DNA of 64,000 bases from an uncultured Gemmatimonadaceae bacterium (GTDB lineage: Bacteria > Gemmatimonadota > Gemmatimonadetes > Gemmatimonadales > Gemmatimonadaceae): assembly GCA_963716745.1 (NCBI GenBank), contig OY970320.1, positions 2,368,001 through 2,432,000 on the forward strand. The letters run 5' to 3'. A program made the position numbers and the translations under genes. Of this stretch, positions 1 through 64,000 are shown in pieces (the first letter of the stretch is position 1; every line of letters starts with the position of its first letter). Under the pieces are notes generated by a model. That model did no database searches, was not told where the DNA came from, and saw only the letters and a program-made list of their open reading frames with translations.

Positions 1-2039
1 ACGCCGACCGATCGTTCTACGCGCGCCGCGCTCCGCGCCACCGCCCTCGCGCTCGCGCTGTTCGGCCTTGTGCCCATGGCGAACTGGCTGAGCGGCGGGC
101 ACGCCGTGATCTGGTGGGGCGCTGCCATGCAGGACTGGCTGTTGTGGGGCGCCGTGACCGTGATCGCGGCGCTCGCGATCGCGCGCGCGGGAGGCGAGGC
201 CGTGAGCGATGCGTGCGCGAACGCTTGGCGGCGTGTGATGGCGCCGAGTGCGCTGCGCTTCGGGGCCATTGTCTTCTGCGTGACGCTGGCGCTGTCGCTC
301 GCGCTCGCGGCGTACTGCTTCGCACGGCAGCCGCACTCGATCGACGAGATGGAGGCGCTCTGGCAGGCGCGCATCTACGCGTCCGGCCATTTCGCGATCG
401 CACCGTTCGCGCACCGCGAATTCGTGTCGATGATGAACGTGATCGACTGGGACCGGTGGTACACGCTGTTCCCCGCCGGCGGGCCGGCGCTGCTGACGGT
501 CGGCATTCTCGCGGGCGCGGCGTGGCTCGTGAATCCGCGTGTGCGCCGCGATCGGCGTGGCGGCGACGTACGCATTCGTGCGGCGCGCGTACGACGAGTC
601 CACCGCGCGCGCGACGGCGATCGTGCTGGCGCTCTCGCCGTTCTTCCTGTTCATGGCGGCGGGCTACCAGAATCACGTGCCGGCGCTCGCCGCGCTCGCG
701 CTCGCGCTCGCGGCGCTCGGCGCGTGGCGCACCGCGGCCACGCCGCGCGCCGCGACGATCGCGAGCGTGGGCGTGGGCTTCGCGCTCGGCGCGCTCGTGG
801 CGATCCGCCCGCTGGACGGCGCGCTCGCGGCGGGAGTGTTCGGGATCTTCCAGGCGGTGAACATTGCGCGGCGCAGCGGCGCCGCGACGTGGAGCTCGCT
901 GGGCGCGCAGGCGCTCGCGGGCGCGGTGCCGGTGGCGTTCTTGCTGCTCGCCAACGCGAAGAGCACCGGGCATCCGTTCACGTTCGCGTACGGCGTGATG
1001 TGGAGCGGCACGTCGATGGGATTCGGCGCGAGTCCATTCGGCGAAGCGCACACGCCCGTGCGCGCGCTCGTGCTGCTGTCGCAGAACCTGATGCGGCTCG
1101 ACCTGTACATGTTCGAGTGGCCAGTGCCCGGGATCCTGCTGGCGCTGTTGACGCTCGTGCTGCTGCGCGCGCCGAGCGATTGGGATCTGCTCGCGGCCGG
1201 GCTCATCGTGGCATTCCTGTGCGGCTACGCGCTGTACTGGCACGAGGGATTCTGGGTGGGGCCGCGATTCATCTATCCCACGGTGCCGCTGTGGGTGCTC
1301 TTCACCGTGCGCGCGCCGGCGCTTGCTCGCGTCGCGTACGGAGAACGTGCTCTACCGGCGGGCTGCGTTCATCTCTGATCCCGCTGTGCATGGTGGCGAG
1401 CATCGTGATGCCATCCACGACAATGGGCGCGCGCATGCGCGCGGAGCGGTACCACGAATCGCTCTGGCAGCTGCGCACCGACATCGCCGCCGAGGCGCAG
1501 GCGGCGGGACTCAAGAACGCGTTGGTGGTGGTGCACGAATCGTGGGGTGCGCGGATCATGGCGCGCATGTGGGCGCTGGGCGTGCCGCGGCGCGACGCGG
1601 AGATGCTGCTGGCGCAGAGCGACGCATGCGCGCTGGAATTGGCGCTGCTCGTGGAGGAATCACCGCCGGGCGGCGATCCGGCGGGACTCGTGGAGCGTCT
1701 GCGCGCCGCGACGCCGCCGAGCGAGCGCGCCGCGCTCGCGCCGCGGCCGGACATCACGTCGGACGGGACGCTGCTGTTCTCCGATCATGGACCGTTCACG
1801 AAGCAATGCGCGGAGAATGTGCTGGCGGACAGCGCGGGGACGTCGTTGTACCCACCGTTCCTGGCGCAGAATCGGGTGACGCGCGAGGGAGAATTAGGAG
1901 GGGACGTGATATACGTGCGCGATCTTGGGCGGGCATAATCTCGCGCTGAGAAAATCGTACGGGGATCGGGTTTGGTATCATTACATCCCGCGTGCATCGC
2001 GCCACCGACTCGAGTCCGGTGTTCGTCAAGTACCACTAA
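1..2039 (+). CDS. Multi-pass membrane protein, ArnT/PMT (GT-C fold) glycosyltransferase-like; 5' end outside window; several apparent frameshifts
   Basis: Frame open from base 1. Hydrophobic helices and a periplasmic DE motif (HSIDEMEALWQA). Coding continues in ORF 539..1378, then in the tail of 70..1938; probable true stop TAA at 2037-2039. Frame breaks near 540, 1370, 1930 and 2000. Confidence 0.6.
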
Positions 2040-2395
2040 CGGCGTGAGTCGCGACCCGAACGACGTGACTCGTACCCCGAACTCCGTGAGTACCGAGTCG
2101 TGCGTGGACCAGATTGTGAGGCGTGACTCGCACCCCGAACCCCGTGAGTCGCGACCCGAACGTACGTGAGTCGTACCCCGAACCCCGTGAGTACCGAGTC
2201 GTGCGTCGAACTGACCGTGAGGCGTGACTCGCGACCCCGACAGTCCGTGAGTCGACTCACGACGTCGTGGGTTGGACTCACGACGTTCGGGGTGCGACGC
2301 ACGCAGTGTGAGGCGGTACGACGCACGACTCGGTACTCACGGAGTTCGGGGTACGAGTCACGGCGTTCGGGGTGCGACGCACGCCGTTCGTAGTT
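2038..2395. repeat. Palindromic composite repeat, family A (21-nt units, about 68-bp inverted arms)
   Basis: Left arm aacggcgtgagtcgcgacccgaacgacgtgactcgtaccccgaactccgtgagtaccgagtcgtgcgt (from 2038) matches the reverse complement of about 2321-2388 with few mismatches. Internal direct copies; right terminus GTAGTT. Confidence 0.92.
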
Positions 2396-3152
2396 AGTCG
2401 CGCACGAGCCGCGCCTGCGCTCCGCTCGTCCACGCCGCCGCGAGGATGTGCCAGAATGCCGCCACTCCATCCCGCCACGTGATCTTCTTCCCCTCTGCGT
2501 ACGTGCGCCCATGGTAGCTGATCGGCACTTCGTACACGCGCGCGCCCATCTGTGAGAGGCGCGCGACGATCTCCGGCTCGATGCCGAAGCGCTCGCGCGT
2601 GAGGTGCATGATCCGGAAACTCTCGCGCGTGAAGGCTTTGTAGCCCACTTCCATGTCGGTCAGGTTCAGGTTGGTGAACATGTTGGACATGAACGTGAGC
2701 GCGCCGTTGCCCATGCGGTGGTAGAAGTACAGCACGCGATGCGCGCCGGCGCCGCCGAAACGGGTGCCGCACACGGCGTCGGCGTGTCCGTCCAGAATGG
2801 GCGCGATCAGCGCGGGAATGTCGGTGGGATCGTACTCGAGGTCGGCGTCCTGGATCACGACGATATCGCCCGTCGCCTCGGCGCGTGCCGTCTGCACCGC
2901 CGAGCCTTTGCCGCGATTCTGCTCGTGCCGCGCGATCTTCATCGTGCCGCCCGACGCTTCGGCGCGCTTGGTCAGCCGCTCGAACGTGCCGTCCTTCGAA
3001 CAATCATCCACCGCGACGATCTGCAGGCTGACGCCGTCGCTCTTGAGGCGCGCGCCGAGCGCCGCGAGCGCATCGAGCGTGCGGTCGATCGTCGCGGCTT
3101 CGTTGTAGCACGGGATCAATACGGAGAGTGTGACCGGAGATGGGCGGATCAA
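2394..3152 (-). CDS. Glycosyltransferase family 2 (polyprenol-phosphate mannose synthase-like)
   Basis: SVLIPCYNE, VDDCSKDGT, NRGKG, IQDADLEYDP and RTYAEGKKI motifs. Confidence 0.92.
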   Translation of the reverse strand: MIRPSPVTLSVLIPCYNEAATIDRTLDALAALGARLKSDGVSLQIVAVDDCSKDGTFERLTKRAEASGGTMKIARHEQNRGKGSAVQTARAEATGDIVVIQDADLEYDPTDIPALIAPILDGHADAVCGTRFGGAGAHRVLYFYHRMGNGALTFMSNMFTNLNLTDMEVGYKAFTRESFRIMHLTRERFGIEPEIVARLSQMGARVYEVPISYHGRTYAEGKKITWRDGVAAFWHILAAAWTSGAQARLVRD

Positions 3153-3340
3153 TGGGTCTTCATCTTCTCCAGGCTGTCCATCTGCGCGTCCGGATCCGAC
3201 TTCACCTTATCCCGATTGCTGCCGCCCACCGCGTGGACGGCGCGCACGTAGATCGGATCGTTATAGATCTCGTGATCGTCCCAGCCGAACCAATAACCGG
3301 CGCAGAGGCCGGCGACGAGGATGAGCAGATACTTCAGCAT
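3149..3340 (-). CDS. Small hypothetical protein with N-terminal membrane anchor
   Basis: 63 aa, hydrophobic N-terminus, 4-nt overlap with the downstream GT2 gene. Confidence 0.7.
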   Translation of the reverse strand: MLKYLLILVAGLCAGYWFGWDDHEIYNDPIYVRAVHAVGGSNRDKVKSDPDAQMDSLEKMKTH

Positions 3341-3364
3341 ATGCCGTCCAGAGAGGGTGAGCCG

Positions 3365-4003
3365 CTATAGGAAAAGACTCGCCGCGCCCTCGGCCGGTAA
3401 CGCCGGCGCCGGGCGGAAGCCGCCCCGTTCCGGGAGCGGTTCGGGGGCGCCGGTCATCTGCCCTTTCGCCCGCTCCGCGGCGAGCCACGTGTCGAATTCC
3501 GACGGTATAGCGCCCCCGGAAGCGTCGAGCCGCTGCGCGGCGCGTACGGCGAGGAAATTGGCGTACTCGTTCTGCACGTGTCCTTTGTGGCCGCGCACCC
3601 AGCGCCAGTCGATCTCGTGGCCGCGCGACGCGGCGGCGAGCTCCTGCCAGAGCGCGAGGTTCTCGAGCGCACCGCCCTTCCGGCGCCAGCCGCGCCGGAT
3701 CCAGCCGGGCACCCATTCGCGCATGCCTTTCACGAGATACTGCGAATCGCTCGTGAACACCACCGACGCGCGCTCGCCCTTGGCCGAGAAGATCCGCAGC
3801 GCCTCGAGCGCGGAGCGGATCGCCATCCGGTTGTTGGTGGTGGCCGGATCGGAGATCCAGAAATCCAGGCGCACGAGCGCGCCGGAACGCGGGTGGCGCA
3901 GTTCGATCACGCCGCCGGCGCCGCCGGGATTGTCGCCATCCTGCCCGTTGCCGAGGCACGATTCGTCGGCGTACACGGCGACGAGCGGCATGACGTCGCT
4001 CAC
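3365..4003 (-). CDS. rnhA: Ribonuclease HI
   Basis: YADESCLGN, NPGGAG, TTNNRM, SDSQYL, GWxRKGG, WVRGHKGHxxNE motifs. Confidence 0.93.
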   Translation of the reverse strand: MSDVMPLVAVYADESCLGNGQDGDNPGGAGGVIELRHPRSGALVRLDFWISDPATTNNRMAIRSALEALRIFSAKGERASVVFTSDSQYLVKGMREWVPGWIRRGWRRKGGALENLALWQELAAASRGHEIDWRWVRGHKGHVQNEYANFLAVRAAQRLDASGGAIPSEFDTWLAAERAKGQMTGAPEPLPERGGFRPAPALPAEGAASLFL

Positions 4004-4218
4004 GCGATCACCTGGATGCTGTCCACCTCGTCGATGTAGAAGACGAGCGGTTGGCCGGTGGACGGGTGCACGCTCTCGAGCCGCTCGCGCCCGCCGTCGA
4101 GCACCAGCCGTTCCGCGACGACGACATACTCCGTGCCGCGGCGCAGGATCACGAGGCGTCCGCGATCGGTGACCGCGCGCTCCAATGCGTCGTACTGCGC
4201 GGGCGTCAGGCGGGCCAC
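4000..4218 (-). CDS. Small hypothetical protein (72 aa)
   Basis: C-terminal part of ORF 4000..4578 reads as globular protein from GTG at 4218; overlaps both neighbours as in an operon. Confidence 0.7.
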   Translation of the reverse strand: MARLTPAQYDALERAVTDRGRLVILRRGTEYVVVAERLVLDGGRERLESVHPSTGQPLVFYIDEVDSIQVIA

Positions 4219-5387
4219 GCGCCGCTTCCTCCGCACCAGCTCGCGACGAGGCCCGTGAGCACGTTCGTGGCGGTCTCCACCTCGGCGAGGGGCACGAACT
4301 CCGCCGCGGCGTGCGCGAGCCCGATGTCGCCGGGGCCGTAGCAGATCGCGGGAATGCCGGCCTCGTTGAGCAACGCGGCGTCGGTCCACGCGCTCATGCC
4401 GGCGAGGCGCGCGGCGCCACCATCCGCCGCGATCGCCTGGCTGAGCGCGCGCACGACCGGCGCGTCGGGCGCGACATCGCTCGGGCGCTGCGCGAGATCC
4501 AGCGCGACCTCGGCATTGAACTCGGGACGGCGCGCTTTGACCCGTGCGCACGCGGCGCGCACTTCTTCGAGCGCGCACTCCGCGGTGTCACCCGGCAGCG
4601 TGCGCCACTCGATGCGCAGCACGCAGCGGTCGGGGTACGTGGTCATGCCGCTGCCGCCTTCGATCGACGACGCGTGCAGCGAGCCGCGCCCGAGCAGCGG
4701 GTGCGTGCGCGCGCTGAGCGCGCCGGCGTCGAACGCGTCGAGCTCGGCGAGCAGGAGTCCGGCGAGGCGAATGGCGTCGATGCCGATGTCGTAGCGGCTG
4801 CCGTGCGCGGCGCGCCCCTTCACCGTGATCGTGAACCACGCGAAGCCGCGGTGCGCGGGCATGATCGTGAGGCGCGTGGGCTCCGTGATCACGGCGGCGT
4901 CGGCGCGCACGCCGGTGGCGAGGAGCGCGCGCGTGCCGATGCTCGCCCACTCTTCATCGGCCACGGCGGCGATGATCACTTCGCCGGGGAGCGCCGCGGC
5001 GGCATGCGCACGCACAGCCGCGGCGCACATCGCGGCCACTCCGCCCTTCATGTCGGCCGAGCCGCGCGCGTAGAGTTTGCCGTCGCGCTCCTCGGCGGCG
5101 AACGGCTCGTGGATCATGCCGTCGACGCCGACGACGTCGAGATGGCCGTTGAGCATGAGCGAGCGGCCGCCGCGCGCCGTGCCGATGCGGGCGATCACGT
5201 TCGGGCGGCCGGGCGCGGCGTCGCGGATCTCGACGCGGAATCCCCACTGCCCGAGGACCGCGGCGAGGGCGCGCGCGGCGGCGCTCTCGCCGGGCGCGCC
5301 GGCGGCGAGCGACGGATTGCGGGAATCGATGCGGGCGAGGAGTCGCAGCAGCGCGAGCGCGTCGCCGACGCCAGGCGCCGAACTCAT
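4206..5387 (-). CDS. M20 metallopeptidase, ArgE/DapE family deacylase
   Basis: NGHLDVV, ARGSADMKGG, ADEE, ITEPT, GRAAHGS and the C-terminal AHAAAE motif. Confidence 0.92.
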   Translation of the reverse strand: MSSAPGVGDALALLRLLARIDSRNPSLAAGAPGESAAARALAAVLGQWGFRVEIRDAAPGRPNVIARIGTARGGRSLMLNGHLDVVGVDGMIHEPFAAEERDGKLYARGSADMKGGVAAMCAAAVRAHAAAALPGEVIIAAVADEEWASIGTRALLATGVRADAAVITEPTRLTIMPAHRGFAWFTITVKGRAAHGSRYDIGIDAIRLAGLLLAELDAFDAGALSARTHPLLGRGSLHASSIEGGSGMTTYPDRCVLRIEWRTLPGDTAECALEEVRAACARVKARRPEFNAEVALDLAQRPSDVAPDAPVVRALSQAIAADGGAARLAGMSAWTDAALLNEAGIPAICYGPGDIGLAHAAAEFVPLAEVETATNVLTGLVASWCGGSGAWPA

Positions 5388-5400
5388 GCGGAGCGCGGAG

Positions 5401-5832
5401 CTAGCGTTTCTTCTTCGCGGGTTTCTTCTTCGCGGCGGGTTTCTTCTTCGCGCCGGCCTTCCCCTTCTTCCCCTTGGAACGGCTCTTGTGCGCGGCCTCG
5501 ACCTCGACCATGAGCTTGTCGACTTCCTCCTGCATCATCTGGCCGCGGCGCACCATGTACTGGAGCAGATCGCGCGCGCTCTCGAGGGGGAATTCACCGA
5601 GTCCGGCCGCGGCGCCGATCACGTCCTTCATCGCCGCCGACATCTTGCTGCCGGCTTCGAGGCTGATCTCGTGCGCGCGCGCCGCCATTTCGGCGACCGT
5701 ATCGCGCACATCTTGCCCGCGGTGTCCAGGTCCGCGGCGAGGAACTCCGGGCGTTCCGGGTGCGCCCGGCACGCCGGGGGTTGCGGGCGGGACGGTCGGC
5801 TTGCTATCTGCAACGAGTGGCTTATCCGGCAT
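5401..5832 (-). CDS. Hypothetical helical protein with Lys/Ala/Pro-rich tail (phasin PhaF-like architecture)
   Basis: ATG at 5832; amphipathic helical core (LLQYMVRRGQMMQEEVDKLM) and tail KKKPAAKKKPAKKKR. Confidence 0.6.
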   Translation of the reverse strand: MPDKPLVADSKPTVPPATPGVPGAPGTPGVPRRGPGHRGQDVRDTVAEMAARAHEISLEAGSKMSAAMKDVIGAAAGLGEFPLESARDLLQYMVRRGQMMQEEVDKLMVEVEAAHKSRSKGKKGKAGAKKKPAAKKKPAKKKR

Positions 5833-6035
5833 GTTGGGTCGAGCTCCGAGTCGAACGGCGATGAGCGCGAGAAAGTGTGCGCTGCAAGAATTGGTCGTGT
5901 CGCAGGCGTAAGTATAAGATTCTGCGAGCGCGGTGCAAGGGAACCTAAAGTCCAATATCAGGGCGGCTGCATGACATTTCAGAGACAATTACTGCCAATC
6001 ATGCCAGAAAATAGCGCCATTTTCGCGCCATTATA

Positions 6036-7145
6036 ATGCCAAATATAGCACATTTACCGCTAAATGGCGTCCGCGTGCTCGATCTCTCGCGCGTGCTCGC
6101 CGGACCACTCGCGACGATGATGCTCGGCGATCTCGGCGCCGATGTCATCAAGATCGAGCGGCCGGAGCTCGGCGACGAGACGCGCAGCTGGGGACCGCCC
6201 TTCGACGCGCGCGGAGAGAGCGCGTATTTCCTGAGCATCAACCGGAACAAGCTCTCGGTGGCCGCCGATTTCTCGATCGCCGCCGATCGCGCGCTGTTGG
6301 ATGCGCTGATCGACCGCGCCAATGTGGTGATCGACAATTTCCTCCCCGGAGCTCTCGAGCGCGCCGGCTTCGCGCCCGACGAACTCGTGCTTCAGCGTCC
6401 CGAACTCACCTGGTGCACGATCACCGGCTTCGGACCGGACAGCGACCGCCCCGGCTACGACTACGTGATCCAGGCCGAGCGCGGCTGGATGGCGATCACC
6501 GGGCCCGTCGCGGGCGCCCCGACCAAGATCGGTGTGGCACTCGCCGATGTCATCGCGGGGAAGGATACGGCGATCGCGGTCCTCGGCGCGCTCGTCGCGC
6601 GCTATCGCACAGGGCGCGGCGCGCGACTGTTCACCTCGCTCGCGCACAGCGCATCCGCCGCGCTCGTGAACGTGGCGCAGAACGCGCTCGTGAGCGGCGC
6701 CGAGCCCAAGCGCTGGGGGAACGCGCATCCCAATCTCGTGCCCTACGAGATGTTCGCGGCGCGCGATCGCGGCATCGTCGTCGCGGTGGGGAGTGACGCG
6801 CAATGGGTCGCGTGCACGCGCGCGCTGGGCCTCGACGCGCTCGCGGCCGACCCGTCGCTCGCGACCAACGCGGGGCGGCTCGCGCAGCGGGAGCGGATCG
6901 CGGCAGCGATGGGCGAGCGGCTGCGTGAGCGTGACGCGCGCCATTGGTGCGACGCGCTGGATGCGGCGGGCGTGCCGAACGGCGTCGTGAAGGGGGTGCT
7001 CGAGTCGCTGCGCGACATCGACGCGAACGCGCTCACCGGCGTGGCGCCGCTCGAGCCGCACCTCGGCACCGTGCGCCGGCCGCCGCCGATGCTCAATGAG
7101 CACGGCGCGCTCGTGCGCGCGCGCGGCTGGGACGCGTTCGCGTGA
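6036..7145 (+). CDS. CaiB/BaiF family III CoA transferase
   Basis: VRVLDLSRVLAGP, LGADVIKIERP, NRNKLS and RPGYD motifs. Confidence 0.93.
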   Translation: MPNIAHLPLNGVRVLDLSRVLAGPLATMMLGDLGADVIKIERPELGDETRSWGPPFDARGESAYFLSINRNKLSVAADFSIAADRALLDALIDRANVVIDNFLPGALERAGFAPDELVLQRPELTWCTITGFGPDSDRPGYDYVIQAERGWMAITGPVAGAPTKIGVALADVIAGKDTAIAVLGALVARYRTGRGARLFTSLAHSASAALVNVAQNALVSGAEPKRWGNAHPNLVPYEMFAARDRGIVVAVGSDAQWVACTRALGLDALAADPSLATNAGRLAQRERIAAAMGERLRERDARHWCDALDAAGVPNGVVKGVLESLRDIDANALTGVAPLEPHLGTVRRPPPMLNEHGALVRARGWDAFA

Positions 7146-7159
7146 CCCGCCGCTAGCCG

Positions 7160-8272
7160 GTGCGCTACCTCGGCAACAAGACGCGGCTCCTGCCGTTCAT
7201 CACGGGCGCGATCGCGCGCCTCGGGATCCGGCCCGGTCGCGCGCACGACGCGTTCGCCGGCACCGCGAGCGTGGGGAGGGCGCTCAAGCAGCGCGGATGG
7301 CGCGTGGCGTCGAGCGATCTCATGACGTACTCGTACGTGTTCCAGCGTGCGTACGTCGTGGCGCAGCGGGTGCCGAGCTTCGCGGAGCTGCGCGCGGCGG
7401 ACCCGGAGCTGCGCCGCGCGCTGCGCAGTGCGCGATTCTCGCGGGCGGTAGCGGCGCGCGGTGGCGGCGCGCTGAACGCAGCCGCGGAATACCTCGCGAA
7501 GTGGATCGATCCCGAACCCGGTTTCGTGACGAAGAATTTCTCCCCGGCCGGCGATCGCATGTTCTTCACCGAGGCGAACGCCGAGCGCATCGATACCGTG
7601 CGTTCGCGCCTCGAGACGTGGCGCACCGAGGGGCTGCTGGGCGACGACGGCTACTATTTGCTGCTCGCGGCGCTGCTGGAAGGCGCCGACCGGGTGGCCA
7701 ATACAGCGGGCGTGTACGCGGCCTACATCAAGAGTTGGCAGTCGAACGCGAGGCGCTCGCTGGACCTCGTGCTCACGCCGCCCCAGCGCGGCGCGCGCGG
7801 TTCGACGGCGCACGTCGGCGACGCGGCGATCGTGGCGCGTAACGTGGGCGTCGTGGACCTGCTCTACGTGGATCCTCCGTACAACTCCCGGCAGTATTCG
7901 GGCTACTACCACGTGCCCGAACTGATCGCGCGCGGCTGGTTCGACCAGCGGCCGGCGCTCGCCGGGAAGACGGGCCTGCCGGCCCGTGGCGCCACGCAGA
8001 GCGCGTGGTGCAGGCCGAAGCAGGTGCAGGGTGAGCTGGAGCGCCTGCTGGCCGCCACAGAGGCGCGGCACGTACTCGTGAGCTACAACTCCGAGGGTCA
8101 TCTCACCGAGAACGCGCTGCGCCGAGCATTGACCGAATGTTCGGTGGACGGAAAGGTGCGCCGTTTCACGAAGGCATACGCGCGCTACCGCGCCGATTCG
8201 GATCACGCGCGCCGAAGATATCGCGATGACGGATTGAAAGAATTGTTGTACTACGCGCGGCTACGTCGATAA
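7160..8272 (+). CDS. DNA adenine methyltransferase, D12 class (M.NlaIII/M.FokI-like)
   Basis: RYLGNK start, DAFAGTASV SAM-binding motif, catalytic YVDPPYN motif, SYNSEG. Confidence 0.9.
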   Translation: MRYLGNKTRLLPFITGAIARLGIRPGRAHDAFAGTASVGRALKQRGWRVASSDLMTYSYVFQRAYVVAQRVPSFAELRAADPELRRALRSARFSRAVAARGGGALNAAAEYLAKWIDPEPGFVTKNFSPAGDRMFFTEANAERIDTVRSRLETWRTEGLLGDDGYYLLLAALLEGADRVANTAGVYAAYIKSWQSNARRSLDLVLTPPQRGARGSTAHVGDAAIVARNVGVVDLLYVDPPYNSRQYSGYYHVPELIARGWFDQRPALAGKTGLPARGATQSAWCRPKQVQGELERLLAATEARHVLVSYNSEGHLTENALRRALTECSVDGKVRRFTKAYARYRADSDHARRRYRDDGLKELLYYARLRR

Positions 8273-8466
8273 ATCAGATACGGTTGTGAAAGAATCAGAA
8301 ACAGGCGTTCGTGGTACGCGTTTGGAACTGCGAAAAAACCGTTACTCCGCGCTCGGAAATTCGTCTTATGGACATGGCGACTGCTGCTCGACCGCAGGTT
8401 CGGTCCAGGGCCCGAGTCAGAGGGCTGTCCGTAGGGCGAACAAAGCGTTACACTTTTGCCGTGAAG

Positions 8467-9030
8467 ATGAGTGTAATGGCCTCCCGCCCCGCGGATCCGC
8501 TCGAGGCGGATCATGAAGTGATCGCCCGTGTATTGCAGGGTGATCGCAACGCCTTCGGCTCCCTGATCGGCCGCTACAGCGATCCGCTGTACCGCCATGC
8601 TTTGGGAATGACAGGCAGTCCCGACGTCGCCGAGGATATCCTGCAAGCGTCGTTCATCAAGGCGCACGCGCACCTCGCCGAGGTGCATGGGCGGTTCGAT
8701 GCTTGGATCTTCAGGATCGTGGCGAACGGGTGCAAGGATTGGCTGAAGAACATCCGGCGCACGCATCTCAGCTATGAGGAGGACGACCAGCCGTCGTCCT
8801 TTGCGACACCGGAAGATGAATTGGACCGTACGGAGCTCAGGTCGGATCTCGACCGGGCGCTGCAGGCTCTGGCGCCGTCGCTCCGAGAAGCTTTCGTGAT
8901 GAAGCATGTGGAAGGACGGTCATACGAGGAGATGGCCGACCTGTTGGGCACGACCGTCGGAGCGCTGAAAATGCGCGTCCACCGCGCGCGTGAAGCTCTC
9001 CAAGCCCTTCTCGAGGATAAGTACGCATAA
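8467..9030 (+). CDS. ECF sigma-70 factor
   Basis: Region 2 (AEDILQ...FDAWIFRIVANGCKD) and region 4 (GRSYEEMADLLGTTVGALKMRVHRAR). Start codon uncertain. Confidence 0.93.
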   Translation: MSVMASRPADPLEADHEVIARVLQGDRNAFGSLIGRYSDPLYRHALGMTGSPDVAEDILQASFIKAHAHLAEVHGRFDAWIFRIVANGCKDWLKNIRRTHLSYEEDDQPSSFATPEDELDRTELRSDLDRALQALAPSLREAFVMKHVEGRSYEEMADLLGTTVGALKMRVHRAREALQALLEDKYA

Positions 9031-9446
9031 TGCTAGACAACCTGGATCCAAACGAACCGCGGCTGCCGAAGACGCGTGAAACGCCGGCCGAGTCGCGTCC
9101 CCTTGCCGACCGCGAAGTGCCCCTGACGGGCCGCGCCGGCGCTGCGTCCTTGCACGCGTGGCTCGACGGCGAGATGCCCGAGAGCGCGGCGCGTGTTGGC
9201 GACGTGACGCGCGACGTGGACTTCTGGGTGCGCCTGGAAGGCGATCTGAAGGCGCGCCGCCAGATGAGCGCGCCGGCCGACCTGCAGAGCCGGATCATGA
9301 GCGCCATCGGCACTGCGAGCCCGGCTGCGGCGTCGAAGTGGTACGCCAAGAACGTCACGATGACGGTCTCCATGGCGGCCGCGACGTCGATCGGTCTGTT
9401 CTTGTTCGGCCTACTGGCGGGCGTGGCGATTTATTACGCGCGCTGA
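9030..9446 (+). CDS. Putative membrane-anchored anti-sigma factor
   Basis: TAATG overlap with the sigma gene, LHAWLDGE motif, APADL and a C-terminal TM helix. Confidence 0.7.
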   Translation: MLDNLDPNEPRLPKTRETPAESRPLADREVPLTGRAGAASLHAWLDGEMPESAARVGDVTRDVDFWVRLEGDLKARRQMSAPADLQSRIMSAIGTASPAAASKWYAKNVTMTVSMAAATSIGLFLFGLLAGVAIYYAR

Positions 9447-9472
9447 ACTGCCGCTGAGTTCCTTGTACGATC

Positions 9473-9504
9473 GCCGGCCCTCGAAAGGGGGCCGGTTTTC
9501 GTTT
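9473..9504 (+). terminator. Rho-independent terminator
   Basis: gccggccc-tcgaaagg-gggccggt stem-loop followed by tttcgttt. Confidence 0.75.
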
Positions 9505-9511
9505 GAGGAGC

Positions 9512-9626
9512 AACTACGCGGGACGCGGGAATCGGGAATCGCCGCGGGACGCGTGAACGGCGCGTCGGGCCAGCGCGCAGTTCTCGCTCACCGCGGCGAG
9601 TCCCGAGTCCCGCATCCCGCGTAGTT
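9512..9626. repeat. Palindromic repeat, family B (7-nt unit NNCGGGA)
   Basis: aactacgcgggacgcgggaatcgggaatcgccgcgg ... ccgcggcgagtcccgagtcccgcatcccgcgtagtt. Confidence 0.9.
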
Positions 9627-10092
9627 CAGCGCGAAAGCCTTCGCTCCAAGATGATCAGATCCACCCGCGGCCGGTAAAGATCACGCACCCGCCCCGACTC
9701 CGTGAATCGGCACGCAAGAAGCAGCTTGAGCGCGGGGGCGAGCGCCGGGTCGCCGGCCAGCTCGGCGACGAACAGGCGGGTGCCGCGGGCGCGCAGGGCC
9801 TCGCCTGCGGCCGCCATTAGCGCACTGCCGACGCCTCTGCGCCGCCGCGACGGATGCACGCTCACGCCGACAAGCGCGGCCGTTCCCTCGGTGCCCGCCA
9901 CGGCCTCCGCGAGGATCACGCCGGCGAGATCACCATGCTCCGCGAACGCGAGCGCGATATCCGGCGAGTGGTCGAGCCGCTCGCGGGCCTTCGCCAAGTA
10001 TCGCGCGAGCACCACATCGCCCGTGAGCAGGGCGCGCGCGGCGCGATGGTCCTCCGGAGCGAGGGGACGAATGCCCGCCGCGCCGGCGAGGG

Positions 10093-10096
<4 letters not shown>
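9626..10096 (-). CDS. GNAT family N-acetyltransferase
   Basis: VHPSRRRRGVGSALM acetyl-CoA motif. Start uncertain, placed at the overlap with the lpdA stop. Confidence 0.82.
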
Positions 10097-12771
<2,675 letters not shown>

Positions 12772-12858
12772 GGGCCGGTGTGCGGGTGCGACGCGCGTTG
12801 CTGGCTGCGCGGCAGGCCAGTAGGATTCAGCGACTCAATATAACCTGGGCCACCACTG

Positions 12859-13902
12859 GTGCGAGCACTTACGATCTCCGCGCACGGCGGACTCGAGCAG
12901 ATCGAGTACAAGACCGGCCTGCCCACGCCCGAGATCGTGTCTCCGACGGATGTGCGCGTGAGCATCCGCGCGGCCGCGCTCAATCATCTCGATCTCTTCG
13001 TGGTGCACGGCGTGCCCGGTGTGACGATCACCAAGGACTGGATCCTCGGCGCCGACGGTGCGGGGGTGGTGGATGCGGTCGGCTCCGCGGTGACAAATGT
13101 GAAAGTGGGCGACGGCGTGCTGCTGAATCCAGGCGTCAGTTGCGGCGAGTGCGAATATTGCCGCGAAGGGGACCAGCCGCTGTGCGTGAAGTACAAGATC
13201 CTGGGGGAGCATCGCGCGGGAACGCTTGCAGAATATATCGTGGTGCCCGCCGTGAACGCGCGCGTGATCCCGGCGGGAGTGAGCTGGGAGACGGCGGCGG
13301 CGTTCCCGCTGGCGACGCTCACGGCGTGGCGGATGCTCGTGTCGCGCGCGCAGCTGCGCGCCGGCGAGACGGTGCTGATCTGGGGGATCGGCGGTGGCGT
13401 GGCGCTCGCGGCGCTGCAGATCGCGAAGCGGATCGGCGCACGCGTGTTCGTGACCTCGGGAAGCGCGGAGAAGTTGCGTCGCGCGCGGGAGCTGGGCGCG
13501 GATGAGACGTTCGATCATCACGCGCAGGATGTCGCGAAAGAGATCCGCGCGCTCACGGCCAAGCGCGGCGTGGACGTCGTCGTGGACAATGTGGGCCAGG
13601 CGACGTGGAAGCGGTCGCTCCTCGCGCTCGGCAAACGCGGGCGGCTCGTGACCTGCGGGGGCACGTCGGGCCCGCTGGTGGAAACAGATGTGCGCCGGAT
13701 GTTCTGGAGCCAACTCACGCTCATGGGATCGACAATGGGGAACGAGCGAGAATTCGACTCGATCATTGACGCACTCGCGGGTGGTGCGCTCGTGCCCCCC
13801 GTGGACTCCGTATATCCGCTCGCGGAAGGGCGCGCGGCCTTCGCACGTCTCGAGAGCGGGCAGCAGTTCGGGAAGGTGGTGGTGACGGTGGCGGCCCCAT
13901 GA
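12859..13902 (+). CDS. Zinc-binding MDR dehydrogenase / quinone oxidoreductase-like
   Basis: AALNHLD, GADGAG, structural-Zn motif CGECEYC-x7-C, GIGGGV. Confidence 0.9.
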   Translation: MRALTISAHGGLEQIEYKTGLPTPEIVSPTDVRVSIRAAALNHLDLFVVHGVPGVTITKDWILGADGAGVVDAVGSAVTNVKVGDGVLLNPGVSCGECEYCREGDQPLCVKYKILGEHRAGTLAEYIVVPAVNARVIPAGVSWETAAAFPLATLTAWRMLVSRAQLRAGETVLIWGIGGGVALAALQIAKRIGARVFVTSGSAEKLRRARELGADETFDHHAQDVAKEIRALTAKRGVDVVVDNVGQATWKRSLLALGKRGRLVTCGGTSGPLVETDVRRMFWSQLTLMGSTMGNEREFDSIIDALAGGALVPPVDSVYPLAEGRAAFARLESGQQFGKVVVTVAAP

Positions 13903-14279
13903 AGATGCCGCTGCCGACGCGCTATGCGGACTATGACACGAAGGGCCACGCGAACAACGCGGTGTATCTCACATACTTCGAGATGGCGCGGCACGCGGCG
14001 TGGGTCGACTCGATGGGCGGCGGCGCGGATTTCCCGTTCATCATCGCCGAAGCGACGGTGAAATATCTGAGCGAAGCGATGATCGGCGACCCGCTGGAGA
14101 TCGAGATGGTCACCGCCGAAGTGCGTACGAAGGCGTGGGTATGGGCATACACGATCCGCGACCGGCGCGATCAGCGGGTGGTGGCGGAGGGGCGCACGGT
14201 GCAAGTGATGTATGATTATCCGAACCGGAAGACGATCCCGATCCCTGACGCCTTTCGTGCGCAACTCGCGGCGGTGTGA
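13899..14279 (+). CDS. Acyl-CoA thioesterase (4HBT/YbgC hotdog fold)
   Basis: DYDTKGHANNAVYLTYFEMAR motif; ATGA overlap with upstream gene. Confidence 0.9.
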   Translation: MKMPLPTRYADYDTKGHANNAVYLTYFEMARHAAWVDSMGGGADFPFIIAEATVKYLSEAMIGDPLEIEMVTAEVRTKAWVWAYTIRDRRDQRVVAEGRTVQVMYDYPNRKTIPIPDAFRAQLAAV

Positions 14280-14281
14280 CC

Positions 14282-14506
14282 ATGGCCGAGCATGCGCGGT
14301 ATGAGTCGCATGAGGAGCAGGCGCTGCGCGATGCGATCGCCGGCGGGAAGGCGCCGGAGTGTCCGCGATGCGGGGTCACGATGACGGAGCGCGCGATCGG
14401 CGGCGGCAGTTTCGGCCTGGGCTACGCTCGCCGCCGGCAGTGGTACATTTGTCCGCAGTGCCGGCGCAGTGCCATCTTCGACGTGAAGCGGGGGACACGG
14501 ACGTGA
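14282..14506 (+). CDS. Small zinc-ribbon protein
   Basis: CPRC ... CPQC pairs in 74 aa; operonic position. Confidence 0.75.
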   Translation: MAEHARYESHEEQALRDAIAGGKAPECPRCGVTMTERAIGGGSFGLGYARRRQWYICPQCRRSAIFDVKRGTRT

Positions 14507-14535
14507 GGGGAACCACGAAACAGGAGGTCTGGTCC

Positions 14536-15792
14536 ATGGGCCTTTTCCATCGCGTGAGATTCGCACCGCTCATAGCGCTCGGGTTGTTCGCCGTGGCGTG
14601 CAACGACACGAAGCTGCGCGAGTCGCCGCCGCCCGGTCCGATGTCGGGCGGCGACGCATCGACGCCCGCGCTCGGCGCGACGACGCCTGCTCCGCCGTTC
14701 CTGGCGCTCGCCGCCGGAGGCGACGCGACGTGCGGGGTCGTGCGCGAGGGCGATCTGTACTGCTGGGGCCGCAACGATCTCGGGCAGCTGGGCGACGGGA
14801 CCCAGGAGAATCGCTATCTGCCTGTTCCCGTGGGAAAGGGGCAGAAATGGATGGCCGTCGCGCCGGGCGGATCGCACACGTGCGCGCTCGCCGAGAAAGG
14901 CGCCACGTATTGCTGGGGCTCGGGCGTTTACGGTGAGATCGGCAATGACACGCTCGGTCAATCGCTCACGCCGATCCACGTCACCACAGTACCTCCCTTC
15001 ACGTCGATCGCGAGCGGCGAGAATCACTCGTGCGGTCTCACCGCTGCCGGCGCGCTCTGGTGCTGGGGCGACAATCGCCACGGCGAGCTCGCGCGCGGCG
15101 ACACCCTGGCGGCGCACCATCCCGTGGCGGTGACGCCCGGGATCGCGTTCCGGTCGATGAGTCTCGCGGGACATGCGACGTGCGCCGTCACCACGGATGC
15201 GCGCCTCTTCTGTTGGGGGCTCGACAACGGCGGCGCGCTCGGCTACCTCGCGACGACGCTGTGCGAAGAGGGCGGTGCCGCGACGAGTCTGTGCTCACTC
15301 TCGCTGCGGCGCACCGCGGGCGATTCACTCGTGCGTCACGCCGCGCTCGGCTATGAGCATGGGTGCGCCCTCACGCCCGGAGGTACCGCGCGCTGCTGGG
15401 GATCGAACGGGTCGGGCGAGCTCGGGACCGGAAGCCGCGACTCGGCCGGACCGTCCTCGATCGCGGGCGAGCTCCATTTCTCCACAATCGCCGCCGGCGC
15501 GGCATTCTCGTGCGGGCTGGCCAAAGAGGGCGACTTGTATTGCTGGGGCACGAACGATGAGGGACAAACGGGCACGGGCACGGGCGCGGACTCGCCGCTG
15601 GCGACGATCGTGCAGAGTCCTTCGCGCTTCATCGCCGTGAGCGCGGGCCGACAGCACGCGTGCGCCGTGACCACCGAGCATGTGGGGTTCTGCTGGGGCG
15701 ACGACTCGTTCGGCCAGGTGGGCGGCGTCGCGAAACGGCGGAGCTTTATGCCGGATCAGGTGATGTTCCCCGCGGCGGCCTCCGCGCCGTGA
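14536..15792 (+). CDS. RCC1/BLIP-II repeat beta-propeller lipoprotein
   Basis: GGAGG RBS, lipobox AVAC, and seven repeats of G..H.C......CWG.N..G.LG.G. Confidence 0.9.
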   Translation: MGLFHRVRFAPLIALGLFAVACNDTKLRESPPPGPMSGGDASTPALGATTPAPPFLALAAGGDATCGVVREGDLYCWGRNDLGQLGDGTQENRYLPVPVGKGQKWMAVAPGGSHTCALAEKGATYCWGSGVYGEIGNDTLGQSLTPIHVTTVPPFTSIASGENHSCGLTAAGALWCWGDNRHGELARGDTLAAHHPVAVTPGIAFRSMSLAGHATCAVTTDARLFCWGLDNGGALGYLATTLCEEGGAATSLCSLSLRRTAGDSLVRHAALGYEHGCALTPGGTARCWGSNGSGELGTGSRDSAGPSSIAGELHFSTIAAGAAFSCGLAKEGDLYCWGTNDEGQTGTGTGADSPLATIVQSPSRFIAVSAGRQHACAVTTEHVGFCWGDDSFGQVGGVAKRRSFMPDQVMFPAAASAP

Positions 15793-15814
15793 GGTGTGGA
15801 GAGATCCACTCGGC

Positions 15815-15900
15815 ACAGCAGACTTAGACGCTAGACCTAGACGCTAGAAGGCGACGGCGTCTGCTTTCTAGCGTCTAGGTCTAGCGTCTAAGTCTGCTGT
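15815..15900. repeat. Perfect 35-bp inverted repeat, family C (CTAG-rich 13-nt units)
   Basis: acagcagacttagacgctagacctagacgctagaa (15815-15849) and its exact reverse complement (15866-15900), between convergent genes. Confidence 0.95.
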
Positions 15901-15914
15901 ACCGACTGGTGCTC

Positions 15915-16919
15915 TCAGTGCCACCGATATCCCAGCCCCACCCCAAAGAAGTCGGTATTTTCATTGTACGTCGTCACCGTGCGATTCCAGATGAAGCGCG
16001 CGAGCCAGTGCTCGCCGATGTCATAGGCGACGGTGGGTGAGACGAGGCCGGCGACGGCGTCCTTCTTCTTGGTGCCGGGGGGCGGTGAGTAGTCGTAATC
16101 CACGGCGAAGAAGGCGCCGAAACCGAGCGCGAGCGCCACGGGGCCGAACTTCCGGGTGGGCCAGATCTGAACGCCGATCCCGTTCCGGGAGAGGACGGCG
16201 TTGTCACCCTGGTAGATGTAGCTGAACGTCAGGTCGAAGTACTTCCACACGCCGTGACGGTACTCGCCCATGCCGGAGACGCCTTTGGGATCGGCCGAAC
16301 CGCCGTTGGGCACCGTTTGGCCGATGAGGGCCGTGATCTGATTGCCGGTGGTGAAGCTCGTCTGCGCGACCGGCGCGTGATTGTAGACGTCGCCCACGGG
16401 TGCCTGGAGCTGGTAGCCGATGCCAATGAGCACGCTCAGCGCGTCGAAGGTCTTGGGGGGCGCGAGCTCCTCGTTCACCTGGATCCGGTAAACGAAGCGG
16501 TCCTTGCCGAAGTAGGAGATCTGCGCGGTGGTGAGCCACAGCCAGCCCTGGATATCGGAGAAATTGCCGGCGTTCGAGGTATCGTTCGTGGTGTCGTAGA
16601 AGCGGTCTACACCGGTGGCGATCCCGAACGTGAACCGTTTGGTGCCGAAGGACGACCGGATCCCGATCTGCGCCGCGATGCCGTCGCGCGCATGACCGGG
16701 AATGTGGCCGTCATTCACCCAGCCGGTCTCGAAGTACCAGTGCTCGCTGATCCCCTGTTGGTAGTCGAGCCGCCACTGGTAGGTAGTGTTGGCAGCGGCG
16801 GACTGGTCGAACTGCGGGCCGATGAGCCCGGTGAATTCCTGGGCGCCGGCGGTCGCCCCGATCGCGGCCAAACTGACGGTCAAGAAGGCCGATTTCCAGA
16901 GGGAGCTAAGGGAAGGCAT
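15915..16919 (-). CDS. Outer-membrane protein, probably two tandem small beta-barrels
   Basis: Signal peptide ending AGA-Q; two halves with amphipathic strands ending IGIGYQL and VGLGYRW. It is the 3' part of ORF 15915..19451. Confidence 0.72.
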   Translation of the reverse strand: MPSLSSLWKSAFLTVSLAAIGATAGAQEFTGLIGPQFDQSAAANTTYQWRLDYQQGISEHWYFETGWVNDGHIPGHARDGIAAQIGIRSSFGTKRFTFGIATGVDRFYDTTNDTSNAGNFSDIQGWLWLTTAQISYFGKDRFVYRIQVNEELAPPKTFDALSVLIGIGYQLQAPVGDVYNHAPVAQTSFTTGNQITALIGQTVPNGGSADPKGVSGMGEYRHGVWKYFDLTFSYIYQGDNAVLSRNGIGVQIWPTRKFGPVALALGFGAFFAVDYDYSPPPGTKKKDAVAGLVSPTVAYDIGEHWLARFIWNRTVTTYNENTDFFGVGLGYRWH

Positions 16920-17045
16920 GGCGACCATTATGGGTCGCAGAATCTCCTGTGGGAAGAGTGGATTTTGCCCTTCGGTTGACCCCTCCACGGGGTTATATTT
17001 CGTGGTCCTGAGATCGGTGTTTTCGCCCCGTCCAGCCCCCACAAA

Positions 17046-19550
<2,505 letters not shown>

Positions 19551-19554
19551 CGAA

Positions 19555-19694
19555 CGCTAACGGCGGGGCTGGTACCGCGAAGGGCGTCTGTGGACGCTTG
19601 GCGTTGCGGGAACGCGAACTCGCCTGAATGCGCGCAGCTCCCGAACGGCCAGGCGCCAACGCGCCGTTCAGCGGTGCCAGCCCCGCTGTCGGCG
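19555..19694. repeat. Palindromic repeat, family E
   Basis: cgctaacggcggggctggtaccgc ... gcggtgccagccccgctgtcggcg; homologous to 47733-47901. Confidence 0.85.
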
Positions 19695-19777
19695 GTTCGA
19701 AGGCGACGTTAGCCGTTAGGTCAACTGGCGCGCGGAGATCCAGGGGTGCAGAGTCCTAGTCCTATGGCGACAGCGAG

Positions 19778-20719
19778 TTGGTCTCTCTCGCGGATCTCAA
19801 ATCCGCGGCCGCGGTGCTGCGTGGTGTCGTCGTGCGCACGCCACTCCTGCCGGCGCCGGAACTCGGACCCGCGATCTGGCTCAAGCCTGAGACGCTGCAG
19901 CGCGGCGGCGCGTTCAAATTGCGCGGCGCGTATTACTTCATCTCGCGCCTCGACCCGAAACAGCGTGCGCGCGGCGTGATCGCGCCGAGCTCCGGCAACC
20001 ACGCGCAGGCGGTCGCGCTCGCGGCGCAGCTCTTCGGCGTGCCGGCCACGGTGGTGATGCCCACGACGGTCACGCCCGCCAAGCGCGCGGGCGCCGAGCG
20101 ATTCGGTGCGCGCGTGGTGCTCGCCGGTACCACCACCGCGCATCGGATGGAGCGCGCCAAGGAATTGGTCGCGAGCGACGGCGGCGTGCTCGTCCCGCCC
20201 TATGACGATGCGACGATCATCGCGGGGCAGGGCACGGCCGGCGTCGAGATCTGCGAGGATCTGCCCGACGTTGGCACGGTGATCGTGCCCGTGGGTGGCG
20301 GAGGGCTGAGTGCCGGCGTCGCGACGGCGGTGAAGCTGCTCTGCCCGAAGGCGCGCGTGATCGGCGTGGAGCCGTCGGGCGCGCCCAAGCTCACGCGTGC
20401 GCGCGCGGCCGGTGCGCCCGTGGTGCTCGAGCACACGCAGGGTCTTGCCGACGGTCTGCTCGCGACGGCGATCGGTACGATCCCATTCGCGCACCACAGC
20501 GCGTACATCGACGACGTGGTGCTCGTGGACGACGCCTCGCTCCGCGGCGCGATGCGCTTCCTACTCGACCGGATGAAGCTGGTCGTTGAACCCAGCGGCG
20601 CGATCACCGTGGCGGCGCTCCGCGAAGGGCTGGTGCGCGCGGAGGGCCCGACGGTGGCCGTGCTGAGCGGCGGGAACATCGAGTGGGACGGCCTGCACAC
20701 GATCCTCGGTCATGGATAA
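19778..20719 (+). CDS. PLP-dependent threonine/serine dehydratase (no regulatory domain)
   Basis: KPETLQRGGAFKLRGA, SSGNHAQ, VGGGGL, VEPSGA and SGGN motifs. Confidence 0.92.
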   Translation: MVSLADLKSAAAVLRGVVVRTPLLPAPELGPAIWLKPETLQRGGAFKLRGAYYFISRLDPKQRARGVIAPSSGNHAQAVALAAQLFGVPATVVMPTTVTPAKRAGAERFGARVVLAGTTTAHRMERAKELVASDGGVLVPPYDDATIIAGQGTAGVEICEDLPDVGTVIVPVGGGGLSAGVATAVKLLCPKARVIGVEPSGAPKLTRARAAGAPVVLEHTQGLADGLLATAIGTIPFAHHSAYIDDVVLVDDASLRGAMRFLLDRMKLVVEPSGAITVAALREGLVRAEGPTVAVLSGGNIEWDGLHTILGHG

Positions 20720-22191
20720 GTCGCGGATCCTGATCGCCGACGATGATGATCTGCTCGCCAGCACGCTCTCCTGGTTGCTGAAGGAGCAGGGCTATGACGT
20801 CGCGATCGTGCGCGGCGTGGTGGAGCGCGTGCTCGAGCAAGTACGCGCGATGCACCCCGATCTGCTCCTGCTGGATGTGCCGTCGCCCGTGAGCGATGGC
20901 GCCGCCGTGCTGGAGGGACTCGCCGGCGATGCGCATTGGCGCGACGTGCCCGTGCTCGCGATGTCGTCGCAATCGGCGGAGGATGTCGCGCCGCAGATGC
21001 TCGCGCTCGGCGCCTCCGATGTGATCGCGAAGCCGTTCCACGTGCGCGACCTGCTCACGCGCGTGCGCGTGCAGCTGCGCTCGCGCCGCGAGCTGCTCAA
21101 CGCGCGCTCGGCGCTCCGCAGCACCGAAGAGGAGTTGCAGCGCGCGCGCGGCGAGGCCGAGAGCCGGCGCAAGATGGTGGACATCCTGCACGAGGTGACG
21201 GGCGATTTCTCGAGCGAGGAGCTGTATCACATCCTCGTACGGCGCGTCGCGCGCGCGCTCGACATCTCGCATTGCTCATTGGTGCTCGCGAGTCCCGGCG
21301 ATGCCGTGGGCGTTGTAGCGGCCGCGTACGAGACGCCGGGGCTGCGGCATCTCGAGATCCGGCTCGAGCGGTACCCGGAGATAAGAACCGCGCTCGAATC
21401 GCGCGCGCCGGTGCTCATCGAGGATGTGGATGTGAGCCCCATCTACAGCCAGCTGCGCCACGAGTGGGCGGCGGCGGGAACGCTCGTGCCATTCCGCTCC
21501 GTGATCGCGCTCCCGTTCCGGCTCGACGGCGAGCAGGCCGGCGTGATCTTCCTGCGCACCGTGCAGGGCGAGCCCGCGCTCGGGCGCCGCGGATGTCGAA
21601 TTCGCCGATACCGTGGTGGGCGCGGCCGTCGCGGCGATCCGCCGCGCGCAGGCGATCGAGAACACGCAGGCCGACAAGCAGCGGCTGGAGATCCTCGCGC
21701 GCACCGATCCGCTCACGCAGACGCACAACCGTCGCGCGCTCATGGAGCTGCTGAGCGCCGAGCTGGAGCGCGCGCGCCGGTACGGACTGACTCTGTCCCT
21801 CTTGATGATCGACCTCGATCACTTCAAGCTGGTGAACGACACGTACGGGCATCCGATCGGCGACGAGGCGCTGCGCAGCACGGCGCGCGTGCTGCAGCGG
21901 GAGGCGCGCACCGTGGACGCAGTGGCGCGGTTCGGCGGCGAGGAGTTCGTCGTCATGCTGCCGGAGACGGCGGAGGAAGGCGCGGTGGCGGTGGCGGAGC
22001 GCATCCGCATCAGGATCTCGGAGCAAGCGATACTGCCCGGCGCGAGCTATGATAAGGCGCGGGTGACGGTGAGCATCGGGGTGGCGGCAGTGCCTTCGGC
22101 GCGCGTGAATTCGCCGGAGGATCTCCTGGCTCTCGCGGACGAGGCGCTCTATCGCGCCAAGGCCGAAGGGCGCAACCGGGTCTGCACGTGA
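20712..22191 (+). CDS. REC-GAF-GGDEF diguanylate cyclase; apparent frameshift near 21585
   Basis: Receiver domain (ILIADDD, LLLD, AKPF) and GAF-like segment. TDPLT, DLDHFKxVNDxYGH and RFGGEEF lie in ORF 21613..22191. Confidence 0.9.
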
Positions 22192-23312
22192 GCGCACGCT
22201 GTCCGTCTTGCGGTACCGTGTATCCTGACGACGTGAAGTTCTGCGCCAAGGACGGCACGAAACTTCTGATGTCGAGCACGCCGTCGCCGACGCCCGCGAC
22301 GCCGCCGCTGGGCGTGACGCCCGTCGGGACACCGGCGGTGATGCCGCCGCCTCCCGCGCCGCGCAGCCCGACGCCGCCGTTCGCCGGATCGCGCACCGTG
22401 GACTTCAGCAAGCTCACGGGGCAGCTGCTGGACAACCGCTATCAGGTCGTGAAGAAGGTGGGCGAAGGCGGCATGAGCTTCGTGTACCTCGCGCAGGACA
22501 CGAACACCGGCGAGAAGGTGGCGATCAAGATCCTGTCGCCGGCGCTGATCAAGGACCCGACCGCCATGGCGCGCCTGCGCCGCGAGGCCGCGCTCGGCGG
22601 GAAGCTGGCGCATCCCAACGTGTGCCACATCATCCGCCTCGGCGAGACGACCGCGGGATTCGTGTACATCGTGATGCCCTTCGTGCAGGGGGAATTGCTC
22701 TGCGACCGCACCGTGCGGATGGGATATTTGCCGCTCGATGTGACGGCCGGCTTCGTGCGCGACATGTGCGCGGGGCTGCACGTGGCGCACGAGCTCGGGA
22801 TCATCCATCGCGACTTGAAGCCGGAGAACATCATGATCGTCGCGCGCCCCGACGGATCGGAGCGCGCCGTGGTGATGGACTTCGGTCTCGCGAAGGAGCG
22901 CGCGATGAGTCCGGAGGTGCAGAAGCTCACCGCCACCGGGATCGTGCTCGGCACGCCGGAGTTCATGAGCCCGGAGCAGCTGCGGGGCAAGCAGCTGGAC
23001 CCGCGCACCGACGTGTACTCGCTCGCGATCATGGTGTACGAGATGCTCACCGGGAAGCTGCCGTTCGAAGGGAGAACGCAGCAGGAGATCATGATCGCGC
23101 GGCTCAAGGGCGATCCGATCCCGATCCGCACCAAGCGCCCCGACCTGAATTTCCCAGCGGGCGTGGAGAAAGTGCTCGCGAAAGCGCTGGCGAGGGAAGC
23201 GGACGGCCGATACTCGGGGACGCTCGAGTTCGGCGAGGCGTTCACCAAGGCGGCGGCGGGGGAGGATGTGCAGGAGGAGGGAGGGGGGATCATGAGTCGG
23301 TTCTTCAAATAA
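22188..23312 (+). CDS. Hanks-type Ser/Thr protein kinase with N-terminal zinc ribbon
   Basis: CPSC..FCAKDG; GEGGMSFV, VAIK, HRDLKPEN, DFG and GTPEFMSPEQ motifs. Confidence 0.95.
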   Translation: MSARCPSCGTVYPDDVKFCAKDGTKLLMSSTPSPTPATPPLGVTPVGTPAVMPPPPAPRSPTPPFAGSRTVDFSKLTGQLLDNRYQVVKKVGEGGMSFVYLAQDTNTGEKVAIKILSPALIKDPTAMARLRREAALGGKLAHPNVCHIIRLGETTAGFVYIVMPFVQGELLCDRTVRMGYLPLDVTAGFVRDMCAGLHVAHELGIIHRDLKPENIMIVARPDGSERAVVMDFGLAKERAMSPEVQKLTATGIVLGTPEFMSPEQLRGKQLDPRTDVYSLAIMVYEMLTGKLPFEGRTQQEIMIARLKGDPIPIRTKRPDLNFPAGVEKVLAKALAREADGRYSGTLEFGEAFTKAAAGEDVQEEGGGIMSRFFK

Positions 23313-23543
23313 CTGCGAACGGCGTGAGTGCCGAGTCGTGCGTGTTCGACCACGAACGGCGTGCGTGCCGAGTCGTGCGTGTTCGACCACGAACGGCGTG
23401 AGTGCCGAGTCGGGCATCGCGACGCACGACGATCGTGCCTGACGCACGACTGGATACTCGCGCATTCAGTGGTCGACGACTCACGACTTGGTACTCACGC
23501 CCCAAGGGGTCGAACACGCACGACTCGGTACGCACGCCGTTCG
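23311..23543. repeat. Palindromic composite repeat, family A variant (37-nt tandem units plus an inverted copy)
   Basis: aacggcgtgMgtgccgagtcgtgcgtgttcgaccacg starts at 23318, 23355 and 23392 (partial); inverted copy at 23508-23543; begins AACTGC. Confidence 0.92.
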
Positions 23544-23589
23544 GACGTAGCAAGTTGCTGATCCCGGGCGCCCCAATGAGATTCCACGC

Positions 23590-24721
23590 ATGAAGCGTCA
23601 CCCTCCCTTCGAGCCGCCCGAGTATCTCGAACTGGCAGCCCGATGACGTGCTGTTGGGCGAGTATCGCGCCACGTTGGAGAAGGATCCGAAACGCGCGGC
23701 GGTGATAAGGCGGCTCAGTCCGGTGCAACTGTTGGACATGTACGCCGGGCTCGTGCGCAATCGGCTCGCGGACATCGGACTCAAGCGTCTCGTGCGCCAG
23801 GGTGTGATCTCCAAGGCGTGGCTCGGCACTGGCGAAGAGGCGGCCACCATTGGCCCCGTGCACGCGCTGCGGCGTCCGCGCGCTGCTACCACGCCTGCGG
23901 CGCGCGAATCGTGCGACGTGGTCGCCCCCATGATCCGCAACGCGGGCGCGTGCCTCGAGATGGGGATGTCGGTGTCCGATATTCTCCGCGCGTACATGGG
24001 CACGATGGATGGGCCCGCGCGCGGACGCGACGGACACTATGGCGACATGGCCAACGGCGTGCTCTCACCCATCAGCCACGTGGGCGACGTCGTCCCCGTG
24101 GTCGCCGGCATCGCCATGAGTTTCGTCTCGCGCGGCACGGACCGCGTGGCCATGACATGGATCGGCGACGGCAGCGTGAAAGCCGGCGTCGCGCACGAAG
24201 GGCTCAACTTCGCGGCGGTGCGCAAGCTCCCGGTGATCTTCATCATCCAGAACAATCAAGTGGCCCTCGGCACGCGGCTCGATCAGCATCATCTCGCGGC
24301 GAAGGGTGAGAAGTTCGCGCAGTGGCCGAAGGCGTACGGGATGTGGGGCGGCGTGTTCGACGGCAACAATGTGCTGGACGCTTATGCGCTCACGGCGCTC
24401 GCGGTGGATCGCTGCCGTCGCGGCGACGGACCGGCGTTGTTGGTCGCCGAGACGTTCCGCATGGGCGGCCACGCGACGCACGATGAGGCCGAAGCGCGCG
24501 AGACGTTCGATGCGTCGCTGTTCGAGCATTGGGGGCGCCGCGATCCGATCGCGATGTTCGAGGAGCACCTCATGCGAACGGGGATCAGCCGTGAGCGGCT
24601 GGCTGAGGCGGAGCGGTCGGTGGAGACGGAGGTGGACGCGGCCGAACAGGAGGCGATGACGAGCCGCGCCGAACACATGCCGGCAGGACCGAGCGCGCTG
24701 AGCGGGGTATACGCGGAATGA
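23590..24721 (+). CDS. TPP-dependent 2-oxoacid dehydrogenase E1 alpha subunit; apparent frameshift near 23630
   Basis: GEEA, GDG-x26-NN TPP motif, DGNN and RMGGHATHD. The ATG at 23590 (MKRHPPFEPPEYL) is out of frame with ORF 23648..24721. Confidence 0.88.
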
Positions 24722-25758
24722 AACGGCAGGGGCGTGAGTGGCGAATGCTGTGCGTGAGTGGGGCGATCGTTCTTGCGCTACCGTGCTCGGCACAGACCTC
24801 GGCGGCGACCACGCGCGCGTATGCGCTCGTCGCGCGCGGCGACACGATGCTTCTCGCCGGCCGGCTCTTCGGCGCGGACTCGGCCTACTACGCGGCGGCG
24901 CGGCTGGCGCCACACGATGGTGCCGTGCGCATGGCGCTGGGCCGCTACATGTTCGGACGCGGCGGCTGGCGCGTGGCGGCGGTGGCCATGGAGGAGGCGC
25001 GCCACTTCGGGGAGGATCCGGCGATCGTCGCCGTCGACATCGCGCCCGTGTACTCGATGCTCGGCATCGCCGATTCACTGCACAAACGCCCAGACGACTG
25101 GGCGGCGCTGGCCGCACTCCCGAGCGCGGCGGTGCCACTCGGCGAGCGGCTGCGCGCCGACTATCTGCACACGTCGCCGCCCGACATGCTGGGGCCCGAT
25201 TCGTCGATCGTGATGTACACCGTGAGCGACAGCCATCTGCTCGGGCGTGTGAAGCTCGCGATCGGCAATGACACTGTGTTCGCCGTGATCGACGCGCGCG
25301 TGCATGGGCTCGTGCTCGACACGTCGTGGATGCGGCGCGATTCCGTGGTGAAACGGTTCGGGCCCAAAGGATCTCGCGATCCCGCGCAGGTGTACGCCGT
25401 CATTTCGCGAGTGAAAATGGGCGACGTCACTTTCGTCAATGCGCCCGCGCGATTCCAGGGATTCAAGACGCCGGGGAACGCACTGATCGGCCTCGACGTG
25501 TTCGGCGCACTCGCGGCGACGTTCGACCCGCGCGTGGGTTATCTCATGGTGCGGAAGGGCGGCCGAGTGGGAAGCACGCTCCCCGGCTGGCGGATCCCGT
25601 CATTCTCCGGCAAGAACGGCGTGATGGTCGTGAAGGGCGACACGATGTTCCCAGTGGGTCATCCGGACGTGCAGCAGTATTTTCGCACCGGGAAATGGAC
25701 GTTTGATGCGAGGCATGGGGCGGTCGTGATCGATTCGGTGGGGGTGGCGGCGAACTAA
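24718..25758 (+). CDS. Exported hypothetical protein (TPR-like N-terminus, retropepsin-like C-terminal region)
   Basis: Signal-like N-terminus, helical repeats, FAVIDAR...ALIGLDVF segment. Confidence 0.6.
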   Translation: MKRQGREWRMLCVSGAIVLALPCSAQTSAATTRAYALVARGDTMLLAGRLFGADSAYYAAARLAPHDGAVRMALGRYMFGRGGWRVAAVAMEEARHFGEDPAIVAVDIAPVYSMLGIADSLHKRPDDWAALAALPSAAVPLGERLRADYLHTSPPDMLGPDSSIVMYTVSDSHLLGRVKLAIGNDTVFAVIDARVHGLVLDTSWMRRDSVVKRFGPKGSRDPAQVYAVISRVKMGDVTFVNAPARFQGFKTPGNALIGLDVFGALAATFDPRVGYLMVRKGGRVGSTLPGWRIPSFSGKNGVMVVKGDTMFPVGHPDVQQYFRTGKWTFDARHGAVVIDSVGVAAN

Positions 25759-25865
25759 CAGCGGGCTGTCGGCTGTTGGCTGTTGCCTTCTACGACGAAG
25801 GGCTCCCCACTTCCGGGAGCCCTTCGTATTCGCAGGCGACAGCCGACAGCCGACAGCCCGCAGTT
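25757..25865. repeat. Palindromic repeat, family D, with nested GAAGGGCTCCC hairpin
   Basis: (ggctgty)x3 left arm and (gacagcc)x3 right arm ending GCAGTT; inner 13-bp stem at 25795-25827. Confidence 0.93.
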
Positions 25866-25874
25866 CGTCGCTGT

Positions 25875-26273
25875 TTATCCCCCGACAGTGAACGTCTTCG
25901 TCGCGAGCACGGCGCCCGTGGCATCCAGCACCGTCACCTTCCACTCGCCGGTCCAGTCGGCGGGGATGGTCTTGCGGCTGTACGTGCGCCATGGCGAGCC
26001 GCTGACGTTGAGCGTCACGGTGTCGGTGTGCGGGCCGTGGCTCCAGACGTGCATGATCTTGCTTCCCGATGCGCCGCTGACGTTGCTCAGCGCGACGAGC
26101 ATGCCGACACTCGCTGGAAACGTCGAGCCGGTGTCGGTAACTGCGCGGTTCTCGAGCGTCTTGCCGACCACGACGTCCGCCATGATGGTCGGGGCCGGCG
26201 CTGAGGCTGGCGCTTGCACGGCCGCCATGAGTGCCACGACGCCGATGAGGGCCAGCAACTTGCCTGTGCGCAT
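25875..26273 (-). CDS. DUF2914-like exported protein
   Basis: Signal peptide; HVW, WRTYSRK and GEWKVTVLD motifs. Confidence 0.8.
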   Translation of the reverse strand: MRTGKLLALIGVVALMAAVQAPASAPAPTIMADVVVGKTLENRAVTDTGSTFPASVGMLVALSNVSGASGSKIMHVWSHGPHTDTVTLNVSGSPWRTYSRKTIPADWTGEWKVTVLDATGAVLATKTFTVGG

Positions 26274-26301
26274 GAGATGATCTCCGAAGAGGTTCGGGGC
26301 A

Positions 26302-26337
26302 GTCTAACGTCTAGGTCTAACGTCTCAGTCTGCAGTT
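26302..26337. repeat. Solo family C arm
   Basis: gtctaacgtctaggtctaacgtctcagtctgcagtt. Confidence 0.88.
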
Positions 26338-27179
26338 CAGCTCCCAAGCCCGTGCAAATACGCGTAGACCGCGGCGATCTCGGAGTCGGTGAATTGCGAG
26401 AACTGCTCCTTCGCCACCTCCGACATCGTCGGGAGCTTCGGATTCCCCGGTGCGACGCCGGTGCGCATCAACGTCGCGAACTCCCCCGGGGAGAATCCCT
26501 TCACGATGCGGAGGTCCGGCGTCGGCATGAATCCGTCGCCCCGCAGCTGCGCGCCATGGCATTCGGTGCAGGTGGTCTGGACGAGGTAGCGGCCGCGCTC
26601 GGCCAACGAATCGGTGGCGGCGGGCAGCGGCAGCCACCCCGAGATGATCTGCGGCTGCGTCCTGAATTTTCCCGCGACGACGCCGAAGCGCCCGAGCGGC
26701 CCCATCGCCAGGCCCGGTTCGAATCCATCGACAGCTGGCACGCTGCGCACGTACGCCAGGATATGAGCGAGATCGGCATCGGTCAGATACTGGAACGTGG
26801 CGGCCGGCATCGCGAACACGCCGCGCCCGCCGGGGCGCATGCCGTGGCGCATGATCTGCGCCAGTTGGGCATCGCTGTACCGTTTGACGCTGTGCGTGAG
26901 GTTGGGCGCGATGAGCCGCGCGACGCCCTTCTGATCGAAGAAGTTCGTGCCCTGCAGTTGCTTGCCATGGCACCCTTCACATCCGCGGATGACCGCCAAT
27001 CGGTGTCCCTCGGCGATCGACGCCGAGTCCGTGGGAAGCACCAGCGCGACGGCCGCGGGCTCGGGCCACACTCTGTTGATCTTCTTCTCGGAGATCAGGT
27101 AGATCGCGGTGTACGCGATGATCGCGAGCACGACCACGCTCGTCGCCGCAATGCGCAGCCATTTCAACGCACCGCTCAT
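26337..27179 (-). CDS. Membrane-anchored diheme cytochrome c
   Basis: N-terminal TM helix; CEGCH and CTECH motifs, each followed by a distal Met. Confidence 0.9.
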   Translation of the reverse strand: MSGALKWLRIAATSVVVLAIIAYTAIYLISEKKINRVWPEPAAVALVLPTDSASIAEGHRLAVIRGCEGCHGKQLQGTNFFDQKGVARLIAPNLTHSVKRYSDAQLAQIMRHGMRPGGRGVFAMPAATFQYLTDADLAHILAYVRSVPAVDGFEPGLAMGPLGRFGVVAGKFRTQPQIISGWLPLPAATDSLAERGRYLVQTTCTECHGAQLRGDGFMPTPDLRIVKGFSPGEFATLMRTGVAPGNPKLPTMSEVAKEQFSQFTDSEIAAVYAYLHGLGS

Positions 27180-28489
27180 TTCTTGCCCTTGGAATCGGAG
27201 TCGCTGTCGAGCATGCCGCCCTTCGCGACCATCTGCGCCGCGAGCACGGTGCGGATCACCTGTGTGATGTCGTTCGCGGTCGTTTCGGGCGCGCCTTTCT
27301 CGCCGCCGCTCGAGAACGTGATGAACTTCGCATCGCTCAACGCCGCCGCGATCGCGGGCATGATGGTCGGTATCATCTCGATCTGCCGGTAGCGGAAGTA
27401 CGCTTCGCCGCCGGCCTGGATCGCCTGGTTCACCCGCTGAATACTCTCGGCGGTCGCCTCGGCCACCTTCCTGATCTTGATCGCGTCGGCGTCGGCGCTC
27501 GCCTCGGCCTCGAGACGCACCTTCGCGGCGTCGGCCTTCGCCTGCGCGATCTGCGTGGCGTCCAGCTCGGCTTCACGCTGCAGACCCGAGGCTTGCTGTC
27601 TCTTGGCCTCCGCCTCGGCGATGAGCGCGGCGTTGCTGGCCTTGGTCTGCTCGAGTTCGCGCTGCTTGTCGCTGATGGCGCGCTCGGCGTCGAGCTGCGC
27701 TTCTTTCGCGCGGCGCGACTGCATGGCGGCCACGATCTCGGCGTTCGCGCTCGCTTCCGCGGCCGATTGCCGGCGCCGTGCTTCCGCGACTTCCGACTGC
27801 ACGATCTTGATGTTCAGCGAATTGAAGATGAGGCCGAGATCGGTGAGTTCGCGCGAGCACGCCTTGCGAATGATCACCGCGAGCGGATCGTCATCATCTT
27901 CGATCGACGTTCCGCTGGCGTCGGTGTGCATCACCGGCGCGGGAGGCGGCGCGACGCGCACGGGTGCGGTGCCGGCGGGGCCGGGGAGGAGCGCGCGCGA
28001 TGCGCTCGGCGTGGCCTTGGCCGAGAACAATTGGTCGTGCGACAGCAGGTTGATCGCGCGGCGGCCCGAGCTGGAGAGCAGATCGGTGAGCGTGCTCACC
28101 TGGTCGGCCTCGCGCTTGGAGAAGAAGCGATTGGCGGCGGTCTTGATCAGCGTATCGGTGTCGCCCACGGAGACGATCGCGCTCGCGAGCACGCGCACCT
28201 TGATCGGGCGCGGCGTGCCGTTCTCGTCGATGTCGGAGGTCTGGTCGGTGATGTCGAGGTCGACGTTGATGACCTTGCTCGAGATCGTGGTGCCGGTGGT
28301 GAAGAGCGGGATCTCCTTGGATTTCCCGGGCCCGCGGTAGATGATCGTGCCGCCGCCGAGCCAGCTGACGAGGCGGATCTCACCGGCGTCCACATCGCGC
28401 AGGAACTTCGACACGATGAGGGGCACGGCTACGAGCACGAAGACGAGGACGCCGGCAATGATCACGCCGCTCGACATGAGCGAATCCAT
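27176..28489 (-). CDS. Flotillin-like SPFH domain protein
   Basis: N-terminal TM, SPFH-like domain, AEA-rich coiled coil; located next to an NfeD-like gene. Confidence 0.8.
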   Translation of the reverse strand: MDSLMSSGVIIAGVLVFVLVAVPLIVSKFLRDVDAGEIRLVSWLGGGTIIYRGPGKSKEIPLFTTGTTISSKVINVDLDITDQTSDIDENGTPRPIKVRVLASAIVSVGDTDTLIKTAANRFFSKREADQVSTLTDLLSSSGRRAINLLSHDQLFSAKATPSASRALLPGPAGTAPVRVAPPPAPVMHTDASGTSIEDDDDPLAVIIRKACSRELTDLGLIFNSLNIKIVQSEVAEARRRQSAAEASANAEIVAAMQSRRAKEAQLDAERAISDKQRELEQTKASNAALIAEAEAKRQQASGLQREAELDATQIAQAKADAAKVRLEAEASADADAIKIRKVAEATAESIQRVNQAIQAGGEAYFRYRQIEMIPTIMPAIAAALSDAKFITFSSGGEKGAPETTANDITQVIRTVLAAQMVAKGGMLDSDSDSKGKK

Positions 28490-28516
28490 ACAGAGAGCTC
28501 CCGGAGAGTGAGACGG

Positions 28517-29116
28517 TTAAACGAGCGACACGGTGCAGCGATTCCGCGCGGCGTCCACCTGCTCAATGCGCACGCGCGTGCCGGCCGGTACGCGGGTGTT
28601 GAGCGCGAGATCGGTCTTCTGGAGCGTGCCGAGGATCTGCACGAGCTGGCCGTCGACTTCGATGGCGACGAGCCCTTGCCCGTTCTTGTCGAAATTGCTC
28701 GCGACCGTGGCCTCGCTGCCGAGTGCGCTCTCGAGCGTAAGGGCGGGCGCGGACTCGAAGCGGAGCGCCTGATTCCAGAGGGGCGCGACGATGAGGCGTT
28801 CGAAGATGAGCCCGCCCACTGCCGCGGCGGCGAGGAGCAACGTGCCGCTGAAGTATCGCTGCATGAATACGCCGCTCGTGCCGATCCCGAGACAGAGCGC
28901 GAACAGGATGCGCGGCGAGACGAGCGCCGAGAGCGACTTGGAGGCGGATTCCTTGATGGACGGATGATGCGCGCCGCCGTGGGCGTGCCCGTGGGCTGCG
29001 TGCCCGTGGCCGGCGTGGCTCGCGTGCCCGCGGGCACCGTGGCGAGCGCCACCCACGAAGGCCATGGCCGCGAGGCCAAGTCCGCCGAGGACCAACAACA
29101 ACATGTAGGGGTCCAT
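28517..29116 (-). CDS. NfeD-like membrane protein with His-rich loop
   Basis: Three TM segments, C-terminal OB-fold-like region (GLVAIEVDGQ...GTRVRIEQVD), His/Gly/Ala-rich loop. Confidence 0.75.
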   Translation of the reverse strand: MDPYMLLLVLGGLGLAAMAFVGGARHGARGHASHAGHGHAAHGHAHGGAHHPSIKESASKSLSALVSPRILFALCLGIGTSGVFMQRYFSGTLLLAAAAVGGLIFERLIVAPLWNQALRFESAPALTLESALGSEATVASNFDKNGQGLVAIEVDGQLVQILGTLQKTDLALNTRVPAGTRVRIEQVDAARNRCTVSLV

Positions 29117-29134
29117 GGGGGATACGCTATGACG

Positions 29135-29238
29135 CGAACGACGACGGCGGAAGGGCGGACTGTCGGCTGTCGGCTGTTGCGTGCGAACTGCTCGACCGCC
29201 GGGCTGGCGACAGCCGACAGCCAACAGCCCGTCGTTCG
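29135..29238. repeat. Palindromic repeat, family D
   Basis: gcggactgtcggctgtcggctgttgc ... gcgacagccgacagccaacagcccgt. Confidence 0.9.
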
Positions 29239-29242
29239 AGTA

Positions 29243-29278
29243 GTCTAACGTCCCAGTCTAGAGTCTAAGTCTGCAGTT
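29243..29278. repeat. Solo family C arm
   Basis: gtctaacgtcccagtctagagtctaagtctgcagtt. Confidence 0.82.
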
Positions 29279-29336
29279 GGTTAGATTTAGAACTCTGCAA
29301 CAAACACTTTAGTTCGCTCCAAAGAGACCCCCAAAA

Positions 29337-30485
29337 ATGCGAATGCTCGTCCTTGGGGCCGGCCTTCAGGGTTCGGCCTGTGCCTATGATCTGCTCCAGA
29401 ATCCCGATGTGAAGGAGGTCCGGCTCGCGGATCTGCACATCACGCACCTGCCGGAATTCCTCGCGCCGTATTCGGGGAAGCGGCTCATCCCGACGCCGCT
29501 CGACGTGCGCGACCGCGATGCGGTGCTCGCGCTGATGAAGGAATCGGACGCGGTGATGAGCGCGATCCCGTACTACTTCAATCTCGATCTCGCGAAGCTC
29601 GCGGTGGAAGCGGGCACGAACTTCTGCGACCTGGGCGGCAACACCGAGATCGTCTTCCAGCAGAAGCAGCTGAGCGAGAAGGCGGCGGCGAAGGGGAAGA
29701 CGATCATCCCCGACTGCGGCCTCGCGCCGGGCATGGTGAACATCCTGGCGCAGCACGGCATCAGCAAGCTCGACAGCGTGAACAGCGTGAAGATCTTCGT
29801 GGGCGGGCTGCCGCAGCATCCGGAGCCGCCGCTCAACTATCAGATCGTCTATTCGCTGGAGGGCGTGCTCGATTATTACACGACGCTCTCATGGGTCGTG
29901 CGCGACGGCAAGCGCACGCAGGTGAAGGCGCTCTCCGAGCGCGAGCCGGTGGAGTTCCCGAATCCGGTGGGGATGCTCGAAGCGTTCCACACCGCGGGCG
30001 GGCTGACCACCATGGCGTGGCGTTACGAGGGGAAGATCCCGAGCATGGAATACAAGACGCTCCGGTATCCCGGGCATGCGCACATCATGGAAGCCATTCG
30101 TGAGCTGGGACTGCTCGATCTCGCGCCGGTGGATGTGAAGGGGACGAAAGTGATCCCGCGCGATGTGACCGTGGCGACGATGGGCCCGCGGCTCACGAAG
30201 CCGACGGGGCGCGATCTCGTGGCGCTGCGCGTGGTGGTGGACGGCATGAAAGCCGGCAAGTCCGCGAGAGTGGGCTGGGAGCTGATCGCATACTACGACG
30301 AAGCGCGCGGCATTTCCGCGATGATGCAGACGACGGGCTATTCACTCTCGATCACCGGGCAGATGCAGGCGCGCGGCGAGATCAAGCCGGCGGGTGTGCA
30401 TACGCCGGATGAGTGTGTTCCGGCGGACGAGTACATCGCGGCGCTGGATAAGCGGGGCGTGCACATCAAGGAGATGAAGTTCTAA
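29337..30485 (+). CDS. Saccharopine dehydrogenase / lysine 6-dehydrogenase family oxidoreductase
   Basis: VLGAGLQG, DCGLAPG, VGGLP, YKTLRYPGH and AMMQTTG motifs. Confidence 0.9.
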   Translation: MRMLVLGAGLQGSACAYDLLQNPDVKEVRLADLHITHLPEFLAPYSGKRLIPTPLDVRDRDAVLALMKESDAVMSAIPYYFNLDLAKLAVEAGTNFCDLGGNTEIVFQQKQLSEKAAAKGKTIIPDCGLAPGMVNILAQHGISKLDSVNSVKIFVGGLPQHPEPPLNYQIVYSLEGVLDYYTTLSWVVRDGKRTQVKALSEREPVEFPNPVGMLEAFHTAGGLTTMAWRYEGKIPSMEYKTLRYPGHAHIMEAIRELGLLDLAPVDVKGTKVIPRDVTVATMGPRLTKPTGRDLVALRVVVDGMKAGKSARVGWELIAYYDEARGISAMMQTTGYSLSITGQMQARGEIKPAGVHTPDECVPADEYIAALDKRGVHIKEMKF

Positions 30486-30612
30486 CTGCAGGATATCGGC
30501 TGTCTGGGCCGCAGGGACATTCGGGGCCTCCAGAGTTACTTCGGGGGCCCTTCTTGCTTCCTATAGAGGGGAGCGGCAAGCTCCTCGCGACCCAACTCAA
30601 TCGGAGATCTTC

Positions 30613-31265
30613 ATGACGGGGCCATCCGGGCTGCAGTTCGACAAGGTGGAAGGCGGCGGTTCGATGACGTGCGTCATGTGCAAGTCGAAGATCACCGACG
30701 CGTACTATCAACTGAACGGCAGACCGATCTGCGCATCGTGCAAGGTGAAAGCCGACGCACAGATCGCGGATATCAAAGCGCGAGGCACCAGCCCCGGCGC
30801 GATGTCGAGAGCCGTGATCTTCGGAGTGGGCGCGGCGATCGCCGGTGCGATCGTCTATTTCGCGGTGGCTGCGTATGCGCATCTCGAGATCGGGATCATC
30901 GCGGTCGCGATCGGATACATGGTCGGTTCGGCGATGCGCAAAGCGACCGGGGGTGTCGGCGGCCGTCGCTACCAGATCATCGCGGTCGTGCTGACGTACC
31001 TGTCGGTCGCGGCGGCGTACGCCGCGCTCGGCAATCAGAGGTCGCCGCCGATTCGGAGCTCACCTCGGCCATGATCACGAGGTTGCTCATCATCTCGCCG
31101 GCGCTTCCGCTCATCGTGGTGTTCAAGTCGGGTGCGGGTGGCATCCTCACCGCGATCATCATCGGCGTCGGACTGATGCAGGCGTGGCGCATGACGGCGG
31201 GCGCCGTATTCAAGATCAGCGGGCCGTACAAGATCGGGGCGGCGCCGCGCGCCGCGTCAACGTAG
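30613..31265 (+). CDS. Hypothetical membrane protein with N-terminal CxxC/CxxC; apparent frameshift near 31045
   Basis: CVMC..CASC followed by TM helices; C-terminus continues in the frame of ORF 30669..31265. Confidence 0.7.
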
Positions 31266-31268
31266 CAG

Positions 31269-32253
31269 GTGCCGACACTCGATCCGCTGAGCGCGTCGCG
31301 CTGTGCGAACTGTGGGACGGAGCTGCCGCCGCATGCCCTGAGCTGCGGCGTGTGCGGCACGCTCGTGTACGCAGCGAAGCTGAAGGAGCTCGCCGCCACC
31401 GCCGAGCGCGCCGCCGCGGCTGGTGACCTCGGCGCCGCGCGCGCCGCGTGGGAGAGCGCGCTGCGCTGGCTTGCCGCAGGGCTCGCACAGTATCGACGAT
31501 CCAGCAGCACGTCGCCGAACTCACGAAGCAAGGCGCGGGACGCCGGCGCCGGCAGCGGCGCACAGGATAACGCGGCCATGGTGGAAGCGCGGCGCGGCCG
31601 GACTCGTCGCGATCGTCGTGCTGGCGCTGAGCAAGCTGAAATTCCTCCTGCTCGGACTCACGAAGATCGGCACGCTGGTGTCGATGTTCGCGATTCTTCG
31701 CGATCTATTGGGCCATCTACGGCTGGCCGCTGGCGCTCGGGCTCCTGCTCTCGATCTACATCCATGAGATGGGTCACGTGGCGGAGATCCGCAGGGAGGG
31801 CATCATCGCGGGGGCGCCACTTTTCATGCCGGGTCTCGGCGCGTTCATCATGCTGAGGACTCACATCACCGATCCCAAGGCTCGACGCGCGGATCGGACT
31901 CGCCGGACCGGTGTGGGGTCTTGGAGCGGCACTCGCGGCGTACGCGGTTTTCCTCTACACGGGCATTCCGGTATGGGGAGCGATCGCGCAGCTCGGCGCG
32001 TTGGATCAATCTCTTCAATCTCGTCCCGGTCTGGCAGCTCGACGGGTCACGCGGATTCCACGCACTGGTCGACGTGGCAGCGATGGGTCGTGGTGGCCGC
32101 GCTCGGGATCGCGTGGTACTCCACGAATCTGCCGATGGTGGCGATCATCGGTGTGGTGGCCATCGTACAAAGCGTTCCAGAGGCCGGTCGCGACTGAGCC
32201 CGGACCAGAAGGCGCTCTCGACGTTCGTGATATTCATCGGCGCGTTGACCTGA
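31269..32253 (+). CDS. Site-2 protease (M50) family protein with zinc ribbon; multiple apparent frameshifts
   Basis: CANC..CGVC, IHEMGH, and NLFNLVPVWQLDG spread across different frames. Confidence 0.8.
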
Positions 32254-32304
32254 GTTGGCTGCGATGAGGCTGCCGCAGCCAATAGCCATTCATGGTGGAA
32301 GAAC

Positions 32305-32333
32305 GAAGGGCTCCCGATCCTCGGGAGCCCTTC
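32305..32333. terminator. Hairpin between convergent genes (GAAGGGCTCCC family)
   Basis: gaagggctcccga-tcc-tcgggagcccttc. Confidence 0.6.
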
Positions 32334-32375
32334 TCGCATTTAGGACGCACGACGCACGCTGTCCGAGGTGCTAGA

Positions 32376-33961
32376 TCATTCGCGCACGAAGGAAGCCAGC
32401 GTCGCGCCCATCGCGTCGATCGTCGCCTTCGCGTTCCCCCGGTCCCAGCCGTTGTAGATGAACGCGAACGCCAGCAGTTCGCCGTCCTGCGCGGTGACGT
32501 AGCCGCCGAGGGAGATCACGGTGTTCGTGGTGCCCGTCTTGGCGTGCAGGTTGCCTTGCGCCGGCGTTTCGCGCATGCGGTGCGCGAGCAGTTCCGTTTC
32601 GCCGGCGACGGGCAGCGATGCGTGGAACGCGTCGCTCCACTGGGTGCGGTGCGAGAAGGCGAGGAGCTGCACGAGCGAGCGCGGCGTCACGCGGTCGAGC
32701 GTGCTGAGGCCGCTGCCGTCGGTCGCGATCACGGCGGCGGAATCGACGCCGACCTTGCCCACGAGGAATCGCTGCAGCAGCGCGTTGCCCGACTCCGCGG
32801 AGCCGATGGAATCGGGCGCGGCGTTGCGCGCGGCGTCGCGGAAGATCAGTTCGGCGAAGTGGTTGATGCTCTCGCGATTCATCACGGAGAGCATCGCGCC
32901 GAGCGGCGGCGACGGCAGGTCGCCGACCTTGGTGCCGTGCACGGGGGCAGTGGCGAACTGCGTGGGCCCGTCGAATTTGATGCCGCGGTCGGCGAGCGCG
33001 CGGCGGAACGCGCCGGCGGTGAAGGCGGTGGGATCGGCGGCCACGAGCTCATAGCGGCGCTCGCCCGCGCGCGTGCCGATCCAGCCGTGCACTTCGATGG
33101 CGCCACCCTTGGTGGTCCACGCGCCGACGCGCGAGCCGCGGCTGTCGATCGTCTTCACGGTCACGCTGAGCGGGATGTCGCTCGCGGGCTCGAGGAAGAC
33201 GTCGGCCTTGCCGCCCACTTTGCCGGGGCGCACCACCACCTGCATCACGTTCTCGTTGAGCGAGAGCGCGGACACCGGCGCGGCGTACGCGGCGCTGCAG
33301 ATAGCGCCGTCTCCAACCTTCGGGGATGCGCTGCGGATCGAAGGCGCTCGCGTCGGCGATGAGGTGGCCCGTGACGCGCTTGATCCCTGCGTCGGAGACG
33401 AATTGTGCGAGGCGCTGCATGGGCGCGTTGGGGCCGCCCTCCACGAAGCGCGGTGAGAGTGCCGGATCGCCGTCGCCGCGCAGGACGAGATCGCCGTGCA
33501 GCGTGCCGTCGGGGGCGATGTCGCCGGTGCGCAGGACCTCGGTGCGGAACTGGTGCCCGGGGCCGAACTGATCGAGCGCGAGCGCGCTGGTGAAGAGCTT
33601 CATGTTCGACGCCGGCTGGAGCGCGGTGTCGGCATTGAGCGAGAAGAGCGTGTCGCCGCGCGAGAGCGAGATGACCATGACGCCCCAGCGTCCGCCGCGC
33701 TGCGGCGTGGTCGAGCAGGGACGCGATGTCGGTGCTGAGCGCGCCGGCGCTCGTGGGCGTGAAGAAGAGGACCGGCGCGGGCGCGGGAGGCGCTTTGCGC
33801 TTCTTCTTGTGGCGCGTGGTGGGCGTGCCGTCGACCACCTTCGTGTTCTTGATGGCCTTGACTGCGCTATCCGTGGACGCGCTGAGACTTGCCGGCGCGA
33901 AGATGCAGATCGCGGCAGTGAGGGTGAAGAGGATGGTCAGTTGGCGGCGGGCGTGGTGCAT
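32376..33961 (-). CDS. dacB: D-Ala-D-Ala carboxypeptidase/endopeptidase PBP4 (S13); apparent frameshifts near 33300 and 33700
   Basis: PASNMK (SxxK), GDGDP, ESIN (SxN), DGSGLS and AKTGT across three ORFs; signal peptide from ATG 33961. Confidence 0.9.
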
Positions 33962-34059
33962 GCTTTGGGACTGCTGGAGGTTGTGGCCGTACAAGCACTT
34001 ACGAGTGGGGACTCGGAAGGTCACATGGAAAGATAATCGGTGCGCAGCGAAAAACGGCT

Positions 34060-34150
34060 TTGACAGGATTAACATGATGAACCTGCAGGATTAACGTGAT
34101 GAAGCTGATGGAACGGCGCTCCATCAGCTTCATCATGTTGATCCTGTCAA
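34060..34150. repeat. AT-rich palindromic repeat, family F (22-nt direct repeat plus one inverted copy)
   Basis: caggattaacRtgatgaaSctg at 34064 and 34086; inverted copy at 34125-34146; outer ttgacagg/cctgtcaa. Confidence 0.9.
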
Positions 34151-34157
34151 GTTTTTC

Positions 34158-35348
34158 TTAGAGTTTGATGATGATGTTCCTGCGATACAAGATCGTGAGC
34201 AGTCCCATGAAGAGCATCACCCAGCAGATCGCGAAGGCGAGACTCGCATCCTTGGGCTCGAGCCAGGTCGCGAAGGCGCCGTTGTAGATCGCGGTCTCGA
34301 GGGGGACGAGGCCGGCGCTCGTGGGGACTTTGATCAAGGTATAGAGCAAACGCCCGAGGAATCCGCTCGCGACGAAGGCGAAGAGCGGGTTCGTGCCGTA
34401 GATGATCCACGGCTTGGTCCACCACGTGATCTTGTGCACGTCGATGAGCCACATGCACGCCGCGATCGAAACGGCGGCCATGCCCGCGGTGAAGATCACG
34501 TAGCTGCTCGTCCAGATGTTCTTCGCGATGGGAAAACTCCAGTGCCACATGAGTCCCGTCATCATGCCGAGCGCGCCGGCGGTGAACATCGCGTTGAGCT
34601 TCTCGGCGATCGGACGGTCGCTCGCGATCCATCGCCCGGTGAGATCGCCGAGGATCACGGTGCCGATCGCGGGCACGGTGCTCAGGAGACCCTCGGGATC
34701 CCACGTGTGCGACCCCACCCACATGTGATCGGTGGTGAGGATCGTGCGGTCGAGCCACGCGGCAAGGGAGCCGTCGGGCACGCCGAGCATGAGCGCGCCG
34801 ATGCCATGGCCGGGGACGGGAATGAGCGTCATCGCGAACCAATAGCCGAAGAGCAACGTGGCGAGGATCACGACCTGTTGCTTGACCGTGGTGCGCAGGG
34901 TGAGCAGCGCGCCGAAGGTGTAGCAGAGCGCGATGCGCTGGAGGACGCCGGTGAGACGCCAATGCGCGACGTCGAGATGCGGCGTGCGCGAATCGAACAC
35001 CCAGCCGCCGGGTAGGGTGAGGTAGAACTGGTGATAGGGGAAGCCGGTCATCAGGAGGCCGACCAGCAGGATAAGGCCGCCGCGCCGGAGGATCTGTTTC
35101 ACCAGCGCGCGATCGCTGGCGCCGCGCGCGCGCCTGGCGTCGAACGAGAGGTGGGTGGTGATGCCGACGATGAAAAGGAAGAAGGGGAAGATGAGATCGG
35201 TCGGAGTCCAGCCGAACCATTCTGCGTGCTCGAGCGGAGGATAGATCGCGGTCCATGTGCCGGGATCGTTCACGAGGAGCATGCCGGCGACGGTGAGGCC
35301 GCGGAAGACATCGAGTGCTGCGAGGCGCGGTTTTGGTTCGGTGGTCAT
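34158..35348 (-). CDS. HGSNAT/NagX-like transmembrane acyltransferase family protein
   Basis: RLAALDVFRG, HAEWFG, DLIFPFFLFIVG, GVLQRI, DPEGLLS and KNIWTSSY motifs. Confidence 0.9.
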   Translation of the reverse strand: MTTEPKPRLAALDVFRGLTVAGMLLVNDPGTWTAIYPPLEHAEWFGWTPTDLIFPFFLFIVGITTHLSFDARRARGASDRALVKQILRRGGLILLVGLLMTGFPYHQFYLTLPGGWVFDSRTPHLDVAHWRLTGVLQRIALCYTFGALLTLRTTVKQQVVILATLLFGYWFAMTLIPVPGHGIGALMLGVPDGSLAAWLDRTILTTDHMWVGSHTWDPEGLLSTVPAIGTVILGDLTGRWIASDRPIAEKLNAMFTAGALGMMTGLMWHWSFPIAKNIWTSSYVIFTAGMAAVSIAACMWLIDVHKITWWTKPWIIYGTNPLFAFVASGFLGRLLYTLIKVPTSAGLVPLETAIYNGAFATWLEPKDASLAFAICWVMLFMGLLTILYRRNIIIKL

Positions 35349-35362
35349 GGACTAACATCTAG

Positions 35363-35637
35363 TGTTAACTGCACGGCATCACCAGGGTGCTTACGGTTGC
35401 AGTCAACAGTAAACAGTCACGAGTGACTGCCAGTCTACAGTCAACAGTCAACAGGTCACAGAAATCTGCTGATCGTACTGGCAGGGGTCTCGGTCTCGAT
35501 TCGGCACCGGTGAATCAAGGCGTGCGTGGAGCGGTTTTCTGTGACCTGTTGACTGTCGACTGTCGACTGGCGGGTACTCGTGACTGTTTTCTGTTCACTG
35601 CGCGCCGAAGTGCCCTGGTGATGCTGTGCAGTTAACA
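35363..35637. repeat. Long palindromic element, family G (about 105-bp arms, CAGTCAA heptamers)
   Basis: tgttaactgcacggcatcaccaggg...caacaggtcacagaaa and its inverted copy tttctgtgacctgttg...ccctggtgatgctgtgcagttaaca. Confidence 0.95.
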
Positions 35638-35704
35638 GGACCCCTAGGCAGACCCGCGAGTAGATGACATGATAGTAGCAAATCCACCCCTCGGAGCCCG
35701 AACC

Positions 35705-36196
35705 ATGGCCGGCAATAATGGCATCATGAAAGAAGGCATCATCGCCGGCTTCATCGGCGCGATGACCGTGGCCGTCTGGTTCCTCATCGTCGATATCATC
35801 GCCGCCCATCCTTTCTACACTCCCAACATCCTCGGCGCCGGCCTCGCCAGTATCCTGGGCGGTGCGGCGCTGCCGGGGATATTCTGGAACGTCGCGGTCT
35901 ATACGGTGTTCCACTTCGCGGCCTTCATGGCGGCGGGCGTTCTGCTTGCGTGGATCTTCCATCGGGCCGAGACGGAGCCTAGCGTGCTCGTGATCTTCGT
36001 GCTGCTCTTCATCATCTTCGAACTCGGATCGGTGGGTCTCATCGCGCTGCTCGCCGAGGCCGGAATGCGATCGCTCGCGTGGTATCAGATCGCCGCGGGG
36101 AACGTGCTCGCGTCGGTCGCGATGGGTTGGTATCTGTGGAAAGCGCACCCGGCGCTGCGGTCGGAACTGGAGAACGCGATCGAGGGAGGAGGATAA
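35705..36196 (+). CDS. Hypothetical 4-TM membrane protein
   Basis: Hydrophobic helices; TAATG overlap with the next gene. Confidence 0.75.
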   Translation: MAGNNGIMKEGIIAGFIGAMTVAVWFLIVDIIAAHPFYTPNILGAGLASILGGAALPGIFWNVAVYTVFHFAAFMAAGVLLAWIFHRAETEPSVLVIFVLLFIIFELGSVGLIALLAEAGMRSLAWYQIAAGNVLASVAMGWYLWKAHPALRSELENAIEGGG

Positions 36197-36834
36197 TGGT
36201 GCGTGTGCATCGGACATCGGGCATCGGCATGACTGCACTCGTGTTCACGGCGAGTCTCGCGTTGCACGCACAGGCCGCTGATACATCCCGGCCGTCGGAT
36301 CTGCGAAAAGGGCCGTATGGCAGCATCGGGCCCGCCTACGCTTCGGCGCCCACGAAGGCGACGGTGAACGGGTCGTCGATCTCGGACACGCAGACCGGCA
36401 TCAGCGTCTACCTGGGGGCGGGTGTCGCACTCAACCCGCACTTCCGGCTGGGCGGCGAATGGGATCATCTGTTCGTGACCGATCTGTTCAGCGCCGAGGT
36501 CGGCAACGGGCAGAACGGGGGCATCGATTTCCTGTCGGCGGCCATCACGTACTATCCGAGTCTCACCAACGAGTTCTGGGTCAAGGGGAATCTCGGGTGG
36601 AGTAAGCTCCAAGTGACGGGCTCCTTTACCGGCGCATCCTCTGAGTCGGGCTTCGCCGGCGGGATCGGGGTGGGCTATGACTTCCGGCTCGGTCACTCGA
36701 ATTACGTGCTCGTCCCGTTCGCGAACTATTTCGCCCAATTCTCGGCGTCGGGGCTCAACGGGTACCTGCAGAACCAGGGCGACGGCAAAGTCTCCATGTT
36801 CCAGGTCGGCGTCGGCTTCGGCTACCACCACTGA
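36196..36834 (+). CDS. Outer-membrane beta-barrel protein (8-stranded, OmpA-TM-like)
   Basis: Signal peptide AHAQA-type, amphipathic strands, terminal VGVGFGY. Confidence 0.75.
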   Translation: MVRVHRTSGIGMTALVFTASLALHAQAADTSRPSDLRKGPYGSIGPAYASAPTKATVNGSSISDTQTGISVYLGAGVALNPHFRLGGEWDHLFVTDLFSAEVGNGQNGGIDFLSAAITYYPSLTNEFWVKGNLGWSKLQVTGSFTGASSESGFAGGIGVGYDFRLGHSNYVLVPFANYFAQFSASGLNGYLQNQGDGKVSMFQVGVGFGYHH

Positions 36835-36850
36835 GCCGGCGCCGCGCGCG

Positions 36851-37291
36851 CTACGGCGGTCCGATGCGCAGGTGCAGCGTCGCAATGTAGACCTCGCGCA
36901 GGAAGCAGAGGAGCGCACTGAAGAGCGCGACCATGCTCAGGATGAAGAGCACGCTCACGACGTTCGCGACGCCGGCCGACAGCGACGAGCCGATGAAGAG
37001 CGTCGCGACGAGCGCGCAGATGCAGAGCGCGCAGAGCGTGTCGAGGCTGATCGCCCAGTTGATGAGCCGCGCCCGCGCGGAGAGATGCCGCAGCTCCGCG
37101 TGCAATTCGGGCGCCGAGCCGCCCGGCGCCGCGCGTTCCCGGTCTTCCAGTTTCCGCGCGCGATCGATGATCCGCGAGAGCCGGTTCGTGAGCACGCCCA
37201 GTAGCGCCGCGACGCCCGAGAGGAGAAAGACGGGAGCGACCGCGAGCTGGATGACGTGAGCGATCTCGTTGATCGGCGCCGATGTCTGCAT
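36851..37291 (-). CDS. DUF2721 family membrane protein
   Basis: IQLAVAPVFLL, NRLSRIIDRAR and FLREV motifs. Confidence 0.85.
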   Translation of the reverse strand: MQTSAPINEIAHVIQLAVAPVFLLSGVAALLGVLTNRLSRIIDRARKLEDRERAAPGGSAPELHAELRHLSARARLINWAISLDTLCALCICALVATLFIGSSLSAGVANVVSVLFILSMVALFSALLCFLREVYIATLHLRIGPP

Positions 37292-37293
37292 GG

Positions 37294-38094
37294 TCAGTCT
37301 CCTCCTTCCGACGATGCCCACTGGAAGAAGCGCACGCTCGCGAACGCGAAGAAGATCATCCCGCCTGGGATCCACATCAACAGTCCGCCGTAGCGCTGGT
37401 CCTCGATCGGCGTGATCCCCCAGATCCGCGGCGCGCTCGCGTACGCGGGGTAGAGCGAGCTGTCGGCGTAGGTGAGCACGATGGCGAGCACCGACATGGG
37501 GAGCGCCATCGTGACCGCGTACAACATCTGCTGAGGATACGACAGACGCGGCAGCTCGGGCATCGTGCTCATGAGCGGCCACCACATGATCGTCGCGGAG
37601 ACGAGGAAGCAGAGATGCTGCACGATGTGCACCGGATGTTCCGCCATCGCGAGGTTGTAGAGCGGCGGCAGGTGCCACACGACCAGCGTGATGTTGAATA
37701 TCGCGAACGCCGCCACGGGCCGCGTGACCCAGCGGGCCAGCGCGAACACGCGCGGATGCTCAATGGCAGGACGGAGCATCCAGCCCGGCGTGCCGGCGAT
37801 GAGCAGGGGCGGCACGAGCATGGTAAGCACCAGATGCTGCGCCATGTGCACCGTGAACAGGTACCCGTCGCTCAGGTCGTGGAACGGGCCGTTGAGCGTG
37901 AAGAAGAGGACGGCCAGTCCGCTCGTGAACTCGGCGCGCTGCGCGGCGGTGGGGCCGCCGGCCGGTCCCTCGCGCGCGCGCCACACATAGAGCGCCGCGA
38001 GCGCCGCGATGCCGATGACGGTCGACGGGTGGATGCTGAAGCCCAGCCCGAGCGACGTGAGCGGATGGAGCGCCAGCAGTGTCGCGAACATCAC
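37294..38094 (-). CDS. ctaG: caa3-type cytochrome c oxidase assembly factor (Caa3_CtaG family)
   Basis: LFTVHMAQHL, WHLP, DQRYGGLLMW motifs; operon context. Confidence 0.88.
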   Translation of the reverse strand: MMFATLLALHPLTSLGLGFSIHPSTVIGIAALAALYVWRAREGPAGGPTAAQRAEFTSGLAVLFFTLNGPFHDLSDGYLFTVHMAQHLVLTMLVPPLLIAGTPGWMLRPAIEHPRVFALARWVTRPVAAFAIFNITLVVWHLPPLYNLAMAEHPVHIVQHLCFLVSATIMWWPLMSTMPELPRLSYPQQMLYAVTMALPMSVLAIVLTYADSSLYPAYASAPRIWGITPIEDQRYGGLLMWIPGGMIFFAFASVRFFQWASSEGGD

Positions 38095-38447
38095 GCCTCC
38101 CGCGGGCGCAGGGGCCGACTCACCCCACGTGGATCGACGAGATGCCCGAAGAGGAAGAGCAGGGCGATCATGATCAGCATCGCCACCGTGAGCGGGCCGA
38201 CGAAGAGCGCGCGGAAGAGCGGCTTATCGTACTTGAGGTGCATGTAGAACGCGACGACGATCGCGAATTTGACCGCGCCCAGGATCAGAATGGTGGGCAC
38301 GAAATATCGGGTCGCGACGAACGCCGGGATGTAGTAGACCCACACCTCGAACACGGTGATCACGAACAGGATGAGCGCGACCCACTTGTACGTCTCCCAC
38401 CCGATGTGGGTCTGATCGTGCGAGTCGACCTTGGATTCGTCGTGCAT
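38091..38447 (-). CDS. ctaF: Cytochrome c oxidase subunit IV
   Basis: KFAIVVAFYMHLKYD motif, 3 TM helices. Confidence 0.88.
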   Translation of the reverse strand: MHDESKVDSHDQTHIGWETYKWVALILFVITVFEVWVYYIPAFVATRYFVPTILILGAVKFAIVVAFYMHLKYDKPLFRALFVGPLTVAMLIMIALLFLFGHLVDPRGVSRPLRPREA

Positions 38448-38456
38448 CGGAAGCCT

Positions 38457-39098
38457 CTACTTGATCAGGTAGACGAGCGCGAAGATCACGACCCAGACCA
38501 CGTCCACGAAGTGCCAATACAGCGCGCAGATGTCGACGTTGATCGCATCGCGCGGCCCGAGCCCGCGCTTGATGTCGATGAAGAGCATGGTGACGAGCCA
38601 GAGTACGCCCGCCGCGACGTGCGCGCCGTGGAAGCCGGTGAGCACGAAGAAGGTCGAGCCGAACAGGTTCGTCGTGATCGTGAGACCTTCGTGCACGAAC
38701 GATGTGAACTCGTACGCCTGGCAGCCGAGGAAGATCGCGCCGGCGATCGCGGTGGCGAGCAGCCAGATCTTGGAATACTTCCGGTCGCCGCGCACCACCG
38801 CCGAGTGCGCCAGCACCATGAACAGCGACGACATGAGCAGCACGAACGTACTTGCCGACGTGACCGGGATGTTCAGGATCGGCTTCATCACCAGCCCGGT
38901 GGCGGGATTGGTCCACGCCTCGTGCGGGAACGGGCCGACCACCGAGCGTCCCTTGTAGATGAGATAGGTGGAGATCAGCGACGCGAAGAAGAAGCACTCC
39001 GAGCCGATGAACGCCCAGATCGCGATCTTGTTGCTGTTGAGCCCGGTGCTGGTGTAGTGCCCCCCAGCGTGGGCGTCGGCAGTTGCGGCGTTGGCCAC
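38457..39098 (-). CDS. ctaE: Cytochrome c oxidase subunit III
   Basis: FIGSE, TGFHGAHV and YWHFVDVVW motifs. Confidence 0.95.
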   Translation of the reverse strand: MANAATADAHAGGHYTSTGLNSNKIAIWAFIGSECFFFASLISTYLIYKGRSVVGPFPHEAWTNPATGLVMKPILNIPVTSASTFVLLMSSLFMVLAHSAVVRGDRKYSKIWLLATAIAGAIFLGCQAYEFTSFVHEGLTITTNLFGSTFFVLTGFHGAHVAAGVLWLVTMLFIDIKRGLGPRDAINVDICALYWHFVDVVWVVIFALVYLIK

Positions 39099-39110
39099 GA
39101 GTGTCTCTCT

Positions 39111-40982
39111 CTAGTGGTGTTCGGGTTCCAGCGGCGTGAGCAGCCAGTTGTACAATGAGCCGACGAAGATCATCCCGCCGAGCAGGATCAAGATCATGTT
39201 CTTGTGCCAGATCACGCCGGTGAACGCGACACCGAGTCCCATGGCCGCGATGAGCGGCTTGATGGTGGCCGTGGGCATCGGGATGTGCAGCTCGGCGGCG
39301 GTCTTGATCGCTTGCGGCACCGACGGCGCCGGATACGTCTCCGGTCCCGGGCCCGGGTCGCCGTGCCATGCCGGTGTGCGCGACGTGACGTTCGGCAGCG
39401 TGGCGAAATTATAGTCGGGCGGCGGCGAAGGAATGGTCCACTCGAGCGTGGCGCCGCCCCACGGATCGTTGCCCGCGATCTTGCCGCGTTTCATGCTGCT
39501 GAACCAGTTGTAGACGAAGAGCAGCACGCCGAACGCGATGATGTACGCGCCGATGGTCGCCATCTTGTTCTGCTCGTCCCAGCCCTGGTTCGCGTCGTAC
39601 GTCCACGTGCGGCGCGGCATGCCGTTCAGCCCCAGGAAGTGCATCGGGAAGAACGTGAGGTTCATGCCGATGAACGTCACCCAGAATTGGATGTTGCCGA
39701 GCTTCTCGCTCATGATGCGGCCGGTCATCTTCGGGTAGTAGAAATACATTCCCGCGAAGAGCCCCATCATCGACCCGCCGAAGAGCACGTAGTGGAAGTG
39801 CGCCACGATGAAATAGCTGTCGGTCTGCTGCAGGTCGCTCGGCGGCGATGAGTGCATGACGCCCGAGATGCCGCCGATCGTGAAGAGCGCCACGAGCGCG
39901 ATGCCGAACTTCATGGCGGTGGTGAAGCGCAGCGTGCCGCCCCAGAGAGTGCCCAGCCAGTTGAAGATCTTCACGCCCGTCGGGATGCCGATGAGCATGG
40001 TCATCACCGAGAACATCGAATCGGCCACCGGGCCCATGCCCACCGCGAACATGTGGTGCGCCCACACGCCGAAGCCGAGGAAGGCGATGAGCATGCCCGA
40101 GTACACCATCACGGAGTAGCCGAAGATCGGCTTGCGTGAGAACACGGGCAGCACCTCGGAAACGAGGCCGAACGCGGGCAGGATGAGGATGTACACCTCG
40201 GGGTGCCCGAACAGCCAGAACAAATGCTGCCAGAGGAGCGGATCGGCGCCGTTCGCGATCGTGTAGAAATTCGTGCCAAAGAAGCGGTCGAACATCAGGA
40301 AGGTGACCGCGACGGTGATGATCGGGAACGACAGCACGATCAGGAACTGCGTGACGAAGCTCATCCACGTGAAGATCGGCATGCGCATGAAGGACATGCC
40401 GGGGGCGCGCAGATTGATGATCGTGGTGATGAAATTGAATCCGGCCGCGAGCGACGAGAGGCCGAGGATCTGCAAGCCGAGCACCCAGAAGTCGATGTTG
40501 AGCCCCGGGTTGTACGCCTTGGTGGTGAGCGGCGCGTAGCCGAACCAGCCGGCGTCGGGCGCGGCGTGCAGCAGCCACGACACGTTCATGAACACGCCGC
40601 CGAGCAGGAACACCCAGTAGCTGAACGCGTTCAGGCGCGGGAAGGCGACATCGCGCGCGCCGATCTGCAGCGGGATCAGGAAATTGAAGAACGCCGCCGA
40701 GAAGGGCATGATCACCAGGAACACCATGGTGGTGCCATGCATGGTGAACAGCTGGTTGTACGTGTCGGCGGTGACGAGGCGGCCGTTCGGGCCCCAGAGC
40801 TGCGTGCGGATCATCAAGGCTTCGATGCCGCCGATGATGAACCACATGAGCGACGTGTAGAGATAGAGCTTGCCGATCCGCTTGTGGTCGGTGGTCGCGA
40901 GCCAGCTCCAGACGCCGGAGTCGTAGCGCGACTTCTCTTGCGGGTGTCCGGTGGTCGCGGGGGGCGTGAGGGTCGTTGCCAT
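39111..40982 (-). CDS. ctaD: Cytochrome c oxidase subunit I (A1 type)
   Basis: DHKRIG, FTMHG, GHPEVY, WAHH, HFHY and GMPRR motifs. Confidence 0.98.
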   Translation of the reverse strand: MATTLTPPATTGHPQEKSRYDSGVWSWLATTDHKRIGKLYLYTSLMWFIIGGIEALMIRTQLWGPNGRLVTADTYNQLFTMHGTTMVFLVIMPFSAAFFNFLIPLQIGARDVAFPRLNAFSYWVFLLGGVFMNVSWLLHAAPDAGWFGYAPLTTKAYNPGLNIDFWVLGLQILGLSSLAAGFNFITTIINLRAPGMSFMRMPIFTWMSFVTQFLIVLSFPIITVAVTFLMFDRFFGTNFYTIANGADPLLWQHLFWLFGHPEVYILILPAFGLVSEVLPVFSRKPIFGYSVMVYSGMLIAFLGFGVWAHHMFAVGMGPVADSMFSVMTMLIGIPTGVKIFNWLGTLWGGTLRFTTAMKFGIALVALFTIGGISGVMHSSPPSDLQQTDSYFIVAHFHYVLFGGSMMGLFAGMYFYYPKMTGRIMSEKLGNIQFWVTFIGMNLTFFPMHFLGLNGMPRRTWTYDANQGWDEQNKMATIGAYIIAFGVLLFVYNWFSSMKRGKIAGNDPWGGATLEWTIPSPPPDYNFATLPNVTSRTPAWHGDPGPGPETYPAPSVPQAIKTAAELHIPMPTATIKPLIAAMGLGVAFTGVIWHKNMILILLGGMIFVGSLYNWLLTPLEPEHH

Positions 40983-40994
40983 CTGCGTCTCCGG

Positions 40995-42203
40995 TTACTT
41001 CAGGGCCGACAGATACGCCGCGAGATCGGCGATCTGCTGATCGGTGAGTCCGCCCGCGGGCATGAAGCCGGCGCCGAGCGCCATCATCTGCGACCCGGGC
41101 TTCATCATGGGCGCGTCCTTGATCCAGGCCATGAGATGCGCGGGATCGTTCGGATACAGGCCGGCGCCAATGGAGGTGCGGCTGCCGACGTGCGTGAGGT
41201 TGGGGCCGATGATGCCGGCCGAGACGCCCTGCACGGTGTGGCACGCGATGCACGGAGCGGTCTTGAAGAACGCGGCGCCACGCGCGGCGTCGCCGTTCAT
41301 GGGATCGGCGAGCTCATGCGGCGTGGGCGTCGCGGGAACGACCCACACGGGAAGCTTGTCCTTGGGCCAGGTGCCGGTGGTCGTCATCGCGACCGGCATG
41401 GGCGCGGGCGCCGGCGCGGCGGCGGGCGCGCCCTTCGCGGGCTTGGGCGGCGGCGTCGTATCCATCGGCGCAGGGAACACCGGTCCCGTCTGCTCGTGCG
41501 CGGCCCACTCGGCGAACTGTTCCGCACTCACCGCGAACGCCTTGAAGCGCATGTTCGCGTGCGACGTGCCGCAGAACTCGGCGCAGAATCCGTTGTAGGC
41601 GCCGATCGAGTCGGGGGTGAACCAGAGGTGATTCGTGTGATTCGAGATGAGGTCGCGCTTGCCGTTCAGCTGCGGGATCCAGAACGAATGGAGCACGTCG
41701 TTCGTGCGCAGGGAGAAGGTGACGGGGCGGCCCACCGGCAGATACAGTTCGTTCGCGGTGACGATCTTGTACTCGGGATAGCGGAATTCCCACCACCACT
41801 GATGGCCGATCACTTCCACCTCGAGCGCGCCGGCGGGCGCCGCCGCCTGCGTCACGAAGATCATGCGGACCGTGGGCACCGCGATGAACGCGAGGATCAC
41901 CGCGGGGATGAAGGTCCACGTGATCTCGAGCTTGGTGTTGCCGTGCGACTGGACGGCCTTCGTGTTGCCGGGCCGCATGCGGAAGCGGAAGATCGCGAAG
42001 ACGAGCGCGCCTTCGACGAGGATGAAGACCCCGAGGCCGGCGTACACCATGCCCATGGTGAGGTCATCGACATTGTGCCCGAACTGTGAATGGGCGCCCC
42101 AGATCGTGTTGGGCAGGTGCGTGTCGCACGCGGCGACTGCCAGAACCAGTAAGGCGGCGAGCGCGGCGAAACCGGATCTGCGCGCGCGGGGGTGACCTGT
42201 CAT
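40995..42203 (-). CDS. ctaC: Cytochrome c oxidase subunit II with fused cytochrome c (caa3 type)
   Basis: Lipobox VAAC, CuA ligands HSF..CAEFCGTSHANM, C-terminal CIACH. Confidence 0.96.
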   Translation of the reverse strand: MTGHPRARRSGFAALAALLVLAVAACDTHLPNTIWGAHSQFGHNVDDLTMGMVYAGLGVFILVEGALVFAIFRFRMRPGNTKAVQSHGNTKLEITWTFIPAVILAFIAVPTVRMIFVTQAAAPAGALEVEVIGHQWWWEFRYPEYKIVTANELYLPVGRPVTFSLRTNDVLHSFWIPQLNGKRDLISNHTNHLWFTPDSIGAYNGFCAEFCGTSHANMRFKAFAVSAEQFAEWAAHEQTGPVFPAPMDTTPPPKPAKGAPAAAPAPAPMPVAMTTTGTWPKDKLPVWVVPATPTPHELADPMNGDAARGAAFFKTAPCIACHTVQGVSAGIIGPNLTHVGSRTSIGAGLYPNDPAHLMAWIKDAPMMKPGSQMMALGAGFMPAGGLTDQQIADLAAYLSALK

Positions 42204-42347
42204 CCCGGATCCTTGCTGAGCGTGAGGGGACGCCGCACCGAGGGCGCCCAGAGGCGTGAGACGCAGCGAAACTACGCCGCGACCGCGGTCAAATCAATAG
42301 AGTGGAGGGGCGTCACGCCAGAGGGGGCGCACTGCCCAGTACTGCGC

Positions 42348-43412
42348 TCAGTCGACTCTGGTGAGCCGCGGATTGGGCCGATACTCGCGGCCGCGCTTCG
42401 ACTGCGGCTTGCCCGCGACGCGCACGATGTCGGCGGTGAAATCGAATCGCCCGCCGAAGAGCGACGAGCCCACGCCGTACGAATCCACGGGCACGCCGGC
42501 CTCCTCGAACGCGCGGATCTTCTCCACGGTGAAGCCGCCCGACACGACGATCTTCACGTGACCGAACCCTTCGGCGTCGAGCGCGCGCCGCACGTTCCAT
42601 ACGAGCTGCGGATTCACACCGGTTGGGCGGAAGGTGCCCATCTGCCGCACGATCGATTCGTCCACGATGTTCTCGCTCGTATCGAGGCGCACGCCCCAAA
42701 GCTTGGCGCCGAGCGCGCGCGCGCAGGCGAGGCTGGTATGCACGCAGTCGTTGTCGTAGTCGACGAGCGTGATGATCTGGATCGCGGGATCGGTGTAGCG
42801 CGCGAACTTCTCGGTGGCGAGCACCGTGTTCCCATCGTACGCGGCGATGAGGGCGTGCGGCACGGTGCCGGTGCCGGACGAGCCCCACCAGCTCGCCTGC
42901 GCGTCGGTGGAGACACCGATCGCGCCGGCGATGTGCGCGGCGTAGCCGTCGCCCGTTTGCACGAGCCAGTGATCGTGCCGCGCCGGGAAGAACATCACCG
43001 TCTTGGGGCGCGCGGCATTCACGACGAGCCGCGTGTTGGTGCCGACGCGGGTGCGGCGCGCGAGCACACCCAGATAGAGCGTCTCGAGATGCGCGAAGGC
43101 GGCGTACGGCCCCTCGATCGTCATCACGGTCTCCCAGGGCGCGATCTCATCGCCATCGAACAGCGCGTGCACCTCGAGCGCGCGCCAATCGTCGCTGCAC
43201 AACTTGAGGATGGCGATCGCCTCGTCCATGCCGCCGAGGAAGCCGGGGGCCTTTCCGAACACCTGCATCATGACGCGCGGCGCGTGGTGGTCGGCGATGA
43301 GGATCTCGCGGGCGCGTACGAAATACTTGTCGGAGTAGTAGCCCTCCCGCATGCGCTCCACGGGAAGGTTGAACACCGACGGGTCGAGCCGCGGGCGGTT
43401 TCGGGGCGACAT
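42348..43412 (-). CDS. Nicotinate phosphoribosyltransferase family protein (PncB-like)
   Basis: YSDKYF, GTVPHAL, GVRLDTS, IVVSGG and YGVGS motifs. Confidence 0.82.
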   Translation of the reverse strand: MSPRNRPRLDPSVFNLPVERMREGYYSDKYFVRAREILIADHHAPRVMMQVFGKAPGFLGGMDEAIAILKLCSDDWRALEVHALFDGDEIAPWETVMTIEGPYAAFAHLETLYLGVLARRTRVGTNTRLVVNAARPKTVMFFPARHDHWLVQTGDGYAAHIAGAIGVSTDAQASWWGSSGTGTVPHALIAAYDGNTVLATEKFARYTDPAIQIITLVDYDNDCVHTSLACARALGAKLWGVRLDTSENIVDESIVRQMGTFRPTGVNPQLVWNVRRALDAEGFGHVKIVVSGGFTVEKIRAFEEAGVPVDSYGVGSSLFGGRFDFTADIVRVAGKPQSKRGREYRPNPRLTRVD

Positions 43413-43513
43413 GATCGGGTAGGGTAGCCCCGCGTTCGGCACTCGGCAAGCGCACGTGGTGGCCTTTCGTACACTGGCGGGGAGACACTCGTGCGGGGCA
43501 TCCTTAGCGTCCG

Positions 43514-44398
43514 ATGTCGATGCTCACGGCCAATCTCATCTGTATTGCGCTCGTCGCGCTCGATCTCGCGGCGCGGGCGTGGCGCATCCAGTTCATCCTG
43601 TGGGGCACGCAACACCGGATCTCGTTCTACGATTCGGTGGTGTTGAACTGCGTGGGCGACGTGGCCGCGGCGGCGACGCCGAACCGCATTGGCGGCGAGC
43701 CCGCGCGACTCGGCGGCATGGTGCTCTCGGGCGTGCCGGTGGCGGCGGGTGTAGTGGCGATCGCGATCGAGACCATCGTGATGTGGCCGGTGAATCTCCT
43801 GATCGCGGGGACGCTCGCGGTGCTCTATGCGCCGGAATGGTGGCACACGGCGGGTCCCGCCCTCGAGGATACCGCGGACGATGCGTGGCCGTGGCTCATC
43901 GTGATGGTGATCGCCGGCGTCCTCGCGTGGTGGGCGTTGCGCCGCTACGCGCCGGCGCTATCGCACTCCATGCGGCGCGGCACCAAGCGGGCGTCGGTGT
44001 ACGTGCGGCGCATGCCGATCTGGCCGCTCATCACGTGCGCGGTGATGTCGGGCGTGTCCGTGATGGCGCGCATCGCGATCCTACCCGTGCTGGCGCTCAC
44101 GCTGCCGCATCCGCCGCCGATGGGGCCGCTGTTCTTCGCGTCGTTCGCGCTGATCTACGCGCAGCTGCTGCTGCCGACGCCGTCGGGCGCGGGCGCGGTG
44201 GAGCTCGGATTCCTCGGCGGCGCGGTGGGGAATCTCGGCACCGGATACAAGACGCTGCTGCTCTTCTGGCGATTCTACACGACGGTGCTGCTCGTGATCC
44301 TGGGCATCGCGCTCGGACTCAAGCGGTATGGACGCAAGGCGATCGAGGCGATCGTGCGCGGCCGCGCGGGCGATCCTGAAACGACGGTGGGGCTATGA
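43514..44398 (+). CDS. Lysylphosphatidylglycerol synthase TM / flippase-like domain protein
   Basis: TPNRIGGEPAR, PTPSGAGAVE and LFWRFYT motifs. Confidence 0.85.
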   Translation: MSMLTANLICIALVALDLAARAWRIQFILWGTQHRISFYDSVVLNCVGDVAAAATPNRIGGEPARLGGMVLSGVPVAAGVVAIAIETIVMWPVNLLIAGTLAVLYAPEWWHTAGPALEDTADDAWPWLIVMVIAGVLAWWALRRYAPALSHSMRRGTKRASVYVRRMPIWPLITCAVMSGVSVMARIAILPVLALTLPHPPPMGPLFFASFALIYAQLLLPTPSGAGAVELGFLGGAVGNLGTGYKTLLLFWRFYTTVLLVILGIALGLKRYGRKAIEAIVRGRAGDPETTVGL

Positions 44399-45999
44399 AG
44401 CATTGGAGACTGACGGCGATCGTGATGGCGGCGTTGGCGCTCGCGGCGTATGACGGCGGCGACGCGCCGCGCCCACTCGAGATCAGATATTGGGTGGCGG
44501 CGCCGGATCCGTCGGCGCACCGGTTCGCGGTGCAGATGAGCGTGGGCGGGATCGCCGACGATTCTGTGTTGTTGCAGATGCCGGTGTGGTCGCCCGGACG
44601 GTACGCGGAAATGGATTTCGCGCGGAACGTGCAGCACTTCGAGGTCGCCGACGCGAACGGCAAACCGGTGGCGTACGATCTCGTGACGGGATCGCGGTGG
44701 CGGCTGCACACGCACGGCGTGAAGAGCGTGCGCGTGTCGTATCTGGTGTTCGCGAACAATCTGTCGGGCACGTTCAGCGTGGCCGACACGGCGCACCTCA
44801 ACTGGAACGGCGCCTCGCTGTTCGCCTACGTGGTGGGGCACAAGGCTGACCCGGTGCGGCTCACGATCGTGCCGCCCGGCGGATGGCACGTGATCAACGG
44901 CGCGAGCGTCACGAACGACCAGACGGAATTCACGTTCGCCAACTACGACATCCTGATCGACACGCCCACCGAGGTCGCGCCGTCGTTCAACGTGGACAGC
45001 TTCACCGTGGATGGCCGGCTGTACCGCGCGGTGACGCACTTGAGCCGGGCCAACGATGCGACGCAGCGTGCGCGCTTCGTGCGCGATGTCGAGAAGATCG
45101 TGCGCTATGAGAATGGCGTGATCGCGCCGCCGCCGATCCCGATGTACACGTTCCTGTTCAACATCGGATTCGGCGGGGGCGACGGCATGGAGCACCTCGC
45201 GTCCACGCAGATCATCAACTCCCGCACGTGGAGCGACACCGCCGTGTTGCTCGCCGGCGTGAGCACCGCGAGCCACGAATACTTCCACGTATGGAACGTG
45301 AAGCGCATCCGTCCCGCGGCGCTCGGCCCGTTCGACTACGAGCATGCGCAGTACGAGCCGAGCCTATGGGTGGCGGAGGGATGGACCAATTACTACGGGA
45401 ACATCGGGCTCGTGCGCGCGGGAGTGGGCGATCGCGCGGCGTACTACAAGGAACTCGGCGGCGTGATCACGTACAATCTCACGTTGCCGGCTCGGCGCAC
45501 GGTGTCGGCACGCATGTCGAGCACCATCGCGCCGTTCTGGGACGGGGCGGCGACGCCAATGCAGGTGGAAGCAAAGGAGAGTTTCATCTCCTATTACACG
45601 AAGGGCGAGGCGCTCGCGCTGGTGCTCGATCTCGACATCCGCGAGATGACGGCCGGCACGAAGTCGCTGGACGACGTGCTGCGCGCGCTCAAGAAACGGT
45701 CGTGGGATGCGAAGAGCGCGAGTTATTATCTTCAGGGTCGCGGATATTCCGAGGCCGACGTGGAGAGCGCGGCGAGCGAGGTGGCGGGGCGCGACCTGCA
45801 CGCGTGGTTCGAGCGGTACGTGGGCGGCACCGAGGATCCGCCGTTCGCGGCGTCGCTGTCGGCCGTGGGGATCACCGTGACCGAGAAGGGGGAGGGCGCG
45901 TCGCGCGAGTTCGTCGTGGAGGAGGATCCGGCGGCAACACCGGCGCAGATCGCGCGGCGGGACCAATGGTTGAGCGGCACCAACGGGGGAGCGCACTGA
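44395..45999 (+). CDS. M61 glycyl aminopeptidase family metallopeptidase
   Basis: MPVWSPGRY, GMEH, HEYFHVWNVKRIRP, WVAEG and SYYTKG motifs. Confidence 0.93.
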   Translation: MKHWRLTAIVMAALALAAYDGGDAPRPLEIRYWVAAPDPSAHRFAVQMSVGGIADDSVLLQMPVWSPGRYAEMDFARNVQHFEVADANGKPVAYDLVTGSRWRLHTHGVKSVRVSYLVFANNLSGTFSVADTAHLNWNGASLFAYVVGHKADPVRLTIVPPGGWHVINGASVTNDQTEFTFANYDILIDTPTEVAPSFNVDSFTVDGRLYRAVTHLSRANDATQRARFVRDVEKIVRYENGVIAPPPIPMYTFLFNIGFGGGDGMEHLASTQIINSRTWSDTAVLLAGVSTASHEYFHVWNVKRIRPAALGPFDYEHAQYEPSLWVAEGWTNYYGNIGLVRAGVGDRAAYYKELGGVITYNLTLPARRTVSARMSSTIAPFWDGAATPMQVEAKESFISYYTKGEALALVLDLDIREMTAGTKSLDDVLRALKKRSWDAKSASYYLQGRGYSEADVESAASEVAGRDLHAWFERYVGGTEDPPFAASLSAVGITVTEKGEGASREFVVEEDPAATPAQIARRDQWLSGTNGGAH

Positions 46000-46000
46000 G

Positions 46001-46642
46001 ATGAAGCGGCCGGTGATCTTCTGGGATGTGGACACGCAGCACGATTTCATGGATGCGAACGGCAAGCTCTACGTGCCGGGCGCGGAGGAGATCAAGCCGC
46101 TGCTGAAGCGGCTCACGGACTACGCGCACGAGAAGAAGATCCAGATCGTCGCGTCGAGCGACGATCACGTGGCGGAGCATCGCGAGCTCTCGGCGTCGCC
46201 CGATTTCAACGAGACATTCCCCGAGCATTGCATGCGCGGCACGCCAGGCGCGGAGAAGATCGCGGAGACGGCGCTCGTGTCGCCGTTCATCCTCGAGCCC
46301 GAGGCGCGGCCGCACGAAGAACTCGCGCGCACGCTGTGGGGCTACGCCGGCGACGTGCTCATCCGGAAGCACTGGTTCGATGTGTTCACGAACCCGAACA
46401 CCGAGAGCCTGATCGAAGCGTGGGATCCCACTGAGATCGTGGTCTACGGTGTGGCGCTCGATGTGTGCGACAAGTACGCGATCGACGGATTCATCGAACG
46501 CGGCGTGCCGCGGATCCATCTCGTGCTCGACGCCACGCGCGCGATTCATCCGGAGCGCACGGCGGCGCTCGTGGAAGAGTGGAAGCGCCAGGAAGTGGAG
46601 ATCGTCTCCACGGAGGACGTGGTGTGCGGCCGGGTGGTGTAG
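46001..46642 (+). CDS. Isochorismatase-family cysteine hydrolase, nicotinamidase (PncA)-like
   Basis: DVDTQHDF, GKLYV, DxH, FPEHC, catalytic K and GVALDVC. Confidence 0.85.
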   Translation: MKRPVIFWDVDTQHDFMDANGKLYVPGAEEIKPLLKRLTDYAHEKKIQIVASSDDHVAEHRELSASPDFNETFPEHCMRGTPGAEKIAETALVSPFILEPEARPHEELARTLWGYAGDVLIRKHWFDVFTNPNTESLIEAWDPTEIVVYGVALDVCDKYAIDGFIERGVPRIHLVLDATRAIHPERTAALVEEWKRQEVEIVSTEDVVCGRVV

Positions 46643-47734
46643 CGGGGAGGTTCTTCCTCCCGGGGCCCACCGAAGTGCGGCCGGAGATCCTCTCGGCGAT
46701 GGGGCGGCGGATGATCCCGCATCGCGTCCGCGGCGATGCGCGAGATCCTCGCGCGCGTGCATCCGAGGCTGCAGCCGATCATCGGCACCGCGCGGCCGGT
46801 GTATGTCGCGAGCAGCTCAGCGACCGGCATGATGGAGGCGGCGGTGCGCTGCGGCACGCGCCAGCGTGTGCTCGCGCTGGTGTGCGGCGCGTTCGGCGAG
46901 CGCTTCGCGAAGATCGCGGAAGCATGCGGCCGCGACGTGACGCGCGTGACCGTGCCGCCGGGCGATGTGGTGACGGTGGAGCAGCTGGCGATCGCGCTCG
47001 AACATGGATCGTACGACGCGGTGACGTGCGTGCACGTGGAGACATCGACGGGCGTCGTGTCCGACGTGGAAGCATACGCGCGGATCACGCGCGAGCGGCC
47101 GGAGCTCGTGCTCATCGTGGACGCGGTGGCGAGCGCGGGCGGGATGCCGGTGCGCATGGACGCGTGGGGCGCGGATGTGGTGGTGTTCGCGTCGCAGAAG
47201 GCGCTGGCGGTGCCGCCGGGCCTCGCGTTCGCCGCGTGCTCCGAGCGCGCGATGGAGCGGTGTCTGTCGCTGCCGGGACGGGGGATCTACCTCGACTTCG
47301 CGCGCTATGATGAAATGTGGCGGAGAGGCGAGACGCTCGGCACGCCGGCGCTGAGTGTGGTGTTCGCGCTGGACGAGCAATTGGATCGCATCGAGGCGGA
47401 GGGGCTTGAGCACCGGTTCGAGCGCCATGCGGCGATGCGAGCGGCGGTCACGAAATGGGTCGCGGCGGCACATGCGCGGCACGTGCCAGTCTCGTTCCTT
47501 GCGGCCCAGGAGTTACGAGCGCCGACGGTGAGTTGTTTGCGCTTCGACGGGGACTGTGCGGATCTCGTGGAGCGGCTGAGACTGCGAGGCTATGTGATCG
47601 GGGCGGGATATGGGGCGCTCGCGAAGGAAACGATCCGCATCGGACACATGGGGGATCACACGGTCGCGGAGACTGATGCGTTGCTGGGTGCGATGACTGA
47701 ATCGATCATCGAGGGGGTCTCGCTCACGACGTAA
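46624..47734 (+). CDS. Class V aminotransferase (serine-pyruvate/alanine-glyoxylate type); apparent frameshift near 46725
   Basis: FLPGPT..IPHR N-terminus in another frame; HVETSTG, VDAVAS, SQKAL and RIGHMG motifs. Confidence 0.9.
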
Positions 47735-47901
47735 CTGCGTGGTGGTACCGCTGACGGCGGGACTGGTACCGCTAACGGCGGGATTGGCGTTGGATACGGC
47801 TGGGGGCCGGCGCGCATGCGCCGGCCCCCATTGAATCATCCAACGCTAACGCGCCGTTTGCGGTACCAGTTCCGCCGTCTGCGGTACCAGTCCCGCCGTT
47901 A
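47733..47901. repeat. Palindromic repeat, family E (21-nt units) with nested GC hairpin
   Basis: tggtaccgctRacggcgggaY x2 (47743-47784), two inverted copies (47860-47901), inner 13-bp stem at 47801-47830. Confidence 0.93.
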
Positions 47902-48450
47902 TCGTACTTTGGCCTTCCCACCCATTCGCTCGACGAATACCTCTCTCAGCCCCTCGAGCGTCTCCGGCCACACCACGGCGCGCTTGGGCAGGTAGTAGGC
48001 GGATCGATTCGCGAAGATGAGAAAGAACTCCGGCGTCTCCGTCGTGAGATTCACATCCCGCCACGCGAACTTGTCCTCGAACGTCTCGCCCGCGATGCTC
48101 AGGCCGCGCGCGTCGAAGGTGTAGCGCCGCTCCTGCAGCGTGAGAGGATTGTTCAGCAGCTGACGCCGCGCGGCGCGCTGTACGCGGCCGCGGCGCCACA
48201 GCAGCAGCGCGGCGAGAAAGGCGGCCGGCACGCCGATCCAGATCATCAGGTCCACCGGCGGCTGCTTGGTGGTCCACCAGCGCCACGCGATGGCACCGGC
48301 GCCGGCGAGGGCGAGCAGGACGAGCGCCACCATGCGGAGCTCGCGCGTGATGCGCCGCAACTTCTTCGCGTGGTACGCCTGCAGCGCGCTCACCGCCCGC
48401 ACATGCTCGGCGGGGGTGACGCGCCAGATCACGGTGCACGAGTTGGGCAT
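47899..48450 (-). CDS. YcxB-like membrane protein
   Basis: Two TM helices followed by W...ETPEFFLIF..YYLPKRA. Confidence 0.75.
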   Translation of the reverse strand: MPNSCTVIWRVTPAEHVRAVSALQAYHAKKLRRITRELRMVALVLLALAGAGAIAWRWWTTKQPPVDLMIWIGVPAAFLAALLLWRRGRVQRAARRQLLNNPLTLQERRYTFDARGLSIAGETFEDKFAWRDVNLTTETPEFFLIFANRSAYYLPKRAVVWPETLEGLREVFVERMGGKAKVR

Positions 48451-48456
48451 GGTGCG

Positions 48457-49929
48457 TTACGTTCCCGCGAGGAGCGCGCCCGGCAGCGGCATCTCGCTCG
48501 TCGCGCCGCCCGCCGGCATCTCCAATGTCGGACCCGCGGTGGGCATCTCGGTGGTTTGCGTTTGCCCGGAGCGTTCGATGCTCTCGGCCAAGCGGAAGGC
48601 CGACACGAGAGCCAAGAGTCGCTGCGACGCTTCGGCGAGCGCGCTCGCGGAGGCGGTGATCTCCTGCGTCGTGGCGCTCTGCTGTTCGCTCGCGGCGGCC
48701 ACCTGCTGCATGGACGCGGCGAAGTTCTCGGTGCCGTGCGCCAGGCCGTCGAGGCGAACCGTGGCCTGCAGGATCAGTTCGGTGCTCTCGCCGGCGGTGC
48801 GCTCGATCTCCTTGGTCCAGCTCTCGGCATCGCGCACGGCGCGTTCCACCTGCGCGAAACTCTCGAGCGCGCTGCGCGTGGCGAGCTGCACCGTGCCGAG
48901 CGTCTCGCGCGTGCGCTGGCTGGCCTCGCGAGATTCTTCGACGCGCGCGAGCACGCCAGCCACCGTCGCGGCGGTACGCTCCGCGGCGTCGGCGGAACTC
49001 GCCGCGAGCTTGCGGATCTCGGCGGCGACGACGGCGAATCCTTCGCCCTGCTCGCCGGCGCGCGCGGCCTCCATGCTGGCGTTGAGCGCGAGCAGCTTCG
49101 ACTGGCGGGCGATGCGCCGCACGAGCGTGACGAACGCGCCGATCTCCTGCGACGCGGCGGCGAGCGCTTCGGCGCTCTCGGCGGAGCGCGCGGCGTCGGC
49201 GCCCACCGTGGCGAGCGCGGCGTTGCTCGCGTCGAGGCGCTCGCGGTTCTGCGCGGCGAGCACGCTGAGCTTGGCGTTGCGCGCGACGCCGTCGCGCGCG
49301 CCGTTCGTGAGACTCGTCGAATTCCGCATGAGCAGCGCGGCGTCCACCGCGCTCTCGGCGATCGAGCGCGCCATCTCGGAGGACTGGTGGCTCAAGTCCG
49401 CGGACGTCTGCGCCATCTCGCTCGCGGCGGCACTCATCTCCTCCGTGCCCGACGTGATCTGGACCGACATCGCGGCCGTTTCGGCGGCGGATTCGCGGAT
49501 CGCCATCACGAGGCGGCGGAGTTCGAGCACCATCGCCTCGGTGGCGCGCGAGAGGCGGCCCATCTCGTCGTCGTCGCGCGTGGCGTCCGGCAGGCTCGAC
49601 AGATCGCCGCCCGCGACGCGCTCGGCGCTCTCGGCGAGCACCGAGGCGGGGCGCGTGACGCGTCGCGCGACGTAGCGGCTCACGAAGAAGAGCAGCACCT
49701 GGATGAGCGCGAGGATGACCGCGGCGCCGAGCATGATGCGATCGTGCGCGGCGTCGTACTCGTCGATCGGGCGGCCGGCGAGCAGCGCGTCCACCCAGCG
49801 CATGAGCCCCCACGCGAGGGTGCCGACCACGACGAGCGACACGATGCCGAACATCGCGGCGATGCGCGCCTGGATGCCGCTATGGAGGCGCGCTCGCTTG
49901 TGGGGCTTGGTCGTGCGGCTAGATTTCAC
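48457..49929 (-). CDS. Methyl-accepting chemotaxis protein (2 TM, HAMP, MA domain)
   Basis: DEMGRL HAMP segment; [31 protein letters not shown]. Start uncertain. Confidence 0.93.
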
Positions 49930-49937
49930 GGCCCACC

Positions 49938-52376
49938 ATGACACACTCCGCGTCCGGTCAGGATCCAGAGAACGAGCATCCGTACGAGCCGGCCGCCATC
50001 GAGCAGAAATGGCAGGCGCGGTGGGAGGCAGCGCACACGAATTCGCCGGACCTCGACCGCGCGCCGCGCCCGTACTACCAGCTGATGATGTTCCCCTATC
50101 CGAGTGCCGAGGGACTGCACGTCGGCAACGTGTTCGCGTTCACGGGGAACGACATCCATGGACGATTTCAGCGCCTCAAGGGGCACAGCGTTTTCGAGCC
50201 GATCGGCTTCGATGCGTTCGGCATCCACTCGGAGAATCACGCGCTCAAGACGGGCACGCATCCGGGCGATCTGATCCCGCGGAACATCGCGAACTTCCGG
50301 CGCCAGCTGCGGCGCGTGGGGCTCATGGTGGACTGGACGCGCGAGCTGTCCACCACCGATCCGCGCTACTACAAGTGGACGCAGTGGATCTTCCTGCAGC
50401 TGCTGCGACGCGGTCTCGCGTACAAGAAGGAAGCGGCGGTGAACTGGTGCCCGTTCGACAAGACCGTGCTCGCGAACGAGCAAGTGGAGCACGGGCTGTG
50501 CGAGCGCTGCGGCACGAAAGTGGAGCAGCGCCTGCTGGCGCAGTGGTTCTTCCGGATCAGCGACTACGCGCCGCGCCTGCTCAAGAATCTGGAGACGATC
50601 GATTGGTCGTCGACGACCACCACGGCGCAGCGGAACTGGATCGGCCGGTCGGAGGGCGCGGCGATCTCGTTCGCGACCGACGGCGGCGAGGCGATCGAGG
50701 TGTTCACGACGCGGCCGGACACGATCTTCGGCGCGACGTACCTCGTGCTCGCCCCCGAGCATCCGCTGCTGCAGACGATCACCGCCGCGGCGCACCGTGC
50801 CGAGGTGGATGCGTACCGCGCGCAGACCAGCATGCAGGATCTGATCGCGCGCAAGACCAACAAGACGAAGACCGGCGCATTCACCGGCGCGTACGCCGTG
50901 AATCCCGCGACGGGCACGCGGATCCCGGTGTGGACGTCGGACTATGTGCTCATGGACTACGGCACCGGCGCGATCATGGCGGTGCCGGGGCATGATGAGC
51001 GCGACTTCGAGTTCGCGACGGCGTTCAAGCTGCCGATCGTTCGCGTCGTGGCGGCGGAAGGAGATGACGCACGCACGCCGCTCGATGAATCGTTCGCGGG
51101 TGAAGGGCGCGTGGTGAACTCGGCGGAGTTCGACGGGCTGTCGAGCGGCGAGGCCGCGCAGCGGATCATCGCGTGGCTCGCGGAGCGGGGCACGGCGCGC
51201 ACGGTCACGAACTATCGGCTGCACGATTGGTGCATCTCGCGTCAGCGGTACTGGGGGCCGCCGATCCCGATCATCTATTGCGATGAATGCGGGATGCAGG
51301 CAGTGCCGGAGAAGGACCTGCCCGTGATACTGCCGCACATCGATGACTTCCGTCCCGATGACACGGGGGTAAGCCCGCTCGCGCGGCACGAGGAGTGGTA
51401 TCGCGTGCCCTGTCCCGAGTGCGGGAAGATGGCGCGCCGCGAGACCGACGTGTCGGACACGTTCCTCGATAGCGCGTGGTATTTCCTGCGCTATCCGTGC
51501 ACCGAGTACGACGACGTGCCGTTCACCGCGGAGCGGATGAAGCGCTGGCTGCCGGTGGATTCGTACATCGGCGGCAACGAGCACGCCGTGCTGCATCTGC
51601 TATACACGCGGTTCATCACCATGGTGCTGAACGACGCGGGGTATCTCGCGTTCGAGGAACCGTTCAAGAAATTCCGCGCGCACGGGCTGATCATCCGCGA
51701 CGGCGCGAAGATGTCCAAGACCAAAGGCAACGTCGTGAATCCCGACGAGTACGTGGAGCGTTGGGGGGCGGACGCGTTCCGAACGTACCTGATGTTCCTG
51801 GGCCCGTTCGAAGAGGGCGGCGACTTTCGCGATCAGGGGATCTCGGGCGTCGCGCGATTCCTGGATCGGCTGTGGGCGTCGGTGGATCGCGCGACCACCG
51901 CGGGCGCGCCCGACGCGGCAGTGATGCGCAAGCTGCACCAGACCATCAAGAAAGTGGGCGAGGACATTCCGCGGCTGAGCTACAACACCGCGATCGCGGC
52001 GATGATGGAGTACATGAACACCCTGCGCGCGGGCGAGCGCACCGTGCATCGCGCGGAGGTGGAACCGCTCGTGCCGCTCGTCGCGCCATTCGCGCCGCAC
52101 ATTGCCGAGGAGCTCTGGGAGTTCCTCGGGCACAAGGCGAGCGTGTTCGAGGGCACGTGGCCGGCGTTCGACGCGCAACTAGCGACCGAAGATGAAGTAG
52201 AACTGGCCGTGCAAGTGAACGGCAAGCTGCGCGGCACATTGCGCGTGGCGAAGACCATCGCGCAGGCGGACGCGCTCGCGCTGGCGATGAGCGATCCATC
52301 GATCGCGAAGTTCGTGACCGGCCCGACTAAGAAGGTGGTGTTCGTGCCGGGGCGGTTGTTGAATCTCGTGGTGTAA
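49938..52376 (+). CDS. leuS: Leucine--tRNA ligase
   Basis: MFPYPS, HIGH-like [30 protein letters not shown] and VQVNGKLR motifs. Confidence 0.98.
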
Positions 52377-55057
52377 CGGAGGTTTTGAATCCTGGGTCGA
52401 CTCCACCTGGTCCAATGCGCACATCGATTTCATACATGATGTCGCGCACCTGCGGCAGCGATTTGAGAAGTTTAATCGCGCGGTCGAGGGCTGCCCGCGT
52501 ACCGTCCGTCTGTATTCGCACGTACTCGGGTATGTATTCCAGGCCCGATGGAATTCCCGTTCCGCCCACGGAGTCGAGCGCCGCCTGAATCGCGCCGGGC
52601 GACGCGCCATAGCGGAACCAGATCGTGATGATCTGTTTGTAGACACCTCCCTCGAACTGCGCGCTATCTGCCTTGGTCCATCGCGGCGGCCCCGAGCCTT
52701 GGTGCCGCGCCTCGACGCGAAAGCGCATGTGGAACGCACGTGGTGCGCCCGGCTGCAACTTCACTTGAACGAATGTCGGCCGAGTCGTCATGCCGGCCGG
52801 GAATTCTGCGAAGCCGCCGCCGATTTGTGTGAGCAAGGCGTCGAAACTCCATCGGGACCCGCTGCGGATCGTCGCGTCGTCCAGCCATCCTCCCGTAGAA
52901 TTCTCGATGAGATATGCGTTCTTGGCGCGGCCCGTGGACTCGTCCTCGGCGGTGATGCTGTCGGTCCATGCGTAGAGCTCAAGTGGCGCAGCGACCGCGC
53001 GCAACCAATTGTTTTGCAGCGCCACCGGTATCCGCAAAGTCGATGTCACGGAATCGAAAGTCGCGGGACCGGCGACGATCGGCACGATCGGGCCGCAGTA
53101 AGGTGAGGAAAGCGCGTCTGTAAGGACGTTGGATTGCCGCACATCGACGCGAATCGTGGCACATCCCGCCGACGATCAGAGGGAACCTCTGATCGTAACG
53201 CGCGGCGCCGCGCTCAGCATCGATCGGCATCGCGAGCTCAACCGTCCGAAAGGCCCGAAGCTTCTGCAGCGCCGCGGCCAGAGCTGCACCGCTCGTATCG
53301 GCCTCGATGCGAATCACGTAGGTGCCGTTCCGCATCGGCAGTCGACGGAAGCCGCCAACGACCACGCCATCGATGGAGTCGACCGCCGCTTGGAGATCCG
53401 CTTGAGGCGCGTTCGGGTCGAATGTCACATCGATGAGATCGTCGAGCACGGGCATCGCACCGAATCCGGCGCGGCCAGCGATCCAGTGCCGCGGTGCGAA
53501 TGCGTTCGGCGGATCGCCGCTTGACGGCGAGATTGCCGGGACCGGATGGGCGTTCTCCGCCATCGCCCGCACGCGGAACGTGAACTCTTCGACCGGCGCA
53601 GAAGAGAGTTGGAACTCCACAACGCGTTCACCGCTCATGGTGCGAGGCATCAGCGTCGGGCGTCCGCCGCTGTCAGGCAGCAGCGTGTCGAAGCGCCAGA
53701 TCTTCGCGCTGGCGAGCGTCAGCGCGCCCTCACCGATCGCCGTGTCCGGATTGAAAAGCTGGACGCGCGGATCCGGCTCGCGCGGGGCCCAGCGGGACCG
53801 TGGAACCGGGGGTGGCGGCGGAGGTGGCGGCCGGCCGCCGGGAGTGAGCGGAGGTCGCGGTGGTATCGGCGGGGGTGACGGCGGGAAGGGAAGCGTGACT
53901 TCAATGCTGTCGTTCCACAGCAGGGCGCGCAGGGGCGCGACCACTTCGCGCTTCCACTCGTTCGTGAGCACCAGGCCAATACGAACAATGCGCTTTTCGT
54001 GATCGAACTCCGCCAGGCTGATCATCACCGGAGCGATCGGGCCACAGCCTGTCCCCGGCACCACGTCTCCGATCGCGCCCGTCTCGGAAAGATTGACGCG
54101 AACCGTCGCACATCCGCGAACCGCAGAGAGGAATAGCGGCGGGCGCGGTTGATCGGGCGCGAGCAACGAGTCGAGGAAGATCGGTCGCACTCCCGTCCAA
54201 CTCTCGTCGGCGGTCCTCCAGCCGAATTGGAATTGGTCGCGACGCGAGAGGATCGGGGCCGCTCCGGTATCGGGCTCGAGTCGAACGTAGTAGGTGCGCG
54301 GATCATTGCCGGATGGCGCCGTGGCGCCGATCACATCGCCCCGCAGCCGGTCGAGAACGAGTTGTCGCTCGACGTACGGCACCTCCGACGGGATCCGCAC
54401 GGCGACAACGTCCGACAGTACGCGACCCGGCAGCCCTTCCGCATCCACGATGACAGGCCCCCTGATCGCGACGTCGCTCGCGGCGACGACCGGGGGATAC
54501 CGCGGGAACACATGCGGATTCTGCGCCTCGGCATGCAGCACTATCGTGAAGTCCGACGCGGCGCCTTCCTCGAGTTTGATCTTGATCGTTCGCGAGCGCG
54601 AACGCTCACCAGGCTGCAAGGTTCCGACGTGCCGCGGAGTCCCGACCAGCGAATCATATCGCCAGAAGTACGACTTGCCGTTCCGCAATGAGGGTGTACC
54701 GAGAGCGGAGTCGGCGTTGGACGGCACGATGTAGTACTCGCGTCCCTTCGGCATGACGCCGCCGTACGTCGCGAGGAAAAAACTGTCCGGCCACGAAATA
54801 AGCCGCGCTGGCGCGACGAGCGGTCGCGTCCAGTTGTTCGTGATAGAAATGGACAACGTGAGGGTGCGCGATCTGGGATCGAACCGCGCGCCGGAATCGA
54901 TGCTGATACCTAGCGGTCTGCCAGGATACCGGGGTGACTGAATCGTCACTCTCGCGGGCGGCGTGATGATGATCTGGAATCGCGCCGAGCCAACGACCGG
55001 AATGGTGGGCGGCGTGGCCACGCCCTGCAGGATCAACGCGAGTGCAACGAGGTGCAT
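52327..55057 (-). CDS. Exported hypothetical protein with three tandem two-domain modules; apparent frameshift near 53166
   Basis: ORFs 52979..55075 and 52327..53142 join through GCATIRVDVRQS, which parallels GCATVRVNLSE of module 2. Repeated N.W...AP.....W.DS and W.[FY]D.L motifs. Confidence 0.7.
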
Positions 55058-55101
55058 GCCACTAAACGATTGCACTCATCGATCTTGCACAAGCCCGCGC
55101 C

Positions 55102-55137
55102 TTCTAACGTCTAGGTCTAGCGTCTAGGTCTGCAGTT
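55102..55137. repeat. Solo family C arm
   Basis: ttctaacgtctaggtctagcgtctaggtctgcagtt. Confidence 0.9.
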
Positions 55138-56647
55138 ACCTCGGCTCTCGCTTGATCACTTTTCCGGGAAAGGCCCCGCTCGCCTTCCCGTTGTCGTACA
55201 CGACCATGCCGTTCACCCACACGGTGCGGATCCCCGAACTCACCGCGTGCGGGTCCGCCAGCGTCGCGCGGTCGGCCACGGTGCCGGGATCGAACAGCAC
55301 GAGATCCGCGTACATCCCAACGCTCACCCGCCCGCGATCCTTGATCCCCATGTTCGCGGCGGCCAGCGTGGTCATCTTGCGAACGGCCTCCTCGAGCGAC
55401 AGCACGTGCCGCTCGCGCACGTACACGCCGAGCACGCGCGTGAACGCGCCGTAGCCGCGCGGATGCTTGCCGTCGAGTTCGCCGTCGGACGAGATGTTGC
55501 TGTACGGCCATTGCAGAATGGCCTCGATGTCCGGCTCGATCATGCTCGTGCCGATCACGGTCTCCTCGCCGTCGCCGCCCGGCACTTTGCCCGCCGCCTC
55601 GGCGTCGCGGATCAGCGTCATGAGCGCGGTGGTGTCGTCCTCGTGCCGCAGCACCGCGATCTGCTGCAGTGTCTTGCCATCGTACGAGCGGTTCGGGCCG
55701 TAGTGCGTGAGCAGCAGGCCATCGCTCGGCGACACCTGCTCGAGCGCGAACGCCGCGGATTTCCGGTTGTCGAAATCGCGCGCGGGGAAGAGCACGGTGA
55801 GCGTGCTTTGCCAATACGCGTACGGATAGACATCGGCGGTGATGTTGACGCCCTCCGCGCGCGCACGGTTGAGCCGCGCGATGAGCGTGTCGTGCATCCC
55901 CCAGATCGCCTTCATCGCGAGCTTGGTGTGCGACACTTGCACCGGGATGGAGTCGTGGCGGCCGATCGAGATGATCTCGTTGATCGCCGCCCAGAAATAG
56001 CGGTCCTCGCTGCGCACGTGACTGATGTAGCGGCCGTTCAGCTTGGCGAGCGGCTTGTTGAGCGCGAACAGCTCGGTGCTGTCGGAGTAGATGCCCGGAT
56101 CGTACTCGAGCCCGCTCGAGAGGCCTAGCGCGCCGGCCTTCATTTCCTGGTCGAGCAGCTCAGCCATCTTCTCCACTTCTGCCGGTGTGGAGACGCGGCG
56201 GAAATCGGCGCCGAGCACTTTATCGCGCAGCGTGCCGTGCCCCACGTAGCTCGCGATGTTCACTGCGGCGGGCGTCTTCTCGAGCTTCTCGAAGAATCCC
56301 GCGAGCGGGAACACGGAGCCGCCATCCTGGCCGACGATCACCGTGGTGACGCCCTGGCTGACATCCGCGAGCGCGTCGCGATGCTCGAAGATCTGGTCGT
56401 CGGCGTGGCTGTGCGTGTCGATGAATCCGGGCGCGAGCACGAGCCCGCTCGCGATGATCACCGTTTCGCCCTGGCGTTGGTGGAGCTGCCCGATGTCGGC
56501 GATTCGGTCGCCGATGATGCGCACGTCCTGGATCACCGCGGGGCGGCCCGTGCCGTCGAGCACGCGCGCGCCCTCGATGAGCACCGATTGCGAAGCGGCC
56601 GTGGATGCCGCGCAGAGCATGATCGCCGCGATCCAGCGCATGATCAT
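55136..56647 (-). CDS. N-acyl-D-amino-acid deacylase (D-aminoacylase) family amidohydrolase, exported
   Basis: APGFIDTHSH, SHVRSE, HPRGYGAFTR and ADLVLFDP motifs; signal peptide; ATGA overlap with the kinase stop. Confidence 0.92.
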   Translation of the reverse strand: MIMRWIAAIMLCAASTAASQSVLIEGARVLDGTGRPAVIQDVRIIGDRIADIGQLHQRQGETVIIASGLVLAPGFIDTHSHADDQIFEHRDALADVSQGVTTVIVGQDGGSVFPLAGFFEKLEKTPAAVNIASYVGHGTLRDKVLGADFRRVSTPAEVEKMAELLDQEMKAGALGLSSGLEYDPGIYSDSTELFALNKPLAKLNGRYISHVRSEDRYFWAAINEIISIGRHDSIPVQVSHTKLAMKAIWGMHDTLIARLNRARAEGVNITADVYPYAYWQSTLTVLFPARDFDNRKSAAFALEQVSPSDGLLLTHYGPNRSYDGKTLQQIAVLRHEDDTTALMTLIRDAEAAGKVPGGDGEETVIGTSMIEPDIEAILQWPYSNISSDGELDGKHPRGYGAFTRVLGVYVRERHVLSLEEAVRKMTTLAAANMGIKDRGRVSVGMYADLVLFDPGTVADRATLADPHAVSSGIRTVWVNGMVVYDNGKASGAFPGKVIKREPR

Positions 56648-59550
56648 TGTCCGGTGGGGACTTTCGTGCGCGACGCGCTCTCTGCACCGAGCCGTTTCAG
56701 GCCGGCGTGCGCTTCGGCGACGATAGGTTGGAGTGATGAGTCCGCATTCACCCACATGTCGACGACCAAGCCGTATGCGATGATAGCCTGTTGTTTGTCG
56801 CCGAGCTGCTCGGCGAGCTTGCCACGCTCGAACTGCAGCAGGCCATAGGCGCCGGTAGCGGACGTGAACATGCGCCGGTTCACGAGCGCGAGCGCGTCGC
56901 GCTGGCGTCCCTGGGCCGCCATCAACTGCGCGTGCGTAAGACGGATCATGTAGCAATCCCGGCAGGTGGTGTCCGACAGGGCATCGAGCGCGCGGAGCGC
57001 CCCCGCCGAATCACGGCGGGCGAGCAGCAGCATCCCGTTGGCGACGCCCGACTGCATGCGCAGCCGGCTGCCCTTGAATGGACTGGAATCGGCCTTCGCC
57101 ATGGAGTCGAGGAGATGGACGCTGAGCTTGAGACTCGAGGTGTCACCGCGGATCGCCCACCACGGCAGATAGAAGCGCAGCCCAGCGCGTGCGCGCAACG
57201 TCGCGGCGCCGGCGGCGTCGCACTCCGCGGCCGCCGCCGCGCCCGATACGCACCACTCGGCGGCATGGAGCGTGCGGATCTCCGCTTCCGTGAACGGGCG
57301 GCCGAAGGTGAGCCGGAAGAGCGAGTCCGACTCGCGCGCGTGCCCGCGCTGCGCCAACGTCGCTCCGATCCCCTGCAAATTGTTGTTCCGCTCCGCGGCC
57401 GGCTGCGTCATGACCGTTGGCAGGGAAGCCATGGCGAGGCGAACGGTGGTCTCTTTCGCATCGAGCATGTCGACGGAGCTGACGCTCGCGAGGAATCCAG
57501 TCGTGAAGCTCATCGTGTCGACCGCGGCCTGCATCGCCGGCTTCCAGGCTGACGCGGGGTCGGCCGCGAGCGCGATCAAGCGCATCGCGTCCGCCTGCTG
57601 ACCTCTCGGCGCCACGACCGCGAAATCGGCGAGCAGCTTTCGCGCGAGCGCCGGCTGCCCGGTGGCGAACGCCACCTCGATGGCGTGGATGTACGCCGGC
57701 GCATACGCGGAATCCAGCGCGATGGCGCGCTGCTCGGCGTCGAGCACCGTGCTGAGCGGCACCTCAATGTCGCCGCCGATCGCGATGTGCTCGCGCACCT
57801 CGGCGAGTCCGTGCCAGGTCTCAGGATCGTCCGGATAGCGGCGAACAGCGTCGTTCGCCAGCTTCACTAGTTCCTTGCTGCGGGTGAAGTAATCGGGCGG
57901 TGTGTTGCCAATGTCGCCGAACAACGCGCTGGCCGCGACGAGCAGGCTCTCGCGTGGTGCCAAGCCGTGATTGTATCGGCCGGCTCTGATCTCCAGTTCG
58001 TTCGACGCCACGTCGGCGGTGCCCTTGGTCCAGCCGCCTACTATCGAGAGCCGGACGAGGGCGAGTGCGAAGGTGGAGTCGAGCGCGATCGCACGCTGAT
58101 ATGCGACGGCGGCCGAGTCCCACTGCGCATGACGGTAGAACTGCTCGCCCTGCAGGAACGCCTTGATCGCGGCGAGCGACGACGAGCCGATGGATGAGAG
58201 CTTGGCGCCGCCGCGCGACGGGCCGAGTTCGCGCAGCAGCCCCAGCGAGAGCGAATCGGTGAGCCGGTCCATCTGCGACGCCAGATCCTTGCGCTCGATC
58301 TCGGCGATCGGGCGGCCGCTCTTCGCGTCCACGATCGATGCGCGGATGCGCACGGAGTCCTTGCCGCTGGCCACGAGCGAGCCGGTGACGACGAGGCGGG
58401 CGCCGGTCGCGCGGCCGAGCTCGGACGCCGACGCGGCGTCGTCGCGTCCGGACCAGCGGCGGATGACGATCGTAGGCGGCACCGCGCGCAGCGCGCCAGC
58501 GCCGTCGAAGTTGCGCGAGAGGACATCGACGAGCCCTTCGTGCCAGAGCGCGAGCGCGGGGTCGAGCACCTGGAACGGCGCGACCGCGATCACGTCGGAG
58601 TCGAGCGTCTTCGTGGAGCGCGCGGTCACCACGAGCGCGGCGACGGCCGCCGCGGCCGCCGCGGCCACGCCGCCGATGATCCGCTTGCGCGAAGCGGACA
58701 TCGGCGTCGCGGACTGCGAAGCGAGCGCATCGCGGAACGCCCCCGCCGTCGCGAAGCGCTGCGCCGGATCCTTCGCGAGCGCTTTCGCGATCGCCGCGCT
58801 CACGTGAGCGGGCACGTCCTTGCGCTGCGACGTGACCGCGGGCGGCGCATCGCGGAGGTGCGCCGCGAGCACCGCCTGCGCAGTGGGTCCGCTGAACGGC
58901 GGCACGCCCACGAGCATCTCATAGCCCACCACCGCGAGCGCGTACACATCGGAGCGCGGATCCACGCCCTTGTCGCCGCTTGCCTGTTCGGGACTCATGT
59001 AGCCGGGTGTGCCAATGCCCATGCCGGTGCCGGTGAGCGCGCCGCCGCTGCGTGCGGAATCGAGCGCGTGTGCGACGCCAAAATCGGCGAGCACCGCGTG
59101 CTTGCCCTCGAGCAGGATGTTCTCGGGTTTGATGTCGCGGTGCACGACGCCCGCCGCGTGCGAGAAATCGAGCGCGTCGGCGACCTCGGTGAGGATGCGT
59201 ACCGCGTCGCTCACCGGCAGCGGCCGTTCGCGCATGAGCCGGTGCCGCAGCGATTCACCCTCGACATACGGCATGACGTAGAAGAGCAGCCCGTCCTTCG
59301 AGCCGGCGGAGAGGATGGGCAAGACGTGTGGATGCTGCAGGTGCGCGGCGACCTCGATCTCGCGCTTGAAGCGCGCGGCGCTCACTTCGCTCGCGAATTC
59401 CGGCGGCAAGAGCTTCACCACGACGCGGCGGTTGAGCGATGCCTCGGTGGCGAGGAAGAGGCGGCTCATACCTCCGCCGCCGATCTCGCGTTCCACATGA
59501 TACGTATCGCCCAGCGCCGTCTGCAGCTGGGACATGAGGCCTTCGGTCAC
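56644..59550 (-). CDS. Ser/Thr protein kinase with TM helix, TolB-N-like domain and TPR repeats
   Basis: GGGGMSRL, HRDIKPEN, DFG, GTPGYMSPEQ; IAVAPF domain; helical repeats. Confidence 0.93.
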   Translation of the reverse strand: MTEGLMSQLQTALGDTYHVEREIGGGGMSRLFLATEASLNRRVVVKLLPPEFASEVSAARFKREIEVAAHLQHPHVLPILSAGSKDGLLFYVMPYVEGESLRHRLMRERPLPVSDAVRILTEVADALDFSHAAGVVHRDIKPENILLEGKHAVLADFGVAHALDSARSGGALTGTGMGIGTPGYMSPEQASGDKGVDPRSDVYALAVVGYEMLVGVPPFSGPTAQAVLAAHLRDAPPAVTSQRKDVPAHVSAAIAKALAKDPAQRFATAGAFRDALASQSATPMSASRKRIIGGVAAAAAAAVAALVVTARSTKTLDSDVIAVAPFQVLDPALALWHEGLVDVLSRNFDGAGALRAVPPTIVIRRWSGRDDAASASELGRATGARLVVTGSLVASGKDSVRIRASIVDAKSGRPIAEIERKDLASQMDRLTDSLSLGLLRELGPSRGGAKLSSIGSSSLAAIKAFLQGEQFYRHAQWDSAAVAYQRAIALDSTFALALVRLSIVGGWTKGTADVASNELEIRAGRYNHGLAPRESLLVAASALFGDIGNTPPDYFTRSKELVKLANDAVRRYPDDPETWHGLAEVREHIAIGGDIEVPLSTVLDAEQRAIALDSAYAPAYIHAIEVAFATGQPALARKLLADFAVVAPRGQQADAMRLIALAADPASAWKPAMQAAVDTMSFTTGFLASVSSVDMLDAKETTVRLAMASLPTVMTQPAAERNNNLQGIGATLAQRGHARESDSLFRLTFGRPFTEAEIRTLHAAEWCVSGAAAAAECDAAGAATLRARAGLRFYLPWWAIRGDTSSLKLSVHLLDSMAKADSSPFKGSRLRMQSGVANGMLLLARRDSAGALRALDALSDTTCRDCYMIRLTHAQLMAAQGRQRDALALVNRRMFTSATGAYGLLQFERGKLAEQLGDKQQAIIAYGLVVDMWVNADSSLQPIVAEAHAGLKRLGAESASRTKVPTGQ

Positions 59551-59620
59551 TGCGTGGATCGCTCCGGGATGAGTGACTCCAATATGCGCGTTCGTCCGTC
59601 GCGGCGGAACGGGAGCGCGG

Positions 59621-60751
59621 TCACTTCAGGAGCTGCGCAACCCACTCGCCCGCGTAGTAGCCGATGACCGCGACGCCGAGTCCCACGACGAGCATGTCGA
59701 ACCCCGAGCGGAACACGCCGCGTCCGGTGAACACCGAGCGCGCACCGCCCACGAGGAAGTGCGATAGCATCGCGACCGCGAACGACGTGATCATTGCGGG
59801 CAGGCCGGTGAAGAACAGGAAGGGCAACACTGGAATGAGCGCGCCTACCGCGGTCGCCATGCCGGTGATCCACCCTTCGCGCAACGGCGACAGCGTCATT
59901 TCGCCGATCTTCAATTCCTCCTGCACCTGTTCGTGCAGCATGCGCTGCGGGTCCTTCATGACTTCCGACGCGAGCGAGTGCGCCGCCTCGCGGTTCATCC
60001 CCTTCGCCTCGTAGATGAGCGCCAACTCGTCGCGCTCCACCTCGGGCATCAGCTCCACTTCGGTCTTCTCCATCGCGATCTCGTGCTCGTACACTTCGCG
60101 CTCGCTCTTCGCCGCGAGATAGCCGCTGGCGCCCATCGACAGCGCATCGGCGATGATGCCGGCCACGCCCGCGAGCACCACGGTGTAGTGCTGCGCCGCG
60201 GCGGTGGCGCCGATCATCCCGGCGACGAGCCCGAAGTTCGCGGTGAGCCCATCGTTGAACCCGTACACGACGTTCCGCAGCAGCCCGCCGCTCTCGGCGC
60301 GGTGCCAGGGCTCGCCGGCGCGGCCCGCGATCGTGCCGAGGGTGGTCGCGTGATCCGCGCTCTCGCGCGCGAGCGTGAGCGCTTCGCTCTTGCCGGCGAC
60401 GCCCGCCGGCGTCTCGCGGTGCATCGCGAGATAGCCCTTCACCTCGCGCCCTTCCTCCGCGAGCAGCATGGGCAAAAGGAACTTGGGGCCGAAGCTCCGA
60501 CCCAGGAACGCGAGAACGCGCGCGCGGCCGCTGGGCCGGAATGGCTTGGGCGGCATGCCGCCCCGCGTCAGCAGATCGCCCCAGATCGTGACGTGCCGCT
60601 CCTCCACCTCCGCGAGTCTCAGGTAGAGGTCTTTCTTCTTGGCGTCGGATTCCGCGCCACTCAGGATACGATAGAGGAAGGCGGCGTCCGCTTCGTCCTG
60701 CCAATGGTGGGCGAAGGTGTGCAGGTCGGGCTGGACCGTGGGCTCAGGCAT
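59621..60751 (-). CDS. VIT1/CCC1 transporter with N-terminal ferritin-like domain (MbfA-like)
   Basis: DE..Y, EERH and ESADH helices; VYGFNDGL and ALSMGASGYL motifs. Confidence 0.9.
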   Translation of the reverse strand: MPEPTVQPDLHTFAHHWQDEADAAFLYRILSGAESDAKKKDLYLRLAEVEERHVTIWGDLLTRGGMPPKPFRPSGRARVLAFLGRSFGPKFLLPMLLAEEGREVKGYLAMHRETPAGVAGKSEALTLARESADHATTLGTIAGRAGEPWHRAESGGLLRNVVYGFNDGLTANFGLVAGMIGATAAAQHYTVVLAGVAGIIADALSMGASGYLAAKSEREVYEHEIAMEKTEVELMPEVERDELALIYEAKGMNREAAHSLASEVMKDPQRMLHEQVQEELKIGEMTLSPLREGWITGMATAVGALIPVLPFLFFTGLPAMITSFAVAMLSHFLVGGARSVFTGRGVFRSGFDMLVVGLGVAVIGYYAGEWVAQLLK

Positions 60752-60878
60752 GGCGCAATATCGCACCCCTGTGAAGGGTCGGGAACGGGGCCACTACCGA
60801 ACGGCAACCCCCGGGGGCCGTCCGGTGACCTATCATCGACAGCGCAGGCCAATTCCTTCCACTGCTCGAGAGGCTCCT

Positions 60879-62291
60879 ATGCGGTCCACCGCACTGATGC
60901 TCGGTTTGTTCACCGTCGCGCTGGGCGCGCAGGCACAGGTCGTCACGCCCGACGCGACGCCGGCGCCGACGCCGCGCTCCTCCAATTACCGGTTCGTGCG
61001 CTCCGACGACATGGGCGACCGGGCGGTGCTCGGCATCAATACGTCGGGCGGCGGCAAGCGCGACACGCTCGGCTTGCTGATCACCAGCGTGACGCCGAAC
61101 GGGCCCGCGGAGAAGGCGGGGCTCACGGAGGGCGACCGGATCGTCTCCGTGAACGGCACATCGCTCAAGGTCGCGCCGGCCAATGCGGGCGAGCCGGAGA
61201 TGAACGGCCTGATGTCGCGCCGTCTGGTGCGCACGATGTCAGACCTGAAGGCGGGCGATGAAGTGACGCTCGTGGTCTACAGCAACGGCAGCACGAAGAC
61301 GGTGAAGGTGAAGACCATCGCGATGGACGATCTGAACGAGGGCAGCATGAAGAAGAAGTCCAGCGACCGCGCGGCGGTGGGCCTGGGCTTCGGCGGCGGA
61401 AGCATTCGCGACACGCTCGGACTGTTCGTGGAGAGCGTGACCGCGGGCGGGCCGTCGGACAAGGCGGGGATCCAGGAAGGGATGCGCATCGCCGCGATCA
61501 ATGGCGTGGACATGCGCGTGCCGGCCGCGGATGCCGCGGACGCCGAGGATGGTTCGCTGGTGTGGGCGAAGCAGGGCCGCTTCACGCGCACGCTGAGCGC
61601 GCTCACTCCCGGCGACGTCGTGGAACTGAAGGTGTGGACGGACGGGAGCTACAAGACCTTCAAGGTCACGACCGTGAAGTCGAGTGACCTGTACGGGAAG
61701 AACTCGAACGCGTGGAGCAAGTATGCGGAGGATATGGCGAACATGTCGCGGCGCGTGAACGTTGCGATCGCCCCAATGCCGCCAATGCCTCCCATGGCGC
61801 CAATGGCGCCAATGGCTCCGATGGCGCCCATGCGCATGAACTATGATTACGCTCCGGGTTCCACGATGACGTGCAACACGATCGGGGACGGCACGGTGAT
61901 CTGCCGGAGCAACGGCGGCAACTCGAAGGCCGCGGCGCGCGCACGCTCGAACTCGAGCTACGGCTATGGCTCGTCAGCGGCGCCCAGGGCGGCGGTCATG
62001 AGCGACGACGACAACAGCGACTCCGACATCAATTTTCCCGGCCTGCGCATGACCACCGTGACCGACGAGCTCGCGAGCTATTTCGGCGCGGGCAGTGAGA
62101 ACGGACTGCTGGTGCTCGAAGCGTCCGATGAATGGTCGCCCGTGAAGACGGGCGACGTCGTGCTCACGCTGAACGGGCGCGCCGTGGTGAAGAACAAGAC
62201 GACGTCAGTCTCGCTCGACACGGGCCGCGACAACACGTTCGTGGTGCTGCGCAAGGCGAAGAAGATCACGGTGGTGGTGAAGGCGCACTAA
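60879..62291 (+). CDS. Exported multi-PDZ domain protein
   Basis: Signal peptide; PDZ motifs GPAEKAGLTEGDRIVSVNG, GPSDKAGIQEGMRIAAING and GDVVLTLNG. Confidence 0.88.
   Translation: MRSTALMLGLFTVALGAQAQVVTPDATPAPTPRSSNYRFVRSDDMGDRAVLGINTSGGGKRDTLGLLITSVTPNGPAEKAGLTEGDRIVSVNGTSLKVAPANAGEPEMNGLMSRRLVRTMSDLKAGDEVTLVVYSNGSTKTVKVKTIAMDDLNEGSMKKKSSDRAAVGLGFGGGSIRDTLGLFVESVTAGGPSDKAGIQEGMRIAAINGVDMRVPAADAADAEDGSLVWAKQGRFTRTLSALTPGDVVELKVWTDGSYKTFKVTTVKSSDLYGKNSNAWSKYAEDMANMSRRVNVAIAPMPPMPPMAPMAPMAPMAPMRMNYDYAPGSTMTCNTIGDGTVICRSNGGNSKAAARARSNSSYGYGSSAAPRAAVMSDDDNSDSDINFPGLRMTTVTDELASYFGAGSENGLLVLEASDEWSPVKTGDVVLTLNGRAVVKNKTTSVSLDTGRDNTFVVLRKAKKITVVVKAH
61773..61832 (+). repeat. Coding 9-nt tandem repeat (PMP/PMA x7)
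   Basis: PMPPMPPMAPMAPMAPMAPM. Confidence 0.85.
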
Positions 62292-62386
62292 CGACAACTG
62301 CGGGCTGTTGGCTGTCGGCTGTCGGAAACTGCGAACCCATGCTCGCAGTTAGCGACAGTCGACAGCCGACAGCCCGCCGTTGTCGT
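62291..62386. repeat. Palindromic repeat, family D, with nested AACTGCGA..TCGCAGTT hairpin
   Basis: acgacaactgcgggctgttggctgtcggctgtcg ... cgacagtcgacagccgacagcccgccgttgtcgt fills the gap between two convergent stop codons. Confidence 0.93.
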
Positions 62387-63158
62387 CTAGAAGTGTCCCG
62401 CATTCCACGTGAGCCCCGCGAATATCGAGTGCGGTTGGGGGCCGCTCACCGGGAAGATCACGCCGGCGTCGAGCACGAACCAATCGTGCATCTGGAATGT
62501 GGGCGCCACGAGCAATCCGACGAGCGGCCCTTCGCTGCCGGCGCCGCTGGTGCCCGGGTAACCGTACAGCTCGGCGGTCCACCCGAAATTCCCACGCACA
62601 GGCCCGCCGGTAGACACAGTCCAGAGCGTCGCCGAGATGCGGGAAGTCACCGCTCGTGATCGGAATGAAGGCACCGAAGTTCAGATCGAGTTCCACCGGC
62701 CCGATCTTCTGGCTGGAGATGAGCAAGAGCGAGCCCACATAGTCATCCGAGGTGAACGCTGCGGCGCCGACGGGAAGCCGCAGCGCCGGCTGGATCGCGA
62801 AGGCCCCGAATAGCGGCAGTGAATCCGTGACCCGCCATTTGAACGCGAGCACGAGATCGCTGAATCCCTGCGCCGTGCTCCCTCCGCTTTGACTCGCCCA
62901 CGAGAACGTCGCTTCGATCTGCGTGCGATGCGTGATCCCCACCTTGTACGTCGTGGGCGTGGAGAACGTCTCGGTGCCGGCGAGTTCGTCGAGTTCCAAT
63001 CCGAACTCCACCTCCGAATACCCGGGCCAGACGGTGTACGCGTGCGTGGCCACGGTGGGCCGTTCGGGTTGCGCGCTGTGCGGATCGGTGGATTCCTGCG
63101 CGTCGCCGGCCGCGGCGACGATCACGATCAGCGCGGCGAGCGCCGCGCCGCGGCGCAT
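62387..63158 (-). CDS. Outer-membrane beta-barrel (MetA-pathway/transporter family-like); apparent frameshift near 62640
   Basis: Signal peptide, QPERPTVATHAYTV, SDLVLAFKW; C-terminus in ORF 62387..62674. Confidence 0.7.
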
Positions 63159-64000
63159 CAGAACTCGATCTGCGCGCCGAGCTCGACGACGCGATTGGGC
63201 GGCAGGCCGAAGAATTCCGTAGCGGCGCGCGCGTTGCGCGACATGATCACGAAGATCTTCTTGCGCCAGAGCGGCATCTTGGACGAGCCGGTGGGGATCA
63301 GCTGCTCGCGTCCAAGGAAATAACTCGTGTCGCCTGGCCGCATGGTGATGCCGGCGGGCGCGCACAGGCCGAGCACCTCGCGCACGTTGGGCGTCTGCAT
63401 GAATCCGTAGCGCGCGATCACGCGGTAGAATCCGTCGCCGAGCACGGTGACGTCGGTGCGCTCCTGCACGGGCACCTCCGGCACGCCGGCGGTGATCACC
63501 GAAAGGAGGATCACCTGCTCATGCAGCACCTTGTTGTGCTTGAGATGATGCAGCAGCACCACCGGCGCGCCCTGCGTGTCCGACGTGAGGAACACGGCGG
63601 TGCCGCGCACGCGCACCGGCTTCCCCAGACGTACGCTCTCGAGGAACTGGTCGATCGGCAGGCTCGCCTCGCGCAGGATCTGCTGCACCTCGGCGCGCCC
63701 GCGCTTCCACGTGGTGAGCATCACATACACGCCCGCGGCCACCGCCAGCGGGAACCAGCCACCATGTTCGATCTTCACCACGTTCGCCGCGAGGAAGCTC
63801 ATGTCGATCGTGAGGAAGAACACGAGGAAGAGGAGTGCGCGCCAGCGCGGCCAGTCGAGCTGCTGCCGCGCGATCACGGTGAAGAGAACCGTCGTGATCG
63901 CCATCGTGCCGGTGACCGCAATGCCATATGCCGCGGCGAGATTCGAGGAGGAGCGGAAGCCCACCACGAGGGCGAGGCAGCCCACCGCGAGCGCGATGTT
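63158..64000 (-). CDS. kup: Potassium uptake permease Kup (partial; 5' end outside window)
   Basis: LAAAYGIAVTGTM, GGWFPL, HNKVLHE, YGFMQ and VVELG motifs. Confidence 0.96.
   Translation of the reverse strand, partial: NIALAVGCLALVVGFRSSSNLAAAYGIAVTGTMAITTVLFTVIARQQLDWPRWRALLFLVFFLTIDMSFLAANVVKIEHGGWFPLAVAAGVYVMLTTWKRGRAEVQQILREASLPIDQFLESVRLGKPVRVRGTAVFLTSDTQGAPVVLLHHLKHNKVLHEQVILLSVITAGVPEVPVQERTDVTVLGDGFYRVIARYGFMQTPNVREVLGLCAPAGITMRPGDTSYFLGREQLIPTGSSKMPLWRKKIFVIMSRNARAATEFFGLPPNRVVELGAQIEF

What the first reader, a model, noticed from the sequence alone, without database searches (positions are those of the whole stretch)
2038..62386. Multi-family palindromic repeat system with a shared AACT(G/A)C terminus anchored on stop codons
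Seen: at least seven sequence-distinct palindromic families share one architecture, namely short tandem units in each arm, inverted arms and a variable centre. They are A (2038, 23311), B (9512), C (15815, 26302, 29243, 55102), D (25757, 29135, 62291), E (19555, 47733), F (34060) and G (35363). Copies from A, B, C, D, E and G carry AACT(G/A)C or GYAGTT at or near an end. That hexamer overlaps the stop codon of the neighbouring gene at 2394-2396, 9444-9446, 9626-9628, 23310-23312, 26337-26339, 30483-30485, 47732-47734 and 55136-55138, with the variant AACAGC at 25756. Inference: unrelated internal sequences with a common end and a stop-codon address point to one targeting or processing machinery acting in trans, MITE/REPIN-like and sparing ORFs. 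The GTAG/GCAG tetramer sits at the 3' outer end, opposite to canonical GTAG REP polarity. No transposase is present in the window.
Basis: partly seen in the sequence, partly recalled or inferred. Interest (0 to 1): 0.85.

Follow-up and report, generated by a model that had tools for sequence, protein, structure and literature searches.

The report
Swappable hairpin repeats at stop codons
In this Gemmatimonadaceae genome about a dozen families of DNA hairpin repeats sit hard against stop codons, and in related species the same spots often hold a different family with a rewritten stop codon, which points to repeats that overwrite one another in place instead of jumping into new sites.

Summary
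AACTRC overlaps 84 of 2925 called stops genome-wide (6 expected). It is found at 57 of 255 genes next to a repeat arm and at 10 of 2011 others. It is not a fixed terminus but a degenerate, 7-bp-phased cap (AACNRC), also found at inner arm ends.

The repeats are gene-less copies of cassettes that bracket four-helix-bundle (PF05635) or GxxExxY nuclease genes. The scan found this before elsewhere in this genome. No RAYT or reverse transcriptase was found.

New here: orthologous sites in three congeners behave as fixed slots whose family is replaced in place. Centres are sometimes kept, junctions fall in the cap or inside the stop, and the stop codon changes in 17 of 31 swaps against 43 of 399 controls. 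Arms and their cognate gene swap together.

Stop-abutting heptamer hairpins occur in other genera, and in Xanthomonas in print, without the cap. So the cap is not a universal targeting signal. It is native to the GxxExxY-linked family and has spread across families in this genus.

Best reading: element-into-element conversion, bounded by selection at the stop codon. The enzyme is not shown.

The parts
2032..2396 (.). Family A palindrome (21-nt units); right end TAACTAC overlaps the stop of a glycosyltransferase gene (- strand)
   Evidence: related family O at the same site in G005 with TGA
9444..9451 (+). Orphan cap on the stop of ORF 9030-9446, followed by a terminator-like hairpin (about 9472-9503); not the end of element B
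9512..9628 (.). Family B palindrome (GGGA-N-N-C heptamers, the Xanthomonas GGGAATC type); AACTAC at both ends, right one on the TGA of a GNAT-like gene
   Evidence: a different family at this site in G005
15799..15916 (.). Family C palindrome, no AACTRC cap, between convergent genes
   Evidence: family F at this site in G005
19551..19711 (.). Family E palindrome directly after the gyrA stop (ends approximate)
   Evidence: related family N in G004 (TAA) and G005 (TGA)
23310..23543 (.). Family A palindrome; left cap TAACTGC on the kinase stop
25756..25877 (.). Family D arms around a terminator-like central hairpin between convergent stops; in G005 family C arms surround the same centre
26297..26339 (-). 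Half family C arm, cap on TGA of a cytochrome c gene; full palindrome in G004 and G005
29150..29278 (.). Family D palindrome followed by a half C arm; G005 has one full C palindrome here
30483..30510 (+). Decayed half D arm with cap on TAA, then a terminator-like hairpin
   Evidence: intact D arm in G002 and G004
34053..34160 (.). Family F (nonamer type, GxxExxY-linked) palindrome; G-type arm in G002, M in G004, F in G005
35363..35637 (.). Family G palindrome (CAGTCAA units), AACTGC at both ends, not on stops
36194..36230 (+).
47732..47901 (.). Family E palindrome filling the gap between convergent stops; family N in G004 and G005
55099..55138 (-). Half family C arm, cap on TAA of an amidohydrolase gene
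62289..62389 (.). Family D palindrome; G002 and G004 carry 2 and 4 tandem left arms, each opening with TAACTGC

Best explanation
The repeats are gene-less members of a transposase-free system of short-unit hairpin cassettes. Each family has a cognate small protein gene (four-helix-bundle PF05635, or GxxExxY nuclease for F and J) carried in the loop of a few copies. Shown: hairpins occupy fixed gene-end slots, and a slot's family, its cargo gene and often its stop codon are replaced in place between species. Inferred: an existing hairpin is the target. It is cut or nicked (host SbcCD-like nuclease or GxxExxY) and repaired by copying from another hairpin, mostly a nearby one, and the second arm is matched by fold-back copying, so a central hairpin can survive. 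Tracts run outward until they meet coding sequence; events that damage the ORF are purged, so repeated rounds leave the arm flush with the stop. An end beginning (G/A)AAC still gives TAA, TGA or TAG when the junction falls after the T, TA or TG of a stop. The AACNRC cap is therefore stop-proof, stays at the slot when the family changes, and has hitch-hiked from family to family in this genus, probably from family F, where it is native.
For: Slots: in G005, of 345 orthologous gaps (700 nt or less) 36 keep the family, 11 hold a related family, 11 an unrelated one, 14 are G000-only, 16 G005-only and 257 empty; an unrelated family fills a G000 slot in 11 of 25 cases vs 16 gains in 273 empty gaps (OR 12.6, p=8e-7; co-directional gaps alone p=1.5e-5). 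Stop codon changes at an unchanged position: 17 of 31 swaps, 20 of 117 same-family, 43 of 399 element-free. Identity breaks a median 2 nt into the stop, while codon positions 1-2 of the last five codons stay at 0.92. Crisp C/D swaps with junctions in AACTGC (genome 1068417 at both ends, 2124925). Centres kept while arms change (window 25756; genome 3084697, 572779). Cassettes at one address differ in arms and protein together: H/Q 60% and D/C 65% protein identity vs 96-99% for four same-arm orthologues; in a tree of 29 rows the proteins group by arm family. Gene-less G000 hairpins sit where relatives have a gene-bearing cassette (3 addresses). Same-family neighbours 133 vs 47 expected, falling from 41% under 2 kb to 10% beyond 100 kb. 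Four-fold sites in the last 20 codons diverge 1.7-2 times faster next to arms. The two arms of one element are more alike than arms of neighbours (p=4e-4). No G-U bias on the sense strand (134 vs 164). SbcD-like and SbcC-like gene pair present. The cap is native to family F in two other genera (54 and 19 copies).
Against: No cut, intermediate or enzyme activity is shown. Within a family, neighbours under 5 kb are barely more alike than distant copies (+0.01, p=0.08), so 'nearby donor' rests on family-level clustering only. Copies do not cluster round their cognate cassette except family G (10 of 37 within 100 kb). True gains and losses exist (30 of 345 gaps in G005, some of them unrecognised families), so new sites do arise, and this model does not explain how. 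Unrelated-family swaps are few in the closer genomes (G002 3, G004 2; G004 p=0.048, and none in co-directional gaps). Rows from G002 and G004 are not independent. The relatives are 63-83% complete assemblies with indel errors. Family labels come from my own k-mer and motif library.
Confidence: 0.55

Rival explanations
1. One dedicated cutter, the GxxExxY PD-(D/E)xK nuclease, recognises AACNRC at the base of a hairpin. Four-helix-bundle families acquired the cap to be mobilised by it in trans.
For: The cap is a fixed part of family F, which brackets GxxExxY genes in G000, G002 and G005, with the same T/G/A degeneracy in two other genera. The G000 gene is intact, with a D...ELK motif. The cap brackets arms on both sides in direct orientation.
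Against: Four-helix-bundle cassettes abut stops without any cap in other genera. PF05635 was found in 84 of 121 genomes of the phylum but GxxExxY in only 34 of 101; G066 and G140-type arrays are uncapped. Family J, also GxxExxY-linked, has 0 of 35 capped arms. The F-plus-B test rests on one genome.
Confidence: 0.22
2. The slots are fixed by host selection, not by targeting. Hairpins at certain gene ends act on transcription termination, mRNA stability or ribosome release, any family will do, and independent insertions survive only at those ends.
For: 92 of 138 convergent gaps are filled vs 170 of 801 co-directional and 55 of 214 divergent. Third codon positions are C-poor upstream of arms (0.24-0.27 vs 0.36-0.42), and the loss goes mostly to G, unlike deamination. 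Xanthomonas GGGAATC repeats keep their position between species (83%, PMC4692102 section 14). Recalled, not from a call: E. coli REPs close to a stop codon can stall ribosomes.
Against: No G-U preference on the transcribed strand. Selection alone does not explain junctions inside the stop codon, retained centres, hybrid arms, runs of one family, or cassette genes replaced with their arms. The two readings can both hold.
Confidence: 0.18
3. No mobility at all: heptamer arrays arise by polymerase slippage and drift between look-alike sequences, and the cap is a by-product of local base bias.
For: Unit numbers vary between orthologues; slippage of heptamers is the hypothesis quoted in PMC4692102 and PMC4679880.
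Against: Swapped sites converge on complex 40-70 nt family consensuses found genome-wide; cargo genes change with arms; AACNRC is not enriched away from arms (observed/expected 0.7-1.3).
Confidence: 0.05

Closest known systems
GGGAATC heptamer repeats of Xanthomonas and GGGGA(C/T)T of Nostoc (Rehm et al. 2015, PMC4692102; abstract, passages, sections 14 and 16 and a supplement search read)
   Same: Same unit type as family B; G-rich arm on the sense strand within 50 bp of, or overlapping, the stop; inverted pairs; conserved positions. Their repeat 15 lies 6 nt after the bccP stop and overlaps the start of XCC0516, which is the best solved-structure match of our four-helix-bundle protein (2GSC, E=1.6e-15).
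   Different: One family per genome, read as G-quadruplex repeats. In the parts read: no link to the protein, no shared cap, no replacement of one family by another.
REP/REPIN with RAYT (Di Nocera 2013, PMC3733652, passages; Bertels and Rainey 2011, PMC3116915, passages)
   Same: Hundreds of extragenic inverted doublets, several families per genome, each with a repeat-flanked gene; GTAG ends often supply the TAG stop of the neighbouring ORF.
   Different: No Y1 transposase found; tetramer polarity reversed; arms built of tandem 7-, 9- or 21-nt units; REPINs are described as randomly spread and excising, whereas here occupied sites are overwritten.
Ssn nucleases with NTS/SRM hairpins (PMC11893778, passages)
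   Same: Small gene flanked by its own hairpin repeat, many gene-less copies, each protein paired with its own repeat.
   Different: Ssn is a GIY-YIG ssDNA nuclease; here the genes are PF05635 or PF13366, and the only GIY-YIG match lies in a long frame.
TAACTGA heptamer repeats of Beggiatoaceae (MacGregor 2015, PMC4679880, abstract and passages)
   Same: Heptamer one base from TAACTGC; 13 sets overlap an upstream stop; the author notes that the sequence itself restricts it to gene ends.
   Different: Direct repeats, mostly just upstream of start codons, not hairpin ends.
Avd of diversity-generating retroelements (PMC10053308, passages)
   Same: PF05635 resembles Avd structurally.
   Different: No reverse transcriptase found in G000; no template/variable repeat pair was looked for.

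Membership tests
REP/REPIN-RAYT | Extragenic inverted doublets forming hairpins, in several families | tested here: met
   341 of 378 inverted-repeat loci mainly non-coding, 13 clusters; folds
REP/REPIN-RAYT | GTAG (or CGTC) tag at the 5' outer end of each unit | tested here: not met
   5' outer end is AACNRC; GTAG/GCAG falls at the 3' end
REP/REPIN-RAYT | RAYT (Y1 HUH, PF01797) gene flanked by the repeats | tested here: not met
   0 matches in G000, 89.8% complete; relatives not searched for it
MITE | Target-site duplication at empty/filled sites | tested here: inconclusive
   None seen by eye in the empty/filled pairs printed (long pairs not printed); flanks are diverged
MITE | Cognate transposase sharing the terminal repeats | tested here: not met
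   Long loops hold PF05635, PF13366 or ordinary genes; only Y1, RVT_1 and GIY-YIG were searched genome-wide
Xanthomonas-type GGGAATC heptamer repeats | G-rich heptamer array on the sense strand just after stops, often as an inverted pair | tested here: met
   Family B: 50 of 167 arms within 25 nt of a stop; the unit is abundant in 9 other genomes of 80 sampled
Xanthomonas-type GGGAATC heptamer repeats | G-quadruplex formation | not testable with these tools
   Most other families here lack GGG runs
Ssn/NTS | Stand-alone GIY-YIG gene flanked by the hairpin | tested here: not met
   Single match inside a 1198-codon frame
DGR (Avd) | Reverse transcriptase | tested here: not met
   0 RVT_1 matches in G000
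PF05635 four-helix bundle (cargo) | Profile match above the curated cut-off | tested here: met
   6 of 7 matches over the cut-off; all 7 bracketed by inverted arms

The most novel reading that the evidence does not exclude
A transposase-free homing system in which hairpin cassettes overwrite one another at gene ends. A shared cutter (GxxExxY, reading the AACNRC cap, or host SbcCD) opens occupied slots. Family-specific Avd-like four-helix-bundle proteins bind their own arms and bias which family wins, so that families sweep along the chromosome and rewrite stop codons. This would explain the widespread, unexplained bacterial heptamer repeats and give PF05635 a function.
Probability: 0.3. Interest if true: 0.9.

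Novelty: new variant of a known kind. Interest (0 to 1): 0.66.

Why it matters
Heptamer repeats beside stop codons have been catalogued in Xanthomonas, cyanobacteria and Beggiatoaceae without a mechanism, and PF05635 has no known function outside retroelements. This genus offers about twelve protein-repeat pairs, orthologous slots with before/after states, and junctions at single-base resolution. Binding specificity, cleavage and conversion can therefore be tested directly. If right, it is a mode of repeat spread (replacement of resident elements) distinct from REP/RAYT insertion, and a source of fast change in stop codons and gene 3' ends.

Tried and rejected
Chi-like or restriction-type motif: AACTGC shows no replichore bias (674/652) and no excess away from arms; AACTAC is somewhat skewed (278/183). 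RNA-strand selection on pairing: no sense-strand G-U excess. Deamination as cause of the C-poor halo: C>T is not raised (2 of 88 vs 55 of 1208), C>G and C>A are; numbers are small. Elements donating a new, earlier stop: the stop position shifted in 1 of 32 swaps, 15 of 132 same-family, 37 of 436 element-free and 9 of 39 one-sided sites, so truncation is not the rule. Spread from the cognate cassette: not seen except in family G. Rfam: no match; no tRNA in the window. RAYT, reverse transcriptase, stand-alone GIY-YIG: not found. Other cargo: six further bracketed ORFs were ordinary genes or had no Pfam match. Sequencing runs: no RNA holder listed; no reads were laid, so variation within the species is untested. 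GxxExxY flanks in other genera were not read. One search used wrong coordinates and was discarded. Outputs were cut in the middle; I use only what was shown. Literature: nine searches found no paper linking PF05635 or GxxExxY to these repeats or describing family replacement. Elhai 2008 on cyanobacterial small repeats was not held. That family G's unit resembles cyanobacterial STRR3 is recalled and untested.


Full report
Source. The window is bases 2368001-2432000 of a 3.29-Mb, 67% G+C, single-contig genome, 89.8% complete. Named relatives of its proteins are Gemmatimonadaceae. I called 2925 genes with my own dicodon model. It misses some genes (for example sucB in the window) and includes some false ORFs, so later tests used score and length filters.

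The observation. All named palindromes and all nine stop overlaps are in the sequence. Genome-wide the hexamer overlaps 57 of 379 TAA stops and 27 of 1764 TGA stops, 84 against 6.4+/-2.4 in shuffled flanks. An inverted-repeat scan gave 378 loci in 13 clusters of 8-44 members. A k-mer mask gave 805 arms in 12 families, 747 of them non-coding. The excess is due to the arms: 57 of 255 arm-adjacent genes against 10 of 2011 arm-free genes, and TAA is the stop in 88 of 255 against 202 of 2011. The outer end of an arm lies within 25 nt of a stop in 258 cases and of a start in 30, and 92 of 138 convergent gaps are filled.

What the terminus is. It is AACNRC, not AACTRC. Counts at the outer end were H 73/92, F 43/61, D 43/71, A 37/70, E 45/85, C 41/82, B 57/167, I 13/50, G 10/69 (undercounted, since my anchor lies well inside the true end), L 2/22 and J 0/35, against 2.6% of background 20-mers. 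It peaks at +1/+2 (98) and +8/+9 (36) from the stop, so it behaves as a 7-bp unit. It also peaks at the inner end of arms in the same orientation. Only 91 of 344 outer caps overlap a stop, and it is not enriched away from arms. In the 21-nt families (A, E, I) it is the start of the repeat unit itself.

Cargo genes. Seven PF05635 four-helix-bundle genes or remnants sit in loops of families H, B, D, G, A, I and E. GxxExxY genes sit with F and J. No Y1 transposase, reverse transcriptase or stand-alone GIY-YIG was found. In a tree of 29 genus proteins (31 labelled, two not recovered by my motif) the proteins group by arm family; kin share labels, so the tree alone does not show co-evolution. Earlier notes of this scan had reached the cassette link from other windows of this genome.

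The new result: slots are overwritten. I compared orthologous gaps in three congeners (G002, G004, G005, about 93, 91 and 85% identical). In the window none of the sites shown was cleanly empty, but many held another family. At 25756 G005 has family C arms round the same central hairpin that carries D arms in G000, G002 and G004. At 34060 the four genomes hold F, a G-type arm, M and F. At 9512 G005 has an unrelated family. Over 345 gaps shared with G005: 36 same family, 11 related family, 11 unrelated family, 14 only G000, 16 only G005, 257 empty; gaps over 700 nt were dropped. An unrelated family thus fills a G000 slot far more often than an empty gap is gained (OR 12.6, p=8e-7). The closer genomes give few unrelated swaps (3 and 2). 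Some one-sided rows are unrecognised families and some are true gains or losses; I saw no target duplication in those printed.

Where the junctions fall. At an unchanged position the stop codon differs in 17 of 31 swapped ends, 20 of 117 same-family ends and 43 of 399 element-free ends (G002 and G004 rows overlap). Identity breaks a median 2 nt into the stop in swaps against 7 in controls, while the last codons stay intact. In the crispest swap (genome 1068417, C against D) both junctions lie in AACTGC. Hybrids of C and D with a retained centre also occur. Cassettes obey the same rule. Seven shared addresses hold 26 of 32 cassette loci, and at five of them the arm family differs between genomes. 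Where it does, the protein differs too (H/Q 60%, D/C 65%, B1/B2 76%, against 96-99% for four same-arm pairs and 74-83% for two same-arm pairs with the distant G005). Three gene-less G000 hairpins sit where relatives have a gene-bearing cassette.

Local signature. Neighbouring loci share a family 133 times against 47 expected. The chance falls from 41% under 2 kb to 10% beyond 100 kb. Four-fold sites in the last 20 codons diverge 1.7-2 times faster next to arms in all three comparisons, and those codons are C-poor. Against the nearby-donor step: within a family, near copies are hardly more alike than far ones (p=0.08). Arm mismatches show no G-U bias on the transcribed strand. An SbcD-like gene (below the family cut-off) followed by an SbcC-like ATPase is present.

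Is the cap universal? No. In other genera of the phylum 20 of 23 located PF05635 genes (29 loci, 6 not located) have inverted short-unit arms, and 0 of 40 ends carry AACNRC. In named genomes, several phyla among them, it was 21 of 27 and 2 of 42, both ends of one Gemmatimonadaceae locus. Heptamer arrays start 0-6 nt from stops in G066, G140, G008 and G017 without a cap. Stop-overlapping AACTRC was 17/257, 12/343 and 11/566 in the congeners against 3 of 448 in the other samples. The B heptamer is abundant in 9 other genomes of 80 sampled, but capped in 49 of 84 matches in this genus against 16 of 854 in seven of the others (G008 was not tested). The cap is native to family F, the GxxExxY-linked family, in two other genera. 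The one other genome with both F and B has more capped B arms (11 of 141, p=5e-4).

Mechanism. Shown: fixed slots, in-place replacement of arms, cargo and stop codon, junctions in the cap or stop, local runs, raised local divergence. Inferred: resident hairpins are cut and repaired from other hairpins, fold-back copying matches the second arm, and selection stops tracts at the coding edge. A (G/A)AAC end still yields a stop after T, TA or TG, which would explain why this cap survives at stops and spreads between families (0.55). Rivals: a dedicated GxxExxY cutter reading the cap (0.22), host selection on gene-end hairpins with independent insertions (0.18), slippage alone (0.05). The first three are not exclusive.

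Comparison with what is known. Stop-adjacent, inverted, G-rich heptamer arrays are in print for Xanthomonas. Their supplement places one at the start of XCC0516, the four-helix-bundle protein that best matches ours, a link not made in the parts I read. REP ends that supply stop codons are in print, as are gene-plus-own-repeat systems (RAYT, Ssn). It works like these but fails REP, Ssn and DGR membership tests. I found no paper on the PF05635 or GxxExxY link, or on family replacement at fixed slots; subscription papers and bioRxiv supplements are not covered.

Verdict. A real feature and a new variant of a known kind. The stop-codon hexamer is a lineage-specific cap rather than a universal address. 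The surprising part is the in-place replacement of families, cargo genes and stop codons. Interest 0.66.

Noticed in passing
window 12200-12255 and 12403-12434: Half C and half D arms lie inside the sucB reading frame (11362-12771, - strand), apparently in linker regions.
   Followed up: no
window 10093-12771: lpdA lacks its first ~70 residues in one frame and sucB matches only to residue 361, suggesting frameshifts; probably long-read indel errors, as with the G000 E cassette, the second GxxExxY gene and the SbcD-like gene.
   Followed up: no
window 7160-8272 (+): Solitary D12-class N6-adenine DNA methyltransferase (PF02086) between a CoA transferase and an ECF sigma factor; target unknown.
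   Followed up: no
window 61773-61833: 9-bp coding repeat (Pro-Met-Ala-like) in a PDZ-domain protein.
   Followed up: no
G000 2754580-2755940 (L169): Family B arms bracket the EF-Tu gene; other ordinary genes are bracketed by B, C or D arms.
   Followed up: partly
G000 family L (e.g. 555001-555399, 3110124-3116606) and family K: Palindromes with almost no AACNRC cap and no cargo gene found; L has 200-300 nt loops and is not seen near stops.
   Followed up: no
G000 2198511-2199904 and 2354847-2355886: Nested arms: a C arm outside a D arm on both sides, the inner one opening with its own TAACTGC at 2198511, as if one family were laid over the other.
   Followed up: partly
L231-L258: Four-helix-bundle genes in Clostridia, Acidobacteriota, Chloroflexota and Armatimonadota are also bracketed by inverted heptamer arms, mostly with the G-rich strand pointing inward.
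   Followed up: partly
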